DNA of 59,250 nt from Kiritimatiellia bacterium (GTDB lineage: Bacteria > Verrucomicrobiota > Kiritimatiellia > RFP12 > UBA1067). Where the stretch lies: positions 1 through 59,250 of the forward strand of contig JAZSLQ010000089.1 of the NCBI GenBank assembly GCA_045535455.1. The letters run 5' to 3'. Each line of letters begins with the position of its first letter. Position 1 is the stretch's first letter. The notes beneath the pieces were generated by a model. The model made no database searches. It worked only from the letters and a program-made list of their open reading frames with translations, and had not been told where the DNA came from. Shown piece by piece: positions 1 to 59,250 of this stretch. Made by a program: the position numbers and the translations under genes.

Positions 1-1
1 T

Positions 2-490
2 TACACCTTTGTCGTGCTCAAGCCGTGTCGCTTCCTCGCTTCAGGTTGTGCGGTTCTCGTGTATGATCCTGAAGGCCGCCTCTTCGACAAGACAGGTGAC
101 GAAGGTGATGACGGATGCTTTCAGAGGGCATGGCCGCGTCCGTGGAACTGGAGAGATGCGAAGACGGTTCGCCAGCTCAAGGCGATCAAGATGCCAGAAG
201 TGTCGTTTTGCGCTCCTTCCACAATGAAGGACTTTGCCGAGTATATGAGCCAGGCAACAAAGGACTTCGACAGCCCAGACATTCCGCTTGAGAACCGAGG
301 AATAACGTTCGTTTGCGCGGATTCTGTTGCCGCGAAGACTGGGCCGGAAAAGCCGAAACAGGATGCGCCGATGATTCCCTGTCCCGGCAGCGGCACGATG
401 ACGACCGCGTGGGATGTCCTGACAAATGTCTGTGAATCCGTCGGCTGCACGTTTGAGGTGGTACATGGGGAAGTGGAGATAGGGGAATGA
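2..490 (+). CDS. Hypothetical protein, 5'-partial; C-terminal part may resemble a secretin-N/STN-like domain of PVC bacteria
   Basis: Frame is open from the window edge (tac acc ttt gtc gtg...) to TGA 488-490. The segment 'LKAIKMPEVSF..P.TM.D...Y..QAT.DFD.P..P...RGITF' looks like a folded domain; the family assignment is from memory only. Confidence 0.55.
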   Translation, partial: YTFVVLKPCRFLASGCAVLVYDPEGRLFDKTGDEGDDGCFQRAWPRPWNWRDAKTVRQLKAIKMPEVSFCAPSTMKDFAEYMSQATKDFDSPDIPLENRGITFVCADSVAAKTGPEKPKQDAPMIPCPGSGTMTTAWDVLTNVCESVGCTFEVVHGEVEIGE

Positions 491-605
491 CGGCTCGCGC
501 GTCAAGTTCACCTCCGCCCCGCGCATCGGCATTGCCTACGCATCCAAACGCGACCAAAACCGCAAGTGGCGCTTTACGCTTAAGAATCCAATGACAAACG
601 GGTAA
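483..605 (+). pseudogene. C-terminal remnant of a DNA-3-methyladenine glycosylase (Mpg/AAG family)
   Basis: A frame not in the ORF track reads GNDGSRVKFTSAPRIGIAYASKRDQNRKWRFTLKNPMTNG*. PRIGI.YA...WRF matches the Mpg C-terminal signature. An in-frame TAG at 480-482 and no start codon precede it. Confidence 0.5.
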
Positions 606-620
606 TATGTATGATATAAT
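591..620 (+). promoter_or_regulatory. Sigma70-type promoter of the first AbiE operon, overlapped by an inverted repeat
   Basis: ATGACA (591-596), 18 nt, TATAAT (615-620) with TG extension. IR cgggtaatat (599-608) / atattgcccg (619-628), 9/10 match. Confidence 0.6.
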
Positions 621-644
621 ATTGCCCGAAAGTGAGGAAGGGCA

Positions 645-1226
645 GTGTTCAAGATTGGCGAATATTTTAAGGGAAATGACTTTCTGCGCGTTGCGGACGC
701 AGAAAAGATGGGGATTTCCCGTGCTGTGTTGTCACAGATGGCGAAGAGCGGGGAGTTGCAGCGTGTTGCGCATGGCGTGTACGCCAGGACAGATGCGGTG
801 CCGGACGAACTTGCGCTGATCGGCATGCGGTCGGACAATATCGTCTTTTCCCACGAAACCGCGCTGAATCTGCTTGGACTTTCCAATCGGATTCCGGCAA
901 TGCCGTCCATCACGATTCCTTATGGCGGATCGGTTCCGCACAGCATCGCGAGCGCGGTAAACGCCTACAGGATAAGGCCGGAGTTGCACGATCTAGGCAG
1001 AGGGACGGAAGAGACGTTCATGGGGAACGAGGTGGCTTGCTACGACCGCGAACGGACGATTTGCGACATAATCCGCTCGTACTCGCGCATGGATGTGGAG
1101 ACGTATGCGAACGCGATAAGGAACTATGCAGGGAGCAGGGAGAAAAATATTCCGCAATTGGTCTCATACGCGCAGGCTATGGGCATCGAGCGCAAGGTCC
1201 TCAAGGTCATGGAGGTGCTTGTGTGA
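645..1226 (+). CDS. Type IV toxin-antitoxin antitoxin, AbiEi family
   Basis: N-terminal wHTH-like 'GISRAVLSQMAKSGELQRVAHGVY', plus 'FSHETAL' and 'YDRERTICD' motifs. GAGG upstream of the GTG start; coupled to an AbiEii gene. Confidence 0.85.
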   Translation: MFKIGEYFKGNDFLRVADAEKMGISRAVLSQMAKSGELQRVAHGVYARTDAVPDELALIGMRSDNIVFSHETALNLLGLSNRIPAMPSITIPYGGSVPHSIASAVNAYRIRPELHDLGRGTEETFMGNEVACYDRERTICDIIRSYSRMDVETYANAIRNYAGSREKNIPQLVSYAQAMGIERKVLKVMEVLV

Positions 1227-2074
1227 GCGGCGATACGGCCAGGTCGATGAGTGTCAGGGCAAGAATCAACAATCTTGCGAAGGAACTGGGTATTGCGCCG
1301 CAGCATGCGCTCCAAAGGTACTTCACGGAAAGATTTCTCGCGAGAATCGCCGCGTCGCCGTACGCGAACAATCTCGCCATAAAGGGCGGTACGCTGATGA
1401 GCGCGATTCTCGGCGTTGCCCACCGCACGACAATGGATATCGACGCCACGATCATTGGCATGAAGGCGGATGAGGCGACGATTGAAAGAGTGGTAGCCGA
1501 AATCGCGGCGATTGAGGTTGGCGACGGTATTGTGTTCAAGGTAAAGCCGGTAGGTGCGGACACAATCCGCAAAGACGATGATTACGGCGGATACACAGTT
1601 GGGCTAGTGGCGTCCGTCGGCACGATACGGTTGCCGATTGCGATTGACGTGACGTTCGGGGACAAGATCACGCCAAGGGCCAGGAAAAGGAAGTTCACGC
1701 AGATTCTGGACGGAAGTTCGCATATTACAGTTTTGGCGTATACGGTCGAGACGGTTGTTGCGGAGAAGCTGCAAACCATTTTGTCGAGGGGCGCGGCGAA
1801 TACGAGGCTGCGCGATTTCTACGACTTGCACATGCTGTGGGCACGGCGCGAGTTCAAGGCGGAGATTCTTGCCAAGGCCATAAGGAATACGTTTGCAAAC
1901 CGGCACTCGGAAGAGTATTGGTCAAATCGTTTGCAAATCGTTGAATCCTTGAAAGTGTCGCAGCCGCTGGCGGAGCAATGGCAACGGTATTGCCGTAAGG
2001 CTCCATTTGCCAAAGACATAACGTATTTGCAGGTGGTAGAATCGATCAAAAACCTGATTGATGCGGCACAATAA
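1223..2074 (+). CDS. Nucleotidyltransferase toxin, AbiEii/AbiGii family
   Basis: 'KGGTLM', 'RTTMDID' and 'RLRDFYDL' motifs. GTG start overlaps the antitoxin stop (GTGA) with GGAGG at 1211-1215; the track start of 1037 is probably too far upstream. Confidence 0.85.
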   Translation: MSGDTARSMSVRARINNLAKELGIAPQHALQRYFTERFLARIAASPYANNLAIKGGTLMSAILGVAHRTTMDIDATIIGMKADEATIERVVAEIAAIEVGDGIVFKVKPVGADTIRKDDDYGGYTVGLVASVGTIRLPIAIDVTFGDKITPRARKRKFTQILDGSSHITVLAYTVETVVAEKLQTILSRGAANTRLRDFYDLHMLWARREFKAEILAKAIRNTFANRHSEEYWSNRLQIVESLKVSQPLAEQWQRYCRKAPFAKDITYLQVVESIKNLIDAAQ

Positions 2075-2089
2075 CCGAAGGAGCACCCC

Positions 2090-2296
2090 ATGAAACCAAT
2101 AGCACGAATGATCCTCGTCACATCCCTCGCGCTCGCGGCGGGGTGCGTGAGCACTTTGAAAGTTGACAATGCGCCGGTGGCGGCGCTTGACCTGAGCCGC
2201 TATCTCGGCGAGAGGTACGAGATCGCGCGGTTCGACCACAGCTTCGAGCGCGGCTATGATACGGACAAGCTCATCTGGGTGCGGCAAGAAACATGA
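2090..2296 (+). pseudogene. blc: Internally deleted Blc-type lipocalin lipoprotein
   Basis: Lipobox LAAGC, then 'RYLGERYEIARFDHSFERG' (Blc N-terminal motif, with the GxW tryptophan lost) joined directly to 'GYDTDKLIWVRQ' (Blc C-terminal motif). Only 68 aa. Confidence 0.7.
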
Positions 2297-2318
2297 GAGC
2301 GATGTCGCTGACGAGGTG

Positions 2319-2407
2319 CTTGCGGCTCATTTTCCCTTTAAAATATCCAATCTGCGGCTCACAATGAGCCGCAGATTTGGTATAATAGAATCGTTTTGAG
2401 CCGCAAG
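2319..2407. promoter_or_regulatory. Four-site symmetric operator-like array and extended -10 promoter of Fic gene 1
   Basis: TGAGCCGCA inverted at 2321-2329 and 2353-2361, direct at 2365-2373 and 2397-2405. TGGTATAAT at 2378-2386. Confidence 0.75.
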
Positions 2408-2417
2408 GAGTGTTGAT

Positions 2418-3458
2418 ATGCAGTTGATCGATGAGATTCTTGAGTATCTTCAGTACCATCCGATGTCCAGCCGTCAGGATGTCGAAGGACATCTTTCTAG
2501 CAAAGTCAGTTCGGCAACGGTGAAACGTCAGATTGCCAGAGGCATTGAAGACGGACTCGTCGTCTCGCACGGCAACAATCGATCAACCGTCTATGCCATA
2601 ACACCGAAGGCCCATATCCTTCGGACCGTCAACCTCGACTCCTACTATGCCATAGACATCGACAAAAGAGATGTCCAGACTGGCTACAACTTCGATTTGA
2701 TTCGCACGGAACTGCCGAAGATCGACATCTTCTCCGCTGACGAAAAGGCGCGGTTGGACGAGTGCCAGAAACTCTTCACGTCGCACATGATGGAAATGGT
2801 GCCGGGATCAGTTGCGTACAACCGGGAACTCGAGCGTCTCGGAATCGATCTGAGCTGGAAGTCATCGCAGATAGAAGGAAACACCTATACCTTGATCGAG
2901 ACGGAGACGCTGCTCAAGGACCTCAAGGAAGCGAAGGGGCGTACACACGCGGAAGCCCAGATGCTCCTGAACCACAAATCCGCTCTGAAGGCCATCATTG
3001 CAAATCCCGGTTATTTCGAGAGGCTTTCGCTTGCGCGGATTGAGGACATACATTCCGTCCTGGTCGAAGACATGGGCGTTGAACCGTCGTTGCGCCATCG
3101 TCGCGTAAGGATCACTGGCACGAAGTATCAGCCGCTCGATGTAGAATCGCAGATACGGGAAGCTGTCGATGACATGTGCGCGCTGATCAACGGCAAGGCC
3201 GATCCGTATGAAAAGGCGCTGCTGGCTTTGCTTCTCATTTCCTACATCCAGCCGTTCGAGGATGGCAACAAGCGGACGAGCCGCCTTGTGTCGAATGCCC
3301 TGCTGCTCGCTTACGGACATTGTCCGCTCACGTTCCGCTCGGTTGACGCGAACGACTACCGCGCGGCGCTTCTGCTTTTTTACGAGCAGAACAACCTCTC
3401 GGCGTTCAAACGCATTTTCGTCGAACAGGCGGAATTCGCCGTTCACGAGTATTTCTGA
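2418..3458 (+). CDS. Fic family protein with N-terminal wHTH (paralog 1)
   Basis: Fic motif variant 'IQPFEDGNKRTSR', 'SSQIEGNT' segment, wHTH-like first ~65 aa, AAGGAG RBS. Confidence 0.9.
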   Translation: MQLIDEILEYLQYHPMSSRQDVEGHLSSKVSSATVKRQIARGIEDGLVVSHGNNRSTVYAITPKAHILRTVNLDSYYAIDIDKRDVQTGYNFDLIRTELPKIDIFSADEKARLDECQKLFTSHMMEMVPGSVAYNRELERLGIDLSWKSSQIEGNTYTLIETETLLKDLKEAKGRTHAEAQMLLNHKSALKAIIANPGYFERLSLARIEDIHSVLVEDMGVEPSLRHRRVRITGTKYQPLDVESQIREAVDDMCALINGKADPYEKALLALLLISYIQPFEDGNKRTSRLVSNALLLAYGHCPLTFRSVDANDYRAALLLFYEQNNLSAFKRIFVEQAEFAVHEYF

Positions 3459-3569
3459 CGAGAAGAGCCAGAGGGAATATGATACGATCCTTTATAATAC
3501 GCTATTTCAGGCATTGCCGCGACGGTGAAGAGCGAGCGGAACATGCGCAAACAGAAGGATGGGATGTCA

Positions 3570-4376
3570 ATGAAACTTGAAACAGAGAACGTCAAGGAGA
3601 CCGAGGCGAGCGCGGAGCTCATCCGCGAATTGATGGCGGATGACGTGAGACGCGGCAACTGGCTGATTCTCATGCACGACGATGACGATGCGGCGTTCAT
3701 GCAGATTGCCTTTGACGATCATCCCGACGGCATCGACCTTGAATACCGCGAAGGCGCGGACAAGCCGCTGTACCACTGCAAGCGTCCGGTTCTGAGACTT
3801 GAGGCTGAGAACGCGCTCCTCGACTACCTTGACGGAATAGATACATGGAAGCATCGCTTTGAATGGGAGGTCGAGGAGGAGTTTGGCGGTGCATGCGGCT
3901 CCATCAGAAAGTTCGTTCCCGGACCAGTCCTCTTCGTCGCCATAGTTGCGGCCGTTGTTGCCGCCGTCGTCAATATCGGGAAGCTGCCGCGCAACATGCG
4001 CCTTTTACCGGTATTTGTGATCATTCTGGTGTTTCTCGTCTTCCACATTTTACGCTGGGTGAAGGCCAAGCCTGAAAAGTTCAAGACGTTGGACGATCTG
4101 GACGACGACGACGGTGGAATCGACTGGCGCGAGACTGATGCGAAGGACGTCGTAGTGGAGACCCGCGACGGATGGGCGGTTCTCATGGACAATGTCGCTG
4201 TGCATGAGGCAAAGGCGGCGGCGCAAGCGCTTGAGGATGCTCACATAAGATGCCGACTCGACATCCTCAGCGAAGATCGTTCCTATCACCGCTACGGAAA
4301 CGGTGGACTTGGAACGCGCATGTGCGTGCTCGTCGCGCCGGAAGACTACGAGAAGGCGAAAAAGGTGGTGTTGTAG
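3570..4376 (+). CDS. Hypothetical membrane protein with a DUF2007-like C-terminal domain
   Basis: Two hydrophobic helices in the middle; C-terminus 'EAKAAAQALEDAHI...VLVAPEDYEKAK' resembles DUF2007. Start uncertain (3525/3543/3564/3570). Confidence 0.6.
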   Translation: MKLETENVKETEASAELIRELMADDVRRGNWLILMHDDDDAAFMQIAFDDHPDGIDLEYREGADKPLYHCKRPVLRLEAENALLDYLDGIDTWKHRFEWEVEEEFGGACGSIRKFVPGPVLFVAIVAAVVAAVVNIGKLPRNMRLLPVFVIILVFLVFHILRWVKAKPEKFKTLDDLDDDDGGIDWRETDAKDVVVETRDGWAVLMDNVAVHEAKAAAQALEDAHIRCRLDILSEDRSYHRYGNGGLGTRMCVLVAPEDYEKAKKVVL

Positions 4377-4481
4377 TGTTGCCGTAACCGCCCCTTGCGG
4401 GGGTTCGCAACCCATAGGGACGCGAACACGCCGAGCGAAGCGAGTGCCGAATGGCCAATAAGAAAGTCCAATGGTTTCTGC

Positions 4482-4506
4482 CGCAAAGAACGCAAAGGAC
4501 GCAAGG
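4482..4506 (+). repeat. 9-mer tandem repeat arm (cgcaaagaa/cgcaaagga/cgcaagg)
   Basis: Three units ending 2 nt before ATG 4509. Confidence 0.6.
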
Positions 4507-4508
4507 AA

Positions 4509-4847
4509 ATGGAGCAGAGGGAGTTCAAGTGTCGGATGTGCGGGGCGTGCTGCCGCATAAAGGACGGGATCGTGCGCGTCTCGGACGCGGAGATTGCGCG
4601 CATCGCGGCGTTTCTTGGAATGGATGAGGCCGAGTTCATCAAGCGTGAGACCGAAGTCGCGCCAGACAGGAAAAGCCTGATTCTCAAGAGCCGCCCGGAC
4701 GGCGCATGCGCCTATTTGACGGACGACAATCTCTGCCGCATCAATCCCGTGAAACCCGAGAAGTGCCGAACGTTCCCGTTTGAATGGACCAATCCAGACT
4801 CCGCCGAAGTCTGCTCGGGACTGGCAGAACAGCGAGAAGGGGATTGA
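4509..4847 (+). CDS. YkgJ-family cysteine-cluster (Zn/Fe-chelating) protein
   Basis: 'FKCRMCGACC', 'CAYL', 'CRIN..KPEKCRTFPF' and a terminal Cys. ATG 4509 preferred over 4395. Confidence 0.8.
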   Translation: MEQREFKCRMCGACCRIKDGIVRVSDAEIARIAAFLGMDEAEFIKRETEVAPDRKSLILKSRPDGACAYLTDDNLCRINPVKPEKCRTFPFEWTNPDSAEVCSGLAEQREGD

Positions 4848-4873
4848 CTTGGAGGCGCTATTTTTGGTAGAAT
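4844..4873 (+). promoter_or_regulatory. Promoter of the second AbiE operon with a flanking inverted repeat
   Basis: TTGACT (4844-4849), 18 nt, TAGAAT (4868-4873) with TG extension. IR gattgact (4842-4849) / agtcaatc (4880-4887). Confidence 0.5.
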
Positions 4874-4906
4874 ATGCGCAGTCAATCAAGTAGGAGCTGA
4901 TTATCT

Positions 4907-5542
4907 GTGGATATTTTGCAAAGAGAAAGGCTGTTGAAGTTTGGCGCAATACCGTTCACCACCGATGTGATTGCTGGCGAATTTGGCGACTATTCGGCAG
5001 TTCTTGCGAAAATTGCCGCGCTTGTTGATGAGGGCAGTCTTGTCCGCATCAAGCGCGGACTTTACTGTCTCTCCCCGAAAATCAGCGGACGTGACCTTGA
5101 TTCGCGTGTTGTCGCGAACGCTCTGTATGGCCCGTCGTATGTATCATTTGAAACGGCGCTTTCGATGCATGGCCTCATTCCAGAGCGCGTGACTGCAACG
5201 ATGTCTGCTTGTGTAAAGCGCGCAAAGCGGTTTGCGACGCCTATCGGAGAATTCTTGTATCGCACGGTACCTAGTGACTGGTTCTCGATAGGCGTTCGGA
5301 CGGTGGATAACGGTGAAGGCGGCTTTCTCGTCGCGTCGCCGGAAAAGGCGCTTGGTGATCTGCTCTTGTCGAGATCCAACCTGAGAATCTCGTCGCCCGA
5401 TTCGCTAAGGGCGTTTCTGGAGGACGACATGCGTTTTGATTTCGATGTATTTGGAAGTCCGGACAAGACAATCTTAAGGGAAATGGCGGCGTGTGGACAC
5501 AAGCCGCTTTTGATGAAGGCATTGGAAAGGATGTTCTCATGA
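4907..5542 (+). CDS. Type IV toxin-antitoxin antitoxin, AbiEi-like (second, unrelated pair)
   Basis: 'LVRIKRGLY', 'LYGPSYVSFETALSMHGLIPE' and 'ASPEKALGD' motifs; TAGGAG upstream of the GTG start. Confidence 0.85.
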   Translation: MDILQRERLLKFGAIPFTTDVIAGEFGDYSAVLAKIAALVDEGSLVRIKRGLYCLSPKISGRDLDSRVVANALYGPSYVSFETALSMHGLIPERVTATMSACVKRAKRFATPIGEFLYRTVPSDWFSIGVRTVDNGEGGFLVASPEKALGDLLLSRSNLRISSPDSLRAFLEDDMRFDFDVFGSPDKTILREMAACGHKPLLMKALERMFS

Positions 5543-6366
5543 CGCTCTACGATTCCATGGTTGAAAGCTATGCGCCGAAGTCTGCTGCCGAGCGGCTTGC
5601 CGTTCAGCAGGAGGTTATGCAGCTTATTGCGCTTGCGGGACTTGCGCGAGGCGGATTTTTCGAGAAGGCGGCGTTCTACGGCGGAACGTGCCTGCACCTC
5701 TTCTACGGAATGGAACGGTTTTCCGAGGACATGGACTTTTCCCTTCTTAAGCCAGACACTTCGTTCGATTTCGAATCGTACTTTCCGGCGATAAAGGAGG
5801 AGTTCGCCCTCGCGGGGAAGAAGGTGGAGATCCAGTTGAAGCACAAGGGGCGGCCGTCGTCCGTGGAGAGCGCGTTTCTCAAGGAATCGGCAGAAGTGTT
5901 CAAGATCGGCTTCACGACGCAAAAGCAGATCAAGGTCAAGATCGAGGTAGACATTGATCCGCCGCCGGGCTTTTCGACAGAGCAGAAGTTGCTGGTCAAG
6001 CCGGTGTCACGCTGGATTCGCGTTTATTCGATAGGCGATCTGTTTGCCGGGAAGGTCAGTGCAGCGCTCTTTCGCGCCTGGCGCACGCGTACAAAGGGGC
6101 GAGACTGGTACGATCTCGAGTGGTATGTGAGGAATGGCTATGCGTGCCATTTGGGACACCTTGTGGAGCGGTGCAAGGAGTCCGCTCCCGAAACCGACCT
6201 TTCTTCGCGCGAAGCACTCATCGCCGCGTTTAGGAAGCGCATTGCGACAATCGACTTCAAGGCGGCGAGCGACGATGTCCGTCCGTTCCTAAAGGATACT
6301 TCATGCCTCGACATCTGGAGTCAAGAGTATTTCAATTCGCTTGTCGATATGATCAAGGTGGAGTAG
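5539..6366 (+). CDS. Nucleotidyltransferase toxin, AbiEii/AbiGii family (second pair)
   Basis: 'FYGGTCL', 'RFSEDMDF' and 'KGRDWYDL' motifs. ATG overlaps the antitoxin stop (ATGA). Confidence 0.88.
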   Translation: MTLYDSMVESYAPKSAAERLAVQQEVMQLIALAGLARGGFFEKAAFYGGTCLHLFYGMERFSEDMDFSLLKPDTSFDFESYFPAIKEEFALAGKKVEIQLKHKGRPSSVESAFLKESAEVFKIGFTTQKQIKVKIEVDIDPPPGFSTEQKLLVKPVSRWIRVYSIGDLFAGKVSAALFRAWRTRTKGRDWYDLEWYVRNGYACHLGHLVERCKESAPETDLSSREALIAAFRKRIATIDFKAASDDVRPFLKDTSCLDIWSQEYFNSLVDMIKVE

Positions 6367-6376
6367 TCGGCGTTTT

Positions 6377-6408
6377 AATCCTGTTAATCCTGTAAATCCT
6401 GTCTAAAA
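6377..6408. repeat. 9-mer repeat arm (AATCCTGTN x3 + TAAAA)
   Basis: aatcctgtt aatcctgta aatcctgtc taaaa; the same family occurs at 11964, 12670-12753 and 15435-15590. Confidence 0.85.
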
Positions 6409-6430
6409 AGAAATTTGAAAGGAATCGAAT

Positions 6431-9400
6431 ATGAACGATTTTGAAGAGTATTTTAAGGCTGGTGAGCCGGGACGGCGCGGTGGCGTAGGCCTCCTACGTT
6501 CGTGCGCATTGCTATCCTTCGCCTGCATTGGTGCAATGTGTCTTGCGCCGCTGCATTCCGTCGCCGCGACTGAAGCGAAGCCGACTGTCGCAGATTCTGA
6601 AGAGGCGGTTCGTGATTACGACTATGTGTTTCGCGGCGGGGCTGCGGAGCAGGGCGATTGGCTTTCGCCGGGCAACTGGGCTGTGCCTAACGGGAACGGC
6701 GGCTACGCTGCCATTGCCGCCGACAAGACTCCGCAATTTGTCGCCTCCGGGCAGAACCCAGACTGGGCACCGATGCTTCTGGACGGCTCCTTGATGACAG
6801 GCGTGGATGCAGATGGCGACGGGCTTAAGCATGTCACTGCGGCGAGTGAGCTTGAGGGGTATATATTCAGGCTCGGGGTCTATAACAACGTGTCGCTTGC
6901 GATTTCAAGTCTTGCAAAGCTTCAGAAGGATGGATGGATATACGTCGATGCCACGTCGAAGCTGACGATTGGCGGCTTTGGCTCGAAATACAAGGGCGAC
7001 ACGACCGTTCTGCATGTGGCGGCGCGTGAAGGTGTGACGTTTGCCTCGACAGTCGCGTTAGGCGACCTGCGGTTTGCATACTGTTTCGAGGGGGAGGGTT
7101 CGGTCGCGTACAAGGGCGCGGTGACAGGCGGTTCGCATACGCTCCGTGAAGTCGCGCTTTCGCTCTCTCCGGACGTCGCGGGCGGAGCAACATGCGTAAA
7201 GTCCAGGACGCTTGTCACCTACCACGAGTCCAGCTCCATTTCGTTCAGCGTCTCGTCTTCTGTCCGCGTGAACATCGCGGACGCGCTTGGCGGCACTGTC
7301 GCGGCGAACGTGAAGTCGAAAGGTTCGTCACTGTCAGCAATAGGCGACGTGTGGTTCTCGCAGGAACGCAATGCGTTCAAGGTGTATTACGTGGATTATG
7401 GCGAGGATGGCGTGGTCGTGCCGGCGACAGACCGCATGACGGCCATCCAGACGGAGAGCTCCTACTATCGCAACAACACGTTCTTCCAGCCGCTGATCGG
7501 TTTGCGCGTCGACTCGACGAAGGGCGGACAGGTGCTCAAGTCCGTCAAGGCGCGTGTAAGCGACGCCACTGCGATAGGAGCCATCACCGACGTCAAGCTC
7601 TATGCCACCAGTGTTCCCTACTTTGCGCCGGGACTCGCAACCGACTACTGGGACGGAATCTCGAAGACTATCCCGTCAGGGGGGTCGCGCACGATTTCGG
7701 TTTCCTTTTCCGCGTCCAAGGGGCCGAGCATAACCAAGAATACATATTTGTGGCTGGCGGTGTTGATCAACCCGAACGCCCCGGTGCGCGGCGAGATAGA
7801 CGCGGAGATAACGGAAGTCGCGCTTGGCGACGCCACTTCAACAACCAAGCCGCAGATATGGGACCCCTCTCCGGCAGGCGTTGGCGAGATATACCCCTAC
7901 GACTGGCACGTGACTCCGTATTGGCGGATGAACGACTGGACGCTCAATGCGTTGACGGCCCGCCACATGGCCTGTTATACCGACATCATCGCGTTCTACT
8001 GCGTAGTCAAAAACGACGGCACCATCGGGCACGGCAGGAACGGCGAGCAGTTCACCGACGAAAAACTTGCCGCGGCCGTGGCCCGCATGAAGGAGTTGCG
8101 CGGGAACCGCGATGTGCGGATTCTCGTCAGCATCGCGTGGTGCAAGGATGCCCTGCATTCGGTGACGGCCGATCCTGTTCTGCGTAGCCGCATGGCCGAG
8201 AACCTCGCGGCGTTCGTGGATCGCTTCGGATTCGACGGGGTCGACTTTGACTGGGAGTATCCTGAGTCCAAGGCCGACTGGGAGAACTGGTGCCTGGCTG
8301 TCGCAGAGCTCAAACCGCGCCTTTTCGCGCTCGGCGGGGGCAAGCAGGTTTCCATATCCGTGACCGGCTACAGGATGAATCAGGCGGCGAATTCGCTTGG
8401 CGCCGGGAATGCGCTCAAGGGGCTGTTCCAGCAGTGCAACTTTGTCTGCACGATGAGCTACGATTCAAACAGCAGCGACGGCCATGCTCCGCAGTGGCTC
8501 ATGCAGAATGACGTGCAGAAGTGCCAGGATTTCGGCGGACTCAAGAACTGCAAGATTGCGGCGGGCCAGGCTTTCTATACGAACTACTATCCTGACGCGC
8601 CGAACACGCAATACGGCTTCAACTGGGTGGTGAACAACTATCCGCAGTACGTGGATTCCACCGACGTGTTCCAGGCGGACGACGGCAGGACGGTTACGTA
8701 CAACTCGCTCAAGACCATACGCAAGAAGGTGGCGTGGTGCCGTGAAAGGGGAGTGGGCGTTATGATATGGGCGAACGAAACGGACGTTGCGATTGCGCAT
8801 CCCAAGTCGGCCACGCGGGCCTTGTCCTCGCAGATCGGACCAATGACGCGGGGGCGAGAAGTCGCCGTCGCCGGACCTGAAGACTGGGTCGAAGCGGCGG
8901 CGACAGACGGCACGATAGAGCTGCTTGCCGACATTTCGCTCGATGCTGAGACGTTGCGCCCCGGCGAGATATGCGGAACGCTCAACGGCAACGGCCATAC
9001 GATAGTGCTTGTTGGCGGCAACGAGCCGTTATGCGGAAGGGTGACCGGCACGATAAGCAACCTTACGGTGGTGGCGGTGGATGGTTTCACCGGCACGGCG
9101 CTTCTGGCGGACGATGCGGAGGGCGCGACACTTGTTGACGTCGTCCAGAGCGACATGCGCGAAACGAGCGCTGTCGCAACGGTGGTGCGGGCTCATCCGC
9201 GACTCACCCGCGGACTCGCGCGCGAATCGCTCATCGGTCTTCGGTTCGACAACAACTGGGGCGGGGCCTACAGTGCGTTCGAGGTTAAGTTCCGGCTGGT
9301 CAACTGCACCAAGGCGGACATTTCCGACATTCGGCTTTGGCGGCAGCCGTTCGATCCCGTGCCGTATGCGTTCTACGAAGCCCAGGCCAAGCAACTTGCG

Positions 9401-11941
9401 CAGGCCGTCGTGGATGCGGACGCCGGGGCTACGGAGTTTACCGCCTCGTTCGCTCCCGGTACAACTCAGATCTATCCCTGTGTCGGTACGCGCCCTGAGA
9501 GCGACTATCTGTGGGTCACTGCGACGATAAACCCTGGCATCTTGCCGGACGCCGAGATATGGGTCTCGATCCCGACGGCTGAGATTACGCTGGGGAATAG
9601 CCGCTACGTGGTTGTCAACGGCGCAGAGACCGCGCCGCATCGGATTCTTCCGTTCGTCTACCAGGTGGGGGCGTACATGCGGCAGAACTTGATGTCGGCT
9701 GTTTCCGCGAGCAAGTTGGAGGATGCGAGCGCCGAACGCATTGCGGGGCTTACCGACATAATCTTGATCGACGACGTGCGCGTAAAGTATGACTCTGGGC
9801 GGGATTTGTTCACGACAACCTGGGATGGTCGCGGGCGCGACAACACGGCGCAGGCGGCGCGCGTTCGGACACTGCGCAACCTATACAATCCCAAGTGCAT
9901 GGTTCGCGCCTGTCTTACCAAGGGCGACAACGTAATCACAGTGGACGGCGTGACGGGCTATCCCATCGCCTGCGCGGCCGCGTCGGCCGCTCGGCGGAAA
10001 CAGCTGGTGGAGTCGATTTTCTCGCTGCTCGAGGAAAATAGCTTGGACGGGCTCGATATCGACTGGGAATATCCCGGCGACCACGTTGACGGGACTGGGC
10101 AAGTGGATCGCGACTGGAACAGCTACGGGCTTTTGCTGCGCGACCTGGCTGCGGCGTTTTTCGACCGTGGGTATGTGCTCTCCTTCTGCTCCAACCTTGG
10201 CTACAGGATGGCTCCCAATGCCAGATGGGGTGCGTTCCATGCGGCTGACTTCATCAATTCGATGGCTTATGGCAGTTCGCCGCTCAACGCATCGCCGCAG
10301 GTGATGAAGACGGGAATCTCCGTATGCACGTCGCGCGGCGTTCCGAAGCGACGCATAGTGGTGGGTCAGGCCATGTACGCCTATGAGAACCAGAATCCGG
10401 GCTGGTCCAGTGTGGCGGGGTGGCTGGAGGCGGCGTATCCTGGCGACGTTTCGCGGCGCTGGGATGCGGATTTGGTGATGCGTAACGGCACCACCAAGGA
10501 GACGTTCGAGGGTCCGTCGAGCTACCACGCCAAGTGCAACTGGTGCCGCGCAAACGACTACGGCGGCGTGATGAGCTGGGGCTACTACACCGACGTGGCG
10601 TGGAACGATCCGGACCTGATGTCACTTGCCCGCCATCAGGCGAACGCCATCTGGCCGGAAACGGCATGGTCGCCGCCCGATCCACCTCAGGACGCGGAGG
10701 GCACGTATCTGCTCGACAGTGAAGACGATTTCCGCTGGTTGCGTACGCACGGCGACGTGTCGGCAAGACTGACGACCGACATCACGCTCGCGCACGACCC
10801 GCTGCCCATTGAGGAGTTTTCCGGCACGCTCGACGGCGACGGTCACGCGCTGATCGTGCCGGCAGACGTGTGGCTGACGTTCGACGATATGCCGGCGCTT
10901 ATCCGCGTTTTGACGGGTACGGTGAAGGATCTCCGCATCGACTTCGCAGGGCGCGCGGTCAACCGGGCGTCGCGCTGGAATGACAGGACGGCCGAGACTT
11001 CGGAGAACACGCTTTCGTCTGACGATCACCACACTGCGGTCTTGGCCGCCATCGTGCGCAATGGGGCGATGGTGGATGGCGTTGAGCTGATTTTGCGCGA
11101 GGGTTCGGAAGTGCAGGGGCCGACCTATGTGGGGGGACTTTTTGGCAGTGTGTTCTGTGCGGCTGGTTATCATGTCGAGGTCCGCAACTGCCGCGTACAG
11201 GTGGGCGGCACCATTCGTGCGCTCGCCCGCAACACGGCCGAGGGCGACATTTATCCAGCCAATGTCACCGTGGGTGGGCTGGCGGGGTGGATAAGCTGTC
11301 CGGGATCGGGCCTGGTCGCGATTTCCAACAACGTAGTGGTGCTCGAGACTACGGGACGCATCGCCACCGAGACCGGCGCCACCACGTCGGCGGGAGGCAT
11401 GGTGGGCCATGTCAACAACGCCAATCCGGTTTTACGGGACAACTTGACTTACGTGGCGGCCGGAGCGACAGTGGCGAACAACCATGTTTCGGCGACGGAC
11501 AGCCTGAAGCGCTCCTACGGGGCGGCTTCGTGGAACAGTCCCTCGGGCGCCAATCTTTCGCCGGGTGCGGTGGTGCTGGCGAAGGGGGCCGCAAAGTTGT
11601 CGGCGGGCGTGGGCGGCATCAGCGAAAAGGGCGTGGCGGCCTATGTCTTGACGGACGAGCCACAGGACGAGGATACGCACTTGCAAATCGCGGCGTTCGA
11701 GCTTGCGGCCGGAGGGACGGTTTCGCTCGTCGTGGAGAATGCAGGCGACGACGACGTAGGAATATCTACGGCTGCGCGTCCGGTCGTGCAGTATCTTTCG
11801 CTGGATGGCGGCGAGGCGTCGGTGTTGGAGACTGTGCGCCCGGATGCCATGTTGCTCGAGAACGGGGCGATGTCGTTCGCCATGCCCGCCCCATCCGTCA
11901 ACCATAATCCTACGTTGTTCAGGGTGTTTCTTACGCCATAA
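6431..11941 (+). CDS. Large multidomain, probably secreted, protein with two GH18 (chitinase/ENGase-like) domains
   Basis: Two intact DxxDxDxE motifs: 'FDGVDFDWEYP' and 'LDGLDIDWEYP'. N-terminal hydrophobic stretch; AAGGA RBS; 1836 aa. Confidence 0.85.
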   Translation: MNDFEEYFKAGEPGRRGGVGLLRSCALLSFACIGAMCLAPLHSVAATEAKPTVADSEEAVRDYDYVFRGGAAEQGDWLSPGNWAVPNGNGGYAAIAADKTPQFVASGQNPDWAPMLLDGSLMTGVDADGDGLKHVTAASELEGYIFRLGVYNNVSLAISSLAKLQKDGWIYVDATSKLTIGGFGSKYKGDTTVLHVAAREGVTFASTVALGDLRFAYCFEGEGSVAYKGAVTGGSHTLREVALSLSPDVAGGATCVKSRTLVTYHESSSISFSVSSSVRVNIADALGGTVAANVKSKGSSLSAIGDVWFSQERNAFKVYYVDYGEDGVVVPATDRMTAIQTESSYYRNNTFFQPLIGLRVDSTKGGQVLKSVKARVSDATAIGAITDVKLYATSVPYFAPGLATDYWDGISKTIPSGGSRTISVSFSASKGPSITKNTYLWLAVLINPNAPVRGEIDAEITEVALGDATSTTKPQIWDPSPAGVGEIYPYDWHVTPYWRMNDWTLNALTARHMACYTDIIAFYCVVKNDGTIGHGRNGEQFTDEKLAAAVARMKELRGNRDVRILVSIAWCKDALHSVTADPVLRSRMAENLAAFVDRFGFDGVDFDWEYPESKADWENWCLAVAELKPRLFALGGGKQVSISVTGYRMNQAANSLGAGNALKGLFQQCNFVCTMSYDSNSSDGHAPQWLMQNDVQKCQDFGGLKNCKIAAGQAFYTNYYPDAPNTQYGFNWVVNNYPQYVDSTDVFQADDGRTVTYNSLKTIRKKVAWCRERGVGVMIWANETDVAIAHPKSATRALSSQIGPMTRGREVAVAGPEDWVEAAATDGTIELLADISLDAETLRPGEICGTLNGNGHTIVLVGGNEPLCGRVTGTISNLTVVAVDGFTGTALLADDAEGATLVDVVQSDMRETSAVATVVRAHPRLTRGLARESLIGLRFDNNWGGAYSAFEVKFRLVNCTKADISDIRLWRQPFDPVPYAFYEAQAKQLAQAVVDADAGATEFTASFAPGTTQIYPCVGTRPESDYLWVTATINPGILPDAEIWVSIPTAEITLGNSRYVVVNGAETAPHRILPFVYQVGAYMRQNLMSAVSASKLEDASAERIAGLTDIILIDDVRVKYDSGRDLFTTTWDGRGRDNTAQAARVRTLRNLYNPKCMVRACLTKGDNVITVDGVTGYPIACAAASAARRKQLVESIFSLLEENSLDGLDIDWEYPGDHVDGTGQVDRDWNSYGLLLRDLAAAFFDRGYVLSFCSNLGYRMAPNARWGAFHAADFINSMAYGSSPLNASPQVMKTGISVCTSRGVPKRRIVVGQAMYAYENQNPGWSSVAGWLEAAYPGDVSRRWDADLVMRNGTTKETFEGPSSYHAKCNWCRANDYGGVMSWGYYTDVAWNDPDLMSLARHQANAIWPETAWSPPDPPQDAEGTYLLDSEDDFRWLRTHGDVSARLTTDITLAHDPLPIEEFSGTLDGDGHALIVPADVWLTFDDMPALIRVLTGTVKDLRIDFAGRAVNRASRWNDRTAETSENTLSSDDHHTAVLAAIVRNGAMVDGVELILREGSEVQGPTYVGGLFGSVFCAAGYHVEVRNCRVQVGGTIRALARNTAEGDIYPANVTVGGLAGWISCPGSGLVAISNNVVVLETTGRIATETGATTSAGGMVGHVNNANPVLRDNLTYVAAGATVANNHVSATDSLKRSYGAASWNSPSGANLSPGAVVLAKGAAKLSAGVGGISEKGVAAYVLTDEPQDEDTHLQIAAFELAAGGTVSLVVENAGDDDVGISTAARPVVQYLSLDGGEASVLETVRPDAMLLENGAMSFAMPAPSVNHNPTLFRVFLTP

Positions 11942-11963
11942 GCGCACGGGCCGTCGCGGGAGG

Positions 11964-11996
11964 TTTCTAGACAGGATTTACAAGATTTACAGGATT
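11964..11996. repeat. 9-mer repeat arm, opposite orientation to the arm at 6377
   Basis: tttctagacaggatttacaagatttacaggatt. Confidence 0.85.
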
Positions 11997-12013
11997 GAGA
12001 AAGAAGTAGGAGT

Positions 12014-12685
12014 ATGAATAGAAAGAAGATTGTTAAGTTTGCGGCTTGGGGAATTGTGGCCGCACTTGTCGCGTGGGGCGTGTCGGCGATTGCCGTCTAT
12101 TGGGTGTCGGCTGGGCGCGTGTTCGACAAGGCATCTGATGTTCCGCACTGCCGCGCCGCCGTTGTGTTGGGTTGTCGCAAGTCCCTGCCGAATGGACTCT
12201 TGAACCTTTATTTCACGCGGCGCATCGCCGCTGCCGCCGATCTTTACAAGGCGGGCAAGGTGGATTGCCTCATTGTCAGCGGCGACAACCATATCAAGGA
12301 GTATGACGAGGCGTCGGACATGAAGGAATCTCTTGCCGAGGCGGGCGTTCCTGCGGATCGCGTCGTCTGCGACTATGCGGGATTTCGCACGCTTGATTCT
12401 GTAGTGCGGGCGAAGAAGGTGTTTGGGCTTGATTCGTTCATTGTCGTTTCGCAGAAGGATCATGTTCGCCGCGCGGTCTTCACGGCGCGTGGCTTCGGCT
12501 GCAACGCATACGGCTATGCCGCGCCAGATGTCAACGGACGCTATTCAATCAAGACTACAATTAGGGAGCAACTTGCCAAGATCGCGGCGGTTCTCGATGT
12601 GATTCTTCGCCGTGGTCCTAAGTTCCTCGGCCCCCGAGAACTTCTGCCGGATGGTTCTCAGGGGAATGTTTTTAGACAGGATTAA
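12014..12685 (+). CDS. sanA: SanA/YdcF family protein (DUF218)
   Basis: N-terminal TM helix; 'LIVSGDN', 'DYAGFRTLDS' and 'IVVSQKDHVRRA' motifs; TAGGAG RBS. The stop codon lies within the repeat arm. Confidence 0.85.
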   Translation: MNRKKIVKFAAWGIVAALVAWGVSAIAVYWVSAGRVFDKASDVPHCRAAVVLGCRKSLPNGLLNLYFTRRIAAAADLYKAGKVDCLIVSGDNHIKEYDEASDMKESLAEAGVPADRVVCDYAGFRTLDSVVRAKKVFGLDSFIVVSQKDHVRRAVFTARGFGCNAYGYAAPDVNGRYSIKTTIREQLAKIAAVLDVILRRGPKFLGPRELLPDGSQGNVFRQD

Positions 12686-12753
12686 CAGGATTGACAGGAT
12701 TGTGGGGATGAATGGATGTCTTAATCTTGTAAATCCTGTAAATCCTGTCTAAA
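12670..12753. repeat. Complete palindromic 9-mer-arm element
   Basis: Left arm ttttagacaggattaacaggattgacaggatt (12670-12701); right arm aatcttgtaaatcctgtaaatcctgtctaaa (12723-12753). Confidence 0.85.
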
Positions 12754-12817
12754 CAAAACCGATAGGGGCAAATTCCATAAATACACGAATGGCATATGCG
12801 TGGGGGGCGTGGAAGAG

Positions 12818-12905
12818 AATCGGTCGTAAAGATGGCGGATTTTGGGCAAAATCGGTCGGCATGGCGACCGATTTTGTGGTATAATATGTGACGGACCGAC
12901 CGATT
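12818..12905. promoter_or_regulatory. Four-site symmetric operator-like array and extended -10 promoter of Fic gene 2
   Basis: AATCGGTCG at 12818-12826 and 12850-12858; CGACCGATT at 12865-12873 and 12897-12905; TGGTATAAT at 12877-12885. Confidence 0.75.
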
Positions 12906-12916
12906 AGAGTAAAAGT

Positions 12917-13951
12917 ATGACGAATCTTGATAAGGTGATTGAGTATTTGCACTATCATCCGGGCGCAAGTCGCCGCGAATTGATGGAGGCACTGGTTCTG
13001 GGAATCAAGGACACCCAGATGAAAGTGCTTTTGGGTGATGGTATAGCCAACGGCGACATCCGCGTTGAGGGCAAGGCGCGGGCGACACGCTATTTCATAA
13101 CGCCCAAGGCGCAGCTCTTGAGGACGATTGATCTTGGATCGTATTATGCTGTCGAGACCGACAAGCGTGAGATGCAGACCTCGTATAATTTCGAGTTGAT
13201 CCGTGACGTGTTGCCGAAGGTGGAGATATTCACGAAGGACGAGTGCAAGTTCCTTGTCGACCGGGAGAATGCATTTTTGGCGCGCATGAAGGACTATCCG
13301 AAAGAACTCTATGCGAAGGAGATGGAACGGCTTGGTATCGACCTCAGCTGGAAGTCGTCGGAGATCGAGGGCAACACCTATACGCTGTTGGAAACGGTTA
13401 ATCTCCTGAAGGACAAGATCGAAGCCGAGGGCAAGAAACGCGAAGAGGCGATAATGCTCTTGAACCACAAGGCGGCGCTTAAGGCCATTGTCGAGCATAG
13501 TGCGTATTTCAGAGATCTTTCGCTTGCGCGGATGGAGGACGTGCATTCGGTGCTGATCGAGGAACTTGGCGTCGAACGCAACCTGCGCCACATAAGGGTT
13601 GGCATTTCGGGGACGAGGTATCGTCCGCTTGAAGTTGAGTCTCAGATACGCGAGGCAGTGGAGGACATGTGTGCCCTCGTGAACGGCAAGAGCGACCCTT
13701 ACGAAAAGGCGCTCTTGACGCTGTTGCTTATCGCCTACATTCAGCCGTTCACGGACGGCAACAAGCGTACGAGCCGTCTGATGGCGAATGCGGTGTTGAT
13801 TTCGCGTTCGCTTTGCCCTCTGTCATTCCGCACGGTAGAGGCAAATGACTATCGGGCGGCATTGCTCCTGTTCTACGAGCAGAACAATCTCTCGGCGTTC
13901 AAGAAGATGTTCCTTGAGCAGGTTGAGTTCGCGATGAAGGAATACTTCTGA
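12917..13951 (+). CDS. Fic family protein with N-terminal wHTH (paralog 2)
   Basis: 'IQPFTDGNKRTSR'; collinear and visibly similar to 2418-3458 from about residue 60 onward. Confidence 0.9.
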   Translation: MTNLDKVIEYLHYHPGASRRELMEALVLGIKDTQMKVLLGDGIANGDIRVEGKARATRYFITPKAQLLRTIDLGSYYAVETDKREMQTSYNFELIRDVLPKVEIFTKDECKFLVDRENAFLARMKDYPKELYAKEMERLGIDLSWKSSEIEGNTYTLLETVNLLKDKIEAEGKKREEAIMLLNHKAALKAIVEHSAYFRDLSLARMEDVHSVLIEELGVERNLRHIRVGISGTRYRPLEVESQIREAVEDMCALVNGKSDPYEKALLTLLLIAYIQPFTDGNKRTSRLMANAVLISRSLCPLSFRTVEANDYRAALLLFYEQNNLSAFKKMFLEQVEFAMKEYF

Positions 13952-13968
13952 ACATGGAGGAATTTGAT

Positions 13969-15450
13969 ATGCCTGTTGATTGCGGATGGCTTGAGTCGTT
14001 TACGAAGCTCGTCGATGTAGTGTGCGGGTGGGTATGGGGATTGCCCCTCGTCGGTGCGATTCTTGTCACTGGGCTTGTCCTTACGCTGTGCCTGCGCTTC
14101 ACTCATATCTTCAACTTGAAGCGTGCCTTCGTCTACATGTTCCACACCGAGGAGGGCGACGAAGTGTCGGGCGAGGTGAGTTCTTTCGCCGCGCTTTGCA
14201 CTGCGCTTTCCGCGACGATCGGCACCGGCAACATCGTTGGCGTCGCGACGGCCATTGGCACAGGCGGCCCCGGCGCGCTCTTCTGGATGGAAGTCGCGGC
14301 GTTCCTCGGCATGGCGACGAAGTATGCCGAAGGACTGCTTGCTGTGAAATACCGCGAGGTGACGCCTGACGGTCGCGTGCTTGGCGGCCCGTTCTACTAT
14401 ATTGAAAAGGGCCTTGGGCATCGGTGGAAGCCGCTTGCCGTGGCGTTCGCAGTCTTTGGCGTGCTTGCAGGCGTCATGGGTATCGGCACCATCACGCAGA
14501 TCCACGGCATAACGTCTGCCGTGCAGCGGTTCTTAGACCCGCAGTTCAACCCCGCGGACATGGCGACTGGCATCGGGCTTTTCGGCACGACTTATTCCGT
14601 GCCGGTGGTGGTTGCAGGCATCGTGGTGACGCTCTGCGTGGGGCTCGTCGTCATCGGCGGCATCAAACGCATCGCCAAGGTGTCGTCCGTCGTCGTGCCT
14701 TTCATGGCGATTTTCTACATAGCCGTCATCGTGCTTTTGCTTCTCGGCAATCTCACGAAGGTGACGGCGGCGATCCAGACGATCGTGCTTGCCGCCTTTA
14801 ATCCGGAGGCAGTCACTGGCGGCGTCGTGGGAACAGTGTTTATCGCGATTCAGAAGGGTGTCGCGCGAGGTATCTTCTCGAATGAGGCGGGCCTTGGCTC
14901 CGCGCCGATTGCCGCCGCCGCCGCGAGGACGAACGAACCGGCGCGACAGGGACTCGTATGCATGACCGGTACCTTCATCGACACAATCGTCATCTGCACG
15001 ATGACTGGTCTTGCGATCGTTGTGACAGGCGCATGGGAGCCGTCGCTCGGGCTCGAGGGCGTCGACATCACGATAGAGGCGTTCAACCGCGGACTTGCCT
15101 TCATCGGCCCCCATTCAGGCATAATCTCGTCATTCTTCCTAATGACTGCGCTTACCTTCTTCGCGTTCACCACGATCCTCGGCTGGAACTACTATTCCGA
15201 GAAGTGCTTGGAGTATCTCGTCGGCACGGAGCGGCAGTGGTGCGTAAAGGCGTTCCGCGTCTTATATGTCGCTGTCGTATTTGTTGGACCATATCTAACC
15301 GTGTCGGTGGTGTGGGGCATGGCGGACGTGTTCAATGGCCTGATGGCTTTCCCGAACCTCATAGCTCTCTTGCTCCTCTCGCCTGTCGTCGCTCGCACGA
15401 CGGCGGACTTCTTCCGCCGCACGAGACAAGAAAGTTTTAGACAGGATTAA
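13969..15450 (+). CDS. Sodium:alanine/glycine symporter family (AGCS) transporter
   Basis: 'TIGTGNIVGVA', 'GGPGALFWM', 'GGPFYYI' and 'RGIFSNEAGLGSAPIA' motifs. GGAGG at 13956-13960 favours ATG 13969 over 13954. Confidence 0.92.
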   Translation: MPVDCGWLESFTKLVDVVCGWVWGLPLVGAILVTGLVLTLCLRFTHIFNLKRAFVYMFHTEEGDEVSGEVSSFAALCTALSATIGTGNIVGVATAIGTGGPGALFWMEVAAFLGMATKYAEGLLAVKYREVTPDGRVLGGPFYYIEKGLGHRWKPLAVAFAVFGVLAGVMGIGTITQIHGITSAVQRFLDPQFNPADMATGIGLFGTTYSVPVVVAGIVVTLCVGLVVIGGIKRIAKVSSVVVPFMAIFYIAVIVLLLLGNLTKVTAAIQTIVLAAFNPEAVTGGVVGTVFIAIQKGVARGIFSNEAGLGSAPIAAAAARTNEPARQGLVCMTGTFIDTIVICTMTGLAIVVTGAWEPSLGLEGVDITIEAFNRGLAFIGPHSGIISSFFLMTALTFFAFTTILGWNYYSEKCLEYLVGTERQWCVKAFRVLYVAVVFVGPYLTVSVVWGMADVFNGLMAFPNLIALLLLSPVVARTTADFFRRTRQESFRQD

Positions 15451-15590
15451 CAAGATTGACGGGATTATGAGAATTCGAGTTGAGAGTTGGAGTTCGAGAA
15501 AGGAAGTCGGAATAATTCCACCCTCCAACTCCAACTATTTTCTCCAACTATCTCTCTTAATCTTGTAAATCCTGTTAATCCTGTCTAAAA
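15435..15590. repeat. Nested palindromic element: outer 9-mer arms, inner GAGTTG/CAACTC arms
   Basis: Outer arms 15435-15466 and 15559-15590; inner arms about 15477-15498 and 15523-15556. Confidence 0.85.
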
Positions 15591-15611
15591 CAAAATTTGA
15601 AAGAGCCGAGT

Positions 15612-16811
15612 ATGGAATACATCTGGAAATACAAGACACCGGAAGGGTTTGACGATCTCGTGATGAGCGGGGACGGCGAGGCGCTGACAGGGCTCTGGTT
15701 CGCGGGCTCGCGTGACGCCGTGCGGCGCGGGGCAGCCGTCGAATTGCGCGAGACGCCGGTATTCCGCGAAACCTGCCGCTGGCTTGACGAGTATTTCGCC
15801 GGGCGCGACCCCGGCTTTACGCCCAACTATCGCATAGAAGACCTGACCGAGTTTCGCGCGGAAGTGATCGACGAACTCAAGCGGATTCCCTTTGGCGCCA
15901 CGGTGTCGTATGGTGACATAGCGAAGGCAATCTCAAAAAAGCACGGCGGAGCAAAGGTCTCGGCGCGCGCGGTCGGCGGTGCGGTTGGGTGGAACCCGAT
16001 TGGAATAATAATTCCGTGCCACCGCGTAATCGGCGCGGACAATGGCCTTACTGGCTACGGCGGCGGTCTTGGCAACAAGATATCGCTTCTTGCCCACGAA
16101 GGATCGGATCTTTTCGATGTTCGTCTTTCTGCTCCGAAGGACAGGAAGGACGAAATCGACGGAGTGTTCGTTCGGCGGTGTATTCAAGCCGTGAACAGGG
16201 CCGCTGCGCTGCATGGCCTTGGACGGGCGCGATGCGAAGAGAACGATGGCACGACGATATTGCTTGACGCACTTACTGATGGATGGGGTGAGTTTGCCGC
16301 GCCTTTTATCTTCGACGAGTGCAGCGACGACGACGCAAAGTTGCTGCTTGAGAGTTTTATTGATTTTCGATCTCTTTACCAATACGATCTCGCGGTTCAG
16401 CTTTCGCGTCTGCTGGCAAGACGAGGCGCGCTCGTCAGGGCGCGGATGGGACGCATTCTTGCAAAGACCGACTGGAGTTCGTATGGCTCTAACGGACTTT
16501 TGCTCTCGTATCTCGCGTCGAGGAAGGGGAGTGACCCGCTCATTTGCCGACTTTTGGACATAGTGGGCGAAGACAACCGCGACGGACTCTTCATTGCCTG
16601 CTGGTATTCGTCGGGGAAGAAGGTTCAGAAGTGTCTCAAGCGAAAGTTTGAGAGCTGGATCGAAAGCGACGACTCGTGGGGTGGCAGCACTGGCGAGGGG
16701 TGGTGGCTCGGCGCATTCCTTTCGAAATGGACGAAGGAGCAGACATTTTCTTACGAAGAACTCCAATTGCTTACACAGTGGTATCTTGAACACCAAATGC
16801 CTACACCATAG
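15612..16811 (+). CDS. Methylated-DNA-protein-cysteine methyltransferase (Ogt) with an unknown C-terminal domain
   Basis: Active site 'IIIPCHRVIG', plus 'IPFGATVSYGDIA' and 'ARAVGGAVGWNP'. About 230 extra residues follow 'LLAHEG'. Confidence 0.8.
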   Translation: MEYIWKYKTPEGFDDLVMSGDGEALTGLWFAGSRDAVRRGAAVELRETPVFRETCRWLDEYFAGRDPGFTPNYRIEDLTEFRAEVIDELKRIPFGATVSYGDIAKAISKKHGGAKVSARAVGGAVGWNPIGIIIPCHRVIGADNGLTGYGGGLGNKISLLAHEGSDLFDVRLSAPKDRKDEIDGVFVRRCIQAVNRAAALHGLGRARCEENDGTTILLDALTDGWGEFAAPFIFDECSDDDAKLLLESFIDFRSLYQYDLAVQLSRLLARRGALVRARMGRILAKTDWSSYGSNGLLLSYLASRKGSDPLICRLLDIVGEDNRDGLFIACWYSSGKKVQKCLKRKFESWIESDDSWGGSTGEGWWLGAFLSKWTKEQTFSYEELQLLTQWYLEHQMPTP

Positions 16812-16936
16812 TCTGCACAGGTTGTAGTGAACAAACAAGTAGCGAAAGTGTAAATTTGGGTAAATCTGGGGAGAGACCCTAAATTTGCTTGCAAAACAAT
16901 GCGATTTTTCGTGCGTAATTGAAACTTATCTAGAAA

Positions 16937-17007
16937 TGAGAATTCAATGCGGAATTCTTATCCTAGATGGGACTTTTCTTGCCAAGAATTTCCGCATAGA
17001 ATTCTCA
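16937..17007. repeat. Inverted pair of the ~28-bp TGAGAATTCWATGCGGAA motif
   Basis: tgagaattcaatgcggaattctt (16937-16959) and aagaatttccgcatagaattctca (16984-17007). Confidence 0.7.
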
Positions 17008-17015
17008 AAATAAAT

Positions 17016-17093
17016 TTGTAACAACTTCTCCATTGCATTGACGCAGAAAAGTTGTTACAATACTGTCGATATGGGCAGAAAAGTTGTTACAAT
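17016..17093. promoter_or_regulatory. Promoter and repeated operator-like sites of Fic gene 3
   Basis: TTGCAT (17033-17038), 17 nt, TACAAT (17056-17061). 19-bp direct repeat gcagaaaagttgttacaat at 17043 and 17075; inverted core ttgtaacaact at 17016-17026. Confidence 0.65.
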
Positions 17094-18054
17094 CGGTGGT
17101 AAGCCGTTTCATTCCAAGCTTGCGCCATACGAAAGCGAAGTGAAAGAGCTTAAGGCTTCCAGTGCAAGCGTTAGGGCGATTGCGGCTGAGATGTTTGCGC
17201 GGCATGGCATCCAAGTGTCGCACAATGCCGTCGCGTCGTTTTTGCGGACGCATGGTACCAAGCGTCGCAACTTTCTTGACGGAATCGGCGAGGCGAGGCG
17301 AACGGAACTGCTAAAGGCGATTAGGGCGCTTTGGACGCACGACTCTACGGCGATCGAGGGCAATACACTCTCGCTCGGCGATACGATGGCGGTGCTGGAG
17401 TATGGCTTGACGGTGAAGGGGAAGCCGCTCAAGGACCATCAGGATATTGTCGCCCACGCGAACGGCGTTGATTTTGTGCGTTCGCTTCTTGACAAGGGGC
17501 GTATTGCCGAAGCGGATGTCTTGGAGTTGCATCGCATCGTCGTGCCGAATGAAACGCGAGACATATACAAGCCCATTGGAGCGTGGAAGCGCGAGGACAA
17601 TGGCACTTATGGCGCCGAGGGTGGCAGAAGCGTCTACATGCCCTACGCCTCTGCCGATGAAACGCCGAAACTGATGCGCGGCTGGATAAAGGCGTTCAAC
17701 TTGTTGTTTGACGGCATCAAGGGCGCAGACGCTGCGCTTGAGGCGTATTTGTTCGCCCATGTCTCGTTTGTGCGAATCCATCCGTTCTTTGACGGCAACG
17801 GCAGGCTTGCGCGGCTTCTTGCAAATCTGCCGGTTCTCTACGCGGGCTTCCCGCCGATTGTAGTTCCGTCCGAGGCGCGGCTTGAGTACATCCGCGAACT
17901 TTGGGATTACCAGCGCGCGGTGGGCGTAATCAGTCTCGCAAGAAAAGAGCTGCTGCCCGAACCGACACGACTCGACAATCTGCGCCGCCTCATTCGCAAT
18001 TGGTGGCAGACAACTCTCGACCTCGTTGCCGAGGCAAAGGGGAGTTCAAAATGA
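17071..18054 (+). CDS. Fic family protein (canonical motif) with a putative N-terminal HTH
   Basis: 'HPFFDGNGRLAR' and 'STAIEGNTL' motifs; helix-turn-helix-like 'SVRAIAAEMFARHGIQVSHNAVASFLR'. ATG 17071 preferred over TTG 17038. Confidence 0.9.
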   Translation: MGRKVVTIGGKPFHSKLAPYESEVKELKASSASVRAIAAEMFARHGIQVSHNAVASFLRTHGTKRRNFLDGIGEARRTELLKAIRALWTHDSTAIEGNTLSLGDTMAVLEYGLTVKGKPLKDHQDIVAHANGVDFVRSLLDKGRIAEADVLELHRIVVPNETRDIYKPIGAWKREDNGTYGAEGGRSVYMPYASADETPKLMRGWIKAFNLLFDGIKGADAALEAYLFAHVSFVRIHPFFDGNGRLARLLANLPVLYAGFPPIVVPSEARLEYIRELWDYQRAVGVISLARKELLPEPTRLDNLRRLIRNWWQTTLDLVAEAKGSSK

Positions 18055-18215
18055 GTGACGTGATTTCATTCGTGACTTCATTGTTGTTTATTGCATGTCT
18101 GCTTTACGTGCCGATATGCGCGATCGCGGTGTTGGCGCGTAGTCTTGCCACGCCAGAAGACGGCAAAATGACGAGAGAGAATTCGACATTGACTTGGGTT
18201 TTGTGCGTATGGTAA
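18051..18215 (+). CDS. Small hydrophobic ORF (54 aa), possibly a fragment
   Basis: ATGA overlap with the Fic stop; one TM-like stretch; its 3' end overlaps the sod promoter. Confidence 0.3.
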   Translation: MSDVISFVTSLLFIACLLYVPICAIAVLARSLATPEDGKMTRENSTLTWVLCVW

Positions 18216-18218
18216 AAT
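18189..18218 (+). promoter_or_regulatory. sod promoter
   Basis: TTGACT (18189-18194), 18 nt, TAAAAT (18213-18218) with TG extension. Confidence 0.55.
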
Positions 18219-18247
18219 GCCTTTCGTCATAGAGGATATAACATATT

Positions 18248-18928
18248 GTGAATACAAGAAGACAGTTCGTTGCCGGGGCGGCATGTGCCGCGATGGCTTT
18301 GCACAGTCGAATTCTGAAAGGAGAATCCGCCATGAAAGAAATTACTCTTGCACCTCTTCCCTACGCCGACGACGCGCTTGCACCGACGGTTTCCGCAAAG
18401 ACGATCTCGTTCCACTACGGCAAGCACCACGCTGGCTACGTGAAGACGCTGAACGGCCTTATTGCAGGAACAAAATACGAGGGACTTTCCCTCGGGGAGA
18501 TCGTCGCCGCATCTCGCGACGCGGGCGATACGGCAATCTTCAACAACGCGGCGCAGATCTGGAACCACGACTTCTACTGGCGGCCGCTCGCACCAGCCGG
18601 CAAGGGCGGCGAGCCGTCTGCGGAACTTCTCGCGGCGATTAGCACGTCCTTCGGCTCGCTCGACGCTTGCAAGACGGAGCTTGCCGACGCGGCGGTTAAG
18701 CGCTTCGGAAGTGGCTGGGCGTGGCTTCTCGTAAAGGACGGCAAGCTCGTCATCGAGTCGACGTCCAACGCCGAAACGCCGTGTGGCAAGCCCGGCGTCA
18801 AGCCGCTCCTCGTGATCGACGTTTGGGAACATGCCTACTACCTTGACTGGCAGAACCAGCGCGCCGCATACGTCAAGGCGGTTGTCGATGGACACCTCAA
18901 CTGGTCGTTCGCGTCGACTGGTTTGTAA
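18248..18928 (+). CDS. sod: Fe/Mn superoxide dismutase with a putative Tat signal peptide
   Basis: 'FHYGKHHAGYV', 'NNAAQIWNHDFYW', 'RFGSGWAWL' and 'DVWEHAYY' motifs; N-terminal 'TRRQFV'. Alternative start at ATG 18332. Confidence 0.93.
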   Translation: MNTRRQFVAGAACAAMALHSRILKGESAMKEITLAPLPYADDALAPTVSAKTISFHYGKHHAGYVKTLNGLIAGTKYEGLSLGEIVAASRDAGDTAIFNNAAQIWNHDFYWRPLAPAGKGGEPSAELLAAISTSFGSLDACKTELADAAVKRFGSGWAWLLVKDGKLVIESTSNAETPCGKPGVKPLLVIDVWEHAYYLDWQNQRAAYVKAVVDGHLNWSFASTGL

Positions 18929-18942
18929 TACGTTTATCCCGT

Positions 18943-18991
18943 GGCGGGTTCATCTGTTCCAGCCGCGGCGCTTCCCGCCTGTGCGTTTTTT
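18943..18991 (+). terminator. Possible weak intrinsic terminator after sod
   Basis: ggcggg (18943-18948) / cccgcc (18974-18979) followed by a T-run at 18986-18991; the loop is long. Confidence 0.25.
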
Positions 18992-19061
18992 CCACATCTG
19001 AGGCGAAAAATATGATAAAATACCACCTAATTGTTTTTACTAATAGGAGATAGATCGTATA

Positions 19062-20246
19062 ATGAAGACGAGCACGAAGAACGAGTACAAGTGCCAAGTT
19101 GAGCTTAAGGTCGAGCTAAACGCCGAGGAAATGAAGGGAATCGTGAAGGACGTCGAAAAGGCGTTCGTCCGCGAAGCACGGATCCCAGGCTTCCGCCCCG
19201 GCAAGGTTCCGATTGAAATCATCCGCAGACAGTTTGCCGACGGCCTCAAGCAGGAGACCGAACACACGATGATCCGCAAGCACTACGCGGACGCGGTAAA
19301 GGCCGAGAAGCTCGACGAGATTACGCTTGCCGACGTGAAGGACATCTCGTTCTCTACCGACGGCGGCACGTTCACGGCCGTTGTCGAAATCAAGCCGAAG
19401 TTCAAGGTTCCGACCTACAAGGGTCTCAAAATCGCCGACAAGGACACTGCGGTTTCCGACGAGGCCGTCAAGGAGCAGCTCGAGCGCCTGCGCGCCGCGT
19501 ACGCGAAGTACGAGGACGCCAAGGAGGGAGATACCGTTGCCGATGGCGATTTCGTGCAGATCGACTACACCGGCACCGTTGACAAGAAGCCGATCCTCGA
19601 GATCGCGCCCGAGGCCAAGGTCGTCGCGTCCGGCACGGGCTTCTGGACTCAGGTCGAGGAAGGGCGCTTCCTCCCCGAGATCCTCGACGCCGTGAAGGGC
19701 ATGAAGGTCGGCGAGACGAAGGAAGACGTCAAGGCGAAGTTCGCGAAGGAAGGCGCCCCCGAAGGGCTCGGCGGCAAGAAGGCCGTCTACACGGTGACGC
19801 TCAAGGCGTTCCGCCGCCGCGTTCTCCCCAATGACGCCGAATTTGCCGAGAAGGCGAAGGCCGAGTCTGTCGAGAAGCTTTCCGCCACGATTCGCGAGTC
19901 GCTCGAGAAGCAGGCCGTCGAGGCCGAGGCGATGCGCCGCGAGAACGAGGCCGTCGAGTTGCTTCTCAAGAAGGCCGATTTCGACGTTCCGCAGAGCCAG
20001 GTCCGCCGCGCAATGGACGGCTACCTCCAGGAGCTCGCGCAGCGTGCGCAGTATTCCGGGCTCGACGCTTCCTACTTCGAAAAGAACCGCGACAAGATCC
20101 TCAAGGACGCCGAAGAGGCCGCCACGAAGCAGGTCCGGCTCTGGTACGTCCTCGAAGCGATCGCCAAGGCCGAGAACATCGAGGCCAAGGACGAGGAGCG
20201 TGGCAAGAAGGTCATCGACTTCGTCCTCGCGAACGTGAAGAAGTAG
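19062..20246 (+). CDS. tig: Trigger factor
   Basis: 'IPGFRPGKVP' ribosome-binding motif, FKBP-like middle domain, located upstream of clpPX. Promoter -10 TGATAAAAT at 19013-19021. Confidence 0.95.
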   Translation: MKTSTKNEYKCQVELKVELNAEEMKGIVKDVEKAFVREARIPGFRPGKVPIEIIRRQFADGLKQETEHTMIRKHYADAVKAEKLDEITLADVKDISFSTDGGTFTAVVEIKPKFKVPTYKGLKIADKDTAVSDEAVKEQLERLRAAYAKYEDAKEGDTVADGDFVQIDYTGTVDKKPILEIAPEAKVVASGTGFWTQVEEGRFLPEILDAVKGMKVGETKEDVKAKFAKEGAPEGLGGKKAVYTVTLKAFRRRVLPNDAEFAEKAKAESVEKLSATIRESLEKQAVEAEAMRRENEAVELLLKKADFDVPQSQVRRAMDGYLQELAQRAQYSGLDASYFEKNRDKILKDAEEAATKQVRLWYVLEAIAKAENIEAKDEERGKKVIDFVLANVKK

Positions 20247-20254
20247 CATTGGTG

Positions 20255-20310
20255 CAACCTTTCAACCTTTCAAATTTTCAACCTTTCAACTTTTCAACTT
20301 TTCAACTTTA
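20255..20310 (+). repeat. 8-mer tandem array (caacYttt x7) between tig and clpP
   Basis: Seven imperfect 8-mers ending 1 nt before the clpP ATG. Confidence 0.9.
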
Positions 20311-20311
20311 A

Positions 20312-20893
20312 ATGAAGTCATACATGATACCGTATGTCGTCGAGCAGACCGGCAAGGGCGAGCGTACGTACGACATCTACTCGCGCCTCCTCCTCGACAG
20401 GATCGTCTTCATCTCGGGCGAGGTGAACGACGAGATGGCGAACGCCGTCTGCGCCCAGCTTCTCTTCCTGCAGTCGCAGGACCCGAAGAAGGACATCAAC
20501 GTCTACATCAACTCGCCGGGCGGCAGCGTCACGGCGGGGCTCGCGATCTACGACACGATGCAGTTCGTCAAGTGCCCGGTCGCGACATACTGCATCGGCC
20601 AGGCCGCTTCCATGGGCGCGGTGTTGCTGACTGCGGGCGCGAAGGGCAAGCGCCATGCGCTCCCTAATTCGCGCATCATGATCCATCAGCCGTGGGGCGG
20701 CGCCGAGGGCAAGGCCTCCGACATCGAGATCACGGCGAAGGAAATCCTTCGGCTCAAGGAAATCTTGAACGGCATTCTCGCGAAGCACTCCGGCAAGAAG
20801 TTGGCTGACGTCGTTAAGGACACGGATCGCGACCACTTCATGTCGGCCGCCGAGGCCGTTGAATGGGGTCTTGTCGACAAGGTCGTGGAATGA
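20312..20893 (+). CDS. clpP: ATP-dependent Clp protease proteolytic subunit
   Basis: '[11 protein letters not shown]', 'YINSPGG', 'GQAASMG' and 'IMIHQP' motifs. Confidence 0.98.
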
Positions 20894-22131
20894 AAGAACT
20901 GACCTGTTCGTTTTGCGGAAGAAGCTCGAAAGAGGTCGGGATGATCCCTGGCCCCGACGCGAACATCTGCGTCGACTGCGTTCGCCACGCCAACGAGATG
21001 GTGACGCGCCACGAGAAGAAGGCAAAGGACGTTCCGCCTCTTCCGCCTACGCCGACCCCGAAAGAAATAAAGGCGTTTCTCGACCAGTATGTCATCGGGC
21101 ACGACGAAGTGAAGAAGGTGCTCGCCGTTGCCGTTCACAATCACTATCGCCGCCTTGAGGCCGCGGAGAAGGGTAATGGAATGGACGGGGGTTCGGGCAC
21201 CCCCGCACCCCAGCCCGCGGAAAAGTTTACTGATGTTGAAATCGAGAAGTCCAACATCCTCCTTATCGGGCCGACTGGAACAGGCAAGACACTTCTTGCG
21301 CGGACGCTCGCGAAGATGCTTGGTGTTCCGTTCGCCATCGGTGACGCGACGGTGCTCACGCAGGCGGGCTATGTTGGTGAAGATGTCGAGAACCTCGTCC
21401 GCTACCTTCTCCAGAATGCCGACGGCAATGTCGAGCTCGCAAAGCGCGGCATAATCTACGTTGACGAAATAGACAAGATTGCGTCAAAGACAGACAACGT
21501 GTCAATCACGCGCGACGTCTCTGGCGAAGGCGTTCAGCAGGCGCTTCTCAAGATCCTCGAGGGCACGATTTGCCGCATTCCGCCGAAGGGCGGCCGCAAG
21601 CACCCCGACCAGGAGTATATCGAGGTCGACACTTCTAACATCCTCTTCATCTGCGGCGGAGCTTTCGTCGGTCTCGACAAGATAGTCGGCGAGCGCACCG
21701 GCAAGCGCGCCATTGGTTTTGGCGCGGCGGAGCAGAAGACGGGGAACGGGGAACGAGGAACGGGGAACGGCGATGTCCGTCCCGAGGATCTCGTAAAGTT
21801 CGGGTTAATCCCCGAGTTCACGGGCCGTCTCCCCGTCATCACCACAATGAAGGAGCTTTCCGAGGACGATCTCGTTCGCGTCTTGACTGAGCCAAAGAAC
21901 TCGCTCGTCAAGCAGTACCAAAAACTCCTCTCAATGGATGGCGTCTCGCTCTCGTTCGAGCCCGACGCCCTCAAGTCGCTCGCGAAGACTGCGCTTGAGC
22001 GCAAGACAGGTGCGCGCGGTCTCCGCGCCGAGATGGAGCGACTCATGACCGACGTAATGTATGAGGCGCCGGGCAACGCAAAGATGAAGAAGGTCGTAGT
22101 GACGAAGAAAATGGTCGAGGAGAGGAGCTAG
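20890..22131 (+). CDS. clpX: ATP-dependent Clp protease ATP-binding subunit
   Basis: Zinc finger 'CSFCG...ICVDC', Walker A 'GPTGTGKT', '[14 protein letters not shown]' and 'GARGLR'. ATG overlaps the clpP stop. Confidence 0.98.
21740..21769 (+). repeat. 7-mer array (cggggaa x4) inside clpX
   Basis: cggggaa cggggaa cgaggaa cggggaa cg, translated as [11 protein letters not shown]. Confidence 0.85.
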
Positions 22132-22158
22132 CCGCGAAGGCACCAAGCACCAGGCACC

Positions 22159-22491
22159 ATGTTACTTGAGATACTAAAAGCAAAATTGCACAGGATACGC
22201 GTAACCGAGGCGTGCCTCGATTACGAGGGCTCGCTTACGCTTGATCCCGACGACATGGAAGCGGTCGGGCTCGTCCCCTACGAGAAGATTCTTGTCGCCG
22301 ACGTCGAGAACGGAAACCGCTTCGAGACCTACGCCATAGCCGGAAAGCGCGGCAGCCACGTCTGCTGTCTCAACGGCGCGGCGGCGCACAAGGGCAAGAT
22401 AGGCGACCGGCTCATCGTAATGTGCTTCGCCCAGATGACGCCAGAGGAGGCTAAGGGTTGGTCGCCTCTCGTAAAGCATTTCAGGAGTTAG
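22159..22491 (+). CDS. panD: Aspartate 1-decarboxylase
   Basis: 'KAKLHR..VT...DYEGS' self-cleavage site, 'NGNRFETYAI' and 'LNGAAA'. Confidence 0.95.
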   Translation: MLLEILKAKLHRIRVTEACLDYEGSLTLDPDDMEAVGLVPYEKILVADVENGNRFETYAIAGKRGSHVCCLNGAAAHKGKIGDRLIVMCFAQMTPEEAKGWSPLVKHFRS

Positions 22492-22531
22492 TGGCTCGTG
22501 CCATGGAAATACTGAACCTTCGGACACAGAT

Positions 22532-24865
22532 ATGAAACACGGAAAGACACTCTTTTTGCTGGCATTCATCTTTGCGACTGCGGCCGCGTTCGCGGGTGAG
22601 GCGCTTCCCTCGTCCGCTGCCGACTGGCCGGCAAAGCTCGGTATGACGCCGAAGATGCTCTTCCTCGTTCTGCAGATCGGCATAATCATCTTCGCCGCGA
22701 AGATCGGCGGGTCGATCGCGACTGTGCTTAAACTCCCGAGCGTCCTTGGCGAACTTGGCGCCGGCATACTGATTGGCCCGTGGGCGCTCGGCGGCTTCCC
22801 GATCCCCGGCTTCGACGGCATGTTCCAGTACGGCATCTTCTATGGCAAGGCCCTGCGCGTCCAGGCCGCCGCAGGCGGGAATCCCTTCGCCGCGACGCCC
22901 GAACTCTACGGTATCTGCACCATCGCGTCTGTCGTCTTGCTCTTTCTCTCAGGGCTTGAGACGAACCTCAAGATGTTCCTCAAGTACGCTTTCGCCGGCT
23001 CTCTCGTTGGCGTCGGCGGCGTGGTGCTCTCGTTCCTCCTCGGCGACCTCTGCGCCGTCTACGCGACGACGTATCTCCCCGACCTCCTCGGCGGCATCGA
23101 GTGCCTCGCGGAGCTCGGCGAGCTCGTGAAGGAGGGCAAGGTTGTTCAGGCGGCGCTCTCGCCGGCGGCGATGTTCATGGGCATCATGTCCACCGCGACT
23201 TCGGTCGGTATCACCGCGCGCATACTCTCCGAAAAGAAGAAGATGGACTCCGAGGAGGGCGTAACGATCATGGCGGGCGCTGTGATCGATGATGTCCTCG
23301 GCATTATCGTCCTCGCGATCGGCATGGGCATCATCGGTTCCCAGCGCGCGGCGGCGGCGGCCGGCGAGGCGGCGCAGGGCATCGACTGGGGTGCCATCGG
23401 CGCGACGGCATTGAAGGCGTTTGGCGTATGGCTCGTCGGCACAATCGTCGGCGTGGTGTTCGCGAAGAAGATTTCCTGGCTCCTAAAACTTTTCAAGGCG
23501 CACGCCGCGATAGCGACGCTTGCGTTCGGCCTTGCGCTCGTCATCGCGGGCATGTTCGAGGCGCTGGGGCTCACCCTCATCATCGGCGCATACGTGATGG
23601 GTCTCGCGCTATCGCGTACCGACATCAAGCACCTCGTCCAGGATAACCTCGCGAACCTCTACACGTTCCTCGTGCCGATCTTCTTCTGCGTGATGGGCAT
23701 GATGGTCGACGTTACGGCGCTTTGGTCGAAGCCCGTCCTCATCTTCGGCGGCATCTACACCGCGCTCGCCGTCCTCGCGAAGATCGTTGGCTGCGCGATT
23801 CCGTCGCTTTTCTGCGGCTTTAACGTCCTCGGCTCCTTGCGCGTCGGCGCGGGCATGATCCCGCGTGGCGAAGTCGCGCTCATCATTGCTGGTATCGGCC
23901 TTTCGAACGGCTATCTCACCCAGGAGGTGTTTGGCATTGGCATTCTGATGACCCTCGTCACGACGGTCGTTGCGCCGCCTGCGCTCGTCGGGCTCTTCCA
24001 CCCGAAGGCGAAGGGCGTGCGCCATCCGAAGCCAGACGCCGACGGCGGGCGCGAAGTAGTCTTCGAGCTCGAGACGCGCGAAGTCGCCGAACTCGTCGTC
24101 AATCGTCTCGTCGAGGAGTTCCGCAAGGAGGGCTTCTTCGTCACGCTCCTCTCGCAGACCGACCACATCTGGGAGATCGCGATGGACGACATCGACATGT
24201 CTGTTCGCCGCATCGGCAAGAAGATTCGCTTCACCTGCACGAAGGCCGAGGAGACGATGGTAATGACGGCGTGGATGGAGGTCGCTTCTCAGATGAACGA
24301 CCTCGCCCGCGCGATCGCGAAGCCCATCCGCAAGGAAGACCTTGGCAAGATGATCGCTAAAAGCGAGCCAGCGAAGCGCGGCCACGAGGGCGTCGGGCGC
24401 TATTTGCAGGGCTTCGTCATGCTGCCGAAGTTCCGTGCGTCGTCCAAGAAGGAGGCGATCGAGAAGATGGTCGCCGAAATCGCGGCGGCTTGCCCGAACC
24501 ATGTCAAGAACGCAGCCGAGGCGGTCAATGCCGTGCTTAAGCGCGAGGAGTCGATGCCGACGGGTCTTGACCACGGCATCGCGGTTCCCCATGGCCGCTG
24601 CCCGAGCGTCCACGGCATCGCGGGCGCCGTCGCTATCGTCGACAACGAAGGAACCGCGAATGGCTGCATACCCGATTACGAGACGATTGACAACTCGCCG
24701 TTGAGGATTATCGTTCTTACGGTTGCGAACGACGAGGCGCAGACGCCGTATCTCAAGCTTATGAGCTTCATCTCCCGTGCGCTTCGTGCCGACAATGGCT
24801 ATGAGCGGCTCGCCGCGTGCAAGACGCCTGACGAGATGCGTCGCTTCTTTAGAAACGCAAAGTGA
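22532..24865 (+). CDS. Cation:proton antiporter (CPA2 family) with a C-terminal PTS EIIA domain
   Basis: Many TM helices; '[11 protein letters not shown]', 'AVIDDVLG' and 'GMIPRGEV'; EIIA motif '[13 protein letters not shown]'. Confidence 0.9.
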
Positions 24866-26334
24866 GTCTCGGGGATACGATTGCGGCGGTTGCGACAGCC
24901 CCCGGGCGCGGGGGCGTCGCGGTAATCAGGGTAAGCGGCCCCGAGGCGTTTCAAGTCGCCGAGCATCTTACTGGTCACATCCCTACACCTCGTAGGGTCA
25001 GTTTAGAGTCTATTAAAACCCCTGGCTCGACCCTAATCGACACTGCAGTTGTCCTCGGCTTCAAGGGACCGCATTCCTATACCGGCGAGGATGTCGTAGA
25101 GTTCCAGTGCCACGGCGGTTCTGTCACTCCTCGCCGCGTCCTCGAGGCTTGCCTCGCCTCTGGCGCTCGGCTTGCGCATCGCGGCGAATTCACCGAGCGC
25201 GCGTTCCTTAACGGACGACTCTCCTACGAGGAAGCGGAATCGGTCCTCGATCTTGTTGACGCAAAGACAGAGCGCGGCGCAGACGCCGCGCTTCGCGGGT
25301 TGACAGGTGAGAGTCGCCGCGAGACGCAAGGCATCTACAAGGCGCTCGTCGACCTCTCGTCGACTATCGAACACGCGCTTGACGTGAGCGAAGAGGAACT
25401 TCCAGACGGCTTCTGCGCCAACATCGCCTCGTCTGTCGACGCGATTGCCGCTCGCCTCGATGACGCAATCCGCCGCGCGAAAGAGGGAAAGATACTGCGC
25501 GAGGGTGCGCTTGTCGTGATCGCAGGGCCGCCTAACGCCGGCAAGAGCTCGCTTCTAAACGCGCTTCTCGGCGAGAGCCGCGCAATAGTTTCGGCGACGC
25601 CGGGGACGACGCGCGACTCGATAGAGGAGTGGCTTGACGTCGGCGGCTGGCCTGTACGGCTTGTCGACACGGCGGGGCTTCGTGAGACCGCCGACGCCAT
25701 TGAAGGCGAGGGTGTCGCGCGCGCGCGCGATCTTATGGAACAGGCCGACATAGTGCTGAACCTGACCCCTGCCGATTCAAGCTGCTCGTTATCTGATGTA
25801 AGTCGCAAATCGCCCGCCACAAAAACTATCGAGGTTTTTTCTAAATGCGATCTGGCAACAAACTCCGAAGATTATGGCTCTCGTTACCACTCCGCAGTTT
25901 CACACTCGACAATCACTGTTCACGAGAATCTCAATAGTGATGGTTTGGTGGCGCGAAGCGGTGGAGCGTTAGCGGGAACAACAACCATCGGAGTTTCTAT
26001 CAGCGTCAAGACAGGCGAGGGGCTTGATGCGCTCCGCGGCGCAATAGCCGCGGCGCTCGAGCGCAAGGCCGCAGAGCCAAGTGACGCCGATTCAGCCCTT
26101 GCTCGCGACGCGGCGGCGCTCGGCGAGACCAGGGCGCTCCTCACCCCAACTCCCCCACTCCCCCACTCCCCCACTCCTCCACTCCCCAACTCCTCCACTC
26201 CCACGCTCCCCGACCTCGTTCTCCTTGCAAATCGCGTTCGCGCAGCGGCAGAACGGCTTGGCGAGGGGATAGGCGCGACCTATTCGGCCGATATGCTTAA
26301 TGCGCTCTTTTCCCGTTTTTGCGTAGGAAAGTGA
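24862..26334 (+). CDS. mnmE: tRNA modification GTPase MnmE, with two insertions
   Basis: 'DTIAAVAT', '[15 protein letters not shown]', 'GPPNAGKSS', 'GTTRD', 'DTAGLR' and terminal 'FSRFCVGK'. Confidence 0.96.
26144..26207 (+). repeat. 8-mer array (ccYcMact x8) inside mnmE
   Basis: Eight imperfect 8-mers translated as [21 protein letters not shown]. Confidence 0.9.
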
Positions 26335-26343
26335 TTTTGCCAT

Positions 26344-26372
26344 TTGCCATAAGACGCGATAGATGGTATAAT
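26344..26372 (+). promoter_or_regulatory. Promoter of the pilC-pilin operon
   Basis: TTGCCA (26344-26349), 17 nt, TATAAT (26367-26372) with TG extension. Confidence 0.7.
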
Positions 26373-26404
26373 CTACCCAAACTTGAGGAAGGTCTATTCC
26401 GAAC

Positions 26405-27727
26405 ATGGCGACATTTCAGTATATAGCTAAGGATGCGTCGGGCAACGAGACGCGCGGGCAGATCGAGGCCGGAGACCGCAATTCCGCCATCGCGGCGGTT
26501 CGCGCACAGGGTCTTTTCCCGACGGCGCTTGGCGAGGTAAAGCGCGCGGCTTCAACGCCTGCGGCGGCTCCGAAGAAAGCGCCCAAGAGGGGCGGGCCCG
26601 CTCCCGCGCCAGCGGCAAAGAAAGGTGGTCTCCACAAGGAAATCAACATCAAGCTGCCGAACTGGATGCGCGGCAAGATCAAGACGAAGGTCCTCACCCA
26701 GTTCACGCGCCAGCTTGCGACGCTCGTGAACGCCGGGCTTCCGCTAATGCGCGGCATCGAGGTGCTGAAGCGCCAGATGAAGGACGCGCAGATGAAGGAC
26801 GCCCTCGAGGGCATCGGGGAGAACATCTCCGCCGGCGGCACGTTCTCCGAGTCGTTGACGGCCTATCCCAAGATCTTCGACAACCTTTACATCAACATGG
26901 TCAAGGCCGGCGAGGCGGGCGGCGTTCTCGAAGTCGTTCTCGGCCGTCTTGCGGAGTTCGCCGAGAAGAGCGAGAAGATCAAGAACAAGGTCAAGGGCGC
27001 GATGATCTACCCGGTCGTCGTCCTCCTTGCCGCCATCGGCATAACGGCGTTCCTCCTTATCGTGGTCATTCCGAAGTTCAAGCAGGTGTTCAACGACATG
27101 CTTGGCGGCGCCGAGCTCCCCGCGGTCACGCAGTTCGTCATCAACGCCTCCGAGTGGGTGCAGCACAACTACATCACGATCGGCATCGGCGTCGTAGTGC
27201 TCGTCGTCCTCAAGAAGATCGTCGGAAAGACCGAGAAGGGTGCGACGGCGTTCGACTGGCTTTCGCTCAGGATACCAGTGACCGGCACGCTCGTGCAGCG
27301 CACCGCCGTCTCGCGCGTGACGCGCACGCTCGGCACGCTCCTTTCCTCCGGCGTCCCGATCCTCCAGTCTCTCATGATCGTGCGCGACACAACAGGCAAC
27401 AGAATCGTTTCGAACGCTCTCCAGAGCGTCCACGACGCGGTGAAGGAGGGCGAAGGCATGACAGCGCCCCTCTCGCAGTGCTGGGTGTTCCCGCCGATGG
27501 TCGTCTCGATGGTCGAGGTCGGCGAGGAGACAGGCGCACTCGCCGAGATGCTTACGCGAATCGCGAACACCTACGACGACGAGGTGGACAACGCTGTCGC
27601 CGGCATGACGGCCGCGATCGAGCCTGCGCTCATCATCGTCCTTGCAGTTGTCGTCGGCACGATCGTCGTCGCCATGTTCCTGCCGATGATCAAGATCATC
27701 TCGTCTGTTTCGGGAGGGGCCGCATGA
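26405..27727 (+). CDS. pilC: Type IV pilus/T2SS platform protein (PilC/GspF family)
   Basis: 'FTRQLATLVNAGLPL', 'GEAGGVL', 'AMIYP', 'VGEETG' and 'IEPALI' motifs. Confidence 0.93.
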   Translation: MATFQYIAKDASGNETRGQIEAGDRNSAIAAVRAQGLFPTALGEVKRAASTPAAAPKKAPKRGGPAPAPAAKKGGLHKEINIKLPNWMRGKIKTKVLTQFTRQLATLVNAGLPLMRGIEVLKRQMKDAQMKDALEGIGENISAGGTFSESLTAYPKIFDNLYINMVKAGEAGGVLEVVLGRLAEFAEKSEKIKNKVKGAMIYPVVVLLAAIGITAFLLIVVIPKFKQVFNDMLGGAELPAVTQFVINASEWVQHNYITIGIGVVVLVVLKKIVGKTEKGATAFDWLSLRIPVTGTLVQRTAVSRVTRTLGTLLSSGVPILQSLMIVRDTTGNRIVSNALQSVHDAVKEGEGMTAPLSQCWVFPPMVVSMVEVGEETGALAEMLTRIANTYDDEVDNAVAGMTAAIEPALIIVLAVVVGTIVVAMFLPMIKIISSVSGGAA

Positions 27728-28887
27728 CGAAGCGGGGCTTTACGCTCATCGAGCTCATGATCGTCATTGCCGTCCTCGTGACGCTGATGACGATCACGTT
27801 CCGCATCATGAACTCGGTATCCGACACCGAGGCGCGCACGATGACTATATCTCGAATGCAGCGTCTTGAGAACTGTCTTTCCGGCTTTCACGCGGCGTTT
27901 GGTTGCTATCCCCCCGTGAAACTCCACGGCAACCGCAGCTTCAGGGACCAGGAAGAGACGATCAACTGGGGGAACGAGTCCGAGGCATGGCGTTGGGTGC
28001 GTGCCGTCTGCCGTTCTCAGCCGGTCGGCTGTCGCTTCCCGTTCCCCGAGGGCATGTCTAATTACATACGCGAATTGAGCGACCTCATCGCGCAGGCCGC
28101 CTCCTCGGGCGATTACGACGAGGTGTTCAGCAGCCAGACCATGAAGGAATGGGCGGCCGCGGGCTTTTCCTCCGCCGGCGACAGTTCCGTCGAAGACCGG
28201 CTTTCCGCCAAGAAGGACGAAGTCCTGTGGAGCGAAATCAAGCTGTTCCAGTACGGCGTAATGAGCTATCTCCTGCCGCGCTACTTTGTCATGATGGGCG
28301 GCAGTGAAAAGTATTTCGAGGCCGGTGGCTATGCTCAGTGGACGAAGAACAACCAGAAACCGAGCGATCCCTTCACTGGCGCCACGACGGAGTGGACAAC
28401 CGTGTACACCTGGGCCGAGGAACAGCGCAACGGCAACAAGAGCGAAAACGTCGTCAAACTCCAGATGATGCCTTCCCAGTCGGCCTGTGCGCGGTGGCTG
28501 CCGAACCTCGAGGGCATCTGCAGGTGCGACACCGACCTGCATCCGTTTGGCGTCCACATCAAGAGCGGTTATTGGCGCGACAGGGGCATCTTCGACAACA
28601 TGGCGATTGAAGCCCTCGCTCCGGCGCTCTACGAGGCGTGCTTCACGCCTGACGGTAACGGTTCCTACAGGGACCAGTACATACTCGACGAAGTGACAGT
28701 TCAGGACGGCTGGGGTCACGAGTTCTACTACTACTCCCGCTCCCCGTACCAGAGCTACACCCTTTGGAGCGCAGGTCCCGACGGCAAGACGTTCCCGCCG
28801 TGGATCGCGCGCGACAAGTTGTCGGGACAGGAACTCGACAAGGCGGCGAAGTGGACCAAGGACGACATAGCCCACATGAGCAACTAA
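27724..28887 (+). CDS. Prepilin-like protein (class III signal), large
   Basis: 'MTKRG|FTLIELM'; GspG-like C-terminus 'DGWGHEFYY...WSAGPDG'. ATG overlaps the pilC stop. Confidence 0.88.
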   Translation: MTKRGFTLIELMIVIAVLVTLMTITFRIMNSVSDTEARTMTISRMQRLENCLSGFHAAFGCYPPVKLHGNRSFRDQEETINWGNESEAWRWVRAVCRSQPVGCRFPFPEGMSNYIRELSDLIAQAASSGDYDEVFSSQTMKEWAAAGFSSAGDSSVEDRLSAKKDEVLWSEIKLFQYGVMSYLLPRYFVMMGGSEKYFEAGGYAQWTKNNQKPSDPFTGATTEWTTVYTWAEEQRNGNKSENVVKLQMMPSQSACARWLPNLEGICRCDTDLHPFGVHIKSGYWRDRGIFDNMAIEALAPALYEACFTPDGNGSYRDQYILDEVTVQDGWGHEFYYYSRSPYQSYTLWSAGPDGKTFPPWIARDKLSGQELDKAAKWTKDDIAHMSN

Positions 28888-28889
28888 CA

Positions 28890-29510
28890 ATGAAAAGACG
28901 CGGATTTACACTTATCGAAATGCTCGTCGTGATAGGGATAATCGCGACGCTGATGGGCGTCATGCTTGCGTCCGTCACGAAATTCATCAAGTCGGCGGAG
29001 AAGACCCGTTGCCAGGAACTCGTCGCCAACACGGCGACGGCGCTCACGGCCCTCTATCAGAAGGAAGGGTCGTGGCCAAGGGCACTCATAAAGGGGCACA
29101 ACGGGGACCATCTCCTTGACGAGAACGCGGCCCTTCCGCTCGCGAAGGGCAAGTACATGACTCTGACGCAGAATAGCGCAGGGACCCGGCTTTCCGGCTA
29201 CGACCGCTTTGGCGTCATATCCCCCTGGGCGTTCACAGTCCTCAAGAACCACGGCACGTCTGCCTCGCTTTCGACGAAGGTGCCGAGTGGCGGCACCATT
29301 CAGGACCACGTCCTTCGCTACGCGCTCGACCTCGACGGCGACGGCGTGATAGAGGGAGTTCCGGTCGGCGGCGAGAGCATCGACGTCCGGGCCACAGCGG
29401 TCGTTTGGTGCTGCGGCAAGGACGGAAAGTTCGAGAACTATGAGACCGGCCTAAAGAAAGACGACGTCTACAGCTGGACCTATGGCCAGACGAGGGAGGT
29501 GCAGAAGTGA
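28890..29510 (+). CDS. Prepilin-like protein
   Basis: 'MKRRG|FTLIEML' followed by a hydrophobic helix. Confidence 0.88.
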   Translation: MKRRGFTLIEMLVVIGIIATLMGVMLASVTKFIKSAEKTRCQELVANTATALTALYQKEGSWPRALIKGHNGDHLLDENAALPLAKGKYMTLTQNSAGTRLSGYDRFGVISPWAFTVLKNHGTSASLSTKVPSGGTIQDHVLRYALDLDGDGVIEGVPVGGESIDVRATAVVWCCGKDGKFENYETGLKKDDVYSWTYGQTREVQK

Positions 29511-30112
29511 GGCGCGGCTTCACCATCATCGAGCTCGTGATGGTAGTCGCGATAATGGGGATTCTCCTCGGCATCGTGACGACGGCCGCTTCCGGCGCCA
29601 TCAGGCAGGCGCGCATCAGGAAGGCAGAGGCCTGCTGCAAGGTGGTTCAGGCCGCTTTCGAGACGTACTATGCGCAGAAGGGCGAGTGGCCTGGCGGCAT
29701 AGAGTCTAAGATAACGGGCGACAAGGCGAACAGCGAAGGCAAGGAGTATCGCTCGGACTCCGATGTCTACGTGCTTGATCCGGGAGACGTCGACGACATG
29801 ATGCGCGACATCCTGCGGGAGTACAAGAACGGCAATCCCTGCCTCGACATTTCGGGGCTTTTCGTATCGCGCTATCAGGGGAACAAGGGAACTCGCAACC
29901 TCGGGCTCGACTTCATGACGGCCATAAGGGGAACGAAGCAGGATGCGAACGGCCAGAAGATGACTACGGCCCAGATGCACTTCGGCTACCCCGAGTCGGA
30001 TCATGGCTACTTTCGGCACTTCAAGGTGATCTACTCAAAGCCCACGGATCAGATGAAGGTGGGGAAGCATAATAATGACTGGGGCCATGCGCCCGAGGGG
30101 TGTTGCCAATGA
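29507..30112 (+). CDS. Prepilin-like protein
   Basis: 'MRRG|FTIIELV'; GTGA overlap with the upstream stop. Confidence 0.88.
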   Translation: MRRGFTIIELVMVVAIMGILLGIVTTAASGAIRQARIRKAEACCKVVQAAFETYYAQKGEWPGGIESKITGDKANSEGKEYRSDSDVYVLDPGDVDDMMRDILREYKNGNPCLDISGLFVSRYQGNKGTRNLGLDFMTAIRGTKQDANGQKMTTAQMHFGYPESDHGYFRHFKVIYSKPTDQMKVGKHNNDWGHAPEGCCQ

Positions 30113-30981
30113 TGAGGAGAAGCGCATTTACCCTGGTAGAGCTGCTCATGGTCATGATGATCATGGGGCTCCTCGGCACGCTCACCGTTGGCGGCTATCG
30201 CGCCATGCAGCGCGGCATGGAGGAACGCGGCGTGATGGAGAACGTCAACCACTTCATCCGCGCGGCGTACCGCCGCGCTCAGATTGACCGCCAGCCCGTC
30301 GCCATCTACTTTTGGAACGAGACCCTCCGCGAGGAAACCGACACGGAGCCGATGATCGTCGTCGGCAAGGCCGTGGCCGTGCGCCGCGCCGGGCGCATTT
30401 CGCGGTTTTTCGACCCGTATCTCTATGACGAGTTTGGCGATCTCGACAAGGAGCGCCTCGTGGAAAGCGCGGAGGACGAGGATGACGAGAACGTCAACAG
30501 CGGATCAACCGAGAACGACAATCTCGTGCCGCTCTACAAGATGAACTCGAAGACGAGCAACGGGCGCTCGCTCGTCAGCCAGACTACAAAGAACGTGACG
30601 GACCAAAACCGCGACATATTGCGTCCAGCAAAGGATAGTGATCAGTTCGAGATACCGTGCTATGCCTATGTGCTCAAGGACGCCGGGACTGCCGGCAAGT
30701 GGCACAGAGGCGACGCCTACGGCCTCGAGTTTGCGGAGATACAGCTTCCCCATGGCTATCTCTTCGGCAGTACCTACAAAAAGCGCCCGCAGGACAAGAT
30801 ATCGGCTGGCGACTACACGACGATGTGGTTCGACATTAGCATCAACTCCGGCTCTGGTTCGGACGAGGGTGCAACCGGGATGTCGACGATTCAAATATAC
30901 AGTCTTCGTCCTGGGAAGTCTGGCGAGCTCGAGGCCCAGCCGGTTGCGACAACTGACAAGCCCACGGAGGGTATGCATTGA
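30109..30981 (+). CDS. Prepilin-like protein, GspH/FimU-like
   Basis: 'RRSA|FTLVELL'; 'FIRAAYRRAQIDRQPVAIYF' resembles the GspH/FimT pattern. Confidence 0.85.
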   Translation: MMRRSAFTLVELLMVMMIMGLLGTLTVGGYRAMQRGMEERGVMENVNHFIRAAYRRAQIDRQPVAIYFWNETLREETDTEPMIVVGKAVAVRRAGRISRFFDPYLYDEFGDLDKERLVESAEDEDDENVNSGSTENDNLVPLYKMNSKTSNGRSLVSQTTKNVTDQNRDILRPAKDSDQFEIPCYAYVLKDAGTAGKWHRGDAYGLEFAEIQLPHGYLFGSTYKKRPQDKISAGDYTTMWFDISINSGSGSDEGATGMSTIQIYSLRPGKSGELEAQPVATTDKPTEGMH

Positions 30982-31517
30982 TGAAGAAGGCGTTTACGCT
31001 TATCGAGGTCAATCTCGCCATCATGGTGATGGCGGTGGGCGTCCTTGGCATCATTTCGCTCTATGCCTTTGGCTTTCGAGAAGAGCGTCAGAGCCGCGAG
31101 GACGTCGCTTCCGCCGCCTATGCCGACGCCGTGATGGGGCCGCTTGTCACTGCGCTTACGGCGACGAACGTCAAGTGGTCGGTGTTCAGCAAGATTCCCA
31201 ACTCCCCGGGCGAGCAGGGCTGGGGGCATTACCTTCAGAACCGCTCCACCGGCAGGGTCGTGTCCGACCCGGAAAGTCTTGCGCAATCGGCGTATACGCG
31301 TACCATTTCGTCGCTCAACCTCGGGGGCGGCTTTCCGTCCGGCTTTCAGGTGACGAAGCAGAAGGCGGGCAACCTAAAGGCGGCGCTCGTTGTGATGCAC
31401 GACGAGAACAGCGCGATCGTGCGCATATCTTTCAGGGCGGCCACGAAGGCGAACCTCCTCTTCTCTGCGCCGCTCTACTACACCGAGGCGAGGTTCCAGG
31501 GGGTCATGGACGAATGA
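30981..31517 (+). CDS. Prepilin-like protein, GspI/PilV-like
   Basis: 'MKKA|FTLIEVNLAIMVMAVGVLGI'. Confidence 0.85.
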   Translation: MKKAFTLIEVNLAIMVMAVGVLGIISLYAFGFREERQSREDVASAAYADAVMGPLVTALTATNVKWSVFSKIPNSPGEQGWGHYLQNRSTGRVVSDPESLAQSAYTRTISSLNLGGGFPSGFQVTKQKAGNLKAALVVMHDENSAIVRISFRAATKANLLFSAPLYYTEARFQGVMDE

Positions 31518-32023
31518 AACGCGGTTTCACCATACTTGAGCTTCTTGTCGCGGCACTCCTGCTTGGAATGCTTGTGACAGTGCTCACCATGATCTTCAAC
31601 CAGTCGTCCATCGCCTGGCGCACCGGCGTCGCCGGGCTTCTTGACATGGACGAGGTCCGTGACAATGTCGCGGCCGTGCGAGACGAGGCCGACAGCATAT
31701 ACATCTGGAACAACGAGATCCACCGTACACTCTCGATCTGGAAGGAGAGCGGGACAGGCGCTCGGCCTCAGCTCAGGAAGCGCGCCATCGACTCGACGGA
31801 CAACGCCGACGTAGAAGAGCGCGCGAAGGTGCAGTACCTGAAGGGCAAGAGCGAACTGAAGAGGGATGATCTCGAGCCAAAGGACGCGTTCGGCCCGGTC
31901 GACGTCAAGCAAAGCGAATCGGAGGCCGGCAAGAACTGGATCGTGAACGTAAAGAGCCGTGGGCCCAACGGCGTCTTGAACGACTACGACGACATTTGGA
32001 GCAATCCCGATGACTTTGAATGA
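31514..32023 (+). CDS. Prepilin-like protein, GspJ/PilW-like
   Basis: 'MKRG|FTILELLVA...FNQSSIAWR'. ATG 31514 overlaps the upstream stop; the track start of 30638 is spurious. Confidence 0.85.
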   Translation: MKRGFTILELLVAALLLGMLVTVLTMIFNQSSIAWRTGVAGLLDMDEVRDNVAAVRDEADSIYIWNNEIHRTLSIWKESGTGARPQLRKRAIDSTDNADVEERAKVQYLKGKSELKRDDLEPKDAFGPVDVKQSESEAGKNWIVNVKSRGPNGVLNDYDDIWSNPDDFE

Positions 32024-32468
32024 GAGAGGTTTTACGCTTGTCGAGTTGATTGTCGTGATCGCAATGATTGCGATATTCATGGCTTCCGTCGGCACGGCGG
32101 TCGGCAAGACGGCGGAGCGTGCCCGCATCGAGAAGGCGAGAAGCGACGTAAAGGTCATTTCCCAGGCGATTCTCGCGTGGGAGAACTACTCGCGCAACGG
32201 GAAGCACGAACTGAGGGAGATGAACGACGAGGAGGCCGATTCTTCCTCCCTCGCGTTTCTGCTCGGGCAGGGCGAGAGCGCCACGTCCGGCAAGATACCG
32301 GAACTCCTGGCGGCCCAGCTTGCCGGCGGGAAGATGCGCGACCCGTGGAGCAGACCATACGTCGTGCGCATCAAGGAGGGCAAGATTAACCGCCCAGAGA
32401 ACCTCGACCTCGGGACCTGCTACTATCTGCCGAACTTCTATCGACTTTCAGGGGAGGAACGCAGATGA
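32010..32468 (+). CDS. Prepilin-like protein, GspG-like
   Basis: 'NERG|FTLVELI'; 'RDPWSRPY' motif. Confidence 0.85.
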   Translation: MTLNERGFTLVELIVVIAMIAIFMASVGTAVGKTAERARIEKARSDVKVISQAILAWENYSRNGKHELREMNDEEADSSSLAFLLGQGESATSGKIPELLAAQLAGGKMRDPWSRPYVVRIKEGKINRPENLDLGTCYYLPNFYRLSGEERR

Positions 32469-35400
32469 ACAGAAGGGGATCAGCGCTTCTTATCGTGCTC
32501 GGCGTTCTTTCGTTCCTCGTCGTTTCGGCGGTCGCCTTCTCCGCGTTCATGCGCCGCGCGCGCCTGCCGTCGAGCTATCTGAGGCGCTCCGTAGCTGCGA
32601 GAGAGCTTGCGAAGGGCGCTCTTGCCCGCGCTATCGACGAGATAGACAGGGCCATCGCCGACGATGTCCATCCCGGCATAGGAAGCAGGCCGTCGAACAG
32701 GTGGCGCAACCGCGTGTTCTTCAAGGACGGCAGTGAACAGGACGTCTCCCAGACCGCTCCGACCTTGACGTTCGAAGGGCTCGCCTACATTCCGCCGCCG
32801 CTTGTCAACGAGGCGCGCTACTGGTCGCGCAAGACCCCTACCGCCGTGTGGAGCGCGTTCGGATACGACACGGGGCGCTATGCATATTGCGCTCTCGACG
32901 TCTCCGACTACTTCGACGTGAACCGCCTAGTTGCCGACTATCCGCGTTCCTCGTCCGCGAATCGCCGCATTACGGCCGCACACCTCTTCGAGGACGTCAA
33001 CCACAGGAGTGCGCCGTCCGGCGCCGATGCATGGGATACGTTCATGGAGCAGTTCCGCGATATCGACGAAGACTCGCTTGAGATAACCTTTGACTCCAAC
33101 TCGAAGATGCCGCTTGTGTCAGTTGCCGATTTCAACCTCGCCCTTGGCGACAAGAGTTCGATCGGCAAGATGAAGAGCCCCTTCGTTGAGTATCTGAAGA
33201 AGGAGGGCACCTTCTATGATGGAGACCCTGCTCAGCTTGAGGCCTATGCCGCGATGACGTTCGTGACCGACGGATGGTTCCCGAGGGGCAAGAAGACGGT
33301 CGCCAGCGGCTCGTCTGGCGCCACCGCCGCCATTGAGACGTATGACCTCTCCGACAGCCGCTACCAGCCGTATCAGATGAACATGCTTGCCAAGGACAGG
33401 CTCAAGTTGTCGCAGGCCATCCTCGGCACGGGCCTTAATACGCAGGGCGGCAAGAGCGACCTATGGCTCGAGCGACTGGCGGGACTCGGCTGTGCGGCGC
33501 TTGCCGACTACCTTGATGCCGACCGCACGCCGATTTCGCTTGCTGTCCCGACGACCGAACGCGTGCCTATGATCTGCGGCATAAGCCCCCAACTCGGCGA
33601 CTCGAAGTTCCGGCTGCGAGTACAGGGCATCGATGGCGAGCCGACCGAGACGGTCAGGGAAAGCGGAACCAGCCGAACGGTAACGCAGACCGTCACTTGG
33701 AAGATCGATGCCGCCGAGATTGCCCGGGCGTTCATGCAGGGGCATGTCCAGGCACTTGTGGTCTATCCGTTCTTGCACAAGGAGGAGAACGAGCCGCAGT
33801 TCGAGGTCGATGGGCAGTTCTCCCTCTTTTTCAGCTCGACCGACATCAAGCTTCGCACGAGCGCACGCGACGTTTTGCACCTTGCCCAGCGACAGATTGC
33901 GGACTCGGCCATCGATTCGGCTAACGGTGTCATCCGCGTGAAGCTTCCGCAGGGCAATCCTGCCATGAAGACGCTCTCGTCCGGCATAGCGGAGACGCAG
34001 GAGGACGCCGTCTGGGACAGTGCGGTTTCATTGTCGCTTGACGGCGGCTCTGGGCTTGCGAACGAGTTGAACAATGCTGGGCGCGAATTTCTGAAGATAA
34101 CATATACCTGGAAGCAGACTCGTGAGGATGAGGATCAACCCTGGACGCCTTCGCTCCAGACGCTGATGCAGACGGATGTGTCGGGAAATCCCGAAGTCAC
34201 CGTCGAGGCATCCTGCGGACTTCCCGCGCTGAAGGCCGACGGCACGGTTGACCCGGAGTTTACCACTGGTCTTTCCCAGTGGATTAAAAAACCAAACTTG
34301 TCGAAGGCAATCAAGCTTAATGCCGCTGTGTGGCTTCGCGTCGTCAACAAGACCGACAACAAGGTCGTCGACCTCGTTCCGGCCTGCATCTCTGACGACC
34401 GTACCCAGAACAGCATTAACGACCCAGATACGCGCGTGGAGATTATCGGCGCCGATGAGTTTGCCGGAAAGCCATTCCCTGTAATGCGCTTTGACATGGG
34501 CGTTGAGCTTGATTTTGGCGTGCAGAAACTTCTGTCGTTTGCGGGCGACGGCGGGGAGCCGCCTGACCTGCAGGCATCTCCGAAGTCCGTCATGGTAGCA
34601 GACCCGCGCTTCAACTACGCTCCGGAGCATTGGTTCAAGTCCGAATCAGAGAACCTGACAGCACAGGATTGGACGAGCGCTCTCAAGGATGGCGGTTATC
34701 TGGACGGCGATCACGACGGTGACATGTTCCTCGCAACGAGCGACGCCGGATACCTTCAGTCGATCTACGAGCTTGCGTTCCTGCCGCGCCTTACGAATCT
34801 CAGGACCACTGGCAGTTCGTCCACCTCTGGAAATCTGCGGCCGCCGGGGGCTGGAAATCCGACGACTTTCGCGGCAAGAGGGTCTGAGCCGAATCGCGAG
34901 TTCATGTGGACCAGTTACGACCCGATCGATATCGACGAGGCCGCTTTCAACGATCTGCCGTTCACGAGCGAGGGGACGGGGATGAAGGTGAACCCCTATT
35001 CCGACTCGACGAATGTCCTCATGGCGGCGTTTGCCAACACGCCGATCGACTGGCGCCGCGCCTCAACGAACGTTATGGAAGGCGCGACCGACTATGCGTC
35101 GATGTCCGTCGCGGACTTCAACAAGAAGTACGCCTGGAACGAATATTCCGAAGGTGGCAAGTTCGCGTGGGAAGATCTTCAGAAGGTGGCAGGGCACTTC
35201 ATGTGGCGCATGCGAAATTCGGGGAACCAGAGCTGGCAGACTGTATGGAACGACATCGACTGGTATGGGCTTTGCAGCGACGGCAAGGTGTTCGCCTCCG
35301 GCGGCGGGCAGGACATGCAGATCACCGGCAACACCGATGAGCTCTGGGACGTTGACCGCAAGTTCCTCTATGGCTACTGGCGCGACTGCTTCGCGGCGAA

Positions 35401-35590
35401 GCAGCAGCTGTTCCTTATATTTGTCCGCGCGGAGCCGCTGATGCTCGGCGGAGGCACGGCGGACCAGTTGCCGCCGCAGCTTGGCGCACGCGCCGTTGCG
35501 CTCGTCTGGCGCGATCCCACGACGTCCAGCGGGACGACCGGCGGATATCCGCACCGCACGCGACTTCTCTTCTACCGTCCACTCGACTGA
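32465..35590 (+). CDS. Large PilX/GspK-like pilin-associated protein (1041 aa)
   Basis: 'MNRRG|SALLIVLGVL' prepilin-like N-terminus lacking Glu5, at the distal end of the minor-pilin set. Confidence 0.8.
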   Translation: MNRRGSALLIVLGVLSFLVVSAVAFSAFMRRARLPSSYLRRSVAARELAKGALARAIDEIDRAIADDVHPGIGSRPSNRWRNRVFFKDGSEQDVSQTAPTLTFEGLAYIPPPLVNEARYWSRKTPTAVWSAFGYDTGRYAYCALDVSDYFDVNRLVADYPRSSSANRRITAAHLFEDVNHRSAPSGADAWDTFMEQFRDIDEDSLEITFDSNSKMPLVSVADFNLALGDKSSIGKMKSPFVEYLKKEGTFYDGDPAQLEAYAAMTFVTDGWFPRGKKTVASGSSGATAAIETYDLSDSRYQPYQMNMLAKDRLKLSQAILGTGLNTQGGKSDLWLERLAGLGCAALADYLDADRTPISLAVPTTERVPMICGISPQLGDSKFRLRVQGIDGEPTETVRESGTSRTVTQTVTWKIDAAEIARAFMQGHVQALVVYPFLHKEENEPQFEVDGQFSLFFSSTDIKLRTSARDVLHLAQRQIADSAIDSANGVIRVKLPQGNPAMKTLSSGIAETQEDAVWDSAVSLSLDGGSGLANELNNAGREFLKITYTWKQTREDEDQPWTPSLQTLMQTDVSGNPEVTVEASCGLPALKADGTVDPEFTTGLSQWIKKPNLSKAIKLNAAVWLRVVNKTDNKVVDLVPACISDDRTQNSINDPDTRVEIIGADEFAGKPFPVMRFDMGVELDFGVQKLLSFAGDGGEPPDLQASPKSVMVADPRFNYAPEHWFKSESENLTAQDWTSALKDGGYLDGDHDGDMFLATSDAGYLQSIYELAFLPRLTNLRTTGSSSTSGNLRPPGAGNPTTFAARGSEPNREFMWTSYDPIDIDEAAFNDLPFTSEGTGMKVNPYSDSTNVLMAAFANTPIDWRRASTNVMEGATDYASMSVADFNKKYAWNEYSEGGKFAWEDLQKVAGHFMWRMRNSGNQSWQTVWNDIDWYGLCSDGKVFASGGGQDMQITGNTDELWDVDRKFLYGYWRDCFAAKQQLFLIFVRAEPLMLGGGTADQLPPQLGARAVALVWRDPTTSSGTTGGYPHRTRLLFYRPLD

Positions 35591-35597
35591 CAGCGAT

Positions 35598-36518
35598 ATG
35601 AAAAAGGCATTCACTCTAATAGAACTCCTCGTAGTCATTGGCATCCTCGCCATCCTCATAGCCATCCTCGTCTCGACTATATCGAATGGCACGGAGGCCG
35701 CTCGCGCGGCGCGTTGTCTTACAAACCTTAAGAACCTGGCGAACGCCTGCAACTCGTATGCGATGGCGCATCAGTACTATCCGCTTGCCGGCTCGGTCGA
35801 GACGCGCTCTCTCGACAGGAGCAGCGGTACCTCCGGGGAAATCAGGCAGAAATACGCTGAAGTGCCTGGCTGGCTCAGTTGGAATTCACGCGGCGCCTAC
35901 GAGGGCAAGACGACCTCGCACGTCGCGAGCGGCGGCTGGTTCACTTCTTCGTACAACCAGGATTACGACACTCGCCAGTACGCCCTCACTAACGGCGCAT
36001 TGTGGAGGTACGTCTCCGAGAACGCGGATGTGTTTGTGTGTCCCGCGCATCTCAAGGCGATGCGTCTCCAGAGGCCGCTGTGGAGCTATGTGATGAACGA
36101 GCGCTTTGGCTACGACAATTCGCAAGGTTCGCAGGCAAAGCTCTACAGCCCCCACGTTGGCTACGGTCACCTTTCCCGCCCCGACCGTGTTCTCATGTTC
36201 GCGGAGATGCAGTTCCTTGCGAACGACAAAGTAGATGTGAACGCCGACGCCGGCTCCGGCATAAGGAACGACTGCACGCTCCAGTACAACCACAACGAGG
36301 TGATCGGCTTCAACCATCCTAACGGAAAGCGCGGGCTTTCCGCCAACATCGTGTTCGCGGACGGGCACATAGAGAAACTTGTCATTCCGGCCTCGCCTAC
36401 AAGTGACAAGTGGGCTGTCGCAATCAGCAGAGGCGAGCTTGAGGACTTGACGGAATGGCTTTGCAAGGGCGAGGACGTGTTCTTCAACGGCGCAAAATAC
36501 GAAAAGCGCACGGACTGA
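35598..36518 (+). CDS. Prepilin-type protein with an H-X9-DG-like C-terminal motif
   Basis: 'MKKA|FTLIELLVVIGILAILIAIL', 'CLTNLKNL', 'FVCPAH' and 'NHPNGKRGLSANIVFADGH'. Confidence 0.88.
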   Translation: MKKAFTLIELLVVIGILAILIAILVSTISNGTEAARAARCLTNLKNLANACNSYAMAHQYYPLAGSVETRSLDRSSGTSGEIRQKYAEVPGWLSWNSRGAYEGKTTSHVASGGWFTSSYNQDYDTRQYALTNGALWRYVSENADVFVCPAHLKAMRLQRPLWSYVMNERFGYDNSQGSQAKLYSPHVGYGHLSRPDRVLMFAEMQFLANDKVDVNADAGSGIRNDCTLQYNHNEVIGFNHPNGKRGLSANIVFADGHIEKLVIPASPTSDKWAVAISRGELEDLTEWLCKGEDVFFNGAKYEKRTD

Positions 36519-36522
36519 CGCA

Positions 36523-37122
36523 ATGATCTCCATAATGATAGTCGATGACCATCCGATGGTCAGAGAGGGCTTGGCCGCCATGCTCGAGAGCGAGCAGGAT
36601 TTTCAAGTGGGCGCTCTTGCGGCGACGGGCGAGGAGGCGGTCGCGATAGCGGGCACGGCGAAGCCCGACGTGGTCTTAAGTGACATCAGGATGCCGGGCA
36701 TCGACGGTTTTGGCGTGCTCGCGAAACTGAAGGAATCCTATCCCGACATCCGCGTCCTTTTGATGGCGGGAATGCCCCTCAAGGAAGAGGAGGCGCGGGC
36801 GCGGGAGGAAGGCGCGAAAGGGTATCTGCCGAAGAACGTCGACCAGGATCGCCTCGTCGCGGCCATTAGGACAATAGCGGCTGGCGAATCCGGGTTCGTT
36901 TGCGAAGAGTTCCAGGTCGCGCCCTCGACGCTTACCGCGCGCGAGCTCGACGTGCTCAAAGAGGTTGCGAGCGGCAAGCAGCGCGACGCAATTGCCGCGT
37001 CGCTCGGCATTGGCGCGGAATCGGTGAAGACACACCTGAAGGGCATCATGACGAAGCTCAGTTGCCCGAACGCGACGAGCGCCGTTTCCCGTGCGTACGA
37101 GCTCGGCATTCTTCGGGCGTGA
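36523..37122 (+). CDS. Response regulator, NarL/FixJ family (REC + LuxR HTH)
   Basis: 'IVDDHPMVREGL', phospho-Asp in 'LSDIRMP', 'GYLPK' and 'LTARELDVL' HTH. Confidence 0.92.
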   Translation: MISIMIVDDHPMVREGLAAMLESEQDFQVGALAATGEEAVAIAGTAKPDVVLSDIRMPGIDGFGVLAKLKESYPDIRVLLMAGMPLKEEEARAREEGAKGYLPKNVDQDRLVAAIRTIAAGESGFVCEEFQVAPSTLTARELDVLKEVASGKQRDAIAASLGIGAESVKTHLKGIMTKLSCPNATSAVSRAYELGILRA

Positions 37123-37123
37123 A

Positions 37124-37858
37124 ATGACTGACGCCCACTGCCATGTCTCTTGCGGTGACTCGTCTGTGCGCGAGTTTCTGATTGGCCGCGACTTCTTCGG
37201 TGTTCATCCCTGGGAGACTCTTGATGGGACAAGCAAGACTGGCGGGACATCCGAGACTAACGCGCTTCTTGTCCCGGATGTCCCAGTTGTCCCATTTCTC
37301 ACTGCGCTCCTTGCCTCGCTTCGCCCTAAGCTCCATGCGAATCCCAACGCTGGCGTTGGTGAGATCGGCCTCGACCGCCTCAAGGTGCGTGACATCCCGC
37401 CTCTTATGCGCACGGTCTTTGAGTTCCAGCTATCTCTTGCGATTGAGCTCCACCGCCCCGTCGTTCTTCACGGCGCGAAGTGCTGGGGTCAGGTGGTGGC
37501 GACGGTAAAGAGGATGATGGGGGGAGGACTTGCGACGCGCGATACGCGACAGGCGTTTTTGTTTCATGGCTTTTCCCGCTCTGATGGGCTTATTCCAGAG
37601 ATCATCAAACTCAATGGCTTTATTTCCGTTGGCCCGGCTGTCCTGAACGACCATGCAGTGAATTACCGTGAGCTCGTCAAGAAAATCCCCTTAGACCGTC
37701 TCCTCGTCGAAACCGACGCCGTGGCAGAGGCGCGTGTCCCTACGCGCCCGCACATCCGCGACGTCCTTGCCAAGACTGCAGACATCCTCAACCTCTCCGC
37801 CTCGGAACTCGAGCGGATTACCGACGAAAACGCCGACCGCTTCCTTGGCGTTGTGTGA
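37124..37858 (+). CDS. TatD-family hydrolase, with an in-frame repeat insertion
   Basis: 'DAHCH', 'GVHPW', 'VGEIGLD', 'RPVVLH' and 'LLVETD' motifs. Confidence 0.88.
   Translation: MTDAHCHVSCGDSSVREFLIGRDFFGVHPWETLDGTSKTGGTSETNALLVPDVPVVPFLTALLASLRPKLHANPNAGVGEIGLDRLKVRDIPPLMRTVFEFQLSLAIELHRPVVLHGAKCWGQVVATVKRMMGGGLATRDTRQAFLFHGFSRSDGLIPEIIKLNGFISVGPAVLNDHAVNYRELVKKIPLDRLLVETDAVAEARVPTRPHIRDVLAKTADILNLSASELERITDENADRFLGVV
37224..37295. repeat. Palindromic 9-mer-arm element inside tatD
   Basis: (g/a)(g/a)gac at 37226, 37235, 37244 and 37253; gtccc at 37271, 37280 and 37289. Confidence 0.8.
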
Positions 37859-37871
37859 TATAATACACGCC

Positions 37872-38693
37872 ATGAACGGTGCAATACTTCCTTGCTGCCT
37901 TACCATTGCCGGAAGTGATTCCGGTGGCAACGCCGGCGTCCAGGCCGATCTTCGCGCTTTCCACGCCTACAATCTTCACGGCTGCACAGTCTTTGCCGCA
38001 CTTACGGCACAGAACCCGCATGGCGTCTCTGCAATTCACGCTGTTCCTGCCGACTTTGTCGCTGCGCAGCTCGATGCAGTTCTGGGTGTCTATGATATTC
38101 GCGCGCTCAAGACGGGTATGCTTGCTTACCCTGCGGCCATTGAAGTCGTCGCCGATCGGCTTGCCGCGCATCCTGAGATTGCAAAGGTGATAGACCCTGT
38201 GATGATTGCGACGAGCGGGGCGCAGCTCGTGTCCGACGATGCAGTTACGGTTCTCACGAAGAGACTTCTTCTGCTTGCCACGCTTGTCACGCCGAACTTG
38301 CCCGAGGCCGAGGCGCTTTGCGGCGTTGCAGTAGATCCGACTGAAAGTCGCGCGGTAGATTCGGCCCATGCGAGGGAGCTTGCAGCCCGGCTTCACGAAA
38401 AGTTTGGTTGTGCCGTGCTTGTGAAGGGCGGTCATGGTTCTGGAGCGACGGCGGTTGACGTTCTTTTTGACGGAAAGTCGTTTGAGGAGTTTTCGATGCC
38501 GTGGGTTGCAAATCCCGTTTCCACTCATGGCACTGGTTGTTCGCTTGCGGCTGCGCTCGCTGCGGAGCTCGCGCTTGGTCGCAATCTTTCCGCCGCTGTG
38601 CGTGGCGCGAAGGCGTATGTGCATGACTCGATAGCGCGGTCGCATCTCGTCGGCGAGAACTGCGGCGTCCTCGGCTTCGCACCACGCACATAG
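37872..38693 (+). CDS. thiD: Hydroxymethylpyrimidine/phosphomethylpyrimidine kinase
   Basis: 'LTIAGSDSGGNAGVQAD', 'KTGML', 'DPVMIATSG', 'VTPNLPEA' and 'THGTGCS' motifs. Extended -10 TGATATAAT at 37856-37864. Confidence 0.95.
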   Translation: MNGAILPCCLTIAGSDSGGNAGVQADLRAFHAYNLHGCTVFAALTAQNPHGVSAIHAVPADFVAAQLDAVLGVYDIRALKTGMLAYPAAIEVVADRLAAHPEIAKVIDPVMIATSGAQLVSDDAVTVLTKRLLLLATLVTPNLPEAEALCGVAVDPTESRAVDSAHARELAARLHEKFGCAVLVKGGHGSGATAVDVLFDGKSFEEFSMPWVANPVSTHGTGCSLAAALAAELALGRNLSAAVRGAKAYVHDSIARSHLVGENCGVLGFAPRT

Positions 38694-38838
38694 ACTTCAC
38701 ACTGCGCGTATAGACTTCGTCAGGTCTGCACAGATTTTGTCTTGCACATATAGACTCGCCTAGCCTGCACAGACTTCGGCTCGCACATATAGACTTCGCG
38801 ACAAGTGTGCATAGACCTTGTCCTGTGTGTGTATAGAT
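38691..38838. repeat. Degenerate ~20-bp tandem array (YAGAY core x8)
   Basis: Cores at 38691, 38711, 38731, 38751, 38770, 38790, 38812 and 38834. Confidence 0.75.
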
Positions 38839-38912
38839 TGTGCGCAAACCGTTGGCACTAACTGCCATATAGGCTATGTTCACCCCAGCAGCTCCAACTA
38901 TTGCATTTTCCA

Positions 38913-38940
38913 TGAGAATTCAATGCGTAAAAATCTCAAG
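38913..38940 (+). repeat. Copy of the ~28-bp motif
   Basis: tgagaattcaatgcgtaaaaatctcaag. Confidence 0.7.
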
Positions 38941-39192
38941 CCGCAGTCATTCTCTCGCTTCTGAATGATGTGCGTCAGACATGTCGCCGAAAACTAGATG
39001 GTAGAAGGGGGTTTATGATGAAACGAGAGTTGTTTAGGCGACAAGAAATTCTCGGTCGCGCTATAACCGATATCGTGGCTATTTGAAACCCAATCGTCTC
39101 TCTTCAACTGTCTTGATTTGTGGCAATGGCCTATATCCGGCAGACTATTATGATGGCGGATCTTTTTGACGGCATTTTGGCTTTGGGCGACT

Positions 39193-40164
39193 CTACTTTT
39201 TCAAACGTCGCCGTCGCTTAGTCATCTTTTCCCGCTTTCTGCCGTCTCTTAGATGTCTTGCGACTCCTTCTGCCTCTCCCTTTTTGAGAACCCTATGCGG
39301 AAAATTCTTAAGCCGCCTCGGCTCGTCGAGCAGCACTGTCTCCGGTGAGAGCATGTGCTCGAGCTTCTTGAACACGCGGTCGAAGACTGGCCCTTCGCCT
39401 GAAAGTATCTCCTCCACGACCGCGTGCCGCGGCGTCCCGTCGAGAAGGGCGGCGGTGGGAGTAGGGTCCTTCGTGCCAGTCGCCTGCCGGAGGCGTATCG
39501 CCATCGCCTTGTAGCGCATGAGCGTCTTGTACTTGGGCGAGAGCTCCGGCAGGTTCTCCTTGAGCCATCCGCGGATCCCGCCGTTGCGCCCGACGACGTC
39601 GCCTGACTCGTCGAACCTCAGGCAGTTGTCGACATAGCATTCGAGATCGTGCAGCATCCCGCCGAGGCGTACCATCGCCTCGCGCGAGTCCTTTCGCCCG
39701 TTCCACGCGGCGAGAAGGGCGGCAGGGGTGGGCATCGGCGCGGTCGTGGTGCGGCGCGAGAGCTTGCGCCTGGCGGCTGCGAGCTCGCGGCGGCGGGCCT
39801 TCTCGCGGGCGTAGTAGAAGGGCCTGCGGACTATCCGCAGGTCGCGCATGAGCTCGCGTTTCATGCGGTCGCGTTCCCTCGGGCTTGCGAGCTTCTTAAC
39901 CTCGTCGCGCATGAGGACCCCGATGTCCATCGCGATGCAGACGCCGAGGAGAAGGGGGTTGAAGGTCGAGTCGAAGTACGTGCTGGCGTTCCGCCGCTCG
40001 AACCAGGCGTCGCCGTAAGACTCTCCCTCGGCGACCTCCCTCGTGCGCGGGCGGTAGGTGTGGATGTCGAGGTATTTGCCGGTGTAGGTCTTCGCCTCGC
40101 TGTATGTCCAGCCGTAGTGGTAGGCGTACCAGTACGCCGAATGCTCGTATGTCTTGCGGGTCAT
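39193..40164 (-). CDS. Hypothetical protein (323 aa), the only minus-strand gene
   Basis: Long GC-rich ORF with its own extended -10 (attatacca at 40204-40212, i.e. TGGTATAAT on the minus strand); no recognised catalytic motif. Confidence 0.7.
   Translation of the reverse strand: MTRKTYEHSAYWYAYHYGWTYSEAKTYTGKYLDIHTYRPRTREVAEGESYGDAWFERRNASTYFDSTFNPLLLGVCIAMDIGVLMRDEVKKLASPRERDRMKRELMRDLRIVRRPFYYAREKARRRELAAARRKLSRRTTTAPMPTPAALLAAWNGRKDSREAMVRLGGMLHDLECYVDNCLRFDESGDVVGRNGGIRGWLKENLPELSPKYKTLMRYKAMAIRLRQATGTKDPTPTAALLDGTPRHAVVEEILSGEGPVFDRVFKKLEHMLSPETVLLDEPRRLKNFPHRVLKKGEAEGVARHLRDGRKREKMTKRRRRLKK
39285..39312 (+). repeat. Copy of the ~28-bp motif inside the 3' end of the minus-strand gene
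   Basis: tgagaaccctatgcggaaaattcttaag. Confidence 0.65.
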
Positions 40165-40217
40165 AATATAGTGCTTTTGCCTCTTTTCCAGTCGGCAGGA
40201 AGTATTATACCATAAAA

Positions 40218-40245
40218 TGAGAATTCTATGCGGAAAAATCTTGAG
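40218..40245 (+). repeat. Copy of the ~28-bp motif
   Basis: tgagaattctatgcggaaaaatcttgag. Confidence 0.7.
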
Positions 40246-40387
40246 GGTGTGTATTCTTACTTGTGCTACAGTCTGCTGATGCGGTGGTCTGCATTTTTAG
40301 GCGGTTTGCGGGTGGGGAGATTTGGTATAATATCTCGCATAAAATTTAGTTGGGGTGTAAAAACATTGAAATGTGAGAGCGAGAATA

Positions 40388-41617
40388 ATGAATGAGTCTA
40401 ACAAAATGTCAGTTGGCGAAAAATCATCTGCCGAAAAGTCTTCTGCCGAAAAGACATTGGCAGGAAGAATGGTGAAAGGTGCAATATTTAGCGGGGCGAC
40501 GTTTGATTCGCGCAAGGTGAAGCCAGGCATTCTATTTGTCGCGCTCAAAGGCGACAAGGCGGATGGTCACGACTACATTCCGCAGGCGTTTGAGAAGGGC
40601 GCGGCGGGAATCATCGACGGTTATGACGAACTCGACCGCGTGGCGAGGGAATACCGCCGTTCCCTCAAGGCCAAGGTTGTTGCCATCACCGGCTCGGCCG
40701 GCAAGACTACCACAAAAGAACTCGTAAAGACGTTCCTCTCGACCGTCGGCAAGGTCCACGCGACTGATGGGAACTTCAACAACCACATCGGGCTTCCAAT
40801 CACCATCCTCAACTGTCCGAAAGACGCCGACTTCCTCGTTCTCGAGATGGGCACGAACCACCCCGGCGAAATAGCCCACCTCTGCGACATCGCAGAGCCC
40901 GACTGCTCGCTCATTACAAATGTCGGCACCGCGCACATAGAGTTCTTCGGCGACCAGGACGGAATCGCGCGCGAGAAGGGCGTCGTCCTTGAACGCGTAA
41001 AGGAATTCGGCGTCGTCTCCAAGGAGAACGTGCGCCTCGATATCCTGCGCGAAATGTGCCACGGCGAGTTCATTGAGGTAGATCCCCGCCAGGAATGGCT
41101 TGCGAAGGCCCTCGAAGGAGTTCTCCCAGGCGGCCACAACCTCTCAAACGCCTGCCTCGCGTTCGCGCTCGCCGAGCGCTTCGGCGCCACGCGCGAAGGC
41201 TGCGCGGCTGCGCTCGCCGGCTTCTCTCTCCCCGGCGCTCGGTGGCGCATTTCGGAGAAGTGGGGCGTGACTTTCATCGACGACTCCTACAACGCAAATC
41301 CCGATTCGATGATCGCCGCGCTCGATACGCTCGTGAAGACTCCCTGCGACGGTAAGCGCGTCGCAGTCCTTGGCGACATGTTTGAGCTTGGTCCCCGCTC
41401 GCTCGAACTCCACAAAAAAGTCTTCGACCATGCGATGTCGCTGAAAATCCCGCTTGTGATCGGAGTCGGCGAGATGTCGTCGCAGTGTCTCTGCCATCTC
41501 GTTTACAAGGAGCTAAAGACACTAAAGAAGAGGTTTCGCGTCGATGTCTCTGCCGGCGATCTCGTGCTCCTAAAGGGATCGCATGGCATGCGCCTCAGCG
41601 AGCTTATCGAGGACTGA
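40388..41617 (+). CDS. murF: UDP-MurNAc-tripeptide:D-Ala-D-Ala ligase
   Basis: 'FDSRKV', 'LFVALKG..DGHDY', 'AITGSAGKTTTKE', 'NFNNHIG.P', 'DDSYNANPDS' and 'LKGSHG'. Start uncertain (40373/40388/40469); TGGTATAAT at 40323-40331. Confidence 0.93.
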   Translation: MNESNKMSVGEKSSAEKSSAEKTLAGRMVKGAIFSGATFDSRKVKPGILFVALKGDKADGHDYIPQAFEKGAAGIIDGYDELDRVAREYRRSLKAKVVAITGSAGKTTTKELVKTFLSTVGKVHATDGNFNNHIGLPITILNCPKDADFLVLEMGTNHPGEIAHLCDIAEPDCSLITNVGTAHIEFFGDQDGIAREKGVVLERVKEFGVVSKENVRLDILREMCHGEFIEVDPRQEWLAKALEGVLPGGHNLSNACLAFALAERFGATREGCAAALAGFSLPGARWRISEKWGVTFIDDSYNANPDSMIAALDTLVKTPCDGKRVAVLGDMFELGPRSLELHKKVFDHAMSLKIPLVIGVGEMSSQCLCHLVYKELKTLKKRFRVDVSAGDLVLLKGSHGMRLSELIED

Positions 41618-41627
41618 GGTTTAATCA

Positions 41628-42314
41628 GTGGGCGGCAAGATATTCTTCGTGTCCGGCATCGACACCGGAATCGGCAAGACAATGGCGACTGGGCTTATGG
41701 CTCGTTCGCTCGCCGCGTCCGGTCGCGATGTCATAACCGTCAAGCTCGTCCAGACGGGCAACGACAGCTTTTCCGAGGACGTCGACGCTCATCGCACAAT
41801 CTGCGGCGGCATTCGCTTCCCAGAAGACGACGAAGGGCTGACGGCTCCTCAGATCTTCAAGTTTCCGTCTTCACCGCTTCTCGCCGCCGCACTCGAAGGT
41901 CGCACAGTCGATGTCGAGGCGATATCGCGCGCCGTCCGGGAATGTGCCGCACGTCATGAAATAGTTCTCGTCGAATCCGCAGGCGGGCTCGATGTGCCGC
42001 TCGCCGACGACTTGCTTTCAATAGATCTTGCCGCTCGCGAAGGATGGCCACTTGTGCTCGTCTCGTGCGGACGGCTCGGCTCAATCAACCATACGCTTCT
42101 TTCTCTCGAAGCGGCGAAGGCGCGCGGCATGTCGGTCGCCGGCGTTGTGTGGAACTGGTGTGAGGGCGCAGATTCGCGAATAGACGATGACTCCTGCGAG
42201 ACAACGCGCAGCTACCTTTCGCGCTGGGGATTCTCGCCTGCTGTCGTGCGCGTTCCTCGCTTTGACATCGGTGGTCCATACCCAGAAGTCGACTTTTCGG
42301 AGATTTTCAAATGA
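41628..42314 (+). CDS. bioD: Dethiobiotin synthetase
   Basis: 'FVSGIDTGIGKT', 'LVESAGG' and 'LGSINHT' motifs. Confidence 0.93.
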   Translation: MGGKIFFVSGIDTGIGKTMATGLMARSLAASGRDVITVKLVQTGNDSFSEDVDAHRTICGGIRFPEDDEGLTAPQIFKFPSSPLLAAALEGRTVDVEAISRAVRECAARHEIVLVESAGGLDVPLADDLLSIDLAAREGWPLVLVSCGRLGSINHTLLSLEAAKARGMSVAGVVWNWCEGADSRIDDDSCETTRSYLSRWGFSPAVVRVPRFDIGGPYPEVDFSEIFK

Positions 42315-43615
42315 CGCCGCTCGAATACGATCGCGCGAGGATCTGGCATCCCTACGCCTCGCTTAAAGACCCTCCGCCAGTCATTCACGCAAAAGCGGCG
42401 TCCGGCGTGGAGATAGAGACTGCCGATGGCCAAAAGCTCGTCGACGCCGTCTCGAGCTGGTGGTGCGTCGCGCATGGCCACAATCATCCTGCAATCGTCG
42501 AGGCGATACGTCGTCAGTCGGAGAAGATGTGCCATGTTATGTTCGGCGGCTTCACCCACGACCCTGCCGTCGAACTTGCAGAGAAGCTTGCAGCGATTGC
42601 TCCGCCCGGTCTCGATCGCGTGTTTTTCGCAGACTCGGGTTCCATTTCTGTCGAAGTCGCCGCGAAGATGTCCGTTCAGTACCAGAACGCGCTTGGGCAC
42701 CCAGAGCGCAACCGACTTCTTGCGCTGAAGGGCGGCTATCACGGCGACACTTCGCTCGCGATGGCGCTCTCCGATCCCGACGGAATGCACACGCTCTTCA
42801 AGGGGATAATGACGAAGCACTTCTTCGCGGAGAAGCCGTCCATCCCGACATGGGGCGAGTGGAATGACGCGGACGCTGACTCTCTTCGCCGCGTGGTAGA
42901 TGAACATGGCGGCGAAATCGCCGCGATCATCTGCGAGCCGGTCTTCCAGGCGGCGAATGCGATGAACTTCTACCACCCTGACTACCTGCGCGAGATGCGC
43001 CGCCTCTGCGACGAGAGCGGGATGTTGCTTGTCTTCGACGAGATTGCGGCTGGGTTTTACAGGACTGGTCCTCTGTGGGCTCATTCGCGCGCAAACATTG
43101 TGCCTGACATCATGACCGTCGGCAAGGCGCTGACTGGCGGACACATGACGCTTGCGGCGACGCTTGCGAGCGGGAAAGTCGCTGACACGATTTCAAACGG
43201 CCGTCCGTCGGCGTTCATGCACGGGCCCACCTATATGGCCAATCCGCTTGCTTGCGCTGCGGCCTGCGCGTCGCTCGATCTTTTCACGAAGGCGGACTAC
43301 GCGGCAAATGTGACGCGGATCGAGCGCCAGTTCCGCGAAGGGCTGGAGACGTTGCGCGGACGACCGAACGTCCGAGACGTGCGCGTTCTCGGCGCGGCAG
43401 GCGTAGTGGAAGTGGAGCGGCTTCCCGTGCAGGCGGAAATCTCTCGCGTCATCCGCGAACATGGCGTGTGGCTCCGTCCGTTTGCGAACTTCATATACTC
43501 TATGCCGCCTCTCGTCTCGGACGAGGCGACGGTAGAGCGCATTGTCGGCGCACTTGTGGGCCTTGCTTCCGCGCCGCCCGGCCCGCCGCCTGAGGATGGT
43601 GATTTCCATGAGTGA
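42311..43615 (+). CDS. bioA: Adenosylmethionine-8-amino-7-oxononanoate aminotransferase
   Basis: 'IWHPY', 'DAVSSWW', 'DSGSISVEVAAKM', 'FDEIAAGF', PLP lysine in 'VGKALTGG' and 'HGPTYMANP'. Confidence 0.95.
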   Translation: MTPLEYDRARIWHPYASLKDPPPVIHAKAASGVEIETADGQKLVDAVSSWWCVAHGHNHPAIVEAIRRQSEKMCHVMFGGFTHDPAVELAEKLAAIAPPGLDRVFFADSGSISVEVAAKMSVQYQNALGHPERNRLLALKGGYHGDTSLAMALSDPDGMHTLFKGIMTKHFFAEKPSIPTWGEWNDADADSLRRVVDEHGGEIAAIICEPVFQAANAMNFYHPDYLREMRRLCDESGMLLVFDEIAAGFYRTGPLWAHSRANIVPDIMTVGKALTGGHMTLAATLASGKVADTISNGRPSAFMHGPTYMANPLACAAACASLDLFTKADYAANVTRIERQFREGLETLRGRPNVRDVRVLGAAGVVEVERLPVQAEISRVIREHGVWLRPFANFIYSMPPLVSDEATVERIVGALVGLASAPPGPPPEDGDFHE

Positions 43616-45542
43616 GACGTATTCCGTAAAGATGCGCGCGTCGAGCGACGGGCATCATGTTTCCGGCGCGGAGAAGATCGTTTCCGTTGCATCGGTCTCG
43701 AAAGTTGCGTCACGGCTTGTCGAACGCGCATTGTCGCACGAGCGCGGCACGCCTGATTTCATCAACGTCAAGATTGAGTCGCTTCCAGCTGACATTCTTC
43801 GTCTCAAGGCGCTTCCCGTCAAGACGCATGTCGTCGCAACGCCCACTGAGGGCCGCGCTCTTGCCGCGCGGCTCTTGGCCGAAGCGGGAATTGTCAATGC
43901 CGATGAGATCATGGCGCGGTTTTCCGAGACGCATTCGCTTCGTGGCGCGATGCTGCTCGATGCCGACACACTCGAACGGCTTGAGCCAGACCAGTCGCGC
44001 GGCGTACGCGCGACATACATGGACGATGCCGCGTCGCTTGCAAAGGGAACGGCGGGCGTAAAGAACCACTACGCCGAGGCGATCGTCCTTGCGACAAAGG
44101 TTCAGAATGCGCCTAACATAATCGCCGAAATCTGCGTGTCGGACGATCCTGACTATGTGACTGGCTATGTCGCGACGCGTGAACTCGGCTATAGGCGAAT
44201 CACAGTTCTCAAAGAAAAGGGCGATCCAAACGGCGGACGCATCTTCCTCTATCGCGGCCCGCGCGACGGAGTCGCAAAGACGATTGAGTTTCTTGAAAAG
44301 ACCCCTGCCCTCGTCGATGACGTGCCGACGCTTTCGTCCGCGGCAGATGCGCCGCGCCGATTCGATGGTCTTGCGGATGCGCTCGACGCACGTCAGGCGG
44401 CCGGGCTTTCGCGCCGGTGTCGTACATTGGAGGGGCCGACAGGACCGACGGCTGTTGTCGACGGCCGCGAGCTCGTCGTATTTGCGTCGAACGACTATCT
44501 TGATCTCGCGCGCGACCCCCGCGTCATAAAGGCGGCGGCAGATGCCGCAAAGGAGTTTGGCGCAGGGTCGGGCGGTGCTCGTCTTACGACTGGCACGCAG
44601 CCCCCGCATGTGCGACTTGAAAACGCGCTTGCCAAGTTCAAGGGAACAGAGGCCGCGCTCCTTTACGGAACCGGCTACATGGCGAACGTGGGTGCGATCT
44701 CCGCGCTCGTCGGGGAGGGCGACGCAGTCCTCTCCGACGAATTGAACCACGCTTCTATCATAGACGGATGCCGACTTTCTGGTGCAGATGTGCTCGTCTA
44801 TCGTCACGGCGACATGGAGGACTTGGACCGAAAGCTTGGCGCCTGCCGCGAACATCGTCGTCGGCTCGCCGTCTCGGACGGCGTATTCTCGATGGACGGC
44901 GACGTTCTCGATTTGCCGCGCTTTTTGGAGGTGACGCGTCGCCACGATGCGTTCTCCATGGTGGACGAGGCGCATGCGACTGGCGTTGTTGGTCGCACGG
45001 GGCGCGGGCTTGCGGAGCATTTTGGCTGCGACCTTCCTGATGTCCTTATGGGAACGCTCTCCAAGGCACTTGGGTCGGAGGGCGGTTTCGTCTGCGGCTC
45101 ACGGCTTCTTGTGGAGTATCTTCGCAACATGTCGCGGCCCTTCATCTTCTCGACTGCGCCGGGTGCGCCCGCGATGGCGGCTGCGCTTGCCGCGCTCGAG
45201 GTTCTTGTGTCCGAGCCAGAGCGCGTGGCGAGGCTGCGTGAGAATGTCGCTTTCTTTGTCTCGGAACTCGTGCGCCACGGCATCTCCGTCCGTGGCGAGA
45301 CGGCCATCGTTCCTATTGTAGTAGGCGACGAGGAAAGGGCGCTTGCGGCGAGCGCGGCGCTTGAGGAACACGGCTTTCTCGTGCCTGCGATACGCTATCC
45401 TACGGTCGCCCGCGGCATGGCGCGTCTTCGCGTCGCCCTCATGAGCGTCCACACGCCCGAACAGCTCCGCGCCGCCGCCGCTTCTTTTGCCGATTGCCCG
45501 TCCTGCTTCGTGCGCGACAATATCGGCAAGCATTTCAATTGA
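43608..45542 (+). CDS. bioWF: Fused pimeloyl-CoA synthetase (BioW) / 8-amino-7-oxononanoate synthase (BioF)
   Basis: BioW N-half: 'YSVKMRAS', 'HVSGAE', 'ALSHERGTPDFI', 'SDDPDYVTGYVA' and 'GGRI'. BioF C-half: 'FASNDYL', 'DELNHASIIDG', 'DEAHATG' and 'GTLSKALG'. Single frame with no internal stop. Confidence 0.9.
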   Translation: MSETYSVKMRASSDGHHVSGAEKIVSVASVSKVASRLVERALSHERGTPDFINVKIESLPADILRLKALPVKTHVVATPTEGRALAARLLAEAGIVNADEIMARFSETHSLRGAMLLDADTLERLEPDQSRGVRATYMDDAASLAKGTAGVKNHYAEAIVLATKVQNAPNIIAEICVSDDPDYVTGYVATRELGYRRITVLKEKGDPNGGRIFLYRGPRDGVAKTIEFLEKTPALVDDVPTLSSAADAPRRFDGLADALDARQAAGLSRRCRTLEGPTGPTAVVDGRELVVFASNDYLDLARDPRVIKAAADAAKEFGAGSGGARLTTGTQPPHVRLENALAKFKGTEAALLYGTGYMANVGAISALVGEGDAVLSDELNHASIIDGCRLSGADVLVYRHGDMEDLDRKLGACREHRRRLAVSDGVFSMDGDVLDLPRFLEVTRRHDAFSMVDEAHATGVVGRTGRGLAEHFGCDLPDVLMGTLSKALGSEGGFVCGSRLLVEYLRNMSRPFIFSTAPGAPAMAAALAALEVLVSEPERVARLRENVAFFVSELVRHGISVRGETAIVPIVVGDEERALAASAALEEHGFLVPAIRYPTVARGMARLRVALMSVHTPEQLRAAAASFADCPSCFVRDNIGKHFN

Positions 45543-45638
45543 TTCTTATCGAGGGGCCGAATTGCTGCTGACGCTTCTGATATGATATAATATAGGCCAA
45601 AGTTGCCAAAATTGCTTATGGTCGCAGGAGAAATCGAC

Positions 45639-46085
45639 ATGGAATTCAACCAACTTCTCGCTGACTTTGCGAAACGCCACAACGTGGAGAACCTTGTAGC
45701 CGTTGACGGGGCCGCCGCGCTCGACATAGACGGAATCATCGTCACCATCGTCGCCAAGGGGGATCTGCTGAACTTCTCCACCGAGATCGGCGAGCCACCA
45801 GTCGATGGCGCGGCCGCTTTTGCTAATCTTCTGCTTGAGGCGAACACGCAGCCCGACGCGTTTTTCGCCAAGATCCCCGGCTCGGGTCCGTATGTCATCG
45901 TGCGGCGGATTCCGCTCTCCCAAGTTGACGACGATGTCTTTGACACCGCGTTGGAGGCGTTCGTCAACAATGCCGAGACCTGGCGCCGTCTCCTTGTCGA
46001 TTTCCGTCCGGCTGCAAAGGCCGCCGCCGAAAGCGCCGCTGCCGAAAGCCAGGCCCTGGGGTCCTACGGCTTCATGGCTGTATGA
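45639..46085 (+). CDS. CesT/Tir-like (T3SS-type) chaperone-family protein
   Basis: 148 aa, acidic; 'LLEAN' and a terminal amphipathic helix 'ALEAFVNNAETWRRLL'; AGGAG RBS; TGATATAAT at 45583-45591. Confidence 0.7.
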   Translation: MEFNQLLADFAKRHNVENLVAVDGAAALDIDGIIVTIVAKGDLLNFSTEIGEPPVDGAAAFANLLLEANTQPDAFFAKIPGSGPYVIVRRIPLSQVDDDVFDTALEAFVNNAETWRRLLVDFRPAAKAAAESAAAESQALGSYGFMAV

Positions 46086-46146
46086 CCTTTTGGTCGTAGT
46101 TCGTAGAAATTGTGAAAAACAAACAGACGTCGCAGGGGGACGAATC

Positions 46147-46629
46147 GTGAAAAGCATAGAAGACTACAAGGCGTTTCTGACGAAGGTCAGCGAGGAAACT
46201 GGAATAGCGGCATTCAAGCCGAACGAAGACGGTCTTGCCAGCATGCGCGTCGACGACGCGTACAACGTCAACCTCCAGTTTGTGACGGCGACTGGCAAGG
46301 TGCTGTGCTTCATCGAGGTTGCGGAGCTGCCGCCCGACGCGCCAAAGCAAGTGTACCGCGACCTTCTCGCAGGAGCTCTCTTCGGCAAGGACACGGCGGG
46401 CGGTTACTTTTCGCTCGAGCCCGAGACCGAGATTGTAGTGTACAACTACTTTTTTGACCTCGAAACTGCGGCGAGCGACATCGAGGAATTCATCCATACC
46501 ATCGAGAAGATTCTCCAGCTCTGCGACCTCTGGGCCGAGCGCATAAAGGAGAACATGTCGGCCGATGGCGGTGAAAAGACCTCCGATTCAAGCGGAACGC
46601 CAACGGGGCACACGATATTCAGGGCGTAA
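46147..46629 (+). CDS. CesT/Tir-like (T3SS-type) chaperone-family protein
   Basis: 160 aa, acidic; 'LLAGALFGKDTAGGYFSL' and 'IEKILQLCDLWAERI'; GTG start after an AGGGGG RBS. Confidence 0.72.
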   Translation: MKSIEDYKAFLTKVSEETGIAAFKPNEDGLASMRVDDAYNVNLQFVTATGKVLCFIEVAELPPDAPKQVYRDLLAGALFGKDTAGGYFSLEPETEIVVYNYFFDLETAASDIEEFIHTIEKILQLCDLWAERIKENMSADGGEKTSDSSGTPTGHTIFRA

Positions 46630-46695
46630 TGGCTTGTAATCTTTTCGACCTTTGCGTATGGCAATGCTCAGCTGAAGTATGATATAATACATAAC

Positions 46696-46818
46696 ATGAA
46701 AATTAGACACGGAAACTTGGCAGATGTGGGGCGGACGCTGTTCAGGCCGTTCGCATTCGTAGGCGTGCTGGTGCCGAAGAAGCGCCAGGCCGAAGTAAAA
46801 GAGGGGGGTGCAGAATGA
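46696..46818 (+). CDS. Putative leaderless small ORF (40 aa), absent from the ORF track
   Basis: ATG 7 nt after TGATATAAT (46680-46688); MKIRHGNLADVGRTLFRPFAFVGVLVPKKRQAEVKEGGAE*; its stop overlaps the next ATG. Confidence 0.4.
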   Translation: MKIRHGNLADVGRTLFRPFAFVGVLVPKKRQAEVKEGGAE

Positions 46819-47221
46819 GAAAGTTCATCTACGCGGCGGCGGCACTTGCGCTTGCCGGGTGCAGTTCCTACAGCGAAATCGCGCGGTGGAATTCCGATGT
46901 CCTGACGAACGACGGTGAGAGGCCGGTGGCTTCGTTCGTCACCCAGAACTTCTCCTACCAGCTCTTGGGCGTGATCCCTCTCTGCACCGGGCTGCCCTGG
47001 ACTGAGGGCGACGAGGACGTCATGGACGACTTCAACGTGCGTTTTTTGCGGATGAGGCGACGATTGACGGCAACTTGGTTTCGCTTAGGCACGCGCTCGA
47101 GCGTGTCGGCGGGTCTCATCGCATCTCGCAATTGCACACGAAGATCGACGACGATTCTTTCTGGAGTCTGTTTGTAATAAACCGCCACGAAGTGCGCACG
47201 CAGTGCCTGATACCGCAGTAG
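46815..47221 (+). pseudogene. Lipoprotein with a 1-nt frameshift in a T6 tract
   Basis: Lipobox 'LALAGC'. After gtttttt (47041-47047) an alternative frame gives the protein-like FADEATIDGNL...QCLIPQ*, ending at TAG 47219-47221; span is 407 nt, one short of 136 codons. Confidence 0.6.
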
Positions 47222-47235
47222 CATGGAGCAAGTAG

Positions 47236-47529
47236 ATGAAGATAGACAAGAAACTCGATGACGGAAACCTCACCATAAAGGTGGAGGGGCGGCTTGACAC
47301 CAACACCTCGCCAGCGCTTGAGGACGAGATGGATCTCGATGGCGTGAGCAAGCTCGTATTCGATTTTTCCGGGCTTGAGTACATCTCGTCTGCGGGGCTT
47401 CGCATACTGATCGCCGCCCAGAAGGCAATGTCTGCCAATGGCGGGTCGTTGGAGATCGTCGGGCCGAACGAAGCGGTTCGCAGCGTGTTCGAGATCACGG
47501 GATGCTCCGAGATTTTCACCATTTCCTGA
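47236..47529 (+). CDS. STAS-domain anti-sigma factor antagonist (SpoIIAA/RsbV-like)
   Basis: 'VEGRLDTNTSP', 'FDFSGLEYISSAGLR' (phospho-Ser) and 'VFEITG'. Confidence 0.93.
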   Translation: MKIDKKLDDGNLTIKVEGRLDTNTSPALEDEMDLDGVSKLVFDFSGLEYISSAGLRILIAAQKAMSANGGSLEIVGPNEAVRSVFEITGCSEIFTIS

Positions 47530-48236
47530 CGGCGGCCTCAATGGCCGCTGCACTCGTCGCCTTTGTTGCCGGTTGCGACGATGGCGATTCCGGCGACAAC
47601 ATTCGCCGTGACGGCGACACCATAGTAGTGCTTACCCCTGCCGACATGGCGCCGTATTCCTACTATGACGAGGCAGCCAAGGAGTTCAAGGGAATAGAGA
47701 TCGACTTTGTGCGCACGGCGGCGAAAAAGCTCGGGCGAAAGGTCGAGGTGCGGCGCTGTCCGTTCGACGAGCTTCTCGGGCGGGTGAAGTCGGGCGAGGC
47801 CGATGTCGCCGTGTCCGTGATAACCATTACCGATGCGCGGAAGGAAGATGTCGATTTTTCGGATCCCTACGAGACGGGCGGTGCCTCGTTCCTCTACCGT
47901 GTCGGCGATCCGATGCCGACGATGATTCGCGCCGAGACGCTCCGCGTGGCGGCGGTTGAGTCCATGACGCACGACTTCTATCTTTCGGTGCACGGAATAG
48001 ACCCGATCCGCTTCGAGGTGTACCAAGATGCGGTAGAGGCGTTGAATAAAGGGCTTGTGGATACAGTCTTCTTCGACGACGGGGTGGTGCGCCATACCGC
48101 CGAGACTTCCGGCGGCAAGCTTGCCGCCTCGCGTCGTGAGACGCGTGAGCATTTCGCCTTGGCGATACGCAAGGGAATGCCCGAGCTAATGGCCGCGATA
48201 AACGCGGCAATTGCCGAAAGGAAGCCCGCGAAATGA
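47502..48236 (+). CDS. Extracytoplasmic amino-acid-type substrate-binding lipoprotein (family 3)
   Basis: Lipobox 'VAGC'; 'PYSY', 'GIEIDF', 'ITITDARKEDVDFSDPY' and 'LAIRKG'. Confidence 0.85.
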   Translation: MLRDFHHFLTAASMAAALVAFVAGCDDGDSGDNIRRDGDTIVVLTPADMAPYSYYDEAAKEFKGIEIDFVRTAAKKLGRKVEVRRCPFDELLGRVKSGEADVAVSVITITDARKEDVDFSDPYETGGASFLYRVGDPMPTMIRAETLRVAAVESMTHDFYLSVHGIDPIRFEVYQDAVEALNKGLVDTVFFDDGVVRHTAETSGGKLAASRRETREHFALAIRKGMPELMAAINAAIAERKPAK

Positions 48237-50320
48237 CTAGGCAGCAGAAATTCCTCGTCATTCGGCTTTTTGCGGCCGTCGTGACGGCGTTTGTCGCGTC
48301 GATGGCGCTTAACTGGATTATACACGGCCATGTCGCCAACCGCGAACGGCGGAGACTTTTTGAAAAAGTGTTCTACGACGTCGGCTCCGACATTCGCTGG
48401 CGCGTGGATATTCGGATGATCCGCCAGGCGATGCTTGCGCGCGACCACTACTACGAAATGCGCGAAGAGCCGTGGTGGAACGATCCCGACGAGTCGAGCC
48501 GCCGCCTGCGCGCCTTGGCGGGCGAGCTGGGCGTTGACGAGATTTGCGTGGCCGACGCCGAAGGCAACCTCACCCACAGTGCACGGCGCGAAGAAGTCGG
48601 GGCGCTTAACTTCCGCACGGACAAGGGCCAGGCGCACGAGTTCGTCGTGCTTCTCGACAGCGAGACGGAATTTGCCCAGTCTCTTATGCCGAATTCGCTG
48701 CGCGGCGAGATGATCAAGTATGTCGGCGTCTGGCTGCCGGACGGCGGCTTCATACAGGTTGGGGCGAGCGAGAAGAGCGTGCGTAACCTCGCTCGCACCT
48801 CGGTCACCGGCATTACGAACGACTGGCATGTTAGTGGCGAAGACGGCGGCATATACATTACGACCGGCAGCGGCACTATAATCTCACATCCCAACGAAGG
48901 CGGCGAAGGGGGAGTCTGGACCGAGCCGTCGGATGACTTCTACTGGGAGAAGCGAATGATCGAGGGTTTCCCGGTCTACATCGTCTTCCCACGTCATACG
49001 TCCGTCGTGGAGCGCAGGCTTCTAGTTACCACTTCTGCCATTATCAACTGCATCGCCCTCGTGTTTGCCTCAGTGCTTGCGGGAATAGTCTTCGCGGGCT
49101 TTGCAAAGGAACGCATGCGCGAGCGCGTGGCCAAGGACATGGCGATGGCGGCCAGCATCCAGGAAAACGCGATTCCACAGGTGTTCCCTCCGTTTGCCGA
49201 CGAGCGTAGGATGGACATCTTCGCCACGATGCATACCGCCCGCGACGTGGGTGGCGACTTCTACGACTTCTTCTTCACGTCTCCTTCAAAAGTCGCGTTC
49301 CTCGTGGCGGACGTCAGCGGGAAGGGCGTGCCGGCGGCGCTTTTCATGATGCGCGCCAAGGCCACCATAAAGGGAGAAACCCGGTCCGGCCTTCCGCTCA
49401 ACGAAGTCATGGCCCACGTGAACGACGCGCTCAGCAGGGACAACGACGCCAACATGTTCGTGACGGCGTGGATGGGCGTCATCGACCTTGAGACTGGCGA
49501 GGTGACGTTCGTAAACGCAGGCCACAACCCTCCAATCCTCATCGAAGGTGCTGGCGACGACGAGCGCAAGTTCCTGCGCGAGCGGTCTGGAATGGTGCTC
49601 GGCGCAATGCCGGGGCTCAAGTACCGCATGCATACCGTGCGCCTCTCGCCGGGAGCCATGATCTACCTCTATACCGACGGCATAACCGAACAGCCGGACG
49701 GCAAGGGCGAGCTCTTCGGCGAGGATCGGCTGCTGTTCTCGGTTGGAACGATGCTCTCTGCGGGAGTCAATGCCATTGACGGGTCGAAGTCGCCTCTTCT
49801 CGCGGCAATCTTCGACGCGGTTATTTCCCATGGCGCAGACGTAGAGCAGGCCGACGACTGCACGCAGCTGGTCATACGCTACAACGGCGCCGGTGAAAAG
49901 CGCCGGTTCACGGTCGCGCAGTCCGGCATAGCCGAGGCGTCCACATGGCTCGACGAGTGGCTGGACAAGGCGGGCGTCGTCTCCCTGTCGGCCACGCTCC
50001 ACGTGATCCTCGACGAGATATGCTCGAACATCGTGAAGCATTCCAACGCCTCGTTTTTCGAGCTTGGCCTCTCGCGACTCGTCGGCTCTTCTGGCGTCAG
50101 GATGGAATTTGTCGATGACGGCGTGCCGTACGACCCGCTTACGCACGTCGATCCAGACACGACGCTTCCTGTCGAAGGGCGCCCCATAGGGGGGCTCGGC
50201 ATCCTGATGGTAAAGAGGATGGCGTCTTCCATCTCCTACCAACGCGTCGCGGACCGCAACTGCCTCGTCATAGAGCGGGCCTGCAAGACGCAAGGCGACT
50301 GCTCCGGCAGCAAGGGGTGA
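48233..50320 (+). CDS. Membrane sensor - SpoIIE/PP2C phosphatase - HATPase (RsbW-like) fusion
   Basis: Two TM segments; PP2C motifs 'VGGDFYD', 'ADVSGKG', 'YTDGITE' and 'QADDCT'; HATPase motifs 'DEICSNIVKH', 'DDGVPYDP' and 'GGLGI'. Confidence 0.9.
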   Translation: MTRQQKFLVIRLFAAVVTAFVASMALNWIIHGHVANRERRRLFEKVFYDVGSDIRWRVDIRMIRQAMLARDHYYEMREEPWWNDPDESSRRLRALAGELGVDEICVADAEGNLTHSARREEVGALNFRTDKGQAHEFVVLLDSETEFAQSLMPNSLRGEMIKYVGVWLPDGGFIQVGASEKSVRNLARTSVTGITNDWHVSGEDGGIYITTGSGTIISHPNEGGEGGVWTEPSDDFYWEKRMIEGFPVYIVFPRHTSVVERRLLVTTSAIINCIALVFASVLAGIVFAGFAKERMRERVAKDMAMAASIQENAIPQVFPPFADERRMDIFATMHTARDVGGDFYDFFFTSPSKVAFLVADVSGKGVPAALFMMRAKATIKGETRSGLPLNEVMAHVNDALSRDNDANMFVTAWMGVIDLETGEVTFVNAGHNPPILIEGAGDDERKFLRERSGMVLGAMPGLKYRMHTVRLSPGAMIYLYTDGITEQPDGKGELFGEDRLLFSVGTMLSAGVNAIDGSKSPLLAAIFDAVISHGADVEQADDCTQLVIRYNGAGEKRRFTVAQSGIAEASTWLDEWLDKAGVVSLSATLHVILDEICSNIVKHSNASFFELGLSRLVGSSGVRMEFVDDGVPYDPLTHVDPDTTLPVEGRPIGGLGILMVKRMASSISYQRVADRNCLVIERACKTQGDCSGSKG

Positions 50321-50324
50321 CCAC

Positions 50325-51194
50325 ATGCAGACTGAACTCTGGTATACCGACGAGCACACGAAAGACGTCAGGTTCTCGATGAAGACGATCGAGCAGATCG
50401 CCTCGAAGCGGAGCGCCGTCCAGCAGATAGACATTCTCGACACTCCCGCCTACGGGCGCGTGCTCGTCCTCGACGGCGGCCTCATGATTACCGAGAAGGA
50501 CGAGTTCATCTACCACGAAATGCTCGCCCACGTGCCGATGGCCGTCCATCCCAGGGTGCGGAACGTCCTCGTGATAGGCGGCGGCGACGGCGGCACGGTG
50601 CGCGAGCTCACGAAGTATCGCTCCATCGAGTCCATAGACCTCGTCGAAGTTGACAAGGACGTGGTGCTTCTCTCCAAGAGGTTCCTTCCCTTCGTCTCGT
50701 CGAAGCTGAAGGACAAGCGCGTCTCGGTCTGGTTCGAAGAAGGGCTCAGGTATGTCCGCGGCAAGAAGGACGAATACGACCTCGTCATCGTCGACTCGTC
50801 CGACCCCTACGGCCCCGCCGAGGGGCTCTTCACGCGCGAGTTCTACGGCACTTGCTTCAAGGCGCTGCGCGAGGACGGAATCCTAATCAATCAGCACGAG
50901 TCGCCATTCTACGCCGCGCACCAGAAGTCGGTGCGCGACGCCCATCGCCATATCGCGATGGAGTTTCCCGTCTCGACCGTTTACCAGGCGCATATCCCGA
51001 GTTATCCTTCCGGGCACTGGCTCTTCGGCTTTGCGTCGAAGAAGTACCACCCAATCGGCAATCTCGACGAGGCGCGGTGGAACAAGCTGCGCATACCGAC
51101 GCGCTACTACAACACCGCACTTCATCGGGGCGCGTTCGCGCTGCCAAACTACGTTCTCGACATACTGAAGGACGAGGAGCCGCATCGCGGGTAG
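50325..51194 (+). CDS. speE: Polyamine aminopropyltransferase (spermidine synthase)
   Basis: 'LVLDG', 'DEFIYHEM', 'VLVIGGGDGG' and 'IVDSSDP' motifs. Confidence 0.95.
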   Translation: MQTELWYTDEHTKDVRFSMKTIEQIASKRSAVQQIDILDTPAYGRVLVLDGGLMITEKDEFIYHEMLAHVPMAVHPRVRNVLVIGGGDGGTVRELTKYRSIESIDLVEVDKDVVLLSKRFLPFVSSKLKDKRVSVWFEEGLRYVRGKKDEYDLVIVDSSDPYGPAEGLFTREFYGTCFKALREDGILINQHESPFYAAHQKSVRDAHRHIAMEFPVSTVYQAHIPSYPSGHWLFGFASKKYHPIGNLDEARWNKLRIPTRYYNTALHRGAFALPNYVLDILKDEEPHRG

Positions 51195-51207
51195 CAATGA
51201 GGAAACA

Positions 51208-52065
51208 ATGGAACCGCAGCTAAACCAGTTCATCGGGTGCGACAAGCCGTTTGACGACGCGAAGGTCGTCCTGTTCGGTGCGCCGTACGACTCCACGACA
51301 AGTTTCCGCCCGGGCACGCGCTTCGGGCCCGCCGCGATGCGCACGGAGTCATTTGGCATCGAGACTTATTCGATGTTCCAGGACCGCGACCTCGCCGAAG
51401 ACGCGGCCGTTTTCGACTCAGGAGACCTCGAACTTCCTTTTGGCGCACCGGACCGCGCGCTCGACATGATCGAAGCGCGCGCCTCGGAGATACTTGACGC
51501 CGGGAAGATTCCGTTTCTGCTTGGTGGCGAGCATCTCGTCACCCTCGGGAGCGTCCGCGCCATCGCGAAGAGGCGTCCCGACTTGCACATCGTCCATTTC
51601 GACGCGCACGCAGATCTCCGCGAGGACTATCTTGGCGTAAAGCTTTCGCATGCTTGCGTCCTTCGCCGCTGCCACGACATCCTTGGCGACGGGCGCATAT
51701 TCCAGTTCGGCATCCGCTCGGGGACTCGCGACGAGCGCCGGTTCATGTTGGACGGACACGTGACGACCGAGCTTTTCTCCGACACCACTCTCCCGGAGGT
51801 CATCAATAAGATCGGCTCCGACGCGCCGGTCTACCTTACGGTTGACCTTGATGTGATGGATCCTTCCGAGTTTCCCGGCACTGGAACGCAGGAGGCGGGC
51901 GGGCTTGCGTTCAGCCGGCTCCTCGGCGACTTGTGCCGGATTTGCAAGGACCTTAACGTAGTCGCTCTCGACAACGTGGAGCTTTCTCCCTCGCTCGATC
52001 AGACAGGTCGCTCGACGGCCCTCGCCTGCAAGCTTCTTCGCGAAGAGCTTCTGGCCCTGCGATAA
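51208..52065 (+). CDS. speB: Agmatinase
   Basis: 'TSFRPGTRFGP', 'GGEH', 'DAHAD' and 'DLDVMDP' motifs. Confidence 0.95.
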   Translation: MEPQLNQFIGCDKPFDDAKVVLFGAPYDSTTSFRPGTRFGPAAMRTESFGIETYSMFQDRDLAEDAAVFDSGDLELPFGAPDRALDMIEARASEILDAGKIPFLLGGEHLVTLGSVRAIAKRRPDLHIVHFDAHADLREDYLGVKLSHACVLRRCHDILGDGRIFQFGIRSGTRDERRFMLDGHVTTELFSDTTLPEVINKIGSDAPVYLTVDLDVMDPSEFPGTGTQEAGGLAFSRLLGDLCRICKDLNVVALDNVELSPSLDQTGRSTALACKLLREELLALR

Positions 52066-52071
52066 CCCTAC

Positions 52072-52100
52072 TTGCCATAAGCGGCCGATTGCGGTATAAT
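52072..52100 (+). promoter_or_regulatory. Promoter of the pilB-pilT-pilB operon
   Basis: TTGCCA (52072-52077), 17 nt, TATAAT (52095-52100). Confidence 0.7.
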
Positions 52101-52112
52101 GTTCGCCAACAG

Positions 52113-53780
52113 ATGACAAGCAACGACGAGTATGTAATTCAAATCCTGGTCGAAAGGGGGTTCCTGACCCAAGACCAGGTAGATGCCGCCGCTAAGTCGA
52201 TGAAGGCCGAGAACGAGACGACTCTCGACGTCCTCGTCTCGGGCGGCACAATCGGCGAGGACGAGGTCCTCGGCACGGTTGCCGACCAGTTCGGCCTCAA
52301 GTACTGCCACGTCAACGCGGATGCGATCAACCCAGAGGTCGTCAAGGCGATCCCAGCGGAGATCGCCAAAAAGTACGGCGTTGTGCCGGTTGTGGCGGGC
52401 GAGGACTCGATTACCGTCGCGCTCTCCGACCCGATGGGCTACGACGCAATCGACTCGCTTCGCTATGTCCTCCACGGGATCGACGTCCAGGCCGTCGTTT
52501 CGCCACGCGCCGAGGTGCGTGCCGCGATGGCCAAGATCTACGCCGAGGACGAGAATGCCGACGTTCAGACGCGCGGCGAGGACGATGGGTCGGCAGGTGC
52601 CGACGAGGGCGACGATTCCGCGGTCGTCAAGCTCGCCAACCTCATCATCACGACGGCGATCAAGATGAAGGCGTCCGATATCCACATCGAGCCGATGGAG
52701 AAGGAGTTCCGCGTCCGCTACCGCATCGACGGTGCGCTCCGCAAGATGGACTCGCCGCCGAAACGACTTCAGGGCGCGATAATCTCGCGCATCAAGATCA
52801 TGTCGAAGATGAAGATCTCGGAGAAGCGCATCCCGCAGGACGGGCGCATCCAGATCACCGTAGGCGGCAAGGATCTCGACCTTCGCGTCTCGTCTGTGCC
52901 GACGAACCATGGCGAGTCGATCGTCATGCGAATTCTCGACAAGACGAACCTTTCCCTGGGCCTCCCGCAGCTCGGCTTCTTGACCGACGACCAGGCGACG
53001 TTCGAGCGCCTCATCAAGCTTCCAGACGGCGTCGTGCTCGTGACGGGGCCTACTGGCTCGGGAAAGACGACTACGCTCTACGCCTGCCTTGGGCAGATCA
53101 ACACGCCTGACAAGAAGCTCATCACGGTCGAGGATCCTGTCGAATACCAGATGTCGGGCATCAACCAGGTGCAGGTGAACAAGGACGTCGGTCTCGACTT
53201 CTCGGCGGCTCTCCGCTCGATTCTCCGTCAGGCGCCGAACATCGTCATGATCGGCGAGATTCGTGATGCCGAGACTGCAGACATCGCGATGGAAGCCGCG
53301 CTTACGGGCCACCTCGTATTCTCGACTCTGCACACGAACGACGCGCCTTCCGCCGTTACCCGTCTTCTCGACATCGGCGTCAAGCCCTTCCTCGTCGCGT
53401 CTGCGCTCCGCGCCGCGATGGCCCAGCGACTCGTCCGCGCGATCTGCGAGAACTGCAAGGAGTCGTACGTGCCGACCGAGCGCGAGCTCAAGATGCTTGG
53501 CACGATGTCGAAGACCGTCCCCGAGCGCATGTACCACGGCGCGGGCTGCGACAAGTGCGGGCGTTCCGGCTACAAGGGGCGAAAGGGCATCTTCGAGATC
53601 TTCAAGGTCGACGACACGATCCAGCGCCTAATCTTCGACCACGCGCCTGCGACGCTTCTTCGTCAGCGCGCCCGCGAGATGGGCATGCGCACGCTTCGCG
53701 AGGACGGCATGCTCAAGGTCGCGAGCGGCATGACGAGCTTGCAGGAAGTCCTGCGCGTCACGATGGGCGACGCGGATTGA
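52113..53780 (+). CDS. pilB: PilB/GspE family assembly ATPase (copy 1)
   Basis: 'ASDIHIEP', Walker A 'GPTGSGKTTTLY', 'LRQAPN..MIGEIRD' and a tetra-Cys zinc motif. ATG 52113 preferred over 52089. Confidence 0.93.
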   Translation: MTSNDEYVIQILVERGFLTQDQVDAAAKSMKAENETTLDVLVSGGTIGEDEVLGTVADQFGLKYCHVNADAINPEVVKAIPAEIAKKYGVVPVVAGEDSITVALSDPMGYDAIDSLRYVLHGIDVQAVVSPRAEVRAAMAKIYAEDENADVQTRGEDDGSAGADEGDDSAVVKLANLIITTAIKMKASDIHIEPMEKEFRVRYRIDGALRKMDSPPKRLQGAIISRIKIMSKMKISEKRIPQDGRIQITVGGKDLDLRVSSVPTNHGESIVMRILDKTNLSLGLPQLGFLTDDQATFERLIKLPDGVVLVTGPTGSGKTTTLYACLGQINTPDKKLITVEDPVEYQMSGINQVQVNKDVGLDFSAALRSILRQAPNIVMIGEIRDAETADIAMEAALTGHLVFSTLHTNDAPSAVTRLLDIGVKPFLVASALRAAMAQRLVRAICENCKESYVPTERELKMLGTMSKTVPERMYHGAGCDKCGRSGYKGRKGIFEIFKVDDTIQRLIFDHAPATLLRQRAREMGMRTLREDGMLKVASGMTSLQEVLRVTMGDAD

Positions 53781-53782
53781 TA

Positions 53783-53831
53783 GGAGTCAGGGGTCAGTAG
53801 TCGGGGGTCAGTAGTCAGGAGTCAGTAGTAG
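53783..53831 (+). repeat. 7-mer tandem array (gRRgtca/gtagtca x7)
   Basis: ggagtca ggggtca gtagtcg ggggtca gtagtca ggagtca gtagtag. Confidence 0.85.
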
Positions 53832-53855
53832 AATTTAAAAAAGGAGAGATTTGAG

Positions 53856-54938
53856 ATGGACGTACACATGAACGAGCTTCTTCAGGCCACCATCGACGAA
53901 GGTGGTTCCGACCTCCATATCCGCGCGTACATGCCGCCGGAGCTTCGTGTCCACGGCGAGTTGTGCCCGCTCTCCGACGAGACGCTTACCGAGGAAGACG
54001 CCTACAACCTTGTGAGGGAAATCTCGACCGACGAGCAGATGGAGGAAGTCGAGAAGAACGGTGGTGCAGACTTCGCCCTTGCGCACCCCGACGGAACGCG
54101 TTTCCGTGTCTCGATCTTCAAGGAAAGGAAGCGCTACGGCGCGGTCTTGCGCCAGATTCCGTCGAAGCTCCTGACCCTGGAGCAGATCGGCATCCCGCCG
54201 ACCGTAAAGGAACTTCTCTTCAAGCCGCGCGGTCTTATCCTCGTCACCGGCCCGACGGGCTCGGGCAAGTCGACGACGCTTGCCTCGATGCTCAACGTCA
54301 TCAACCACGAGCGCGGCGTCCACATCATCACGATCGAAGACCCGATCGAATTCTACCACACGTCCGCTAAGTCGCTCATCACGCAGCGCGAAGTGGGCGA
54401 CGACGTGCCGAGCTTCGCGGAGGCGATCCGCCGCGCGCTACGTCAGGACCCCGACGTGATTCTCGTCGGCGAAATGCGCGACCTCGAGACGATTGCCGCG
54501 GCCATTACCGCCGCCGAAACCGGCCACTTGGTCTTCGGAACCCTGCACACGACAGGCGCCGCAGAGACGATCGACCGTATCGTCGACGCGTTCCCGACGA
54601 ACCAGCAGGAGCAGGTGAGAACCCAGCTCGCGGCAGGCCTCCAGGCCGTCATCTCCCAGATACTCCTCCCGAAGCTTGACGCGAACGGCGAGGTGCACGG
54701 GCGCGTCGCGGCGTTCGAGATCATGACGTCCACAGATGCGATCCGCTCGAGAATCCGCGACAACAAGACGAACATGATCAAGTCTGACCTCCAGACTGGC
54801 GCGAAGTTCGGCATGATGACGCTCGACGCGTCGCTGACGAACCTCTACAAGGAAGGGCTCATCTCCTACGAAGAGCTCATCACCAAGTCTCAGGATCCCG
54901 ACTCCGTCGTCGCCAAGCTCAAGGAGGAGATGGCGTAG
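53856..54938 (+). CDS. pilT: Type IV pilus retraction ATPase
   Basis: 'SDLHI', 'GPTGSGKSTTLA', 'IEDPIEF', 'ALRQDPD', 'TLHT' and 'AIRSRIR' motifs. Confidence 0.95.
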   Translation: MDVHMNELLQATIDEGGSDLHIRAYMPPELRVHGELCPLSDETLTEEDAYNLVREISTDEQMEEVEKNGGADFALAHPDGTRFRVSIFKERKRYGAVLRQIPSKLLTLEQIGIPPTVKELLFKPRGLILVTGPTGSGKSTTLASMLNVINHERGVHIITIEDPIEFYHTSAKSLITQREVGDDVPSFAEAIRRALRQDPDVILVGEMRDLETIAAAITAAETGHLVFGTLHTTGAAETIDRIVDAFPTNQQEQVRTQLAAGLQAVISQILLPKLDANGEVHGRVAAFEIMTSTDAIRSRIRDNKTNMIKSDLQTGAKFGMMTLDASLTNLYKEGLISYEELITKSQDPDSVVAKLKEEMA

Positions 54939-54940
54939 AG

Positions 54941-56632
54941 ATGAACGACCCGATTCTCCAGATTCTCGTCCAGAACGGCTATCTCGACGAGGCGTCCGCC
55001 CAGGAGCTCGCAGACACCGCGAAGTCCGAGGGCAAGTCGATTCGGCAGGCGGTCCTCGACCAGGAGATACTCACCGAGGACGACCTTCTCGGCGTTCTCG
55101 CCGCCTACCAGGACACCGAGGCGATAGACCTTGGCGGGATGACGATAGACACCGAGGTCACCGAGGCGATCCCCGCTTCGACGGCCCGCATGTACAACGT
55201 CTTTCCAGTGGCGGCCGACGAATCGTCGGTGACGCTCGCGACCTTTGAGCTTGTCGATCCGCGCATTGCCGACGAGATGCTCTTCACGCTCTCGAAGGAG
55301 GTGAAGTTCGTCTTCGCCCGCGAAAAGGACGTGATGGACCGCATCGCCCAGTACTACGGCGACGCGAACGACTCTGTCGCGGACATGATCAAGTCCCTCG
55401 GCGAGGGGCTCGGCGACGACGAGGGGCTTGCCTCGGCGAACGTCAACGACATCGCGTCGATGGAGAACGCGGCGAATTCGTCGGCGATCATCCGCTTTGT
55501 AAACCTCATTCTCTACCAGGGCGTAGTCGATCGCGCGTCGGACATCCACGTCGAGCCGTTCGAGAACGACTTCAAGATACGCTACCGCGTCGACGGCGCG
55601 CTTTACGAGATGAAGGCGCCCGACGTCAAGATGGCTCCCGCGATCATCTCGCGCATCAAGATCCTCTCCAACCTCAACATCGCCGAGCGCCGCATCCCCC
55701 AGGACGGACGAATCGCGCTCACCGTCGCGGGAAGGCCCGTGGACCTCCGTGTCTCATGCCTCCCTACCGCGCACGGCGAGTCGGTCGTAATGCGAATCCT
55801 CGACCAGTCCGCGACCTCGCTCGATCTTGAGAACGTGGGGCTTCCAGAGGACGTCTATGAGCAGATCACGATGGACGTCGAAAAGCCCAACGGCATCTTC
55901 ATCGTGACGGGACCGACCGGCTCTGGCAAGACTACGACGCTCTACTCCATTCTTCGCCGCATCAACCAGATCGACACGAAGCTTCTTACAGCCGAGGAGC
56001 CAGTAGAATACAACGTGGACGGCATTGTGCAGGTGCCGATCGACCCGAAGGTCGGCAACACGTTTGCGAAGGTCCTGCGAGCGTTCCTGCGACAAGACCC
56101 AGACGTGATGATGATTGGCGAGATCCGCGACCTTGAGACGGCTGAAATCGCGATTCAGGCCGCGCTTACGGGTCACTTCGTATTTTCGACGCTGCACACC
56201 AACGACGCCGCAGGCGCCGTCACGCGCTTCGTTGACATGAACGTTGCGCCGTATCTTCTCTCGTCGACGCTTGAAGGCGTGCTTGGCCAGCGTCTTGTGC
56301 GTACTTGCTGCCGCGAGTGCCGCGAGGCCTATGAACCGGACGACGAGACGCTGGAGCGCATTTCCATGACGCGCGACCAGATAGGCGGGCGTCCGTTCTA
56401 CTTTGGCCGCGGCTGCAAAACATGCAATGGTACCGGTTACAAGGGGCGCAAGGCCGTCGTGGAGTATTTGCGCATATCGAATCCGCTCCGCGAGTTGATC
56501 AACAGCCGTGCGCCGACGCTCCTTTTGCAGGAGAAGGCGCGCGAGCTTGGAATGCGCACGATGCGTGAGCACGGCATACAGGCGATTCTCGACGGATACA
56601 CGACCGTTGACGAGGTGCTGAGGTACACGTGA
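54941..56632 (+). CDS. pilB: PilB/GspE family assembly ATPase (copy 2)
   Basis: 'ASDIHVEP', 'GPTGSGKTTTLY', 'LRQDPD' and CxxC...CxxC motifs. Confidence 0.93.
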   Translation: MNDPILQILVQNGYLDEASAQELADTAKSEGKSIRQAVLDQEILTEDDLLGVLAAYQDTEAIDLGGMTIDTEVTEAIPASTARMYNVFPVAADESSVTLATFELVDPRIADEMLFTLSKEVKFVFAREKDVMDRIAQYYGDANDSVADMIKSLGEGLGDDEGLASANVNDIASMENAANSSAIIRFVNLILYQGVVDRASDIHVEPFENDFKIRYRVDGALYEMKAPDVKMAPAIISRIKILSNLNIAERRIPQDGRIALTVAGRPVDLRVSCLPTAHGESVVMRILDQSATSLDLENVGLPEDVYEQITMDVEKPNGIFIVTGPTGSGKTTTLYSILRRINQIDTKLLTAEEPVEYNVDGIVQVPIDPKVGNTFAKVLRAFLRQDPDVMMIGEIRDLETAEIAIQAALTGHFVFSTLHTNDAAGAVTRFVDMNVAPYLLSSTLEGVLGQRLVRTCCRECREAYEPDDETLERISMTRDQIGGRPFYFGRGCKTCNGTGYKGRKAVVEYLRISNPLRELINSRAPTLLLQEKARELGMRTMREHGIQAILDGYTTVDEVLRYT

Positions 56633-56633
56633 T

Positions 56634-56794
56634 AGAGTTTAAAGTTCAAAGTTTAAAGTTGAAAGTTGTGGTGGGTGGATAGTTGGAGTTGTGAGTTGGA
56701 GTTGGAGAGTGGAATGGTAAAATCTCCTTCTTGGGTTTTGCACATTGCACATTGAACATTGCACATTGCACATTGAACTTTGAACATTGAACTT
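56634..56794. repeat. Composite 7-mer-arm element containing an extended -10 box
   Basis: aaagttN array 56634-56668; gagttg units about 56680-56710; TGGTAAAAT at 56715-56723; tgMacWt x8 at 56739-56794. Confidence 0.85.
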
Positions 56795-56804
56795 CCAATT
56801 GATC

Positions 56805-57032
56805 ATGGGAGACTTGATCATAGTAATATTGGTTATTGCGCTGCTGGGCGCTGCGGCGGCGCTTGCGACTCCGCCTGGCCGTCTTCCGCTTGCGCTTCGC
56901 GGCGTCTACCGCATTCTCAAAAAGGACCGCGGCGAATGTGCCGCGCCGCCAGCTGCGGGACCGGCACCACTTTGGCGGCGCATCCTCGCATTTATTCTTG
57001 TGCTTATCGCTGCGGCGTTGGTCTTTGCCTGA
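56805..57032 (+). CDS. Small membrane protein (75 aa, two TM helices)
   Basis: Two hydrophobic segments; ATG 56805; stop 1 nt before the next ATG. Confidence 0.65.
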   Translation: MGDLIIVILVIALLGAAAALATPPGRLPLALRGVYRILKKDRGECAAPPAAGPAPLWRRILAFILVLIAAALVFA

Positions 57033-57033
57033 C

Positions 57034-57345
57034 ATGGAGACCGTCGATATCCTTGGTTTTCGCGCGAAGGTCGCGCGAACGTTCCGAGAGCGGGCGCGCG
57101 GGCTCATCGGCACGAAGGCCCTCGCCCCCGGAGAAGGGCTCCTCATCGAGAAGTGCAACGCGATACACACTTTTTTTATGTCGTTTCCAATTGATGCGTA
57201 CTTCCTCGACGGTGAAAATCGCGTAATAAAAGCGGTTAAAATGGTCCGTCCGTGGAGTTTTCTCGTCTGGGGCGGCTGGCGCGCGAAGAAGGTCCTCGAG
57301 GTCGCCGCCTGTTCGGACGCCAAGATTTCATCCGCTCCATGTTGA
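57034..57345 (+). CDS. DUF192 family protein
   Basis: 'ARTFRERARGL', 'EGLLI..CNAIHTFFM.FPID..FLD' motifs. Confidence 0.88.
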   Translation: METVDILGFRAKVARTFRERARGLIGTKALAPGEGLLIEKCNAIHTFFMSFPIDAYFLDGENRVIKAVKMVRPWSFLVWGGWRAKKVLEVAACSDAKISSAPC

Positions 57346-57403
57346 CTATCAACGCAATTTTCGGTAAAATTACACCTAATAAACCTCAATAGGAGTATAC
57401 TAA

Positions 57404-58705
57404 ATGAGCGAGCAGCAGCAAAAGGGCGGCAATGTCGCGGCTATAGCCACGATGTTTGCCTTGTTTTTCATGATTGCGTTTGTGACGAACTTCGCAAGCC
57501 CGATGGGCGTCATTGCGAAGAACCAGTTCAATGCGTCAAACGCGCTTTCGCAGCTTGGCAACGCTGCGAACTTCATCGCCTATCTCTTTATGGGGATTCC
57601 CGGCGGCCTGATCCTGAAGCGCAAGGGCTATAAGTTCACCGCTCTCGCTGCCATCGCAGTTGGATTCGCCGGGGTGGGCGTGCAGCTCCTCTCGGGATAT
57701 GTCGGCTCGTTCGCCGTTTACGTTCTCGGTGCGTTTATCGCGGGCTTTTCGATGTGCATGCTCAACCTCGTCGTCAATCCCATGCTCAATACGCTCGGTG
57801 GCGAAGGCAAGAAGGGCAACCAGCTCGTGCAGTTCGGTTGCTCGCTTAACTCCGTCGGCGCGACGCTGTCGCCGGCCGTACTCGGTTGGCTTATCGGCGA
57901 GGTTACGAAGGATACCAACTTCTTGAAGGCGGCTCCCGCACTGATGATTGCGATGGGCATTTTCGCGGTTGCCTTCGTCGTCGTCGCGCTTTCCAGGATT
58001 CCCGAGCCTCACATGGAGACGGCCGAGGAGAAGGCCGTGCGCCTTTCGGGCGGCTCGTCTGTCGTACGTGACATCGTAGAGACGCTCAAGTTCCGCCATT
58101 TCACTTTTGGCGCACTTGCCATCTTCTTCTACATCGTCATCGAGGTCGGCGTTCCGTCGATGGGTATGCTCTACATGACTGACTGCGTCAAGGACGCGGC
58201 GGGCGAGATTGTCTCCAAGGGTCCTGGCTACGTCGGCGGCGCGGTGGCCGGCGCAGTGTGCGGCGCGTACTGGTTCCTCATGATGTGCGGCCGTCTTCTC
58301 GGCGGCGTTATCGGCGGCAAGGTCTCTTCGCGTGTCCAGGTGACGTTCCTCGCGACGCTCGGCATTGCGCTGCTTGTAGCAGCCATGTTCTCGCCCGTCA
58401 AGATGATTACGCTCTTCAGCTACCAGTTCCCGCTTTCGATGGCGTTTGTCGTCGCCGTGGGCATCTGCACGTCCGTTATGTGGGGCGGTATCTTCAACAT
58501 GGCGGCCGAGGGTCTCGGCAAGTATGTTCCGATGGGCTCGGGCATCTTCATGGCCATGGTGTTCGGCGGCATACTCATCCCCGTCCAGGGATTCCTCGCG
58601 GACAAGGTGGGCATCCTCAGCAGCTACTGGCTGTCGATCGCTCTCCTCGCCTACGTCCTCGTCTATGCGCTTGTTCTGTCCAAGCCCACGAAGAGGGCAG
58701 AGTAA
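57404..58705 (+). CDS. MFS sugar permease (FucP/GluP family)
   Basis: About 12 TM helices; 'ANFIAYLFMGIP', 'NLVVNP', 'FFYIVIEVG' and 'SVMWGGIF'; TAGGAG RBS; promoter TTGACT (57342-57347) / TAAAAT (57366-57371). Confidence 0.9.
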   Translation: MSEQQQKGGNVAAIATMFALFFMIAFVTNFASPMGVIAKNQFNASNALSQLGNAANFIAYLFMGIPGGLILKRKGYKFTALAAIAVGFAGVGVQLLSGYVGSFAVYVLGAFIAGFSMCMLNLVVNPMLNTLGGEGKKGNQLVQFGCSLNSVGATLSPAVLGWLIGEVTKDTNFLKAAPALMIAMGIFAVAFVVVALSRIPEPHMETAEEKAVRLSGGSSVVRDIVETLKFRHFTFGALAIFFYIVIEVGVPSMGMLYMTDCVKDAAGEIVSKGPGYVGGAVAGAVCGAYWFLMMCGRLLGGVIGGKVSSRVQVTFLATLGIALLVAAMFSPVKMITLFSYQFPLSMAFVVAVGICTSVMWGGIFNMAAEGLGKYVPMGSGIFMAMVFGGILIPVQGFLADKVGILSSYWLSIALLAYVLVYALVLSKPTKRAE

Positions 58706-58750
58706 GCATCGCGTCAATTAGTCATAAATCTTAAAATAGGAACACCGTAT

Positions 58751-59250
58751 ATGCAGAACAAGGAAGTCTACGACGAACTGGTGGCGAAGTTCGAGAAGAT
58801 GTATGGCGAGAAGCCGCAGGTCGTCGCGTACGCACCTGGGCGTATCGAGGTCCTCGGCAACCACACCGACTACAACGAGGGCTACGTCTTTTCCGCAGCC
58901 ATCGACAAGGGGACGTTCTTCGCCGTTTCGCCGACTGCCGACGAAAGCTGCGAGCTCACCGCCGGCGACTTCATGGAGACGGCGAAGTTCACCATCGGCA
59001 CCGTCGCCCCTGCGAAGGAAATGACGTGGCAGAACTACGTCACCGGCACCTTCAACTGGCTCTTCGACGGCAATCCCGCCGCCGCGAAGCACGGCTGGAA
59101 GGCGATGTTCCTCGGCAACATTCCTCTTGGCGCGGGGCTTTCCTCGTCCGCCGCGCTTGAGATGTGCACCGTGCTCGCGCTCTCCAAGATCTACGGCATC
59201 GAGAAGGACAGGACGACTCTCGCCAAGATCGGCCAGAAGGCCGAGCACAC
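58751..59250 (+). CDS. galK: Galactokinase, 3'-partial
   Basis: ATG 58751 reads MQNKEVYDELV...APGRIEVLGNHTDYNEG...W.NY...IPLGAGLSSSAA...AEH and runs off the window. Not in the ORF track. Confidence 0.9.
   Translation, partial: MQNKEVYDELVAKFEKMYGEKPQVVAYAPGRIEVLGNHTDYNEGYVFSAAIDKGTFFAVSPTADESCELTAGDFMETAKFTIGTVAPAKEMTWQNYVTGTFNWLFDGNPAAAKHGWKAMFLGNIPLGAGLSSSAALEMCTVLALSKIYGIEKDRTTLAKIGQKAEH

Follow-up and report, generated by a model that had tools for sequence, protein, structure and literature searches.

A dispersed 25-bp motif and an orphan gene family: a candidate selfish one-gene cassette of Kiritimatiellae

What is the role of a 25-bp motif that is present in five copies in a single stretch of DNA from a Kiritimatiellia bacterium (contig JAZSLQ010000089.1, 59,250 nt; here called the window)? 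The original prediction had proposed a recombination site or a site for an unknown regulon. The reading favoured here, held with moderate confidence, is that a new family of small, selfish one-gene cassettes, confined to gut and rumen Kiritimatiellae, has the motif as its cognate cis-site, with the solo and doublet copies representing footprints or satellites. Such a cassette (1.0-1.4 kb) would consist of a motif, an extended -10 element directly behind it, one gene encoding a conserved, basic, helical protein of ~280 residues, and a second motif at or after the conserved coding core. In the window the gene is ORF323, whose product is predicted to bind the motif.

The motif and its distribution

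The five copies in the window are as follows.

16937..16961, plus strand: motif copy, left half of an inverted (tail-to-tail) doublet, read directly
16983..17007, minus strand: motif copy, right half of the doublet, with its TCTCA end toward the HTH-Fic gene and 7 bp from an indel junction
38913..38937, plus strand: degenerate solo motif copy with 2 mismatches, in the 512-bp stretch 38694-39205 from thiD to ORF323
39285..39309, plus strand: downstream motif copy in direct orientation, just past the conserved ORF323 protein core
40218..40242, plus strand: upstream motif copy, a perfect consensus (minus-strand reading AAGATTTTTCCGCATAGAATTCTCA), at about -45 to -21 of ORF323

All five of the dispersed copies that had been claimed are real. 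A scan that allows ≤3 mismatches recovers four of them, and the fifth (16937-16961) is recovered by direct reading; no copy with ≤3 mismatches is expected by chance (0 in 100 shuffles). On the opposite strand the motif reads AAGAWTTTTCCGCATWRAATTCTCATTT. The consensus copy is a 9-6-9 imperfect palindrome, GAGAATTTT-ATGCGG-AAAATTCTT, and conservation in this A-type motif is highest in the 6-bp centre. The copy at 16937, found by eye, has an A-run that is 1 or 2 bases shorter (GAGAATTCAATGCGGAATTCTTAT); its earlier description as an imperfect palindrome with a 6-bp core is borne out, as it consists of an arm, 6 bp (AATGCG), and an arm. Elsewhere in the same genome, copies are present at C39:4345, C100:2075 and 3408, C207:7505, and C210:34498, and weaker copies lie on contigs C147, C148, C156, and C246. 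Near matches on C273 (two) and C28 (one) fall within signal-peptide coding sequence and are placed outside the motif family. Inverted doublets like 16937/17007 also occur at L080 and L083.

Simpler identities for the motif can be set aside. Many copies could encode a short peptide (MRILCGKIL...) from an ATG, but the ATG is missing from several of them, and conservation does not extend past the motif. By inspection, the motif does not provide the -35/-10 elements of a σ70, ECF, or σ54 promoter, the -35 hexamer being CGCATA. A known RNA family is also rejected, as Rfam gives no match in the window or in related contigs. Nothing relevant was found in the literature on Kiritimatiellota repeats and promoters.

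Scanning 185,579 species genomes for the exact pattern yields 48 motif loci. Records titled Kiritimatiellae/Kiritimatiellia, uncultured bacterium, Verrucomicrobia, or Lentisphaerae account for 47 of these, and the remaining one is in a MAG labelled Eubacteriales. Judged from these matches, the motif is restricted to gut and rumen Kiritimatiellae. Within the genus, it is present in all seven genomes that have a close homologue of ORF323 and in none of the 11 that lack one, even when 2 mismatches are allowed. By this pattern of co-occurrence, the motif follows a single protein family from genome to genome rather than a general host function.

A proposed one-gene cassette around ORF323

ORF323 and the elements that surround it are arranged as follows.

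39196..40164, minus strand: ORF323, a 323-aa orphan gene for a putative motif-binding protein, multi-copy and patchily distributed
39206..40247, minus strand: recurring unit of ~1.04 kb (motif, promoter, ORF323, inner motif, stop) that is found again at other loci and in other genomes
40204..40212, minus strand: extended -10 element of ORF323, TGGTATAAT, with no recognizable -35 element

The upstream motif copy ends 5 bp ahead of the TGGTATAAT box, and the site overlaps ORF323's own promoter. Because this promoter lacks a -35 element, it is missed by a simple -35/-10 scan. The order of motif, ATTTTATGGTATAAT, and ORF323-family gene is the same in the window and in relatives; of the 76 distinct motif copies, 37 are followed within 22 bp by TGnTAyAnT. 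From its position at -45 to -21, the ORF323 product may control its own promoter. The downstream copy at 39285 codes for KNFPHRVLK within the variable basic tail of ORF323, and this inner copy is conserved in the orthologous loci L040, L054, L061, L070, and L089, as well as in the C207 remnant.

Homology between loci ends 0-7 bp beyond the outer edge of the upstream motif copy. The homology of C207 and L040 starts at 39206, that of L070 spans 39232-40247, and that of paralogues ends at 40244-40249. The unit's left boundary (39206-39232) coincides with the stop codon, 53-79 bp beyond the inner motif, and not with a motif. The upstream motif and the second copy may nevertheless mark the ends of the DNA that becomes duplicated or changes locus. 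In the window and in L044, L054, L061, L070, and L089, the flanking copies have direct orientation, whereas around a single ORF in L064, L047, L086, and L062 they form perfect 28-33-bp inverted repeats; the inverted repeats of L005 and L068 are imperfect. This difference in orientation by clade does not fit a simple terminal-inverted-repeat transposon. No promoter is found behind the inverted downstream copies, and no target-site duplication is present in the flanks of the six inverted-repeat elements.

The unit occurs at several loci of this genome (C14, C210, and C100), and in one MAG a 91%-identical unit is present at a second locus (L070 versus L054). A single genome can carry 3-14 diverged copies of the ORF323 family, many contigs end within the gene, and remnants are seen at C207, L072, and L087. 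Copies within one genome are 45-75% identical; thus, they are old paralogues rather than fresh transpositions.

ORF323 belongs to an uncharacterized family of ~300 residues, of which ~280 are conserved. It has >1000 metagenomic homologues, the family falls into 568 clusters at 50% identity, and genomes carry several diverged copies. The protein is basic and mostly α-helical with one β-hairpin. ORF323 has no match in Pfam, PHROG, NCBIfam, PADLOC, or PDB sequences, including a search of its profile against PDB, and Foldseek finds no match in PDB or BFVD for its AlphaFold model (pLDDT 75.8). Neither domain nor fold matches reveal a recognizable DNA-binding domain; by eye only, residues 182-229 of the model form a β-hairpin followed by two helices. 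No transposase catalytic domain is detected in ORF323, in distant paralogues, or in 10 long family members (Pfam, PHROGs, NCBIfam, PDB, and Foldseek), and the protein carries no DDE, HUH, serine, or tyrosine signature. Membership in a defence system was considered and rejected, as PADLOC gives no match. A protein family that was previously anonymous, having no domain, fold, or name, is now linked to a defined DNA site, which makes its function testable. If ORF323 does bind this site, then either its fold is a new one for DNA binding, with an asymmetric target of 25 bp, or the protein is the enzyme behind a novel type of small mobile cassette.

Variants of the motif are found with more distant members of the family. 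The distant paralogues on C129 and C226 have a B variant, GATTTCGTCCGCACCRTAATCTCATTT, both upstream and inside the gene. In G021, a genome of another family, the paralogues L124 and L125 have a C variant, with upstream copies ~66 bp apart and one or two more copies downstream. Rare A-type variants are repeated at both ends of one element (L004, L005, L068, and the GAGATTTC clade). Judged by inspection of the elements, the motif variants change along with the clade of the ORF323-family protein. Neither of the related variants, B or C, retains the palindromic arms. The B type was also considered as a promoter in itself and rejected, since on inspection its own TTGATT-N18-TATAAT comes after it. 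A few B copies lie beside structured RNA in genomes with no detected paralogue.

Accessory DNA and indel junctions

The copies had been placed in or next to accessory DNA, and comparison with relatives agrees: the 16937/17007 pair lies in a strain-variable segment, and the remaining three lie around a multi-copy orphan gene where the gene order is broken. The variable segment is the following.

16813..17014, no strand assigned: strain-variable 202-bp segment with the motif doublet, absent in G095 (which has GAGAG instead) and present in G103

The flanks of the missing segment are 96% identical in G095, and the indel junction is 7 bp from the 17007 copy. In G103, an extra 3.2-kb gene is inserted into the segment at 16846/16853. 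Nearby, the Fic body (17093-18036) is also missing in G095. At other loci, a 3.2-kb cassette starts exactly after TCTCA (C174 versus G103), 9 bp separate an 840-bp gene from a motif copy (C226 versus G095), and a junction upstream of the housekeeping gene proS is 13-14 bp from a copy; the proS site is found only in this genome and is empty in two relatives. Altogether, junctions lie 0-19 bp from motif copies in at least five independent comparisons. Thus, an association with breakpoints, which had been suggested as a check, is observed: motif copies coincide with presence/absence junctions between close relatives. A tRNA-type attachment site was considered at the C207/C156 junction and rejected, as no tRNA is present there.

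The gene-less copies at 38913 and 16937/17007 may be cassette footprints or satellites in DNA that has been gained or lost between strains. The 512-bp stretch that contains the 38913 copy has no counterpart in the relatives examined. No clean empty site for the ORF-bearing unit was found among relatives; in the search for one, the Mur ligase gene has different neighbours in every species at 77-86% identity, and an exact-protein look-up of thiD and the Mur ligase returned no record. In G103, the flanks of L070 are split between two contigs, which break ~210-240 bp away from the unit. The comparisons reveal only indels beside copies, with no clean conversion of two sites to one, and no reciprocal excision or inversion product between copies was seen in the comparative genomes. 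Motif copies mark spots of gene gain and loss in rumen Kiritimatiellae, including methylase and restriction-modification cassettes, which helps to interpret assembly breaks and differences between strains of these uncultured bacteria.

Alternative readings of the motif

The B copies show strong co-orientation with the gene that follows and stand a steady 31-38 bp ahead of a -10 box, even though the spacer sequences differ, an arrangement that suits a transcription-factor site as well. By hand count, ~25 of the genome's 31 A and B copies that are not internal face a co-oriented gene start within 500 bp. Together with the overlap of the motif and ORF323's own promoter, the change of motif variants with protein clade, and the age of the paralogues (45-75% identity), this speaks for a pure operator, in which the ORF323 family would be lineage-specific transcription factors that act on their own and other promoters and have no role in DNA movement, the nearby indels being variable intergenic DNA. 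Such an explanation seems somewhat unlikely. Eight dispersed copies are identical at 27/27 bp, unlike degenerate operators; the inverted downstream copies have no promoter behind them; and several paralogues within one genome have the same site. Nor does a pure operator account well for the contig breaks within the gene, the remnants (C207, L072, and L087), the 91%-identical unit at a second locus, the junctions 0-19 bp from copies, or a site before proS that is unique to this genome. An unlikely, more specific possibility is that the ORF323 family is a new class of site-specific recombinase or transposase, having no known catalytic fold, that uses a 25-30-bp asymmetric site to shuffle promoter-bearing cassettes to positions directly upstream of host promoters. 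Cassettes, in that case, would include the family's own gene, restriction-modification modules, and genes for small secreted proteins, and would undergo insertion, excision, and shuffling.

The 9-6-9 arm-spacer-arm layout of the A type, with its well-conserved centre, had suggested an analogy with tyrosine-recombinase sites. A core site of a tyrosine (Xer, integron, or λ-type) or serine recombinase that is encoded elsewhere and excises or inverts the DNA between copies would also explain the indel junctions at copies and the bracketing of a gene in either orientation, as in pdif modules. The resemblance to pdif modules of Acinetobacter plasmids and to integron attC cassettes extends to ~28-bp arm sites with a 6-bp centre that bound single-gene modules, and to a module content that varies between close strains with junctions at the sites. 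However, a Pfam search of ORF323 and 20 neighbouring proteins finds no integrase or recombinase domain, and no XerC/D-type or IntI-type recombinase is linked to the motif, whose presence follows ORF323 and not a general host function. In addition, the B and C variants are not palindromic, no orthologous locus is seen in both orientations, at occupied sites (G103:C97, for example) the insert has no second copy at its other end, and the ORF323 cassettes, unlike pdif and attC modules, have their own promoters and are chromosomal and dispersed rather than arrayed. A recombinase of this kind is thus very unlikely. Of the original prediction, a protein-recognized site, of either kind, is upheld by the tracking of the family, the promoter position, and the presence/absence junctions; the arm-core-arm analogy with tyrosine recombinases is unsupported.

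Like REP/REPIN elements, the motif is short, dispersed, intergenic, and imperfectly palindromic, and forms inverted doublets (16937/17007, L080, and L083); its presence in a genome depends on a single dedicated protein family, the gene of which has repeats on either side. Moreover, the solo copy on C39 lies 170 bp upstream of a gene for a Y1_Tnp (PF01797) protein with a Fic-like C-terminal domain (PF21247). Yet it is extremely improbable that the motif is moved by a RAYT (Y1 HUH) transposase with ORF323 as just a frequent neighbour. Proteins like that of C39 occur in 20 of 31 relatives without relation to the motif: G012 and G016 have 67-69% identical orthologues and no motif, and G014 has the motif and no such gene. 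The C39 gene also has its own, different hairpin (AGAAGGGTCTGACCCTTCT). Unlike REP/REPIN elements, the motif is found before promoters, co-oriented with genes, and not at 3' ends, and in low number (10-30 copies versus hundreds); ORF323 is not a Y1 HUH enzyme. A RAYT link is rejected, as RAYT-like genes do not co-occur with the motif.

The favoured cassette can be compared most directly with insertion sequences. In IS1, IS30, and IS911, the left inverted repeat contains the promoter of the transposase gene, which the transposase autoregulates by binding. Similarly, the ORF323 unit has one ORF of ~300 aa in 1.0-1.4 kb and an upstream repeat that overlaps the promoter, and in several clades it is flanked by the perfect 28-33-bp inverted repeats; it is multi-copy, patchy among species, and present at different loci, and it leaves remnants and breaks assemblies. 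In contrast to insertion sequences, its protein has none of the DDE, HUH, serine, or tyrosine signatures and no known fold, target-site duplications are absent, the repeats are direct in the window's clade, the copies are old and diverged, and one limit of the unit is at a stop codon. The HTH-Fic cassette of the same genome, which is present or absent between close strains, is likewise a stand-alone, one-gene cassette. Unlike it, ORF323 belongs to another protein family with no recognizable DNA-binding domain, and has a single long asymmetric site with many solo copies elsewhere in the genome.

Motif copies and the ORF323 gene

As the original prediction held, a dispersed motif is present in five copies in the window; each spans about 25 bp. 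A search with the consensus from that prediction, allowing up to 3 mismatches, recovers four of them (0 are expected in shuffled sequence at this threshold); the fifth is evident on direct reading of the sequence.

Motif copies and associated features in the window
16937-16961, +, fifth motif copy, A-run slightly shorter, found by reading
16983-17007, -, motif copy, consensus search (<=3 mismatches)
38913-38937, +, motif copy, consensus search (<=3 mismatches)
39285-39309, +, motif copy, consensus search (<=3 mismatches)
40218-40242, +, motif copy, consensus search (<=3 mismatches), exact consensus match
40212-40204, -, extended -10 of the ORF323 promoter, TGGTATAAT, 5 bp past the 40218 motif, with the ATG 40 bp further
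39196-40164, -, ORF323, 323 aa, neighbours thiD and a Mur-ligase gene

The copies at 16937 and 17007 form an inverted, tail-to-tail doublet, flanked on one side by the stop of an MGMT-domain gene and on the other by the operator region of an HTH-Fic gene. The three copies at 38.9-40.2 kb encircle the sole minus-strand gene of that region, ORF323. Read on the minus strand, the 40218 copy is AAGATTTTTCCGCATAGAATTCTCA; since it is followed at 5 bp by a textbook extended -10, present without a -35 hexamer, the motif spans about -45 to -21 of the ORF323 promoter. The 39285 copy has the same orientation, lies directly past the conserved portion of the protein, and is translated within the variable basic tail as KNFPHRVLK. 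Arrays of ~17-nt repeats (GCACATATAGACTTCG..., GGCGTCAGGCTCTTGTG..., AGGCAnnTAAGCGAC...) adjoin or form the 3' tails of ORF323 copies (window 38700-38860; contig C207, 7250-7400; locus L070 of a relative, 3330-3530).

The window is contig C14 of the assembly under study, G000 (3.43 Mb, 277 contigs). Clear copies of this A type are also found on C39, C100 (two), C207 and C210, and weaker ones on C147, C148, C156 and C246. The genomes are MAGs, whose assembly breaks and possible chimerism make copy counts uncertain. Three look-alikes on C273 and C28 are coding sequence of signal peptides and were excluded. The frequency matrix from 76 distinct copies reads ccctcAAGAaTTTTCCGCATagAATTCTCATttt, with its information peak at TTTTCCGCAT and AATTCTCAT.

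ORF323 itself has no match in Pfam, PHROGs, NCBIfam or PADLOC, and its profile has none among PDB sequences. A metagenome protein collection holds >1000 homologues, many on 1-3 kb contigs and none domain-annotated or named. By profile search the family comprises 568 clusters at 50% identity, which have in common a core at ORF323 residues about 100-250, preceded by variable N-termini; ten long members contain no Pfam domain. In the AlphaFold model (mean pLDDT 75.8) the protein consists of helices plus one beta-hairpin (residues 182-193), and neither PDB nor BFVD gives a significant structural match.

The association of the motif with the ORF323 family, as its cis-partner, is firmly established. 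Within the genus, the motif is found in 7/7 genomes with a close homologue (2-9 copies each) and in 0/11 without a homologue, with 2 mismatches allowed; a reversed-pattern control gives zero throughout. In relatives, the motif immediately precedes a TGnTATAMT box in every homologue with enough flank, and most have a second copy past the gene. Across one genome per prokaryote species, the exact pattern occurs at 48 loci, nearly all in gut or rumen MAGs titled Kiritimatiellae/Kiritimatiellia, uncultured bacterium, Verrucomicrobia or Lentisphaerae; one record is labelled Eubacteriales.

Units, variants and their recurrence

Motif, promoter, ORF323-family gene and second motif copy recur as a unit. 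ORF323 is patchily present in 10/31 genomes (G000 and 30 relatives), with up to 14 matches in one genome, several matches in relatives falling at contig ends. G000 has three full copies, on C14, C210 (74% identical) and C100 (67%); C129 and C226 carry distant paralogues (45-55% identity over the core), and C207 a 3' remnant. At two further loci, L072 and L087, remnants without an ORF retain motif and promoter. The end of C207 and the start of C156 (L093, L091) overlap by about 66 bp; when joined, the remnant (residues 262-320) adjoins an M16 peptidase gene and is truncated by an island of B-variant motifs, the multi-copy structured RNA described below and a gene weakly resembling an MmeI methylase domain.

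The window unit is homologous to its paralogues as far as 40244-40249, where the motif has its outer edge, and at the other end to near 39324-39344. The left limit, CGCCGTCGCTTAG, corresponds to the last codons of ORF323, 53-79 bp past the inner motif. A contig from another metagenome (L040, 87% identical) is collinear with window 39206-45481 and unrelated past the ORF323 stop. In RUG10640 (G095) the copy L054 adjoins the Mur ligase gene, and L070, at another locus, is a second copy, 91% identical over 39232-40247 only; in RUG12612 one copy lies near thiD (L058) and another next to the Mur ligase gene (L061). The two flanking motifs are direct in the window's clade (C14, L040, L054, L061, L070, L089) and likewise in L044, L059 and L076. 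They are inverted in L064, L047, L086 and L062, where perfect 28-33-bp inverted repeats, AAGAATTTTCCGCATAAAATTCTCATTTTAT, bound a unit of 1.36-1.43 kb, and in L005 (1.28 kb) and L068 (0.97 kb). No target-site duplication is seen at elements with inverted copies, and none of the loci compared across relatives proved to be a clean empty site of an ORF-bearing unit.

Motif variants follow protein clades. Within the A type, inspection finds rare states common to both ends of an element: A at position 8 in L004, CATTGCGGAATA in L005, CnCTGCGG in L068, and GAGATTTC in C100, L044, L059 and L076. The B variant, GATTTCGTCCGCACC(A/G)TAATCTCATTT, which aligns with the A type as AAGATTT..TCCGCA....AWTCTCATTT, lies upstream of the distant paralogues on C129, C226 and C115/C116, with inverted copies also within their coding region. 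It has ~30 copies in G000, 0 of them in the window, and is abundant only in G000, G018 and G026, the genomes with several distant paralogues; a few genomes in which no paralogue is detected have 1-2 copies. The C variant, ACTTTCCGAACCGTAATATCATTT, accompanies two of the examined paralogues (L124, L125) of G021, a genome of another family, with upstream copies spaced about 66 bp and a further one or two downstream. Each upstream copy there precedes a TTGACG-N17-TATGAT promoter, an iteron-like layout. B motifs are found on C7, C10, C72, C100, C104, C115, C116, C129, C147, C156, C161, C174, C185, C194, C214, C226, C246, C271 and C273; most lie 5' of promoters in the orientation of the next gene, and several terminate a multi-copy ~300-bp repeat (GCATTGCGCCGAAACACCCC...).

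Structural differences at motif copies

Motif copies coincide with rearrangement junctions, contrary to the refuting condition named in the original prediction, under which they would never do so. Relatives G095 and G103 match the window at 96-97% identity around 16-18 kb. In G095, 16813-17014 is missing (202 bp, including both doublet copies), with GAGAG in its place; the right junction lies 7 bp from the 17007 copy and falls where the HTH-Fic cassette has its left limit. G103 retains the doublet and has an additional 3.2-kb gene at 16846/16853. At a solo B copy on C174, G103 continues into a 3.2-kb cassette that starts exactly after TCTCA and, besides a promoter and a structured leader RNA, encodes a 357-aa protein, a C5-methylase and a membrane protein. 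At C226:23162, G095 has, 9 bp from the copy's tail, an 840-bp insert with a gene for a 229-aa secreted protein. Next to proS on C129, sequence homologous to that of G095 and G103 begins 13-14 bp past the motif, and in the two relatives the intergenic region is intact, 70 bp long and motif-free; on C194 a break lies 4 bp from a copy.

The G103 insert beside the doublet (L117, 4636-7825) encodes a 999-aa protein with an N-terminus that by eye is ECF sigma factor-like, then a membrane segment, then a large extracellular portion. The HTH-Fic gene body (17093-18036) is missing from G095, which retains the operator, promoter and first 7 codons; the junction is the end of the second copy of a direct repeat, CAGAAAAGTTGTTACAA. 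At 37-42 kb the same relatives are only 85-91% identical to the window, and 86-91% at 39-41 kb, a contrast with 16-18 kb that suggests inter-lineage recombination or chimerism of a MAG contig joined via the repeated ORF.

Regulatory and mobile readings

By manual count, about 25/31 non-internal A and B copies in G000 face a co-oriented gene start <=500 bp away, and by inspection B copies lie 31-38 bp upstream of a -10 box, with differing spacer sequences. Copy orientation and promoter spacing suit a regulatory site, and no less an element with a fixed mode of insertion 5' of promoters. A pure transcription-factor regulon is fairly unlikely. Counting against a plain operator are eight dispersed copies identical over 27/27 bp, inverted copies without a promoter behind them, remnants such as those on C207, L072 and L087, and structural junctions next to copies.

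We see an even chance that the ORF323 protein binds the motif and controls its own promoter, and that two motif copies bound a selfish one-gene cassette, with binding wholly a matter of what we infer. The simplest mechanism is that an ORF323-family protein binds the motif; binding by the ORF323 product would control the overlapped promoter, the two copies would mark the cassette ends, and solo and doublet copies may be satellites or footprints of cassettes. A classical recombinase site is very improbable, and at the examined motif elements and their neighbours neither a recombinase nor a tRNA nor an Rfam family plays a part. We give as little credence to a REP-RAYT system. The motif and the RAYT-like gene next to the C39 copy do not co-occur.

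A structured RNA or leader, multi-copy and about 230-450 nt long, is found downstream of a TTGATT-N18-TATAAT promoter at L091 (C156, about 285-583), L092 (C246, 1-303), C7, C161, C208, C214, L077, L090 and L143. Cassettes for DNA methylase or restriction-modification, among other genes, come after it. Its consensus fold from 8 copies has 77 pairs, 20 with compensatory changes, and nothing in Rfam matches it at E<=0.1. Of 18 genus genomes, 14 have it, some of them without ORF323 or motif; most copies have a B motif before the promoter, and an A or B motif often lies past the 3' end.

The C39 gene (L094, 4540-5661) encodes a 374-aa protein with an IS200-like Y1 transposase domain (HUH motif NHIHVL) and a C-terminal, Fic-like HTH. 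A perfect hairpin upstream, AGAAGGGTCTGACCCTTCT, is kept in G012, and similar proteins occur in multiple copies in relatives (39 matches in G026).

What the first reader, a model, noticed from the sequence alone, without database searches (positions are those of the whole stretch)
17016..17093. Third, unrelated Fic gene also has a 32-bp-spaced repeat, with one copy inside its own first codons
Sequence: gcagaaaagttgttacaat at 17043 and 17075 (32 bp apart). The first copy contains the -10 (TACAAT), the second encodes GRKVVTI, and an inverted core lies at 17016-17026. ATG is only 9 nt after the -10, with no SD. Inference: the same spacing at a different Fic family suggests a shared geometric rule for HTH-Fic autoregulation.
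Basis: partly seen in the sequence, partly recalled or inferred. Interest (0 to 1): 0.65.

Follow-up and report, generated by a model that had tools for sequence, protein, structure and literature searches.

The report
Three-site self-operator of HTH-Fic gene
Three evenly spaced copies of an 11-bp DNA word cover the promoter and first codons of a gene for a DNA-binding Fic enzyme, and this layout, kept in dozens of distant relatives, is very probably the protein's own off-switch.

Summary
GCAGAAAAGTTGTTACAAT occurs exactly at 17043-17061 and 17075-17093, and an inverted copy lies at 17016-17030. The conserved unit is the 11-mer AAGTTGTTACA. Its three copies are centred at 17022 (-), 17054 (+) and 17086 (+), 32 bp apart, and they are its only occurrences in the 3.43-Mb assembly.

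- **Site positions:** site 1 abuts the -35, site 2 coincides with the extended -10 (TGTTACAAT), and site 3 forms codons 4-7 (KVVT).
- **The gene:** it encodes a 327-aa protein from a rumen Kiritimatiellia MAG. It has a three-helix N-terminal HTH joined to a FICD-like, self-inhibited Fic AMP-transferase.
- **Not a recent duplication:** 86 homologous loci (down to 44% identity) were examined. The three-site layout and the 32±1 bp spacing persist in most of them.
- **DNA-level constraint:** site 3 is held at synonymous positions. In distant relatives it lies outside the ORF, over the SD and ATG.
- **Covariation:** operator bases track two recognition-helix residues without exception in 83 loci.

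The best reading is negative autoregulation by the protein's own HTH. No binding data or TSS data exist. The closest known case is CccR, which has the opposite domain order and a two-site, 36-bp inverted repeat. I class this as a new variant of a known kind. The proposed "shared 32-bp rule" across Fic families is only partly supported.

The parts
17017..17027 (-). Operator site 1: AAGTTGTTACA on the minus strand, centre 17022, immediately upstream of the -35. The wider inverted arm is 17016-17030.
   Evidence: Conserved in homologs.
17033..17038 (+). -35 element TTGCAT. It aligns with TTGACA/TTGACT/TTGAAT in orthologs, and only the TTG is conserved. It lies 17 nt upstream of the -10.
   Evidence: Read. 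Inferred: no TSS data.
17049..17059 (+). Operator site 2: AAGTTGTTACA, centre 17054. It lies inside 19-bp repeat copy 1 (17043-17061) and overlaps the extended -10.
17053..17061 (+). Extended -10, TGT-TACAAT. The invariant central G of site 2 is the G of the TG motif.
   Evidence: Sequence. TACAAT is conserved in all close orthologs.
17071..17073 (+). ATG start codon, 9 nt after the -10 with no SD. This implies a leaderless mRNA or a leader of 3 nt or less.
   Evidence: The ATG is at the same in-frame place in 16 of 16 clade orthologs. The gap after the -10 is 9 nt in 12 of the 13 close orthologs and 10 nt in L013. The TSS was not mapped.
17081..17091 (+). Operator site 3: AAGTTGTTACA, centre 17086. 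It lies inside 19-bp repeat copy 2 (17075-17093) and forms codons 4-7 (K V V T).
   Evidence: Synonymous-site constraint. In distant homologs it lies outside the ORF.
17071..18054 (+). CDS of 327 aa: N-terminal HTH joined to a class II (FICD-like) Fic protein.
   Evidence: Pfam PF02661 E 2e-15. PDB profile hits to FICD (E 9e-31) and BT_2513. AF2 pLDDT 85.6. Foldseek.
17122..17253 (+). Codes for the three-helix HTH (helices at residues 18-29, 34-45 and 51-61). Residues 50-57 (SHNAVASF) begin the putative recognition helix.
   Evidence: AF2. Covariation with operator bases. Sub-threshold Pfam HTH_21, HTH_38 and Tc3 hits.
17344..17364 (+). Codes for STAIEGN (residues 92-98), the class II inhibitory-helix motif [S/T]xxxE[G/N].
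   Evidence: Invariant in 28 homologs. Aligned to the TVAIEGN stretch of the C. elegans FICD homolog FIC-1.
17779..17814 (+). Codes for HPFFDGNGRLAR (residues 237-248), the canonical Fic catalytic motif.
   Evidence: Invariant H237, P238, F239, D241, G242, N243, G244, R245 and R248.

Best explanation
This is a three-site operator through which the HTH-Fic protein most likely represses its own promoter.

**Proposed mechanism**
- Each 11-bp asymmetric site (AAGTTGTTACA) is read by one N-terminal three-helix HTH.
- The three site centres are 32 bp apart (three helical turns), so they lie on one face of the DNA.
- Site 1 abuts the -35, site 2 coincides with the extended -10, and site 3 sits about +12 to +22 in the transcribed region.
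- An oligomer held together by the Fic domains, with the HTHs on a flexible linker (roughly residues 62-73), would occupy the sites cooperatively. That would cover about -52 to +22, exclude RNA polymerase, and hold a potentially toxic, self-inhibited AMP-transferase at a low steady level.
- The module would then be a one-gene analogue of an autoregulated toxin-antitoxin operon.

**The start codon**
- In this rumen clade the original ATG, which overlapped site 3, was lost. An ATG 9 nt after the -10 was taken up instead.
- The mRNA is therefore leaderless or nearly so, and site 3 became codons 4-7 of a disordered N-terminal extension.

**Shown:** the sites, their spacing, conservation, the DNA-level constraint, genome uniqueness, covariation with the helix, and the predicted HTH fold.
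**Inferred:** that the protein itself binds, that the effect is repression, the oligomeric state, and the TSS.
For: 1. **Conservation.** The array is kept in orthologs and distant homologs from Kiritimatiellia, Lentisphaerae/Victivallales and Verrucomicrobiota genomes and from environmental metagenomes. Of 86 unique loci, 41 gave a clean (-,+,+) call. In most other loci outside the GTGACA clade the same three sites are there, with extra calls made by the loose scan pattern. Site 1-2 spacing is 31-33 bp in 40/41, and site 2-3 spacing is 30-34 bp in 41/41.
2. **DNA-level constraint on site 3.** Of 91 conserved four-or-more-fold degenerate codon columns in 16 clade orthologs, only 4 use a single codon. 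Two of those are the adjacent V6 GTT and T7 ACA. In homologs at 44-49% identity, the same GTTACA lies upstream of or over the ATG, as GAGGTTACAATG.
3. **Covariation in 83 loci.** Helix position 7 A/S goes with GT[T]G in 18/18. F/Y goes with C (63) or A (2) and never T. Helix position 3 H goes with GT[T]ACA in 74/74, and Y goes with GT[G]ACA in 9/9.
4. **Uniqueness.** The 11-mer occurs only at this promoter in the 3.43-Mb assembly.
5. **Solitary cassette.** No neighbouring gene is conserved across homologs, so the only factor that always travels with the sites is the encoded protein.
6. **Fold.** AF2 places a three-helix bundle at residues 18-61, and residues 1-13 are disordered.
7. **Precedent.** CccR, a Fic-HTH protein, represses its own promoter through a widely spaced inverted repeat over the -35 and -10 (PMC9755527).
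Against: - There is no binding, reporter or TSS data.
- The covariation rests on about three clades, so it amounts to few independent events.
- Three sites do not fit a simple symmetric dimer, and no fourth site was found at 16990 or 17118.
- The HTH assignment is by predicted fold only. The Pfam hits are below cut-off and the Foldseek hits for the isolated domain are not significant (E about 1-3).
- Site 1, upstream of the -35, could equally support activation at low occupancy.
- Site 3 tolerates GTGACA in lineages whose helix carries H, so the base-to-residue code is not strict.
Confidence: 0.7

Rival explanations
1. The sites are bound by a different, unlinked host regulator rather than by the Fic protein's own HTH.
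For: No direct evidence identifies the binder. The N-terminal domain has no significant family match.
Against: The sites travel with the gene through different genomic contexts and several phyla, with no conserved neighbour. The 11-mer is found nowhere else in the genome, so there is no wider regulon. The operator variants follow the cassette's own helix residues.
Confidence: 0.1
2. Site 3 acts at the RNA level, as a translational operator or structure at the 5' end of the mRNA, and is not a DNA operator.
For: Site 3 always lies in the early transcript. In distant homologs it overlaps the SD and ATG (GAGGTTACAATG).
Against: Its sequence equals sites 1 and 2, which lie outside or at the edge of the transcript. 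Its distance to site 2 is fixed at about 32 bp whatever the position of the start codon. In L053, and probably in L251 and L259, it is inverted at the same distance, which makes sense for duplex DNA but not for RNA. No complementary partner exists in the transcript.
Confidence: 0.05
3. The repeats are recombination or transposition sites for a transposase-like HTH, connected with movement of the cassette.
For: The best, though non-significant, fold and Pfam resemblances of the HTH are to transposase and small-terminase HTHs. Homology between loci begins near site 1, and the flanks differ between genomes.
Against: There is no recombinase or DDE domain. There is no copy of the site at the 3' end or anywhere else in the genome. 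The sites align precisely with the -35 and -10 elements. No close homologs occur on viral contigs.
Confidence: 0.05
4. The repeat is a recent, functionless local duplication.
For: In this lineage, and in the 98% relative L042, sites 2 and 3 are identical over 19 bp, 8 bp more than the conserved 11-mer. This suggests local homogenisation.
Against: The three-site array is present across homologs down to 44% identity. The spacers between the copies are unrelated. Site 3 is under synonymous constraint.
Confidence: 0.02

Closest known systems
CccR of Yersinia pseudotuberculosis (Fic-HTH autorepressor; PMC9755527; PDB 7XUX)
   Same: It is one polypeptide with a Fic AMP-transferase domain and an HTH. 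It represses its own promoter through widely separated sites lying over the -35 and -10, and dimerisation positions the HTHs far apart.
   Different: - The domain order is reversed: the HTH is C-terminal in CccR and N-terminal here.
- CccR has two 10-bp inverted sites 36 bp centre to centre. Here there are three 11-bp sites at 32 + 32 bp, and the third is direct and lies inside the transcript and ORF.
- The sequence relation is marginal and limited to the Fic core (E 9e-4; Foldseek E 1e-5).
- CccR is a T6SS-secreted effector. There is no evidence for that here.
FICD/HYPE and C. elegans FIC-1 (class II Fic; PDB 4U04, 6I7G, 5JJ6), and BT_2513 (3CUC)
   Same: These are the closest solved Fic domains (E 9e-31 to 7e-27; Foldseek E 1e-14 to 1e-11). 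They share the inhibitory TxxIEGN helix and the HPFxDGNGRxxR motif.
   Different: FICD carries a membrane anchor and TPR repeats in place of the HTH and is not a DNA-binding protein. Nothing is known about operator control in that group.
The two wHTH-Fic paralogs in the same window (genes at 2418 and 12917) with four-site operators
   Same: They also have an N-terminal DNA-binding domain followed by a Fic domain. Direct repeats 32 bp apart lie over a sigma-70-type promoter (earlier notes e1-5228165 and e1-5228170).
   Different: - They share only 23-25% identity, confined to the Fic core.
- Their catalytic His is replaced (QPFxDGNKR).
- They have four 9-bp sites laid out as two direct and two inverted, with a tight central palindrome. 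This gene has three equally spaced sites.
- They have an SD-led mRNA, not a leaderless one.
Autoregulated type II toxin-antitoxin operons (for example phd-doc, where Doc is a Fido-fold toxin)
   Same: The promoter of a toxic enzyme is shut off by a DNA-binding module belonging to the same genetic unit, often through several operator sites.
   Different: There is no separate antitoxin gene here. The inhibitory helix and the DNA-binding domain are both fused to the enzyme.
PADLOC candidate and known single-gene Fic defence systems (PDC-S04, SoFic)
   Different: The similarity covers only the Fic part. A defence function is untested, and the N-terminal HTH and the operator are not part of those models.

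Membership tests
Fic/Fido AMP-transferases (PF02661) | Pfam Fic domain above the gathering score | tested here: met
   57.8 bits against a cut-off of 24, E 2e-15.
Fic/Fido AMP-transferases (PF02661) | Catalytic motif HxFx(D/E)GNGRxxR | tested here: met
   HPFFDGNGRLAR at residues 237-248. H, F, D, G, N, G, R and R are invariant in 28 homologs.
Fic/Fido AMP-transferases (PF02661) | AMPylation activity | not testable with these tools
   This needs an enzyme assay.
Class II Fic (intramolecular N-terminal inhibitory helix) | [S/T]xxxE[G/N] motif N-terminal to the Fic core in the same chain | tested here: met
   STAIEGN at residues 92-98 is invariant. It aligns with the TVAIEGN stretch of the C. 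elegans FICD homolog FIC-1.
CccR-type Fic-HTH autorepressors | Fic domain and HTH in one polypeptide | tested here: met
   The AF2 model shows a three-helix bundle at residues 18-61 followed by a Fic fold. The domain order is opposite to that of CccR.
CccR-type Fic-HTH autorepressors | Widely spaced inverted repeat spanning the -35 and -10 of its own promoter | tested here: met
   Sites 1 and 2 are inverted, 32 bp centre to centre, and flank the -35 and -10. CccR uses 36 bp.
CccR-type Fic-HTH autorepressors | Sequence homology to CccR, including its DNA-binding domain | tested here: not met
   There is only a marginal Fic-core match to 7xux (E 9e-4, no stretch passing on its own). The HTHs are at opposite ends and are unrelated.
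CccR-type Fic-HTH autorepressors | Demonstrated binding to and repression of its own promoter | not testable with these tools
   This needs EMSA, footprinting or reporter assays.
Type II toxin-antitoxin operon | A separate adjacent antitoxin gene co-transcribed with the toxin | tested here: not met
   No partner ORF is conserved upstream or downstream in 34 homologous loci.
Leaderless mRNA genes | The transcript starts at, or within a few nt of, the start codon and has no SD | tested here: inconclusive
   The ATG is 9 nt after the -10 with no SD, and this is conserved in the clade.
PADLOC PDC-S04 / SoFic defence candidates | Match to the family HMM | tested here: met
   PDC-S04 E 3.2e-29 and SoFic E 3.6e-20, over the Fic part only. 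An anti-phage function was not tested.

The most novel reading that the evidence does not exclude
The 32-bp period may be a protein ruler rather than mere helical phasing. In this reading, Fic-domain oligomers present flexibly tethered HTHs at a fixed repeat of about 105-110 Å, so that operator distance is conserved but site orientation is not. Two points fit this: site 3 is inverted at the same distance in L053 and probably in L251 and L259, and the same 32 bp recurs in two other HTH-Fic families. Because the FICD-type oligomeric state governs enzyme activity, occupancy of the three-site operator would be coupled to the on/off state of the AMP-transferase. The result would be a one-protein toxin, antitoxin and repressor switch whose release from DNA and enzymatic activation are the same event.
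Probability: 0.15. Interest if true: 0.75.

Novelty: new variant of a known kind. Interest (0 to 1): 0.5.

Why it matters
Only one Fic-HTH autorepressor, CccR, has been characterised.

- **A large unstudied family.** This work predicts, from comparative data alone, a full operator architecture for a family of FICD-like bacterial Fic proteins: 2456 protein clusters at E ≤ 1e-20 among the 8000 candidates scored, all annotated only as "Fic family protein". The N-terminal DNA-binding domain matches no Pfam family.
- **Directly testable predictions.** It gives a recognition code (A55 or F/Y with T or C, H51 or Y with T or G) and a spacing rule (32±1 bp).
- **Operator position follows the promoter, not the ORF.** The start codon moved across the operator, so in this clade the operator is also coding sequence.
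- **Annotation consequence.** Gene callers often begin these genes inside the promoter.

Tried and rejected
- **Fourth site by symmetry:** the sequences around 16990 and 17118 do not match the motif. The ACTTTTCT word at 16972 (I5) is out of register.
- **Second promoter in copy 2:** the scan flagged TCGATA-16-TACAAT ending at 17093. The final T of that hexamer is not kept in homologs (TACAAA, TACACG, TACAGG), so I rejected it as a conserved promoter.
- **TTG at 17038 as the start (338-aa ORF):** rejected, because it lies in the -35 region. Longer public gene calls simply translate the promoter (CYN = TGT TAC AAT).
- **Each site as a small palindrome for a dimer (TTGT-T-ACAA):** the 3' AA is not conserved in sites 1 and 3, so the site is asymmetric. 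This pseudo-palindrome also caused spurious mirror hits 4 bp from the real sites in my loose scan.
- **Classifying the HTH:** Pfam hits were below cut-off. Foldseek on the isolated domain was not significant.
- **Phage carriage:** the IMG/VR scan found only Fic-core matches at 36% identity or less, with no N-terminal domain.
- **Metagenome scan with the full N-terminal alignment A3:** It worked with subset A4.
- **Conserved partner gene:** none was found.

Full report
**1. The observation**

- GCAGAAAAGTTGTTACAAT occurs exactly at 17043-17061 and 17075-17093, 32 bp start to start.
- An inverted copy, TTGTAACAACTTCTC, lies at 17016-17030, with 14 of 15 positions complementary.
- The 13 bp that follow the two direct copies are unrelated, so this is not a simple 32-bp tandem duplication.
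- AGTTGTTACAA with up to one mismatch gives three hits in the window, against a mean of 0.30 in shuffles, and no shuffle reached three.
- The 11-mer AAGTTGTTACA occurs three times in the whole 3.43-Mb, 277-contig assembly. All three are here, against about 0.6 expected.
- TACAAT at 17056-17061 is preceded by TGT, which makes an extended -10. TTGCAT lies 17 nt upstream at 17033-17038.
- The ATG at 17071 follows the -10 by 9 nt, with no SD-like word between them.
- Copy 2 is read as G R K V V T I.

**2. The gene**

The gene at 17071-18054 encodes 327 aa.
- **Fic domain.** Pfam finds only a Fic domain (E 2e-15).
- **Catalytic and inhibitory motifs.** The catalytic motif HPFFDGNGRLAR (residues 237-248) and the class II inhibitory motif STAIEGN (92-98) are both present. 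Both are invariant in 28 homologs.
- **Closest solved structures.** By sequence profile these are FICD/HYPE and its C. elegans homologue (E 9e-31 to 1e-23) and BT_2513 (E 7e-27). CccR (7xux) is marginal at E 9e-4. Foldseek on an AF2 model (pLDDT 85.6) gives the same order.
- **N-terminal domain.** Residues 1-13 are predicted disordered. Residues 18-29, 34-45 and 51-61 form a three-helix bundle joined to the Fic domain through a lower-confidence linker.
- **Type of HTH.** The bundle resembles transposase and small-terminase-type HTHs only weakly. Pfam HTH_21, HTH_38 and Tc3 score below cut-off. Foldseek gives rmsd 1.1-1.4 Å over 40-45 residues but E of about 1-3. I therefore call it an HTH by predicted fold, not by family membership.
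- **Defence-model similarity.** PADLOC models PDC-S04 and SoFic match the Fic part.
- **Host.** Record titles of near-identical contigs place the host among rumen Kiritimatiellia.
- **Copy number.** The genome holds 11 Fic genes, but only this one belongs to this family.

**3. Comparative evidence**

I collected 34 unique full-length homologous loci from genomes and 52 more from metagenomes. The genome loci come from Kiritimatiellia, Lentisphaerae/Victivallales and Verrucomicrobiota and range from 98% down to 44% identity.

- **Conserved block and spacing.** The conserved block is the 11-mer AAGT[T/C]GTTACA. Measured centre to centre, the window's sites lie at 17022 (-), 17054 (+) and 17086 (+), which gives 32 + 32 bp.
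- **Layout across loci.** Among the 86 loci, 41 gave a clean (-,+,+) call. Spacing between sites 1 and 2 is 31-33 bp in 40 of 41. Spacing between sites 2 and 3 is 30-34 bp in 41 of 41. In most other loci outside the GTGACA clade the same three sites are there, together with extra hits that my loose pattern produced: mirror hits 4 bp from real sites, caused by the pseudo-palindrome TGT[T/A]ACA, and a few stray matches further upstream.
- **Exceptions.** One sub-clade, with GTGACA sites, has only the inverted pair, 34 bp apart. In L053, and probably in L251 and L259, the third site is inverted but lies at the same distance.

**4. Site 3 is constrained as DNA**

- In 16 orthologs of the window's clade, codons K4, V5, V6 and T7 use a single codon each wherever that residue is kept (AAA 12 of 12, GTT 11 of 11, GTT 16 of 16, ACA 16 of 16). 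The conserved residues of the next 35 or so positions, Met aside, use two to four codons.
- Gene-wide, only 4 of 91 conserved columns with four-or-more-fold degeneracy are single-codon. Two of these are the adjacent V6 and T7.
- In homologs at 44-49% identity the protein starts at MPGKP. There the same GTTACA lies in the 5' UTR, directly over the SD and ATG (GAGGTTACAATG), still about 32 bp from site 2.
- The site is therefore positioned relative to the promoter, not relative to the ORF.
- In the rumen clade the old ATG is gone (ACAATC here). An in-frame ATG 9 nt after the -10 is present in 16 of 16 orthologs, and length changes downstream come only in whole codons.
- The next in-frame Met, M41, would delete two HTH helices. 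The ATG at 17071 is therefore the only sensible start, and the mRNA is leaderless or has a leader of 3 nt or less.
- Public gene calls of 338-371 aa start further upstream and translate the promoter (CYN = TGT TAC AAT).

**5. Who binds**

- **Nothing else travels with the sites.** No neighbouring gene is conserved, and the flanks differ between genomes from just upstream of site 1. The 11-mer has no other copy in the genome.
- **The operator variant follows the protein's third helix.** In 83 loci, helix position 7 A/S goes with GTTG in 18 of 18. F/Y goes with GTCG in 63 loci or GTAG in 2, and never with T. Helix position 3 H goes with GTTACA in 74 of 74, and Y goes with GTGACA in 9 of 9.
- **Caveats.** This partition corresponds to about three clades, so the number of independent events is small. 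Site 3 also tolerates GTGACA in some H-bearing lineages.
- **Conclusion.** Together with the CccR precedent, I take autorepression by the protein's own HTH as the best explanation, at confidence 0.7.

**6. Mechanism and open points**

- Site 2 coincides with the extended -10. Its invariant central G is the G of the TG motif, so occupancy should exclude sigma.
- Site 1 abuts the -35, and site 3 lies at about +12 to +22.
- Three sites at three-turn intervals lie on one DNA face, which suggests cooperative binding by an oligomer.
- Three sites do not suit a plain symmetric dimer, and I found no fourth site. The flexible linker and the tolerated inversion of site 3 suggest that distance matters more than orientation.
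- In this lineage, and in its 98% relative, sites 2 and 3 are identical over 19 bp. That is 8 bp beyond the conserved core and too much for chance. It points to local homogenisation or to lineage-specific selection on the flanks, and it is unexplained.

**7.

- The two other Fic genes in the window do have 32-bp direct repeats. I read tgcggctca at 2321 and 2353 with tgagccgca at 2365 and 2397, and aatcggtcg at 12818 and 12850 with cgaccgatt at 12865 and 12897.
- Their Fic cores are distantly homologous to this one, at 23-25% identity.
- The same number in different HTH families is intriguing. However, the layouts differ, a sub-clade of this family uses 34 bp, CccR uses 36 bp, and 32 bp is simply three helical turns. 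I rate the "shared geometric rule" as partly supported.

**8. Novelty and score**

- This is a new variant of a known kind, the Fic-HTH autorepressor.
- It differs from CccR in four ways: a different domain order and HTH type, a FICD-like active Fic domain, a three-site equal-period operator, and a third site that doubles as coding sequence after a start-codon shift.
- All functional steps remain inferred.
- Interest is 0.5.

are listed under Tried and rejected.

Noticed in passing
window 16937-17007: Two inverted copies of a dispersed motif (about ATGAGAATTCnATGCGGAAAAATCTTG) form a strong hairpin between the upstream gene and the Fic promoter (-28.1 kcal/mol, z -4.8). The 17-nt core recurs at roughly a dozen places in the genome within 2 mismatches. 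These include window 38914, 39286 and 40219, and contigs C39, C100, C207, C210 and C246. Its function is unknown. It could be an insulator or terminator-like element, or another regulator's site.
   Followed up: partly
window 18051-18215: A 54-aa ORF with a hydrophobic N-terminus overlaps the Fic stop codon (AATGA). In the 98%-identical relative L042 the same ORF runs to 145 aa, so the window's copy is truncated. The first 126 bp have an 88% copy on contig C15 (93% over the first 97 bp), about 1.6 kb from the catalytic-domain match of another Fic gene. It is not conserved next to other homologs.
   Followed up: partly
window 2321-2405 and 12818-12905: The two other Fic genes have four-site arrays (two direct and two inverted) with 32-bp outer spacing over TATAAT promoters. 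Their Fic motif reads QPFxDGNKR instead of HPFxxGNGR, as seen in the alignments.
   Followed up: partly
public proteins P0001, P0005, P0025 and P0060 (relatives of window 17038-18054): Automatic gene calls for this family often start upstream of the real ATG and translate the promoter. The -10 appears as the residues C-Y-N. This gives inconsistent lengths of 325-371 aa.
   Followed up: yes
window 15597-16811: The upstream gene carries a methylguanine-DNA-methyltransferase DNA-binding domain (PF01035) in its first 170 residues. This is followed by about 230 residues with no Pfam match.
   Followed up: no
loci L056, L062, L064, L065, L261-L264 and L266: A sub-clade whose proteins start MK(G/S)SSS and carry TYNAVFSF in the recognition helix uses TGTCACGA/TCGTGACA sites. 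It has only the inverted pair, 34 bp apart, and no recognisable third site.
   Followed up: partly

Follow-up and report, generated by a model that had tools for sequence, protein, structure and literature searches.

The window, a stretch of 59,250 nucleotides from the genome of a Kiritimatiellia bacterium, carries a tightly packed string of four genes, murF, bioD, bioA and bioWF (Table 1). A sequence-only reading of this DNA had described the same order, which profile matches and spacing confirm: murF and bioD are separated by 10 nt, bioD and bioA overlap by 4 nt, and the ATG of bioWF overlaps the bioA stop codon (43613-43615), so that the two genes share 8 nt. The murF gene, for which an in-frame ATG at 40388 is a possible alternative start, is the sole MurF-class match in the genome. 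Scans of the + strand, for sigma-70 promoters 5' of murF and for promoters and terminators within the operon, gave no convincing match. The operon contains neither bioB nor bioC.

Table 1. Features of the murF-bio gene string, in window coordinates
Feature	Coordinates	Strand	Basis or description
AT-rich intergenic region 5' of murF	40165..40372	.	Sequence; likely, putative promoter region of the murF-bio string
murF	40373..41617	+	TIGR01143, 354.6 bits (NCBIfam cut-off 288.6)
bioD, 228 aa, GTG start	41628..42314	+	TIGR00347, 146.9 bits (cut-off 83.3)
bioA, 434 aa	42311..43615	+	TIGR00508, 516 bits (cut-off 405)
bioWF	43608..45542	+	Single ORF of 644 aa, stop codon within the coordinates; predicted fused pimeloyl-CoA synthetase and 8-amino-7-oxononanoate synthase
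BioW domain, residues 1-237	43608..44318	+	Alignment to PDB 5FLG and 5TV5
Interdomain linker, about residues 238-253	44319..44366	+	Alignment of 27 fused proteins; low pLDDT
BioF (AONS) domain	44367..45539	+	BLASTP against E. coli K-12 BioF

Domains and catalytic residues of the fused protein

The bioWF frame has zero internal stops. In Pfam, PF03744 (BioW) matches residues 5-236 over its full profile (1-239/239, 268 bits) and Aminotran_1_2 matches residues 288-626 (204 bits). Curated NCBIfam cut-offs are passed by both halves, the BioW half scoring 264.2 bits against NF002360 (cut-off 226) and 196.7 bits against TIGR01204 (cut-off 193.55), and the BioF half 437.9 bits against the bioF equivalog TIGR00858 (cut-off 426.45, a margin of only 11 bits). 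The Kbl, SPT and ALAS models of NCBIfam each remained under their own cut-off on the same protein. The earlier description of a full BioW domain, a short linker and a full BioF domain in one frame is thus upheld; the linker, of roughly 15 residues, differs in length and sequence among the 27 fused proteins aligned.

Alignment of the BioW half to 5FLG (E 2.7e-45) and 5TV5 (E 7.4e-37) identified the pimelate-carboxylate triad Y183, Y195 and R197, equivalent to B. subtilis Y199, Y211 and R213, whose roles are taken from the literature (PMC9544090). Both tyrosines are invariant among the 27 fused homologues and R197 is present in at least 90% of them. The BioF half, 37% identical to E. coli K-12 BioF (BLASTP, E 9e-61), retains the PLP lysine K486 (E. 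coli K236) along with H381 (H133), S428 (S179), D453 (D204), H456 (H207) and R608 (R361), all six columns being invariant in the same homologues. The AlphaFold2 model has a mean pLDDT of 90.6, with a value of 58 for the linker block of residues 241-250 and a disordered BioF tail at residues 636-644. In Foldseek, the BioF half aligned with solved AONS/KBL structures at target-normalised TM-scores of 0.91-0.94; the top 50 matches listed for the whole model were exclusively of the BioF type, and the BioW fold is assigned because of the sequence matches to 5FLG and 5TV5. Both halves look active. The triad is common to the stand-alone BioW enzymes of B. subtilis (5FLG/5FLL) and Aquifex aeolicus (5TV5), and all catalytic residues of the BioF half are common to stand-alone E. 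coli BioF (1BS0/1DJE), whereas these enzymes are separate chains and the window protein is one. In B. subtilis the genes are likewise separate, in the order bioWAFDBI.

From pimelate to biotin

Taken together, the gene very probably encodes a bifunctional BioWF working with bioA, bioD and an unlinked bioB toward biotin. The BioW domain would adenylate free pimelate and transfer it to CoA, and the PLP-dependent BioF domain would convert the resulting pimeloyl-CoA, with L-alanine, into 8-amino-7-oxononanoate (KAPA); the products of bioA and bioD, two overlapping genes in the same orientation, and of bioB would then take KAPA to biotin. By holding the two active sites together, the fusion may let pimeloyl-CoA go directly from one to the other. 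Such a hand-over is the accepted rationale of the fusion, modelled in the literature rather than demonstrated. For the bioWF protein itself, we infer activity, pimelate specificity and substrate hand-over. The proper gene name would be bioWF (bifunctional 6-carboxyhexanoate-CoA ligase / 8-amino-7-oxononanoate synthase), and the significance of the assignment extends little beyond annotation.

The sequence-only reading had called the operon one lacking bioB and had proposed to look for the gene elsewhere in the genome. The absence is real for the operon but concerns gene order only: bioB is encoded on another contig (C101:2852-3760; 344.5 bits, cut-off 225), complete with radical-SAM and BATS domains, and its presence alongside bioA and bioD therefore completes the pathway from pimelate to biotin. 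The genome can be scored as capable of biotin synthesis from pimelate. It also encodes a BirA of the short type (271 aa, ligase domain only, without HTH), and Kbl is its only further BioF-like gene. Searches of this genome gave no BioC match over the cut-off (TIGR02072), no cytochrome P450/BioI match (PF00067) and no BioY; since the genome is 84.7% complete, the absences of bioC, bioY and P450 are provisional. BioI is dispensable in B. subtilis (PMC7645780). Within the family, BioC passed the cut-off in 3 of 61 genomes, none of the three belonging to the genus, and the five genomes of the genus examined yielded no full-length BioC-type match.

Where the free pimelate comes from is a general question for BioW-dependent anaerobes and not one specific to the present locus. 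The sequence-only reading had inferred a possible dependence on scavenged pimelate. Such an organism would make no pimelate of its own and rely on what other rumen microbes release, BioWF being the point of entry; the lack of BioC and P450/BioI in its genome, the result for the five genomes of the genus and the dense gut community that it inhabits are consistent with this lifestyle. However, B. subtilis, which needs BioW, makes free pimelate endogenously by way of fatty-acid synthesis, with enzymes yet to be identified (PMC7645780). Since free pimelate is there an intermediate of the cell's own metabolism, BioW does not imply scavenging, and because the B. subtilis enzymes are still unidentified, missing known pimelate genes prove little; the routes searched here, moreover, were BioC and P450/BioI in a genome only 85% complete. 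Across 80 related loci, no transporter or fatty-acid enzyme recurs near bioWF. The B. subtilis precedent and the want of a recurring transporter argue against the earlier inference, and a scavenging lifestyle is possible but doubtful. We would suggest just as tentatively that rumen Kiritimatiellia with BioWF and without BioC or P450 may obtain free pimelate through an undescribed oxygen-independent route. A large and uniformly BioWF-dependent anaerobic clade is possibly a good one in which to find pimelate genes by comparative genomics.

Comparison with known BioWF enzymes

The fusion of BioW to BioF is already known and is not novel, natural BioWF enzymes having been characterised (PMC9544090). 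Given pimelate, an E. coli bioF mutant was complemented by the BioWF of Desulfosporosinus orientis (PMC9544090, describing Manandhar and Cronan 2018, which PMC7645780 also cites), a test of the kind that the sequence-only reading had proposed; as far as that account goes, it resembles the window protein in being a natural fusion from an anaerobic host, and differs in the phylum of this host, Bacillota. CaBioWF of Corynebacterium amycolatum SK46 was purified and converts pimelate to AON (Richardson et al. 2022, PMC9544090), and a tunnel between its domains has been modelled (PMC9544090). It shares with the window protein an N-terminal BioW, a C-terminal BioF with the PLP lysine, a disordered linker and a two-step reaction on one polypeptide. 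According to its published description, on which this comparison is based, CaBioWF has a Phe in the triad and is promiscuous, accepting numerous mono- and di-acids as well as several amino acids (PMC9544090), whereas the window protein has Tyr/Tyr/Arg, as do the strictly pimelate-specific BioW enzymes of B. subtilis and Aquifex.

The promiscuity of CaBioWF, and the place of the promiscuous Thermus ThAOS among the best hits of the BioF half, both by structure and by sequence, would fit a broad-specificity aminoketone synthase serving more than biotin synthesis. This is improbable for the window protein, which has Tyr at the position of the CaBioW promiscuity residue Phe192, a residue whose change to Tyr restored pimelate specificity (PMC9544090), and whose gene lies within an operon with bioD and bioA. 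A bifunctional enzyme of biotin synthesis remains the preferred reading.

Gene neighbourhood and distribution of the fusion

Flanking ORFs were clustered all-against-all, at first for 13 loci and then for 80. The only recurring neighbours of bioWF were bioA, bioD and bioB, the last adjoining it in 11 of the 80 loci, together with the shadow ORFs antisense to these genes and, in 4 loci, a HAD hydrolase. What is conserved throughout the phylum is the unit bioD-bioA-bioWF, to which bioB may or may not be joined. murF lies 5' of bioD only in L045, L049, L050 and L070, the closest relatives (91-97% BioW identity), and is absent from that position in all other loci with flanks reaching that far. The sequence-only reading had seen the operon as coupled to a peptidoglycan gene. 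One regulated unit linking biotin functionally to cell-wall synthesis would agree with the short murF-bioD gap devoid of an obvious terminator, with the status of murF as the only MurF-class gene found, with a 409-nt RNA-library contig (X15, 41300-41708) joining the murF stop to the bioD start, and with the same order in four close relatives. The linkage is, however, missing not only from the more distant loci with long enough flanks and the phylum-wide unit but also from close relatives that have bioA-bioWF without murF or bioD (L047/G003) or bioWF alone (L092), and a multi-copy, probably mobile gene directly upstream of murF fits local rearrangement. A functional coupling is accordingly quite unlikely. 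murF is a lineage-specific neighbour outside the conserved bio unit, and since it stands upstream only in the closest subclade, the peptidoglycan link looks like a recent juxtaposition.

Other contigs from bovine and sheep gut RNA libraries cover parts of bioA, of the BioW domain and of the BioF domain, the RNA-library shares being small (0.05-0.12). Because DNA carry-over is possible, such contigs are no proof of transcription, and because the records are contigs, they give neither expression level nor strand.

The distribution of the fusion, raised as a question by the sequence-only reading, was followed in the 80 related loci: 76, including L047, carry bioWF fused in frame. The fusion is the inherited, standard form in rumen and gut Kiritimatiellia and no peculiarity of the present genome; it is ordinary, since other bacteria had already yielded described and tested examples and it is usual in this group. 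The fused frame is genuine and no artefact of assembly: a 3.7-kb DNA contig (run X1) spans 43460-45600 and a 764-nt contig from a different study (run X3) spans 44244-45007, each with 0 gaps. That an indel in sequencing or assembly merged adjacent bioW and bioF genes, as unfused neighbours in the family might suggest, has next to no likelihood, given these gap-free contigs across the junction, the like fusion in the related loci and a continuous, high-confidence AlphaFold2 model.

The unfused neighbours are those of G090 (locus L039/L111), where the sequence ATGA holds both the stop codon of bioW and the start codon of bioF. Domain order is the same as in the window gene and the domains are 62-64% identical, but bioW and bioF form two genes in different frames. 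From this arrangement, a one-base change would make or break the fusion, which illustrates how easily it forms or is lost. In G348 the two halves also occupy different frames, by a real split or a MAG indel, while an apparent split in G040 proved to be one gene whose parts lie at the ends of two contigs. Long 5' open frames in L026 and L031 (~900-980 aa) were rejected as triple fusions; because the extensions have no Pfam match, they are read as open GC-rich frame. Comparable fusions are also present in a Clostridiaceae isolate and in MAG bins whose records carry the labels Selenomonadaceae, Desulfovibrionaceae and Victivallales. In public records, relatives are named after one half only.

The bioWF gene and its fused product

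BioW-BioF fusions have already been documented and characterized experimentally, and the gene of the window is a further example. According to PMC9544090, the BioWF of Desulfosporosinus orientis complemented an Escherichia coli bioF mutant on pimelate. The purified fusion of Corynebacterium amycolatum (CaBioWF) converts pimelate to AON through pimeloyl-CoA, its active sites being joined in a model by a tunnel of ~5 nm (PMC9544090), and a later paper already treats the architecture as known (PMC12915131).

The description of a fusion in a murF-bioD-bioA-bioWF string, made in the sequence-only reading, was accurate. The frame is open, each half passes its NCBIfam equivalog (BioW, NF002360, 264.2 bits vs a cut-off of 226; BioF, TIGR00858, 437.9 bits vs 426.45) and murF, bioD and bioA each score over their own NCBIfam cut-off; the cut-offs of the Kbl, serine palmitoyltransferase and ALA synthase models were not reached by BioWF. 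Along the string, murF and bioD are 10 nt apart, bioD and bioA overlap by 4 nt, and the bioA stop and the bioWF ATG overlap by 8 nt, with GGATGG just 5' of this ATG.

Coordinates of the features discussed (window positions unless a locus or contig is named)
Feature	Position	Strand	Remark
bioWF	43608-45542	+	reading frame open end to end
BioW domain	residues 5-236 of BioWF		Pfam, full-length
Linker	~residues 238-253 of BioWF		length and sequence both variable among homologues
Class I/II aminotransferase fold	residues 288-626 of BioWF		Pfam
323-aa ORF	39193-40164	-	directly upstream of murF, opposite strand
Contig of run X1	43460-45600		metagenome, 3.7 kb
Contig of run X3	44244-45007		separate study, 764 nt
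Bovine RNA-library contig	41300-41708		bridges murF and bioD
Second BioF-like gene	G000:C36:14447-15565 (L036:3448-4566)		39% identical
Separate bioW and bioF, genome G090	L039 (G090:C43) 3483-5053; also L111		different frames
Adjacent BioW and BioF halves	L040 (G348:C69) 2212-4142	-	different frames

The fusion is real, as gap-free contigs, fused relatives and an AlphaFold2 model agree. The stop between the domains envisaged in the sequence-only reading was not seen, the contigs of sequencing runs X1 and X3 both spanning the junction without gaps; because X1 is possibly the source sample, X3 provides the independent contig. Among 80 loci of species-representative genomes encoding the nearest BioW relatives, 75 carry BioW and BioF in one stop-free frame. 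Locus L047 (genome G003) is also fused and was flagged only since the alignment overran its shorter C-terminus; three others are cut by contig ends and one is truly unfused. The AlphaFold2 model, built with 27 fused homologues as input, has a mean pLDDT of 90.6, its only internal low-confidence stretches being a BioW loop (141-150) and the linker (241-250).

Catalytic residues and entry into the biotin pathway

The BioW half aligns with the structures of Bacillus subtilis BioW (PDB 5FLG, E 2.7e-45) and Aquifex BioW (5TV5, E 7.4e-37), and Y183, Y195 and R197 thereby occupy the positions of B. subtilis Y199, Y211 and R213, a triad that grips the distal carboxylate of pimelate (PMC9544090). In CaBioWF a Phe replaces one triad Tyr and the enzyme is promiscuous, pimelate specificity being brought back by the Phe-to-Tyr mutation (PMC9544090), whereas the window protein carries Tyr/Tyr/Arg; with Tyr at the position of this Phe, it would be of the strict, pimelate-specific type. 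The BioF half is 37% identical to E. coli K-12 BioF (E 9e-61) and superposes on solved AONS/KBL structures with target-normalised TM-scores of 0.91-0.94. Its residues K486, H381, S428, D453, H456 and R608 correspond to E. coli K236, H133, S179, D204, H207 and R361, whose roles we take to be those of the AONS literature; that of K236 is confirmed in PMC9544090. Y183, Y195 and the six BioF columns are invariant in the 27 fused homologues, R197 being the exception, retained in at least 90% of them. Judged from sequence, both halves are likely active.

The absence of bioB noted earlier holds for the operon but not for the genome, where bioB (344.5 bits vs a cut-off of 225, with radical-SAM and BATS domains) stands alone on contig C101, adjoining a LysE-type exporter gene. 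A short biotin ligase without HTH is encoded on C190. The BioF-like gene of contig C36, considered as a spare BioF, was ruled out by its clear match to glycine C-acetyltransferase Kbl (633.7 bits vs a cut-off of 460); it being the only other such gene, the BioF domain of BioWF is the sole AONS found. No BioC, P450 or BioY was found in the window's own genome (3.43 Mb in 277 contigs, 84.7% complete, the window being contig C14). Of 61 genomes of the GTDB family, 3 have BioC over its cut-off, all belonging to a single genus, and four others have full-length sub-threshold matches; in the window's genus, represented by five genomes, no full-length match was seen. The family thus contains both entry routes, of which the window's genus would, from gene content, use BioWF.

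The dependence on scavenged pimelate proposed in the sequence-only reading does not follow from the presence of BioW, since B. subtilis, in which BioW plays the key part and BioI is dispensable, forms free pimelate endogenously by way of fatty-acid synthesis (PMC7645780). No known pimelate-forming gene was found in the window's own genome and no transporter recurs beside bioWF across the 80 loci, so that endogenous synthesis and cross-feeding are both possible; we regard a dependence on scavenging as rather doubtful.

Gene order and the murF adjacency

The closest relatives of the window are Kiritimatiellia MAGs from the rumen or gut of cattle, goat, sheep and yak. Among 13 loci of related genomes, five carry bioD-bioA-bioWF, one carries bioA-bioWF and six have bioWF on its own; murF is absent from all 13. 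Loci L041-L043, which belong to other classes of the phylum, share the bioD-bioA-bioWF unit, and bioB directly adjoins it, after bioWF or before bioD, in 11 of the 80 loci (L053, L054, L057, L063, L066, L080, L116, L117, L120 and others). What is conserved is therefore the bioD-bioA-bioWF unit, to which bioB may or may not be joined.

Of the 80 loci, only L045, L049, L050 and L070 have murF ahead of bioD; their BioW is 91-97% identical to that of the window. The window's clade in the tree (eight rows, support 100) holds three murF-linked loci, L050 being absent from the tree, together with L047, lacking murF and bioD upstream, and with L092, which has bioWF alone. The adjacency of murF looks recent and lineage-specific. 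Co-transcription of murF with the bio genes is probable in the window's lineage, because the gap between them is short, no obvious terminator was found and one contig of a bovine RNA library spans the end of murF and the start of bioD; this gives no reason to assume the functional coupling to peptidoglycan suggested earlier. The 323-aa ORF has no match in Pfam or NCBIfam and has paralogs of 45-92% identity on contigs C210, C100, C129, C226 and C207.

Just 3' of the bioWF stop (45580-45640), a TGATATGATATAAT box is followed by an ATG at 45640, the start of a CesT-like gene. A separate promoter seems to drive this gene, and the bio unit would therefore end at 45542. In the close relative L048 (1-1704), the bioD match begins at base 2 and bioA at 1704; ~1 kb separates the two genes, which overlap by 4 nt in the window, possibly through an insertion.

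Occurrence and phylogeny of the fusion

Among 1.84 billion representatives searched, ~20 50%-identity clusters have the fused length and match over both domains. Of 401 genomes sampled evenly across the phylum, 14 (own genome not counted) have a full-length BioWF match; these belong to at least four families and more than one class, and four contain one stop inside the matched span. In G090, which belongs to the window's family, the bioW stop and bioF start overlap as ATGA, and this genome is a natural unfused counterpart, a single base change from fusion. In L040, the BioF part has no obvious ATG start, and the arrangement reflects a genuine split or else a MAG frameshift error.

The fusion is the typical form among gut and rumen Kiritimatiellia. 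In a quick maximum-likelihood tree built from 72 fused proteins, which has long branches and is midpoint-rooted for drawing only, a single clade with SH-aLRT support of 100 gathers 66 PVC-type rows. A second clade, also with support 100, contains rows labelled Victivallales, Selenomonadaceae, Desulfovibrionaceae and Clostridiaceae strain 1XD21-72, the last an isolate and the others MAGs; their fused genes (L118, L124, L115, L123, L121, L120) share 56-60% BioW identity with the window. This separate, well-supported clade suggests that the fused gene has spread between gut anaerobes. The bioWF genes of four loci titled Blautia faecis (L080), Limosilactobacillus gorillae (L088), Clostridium sp. 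CAG:138 (L090) and Clostridiales bacterium (L053) nest within the Kiritimatiellia clade, and these bins are probably mislabelled.
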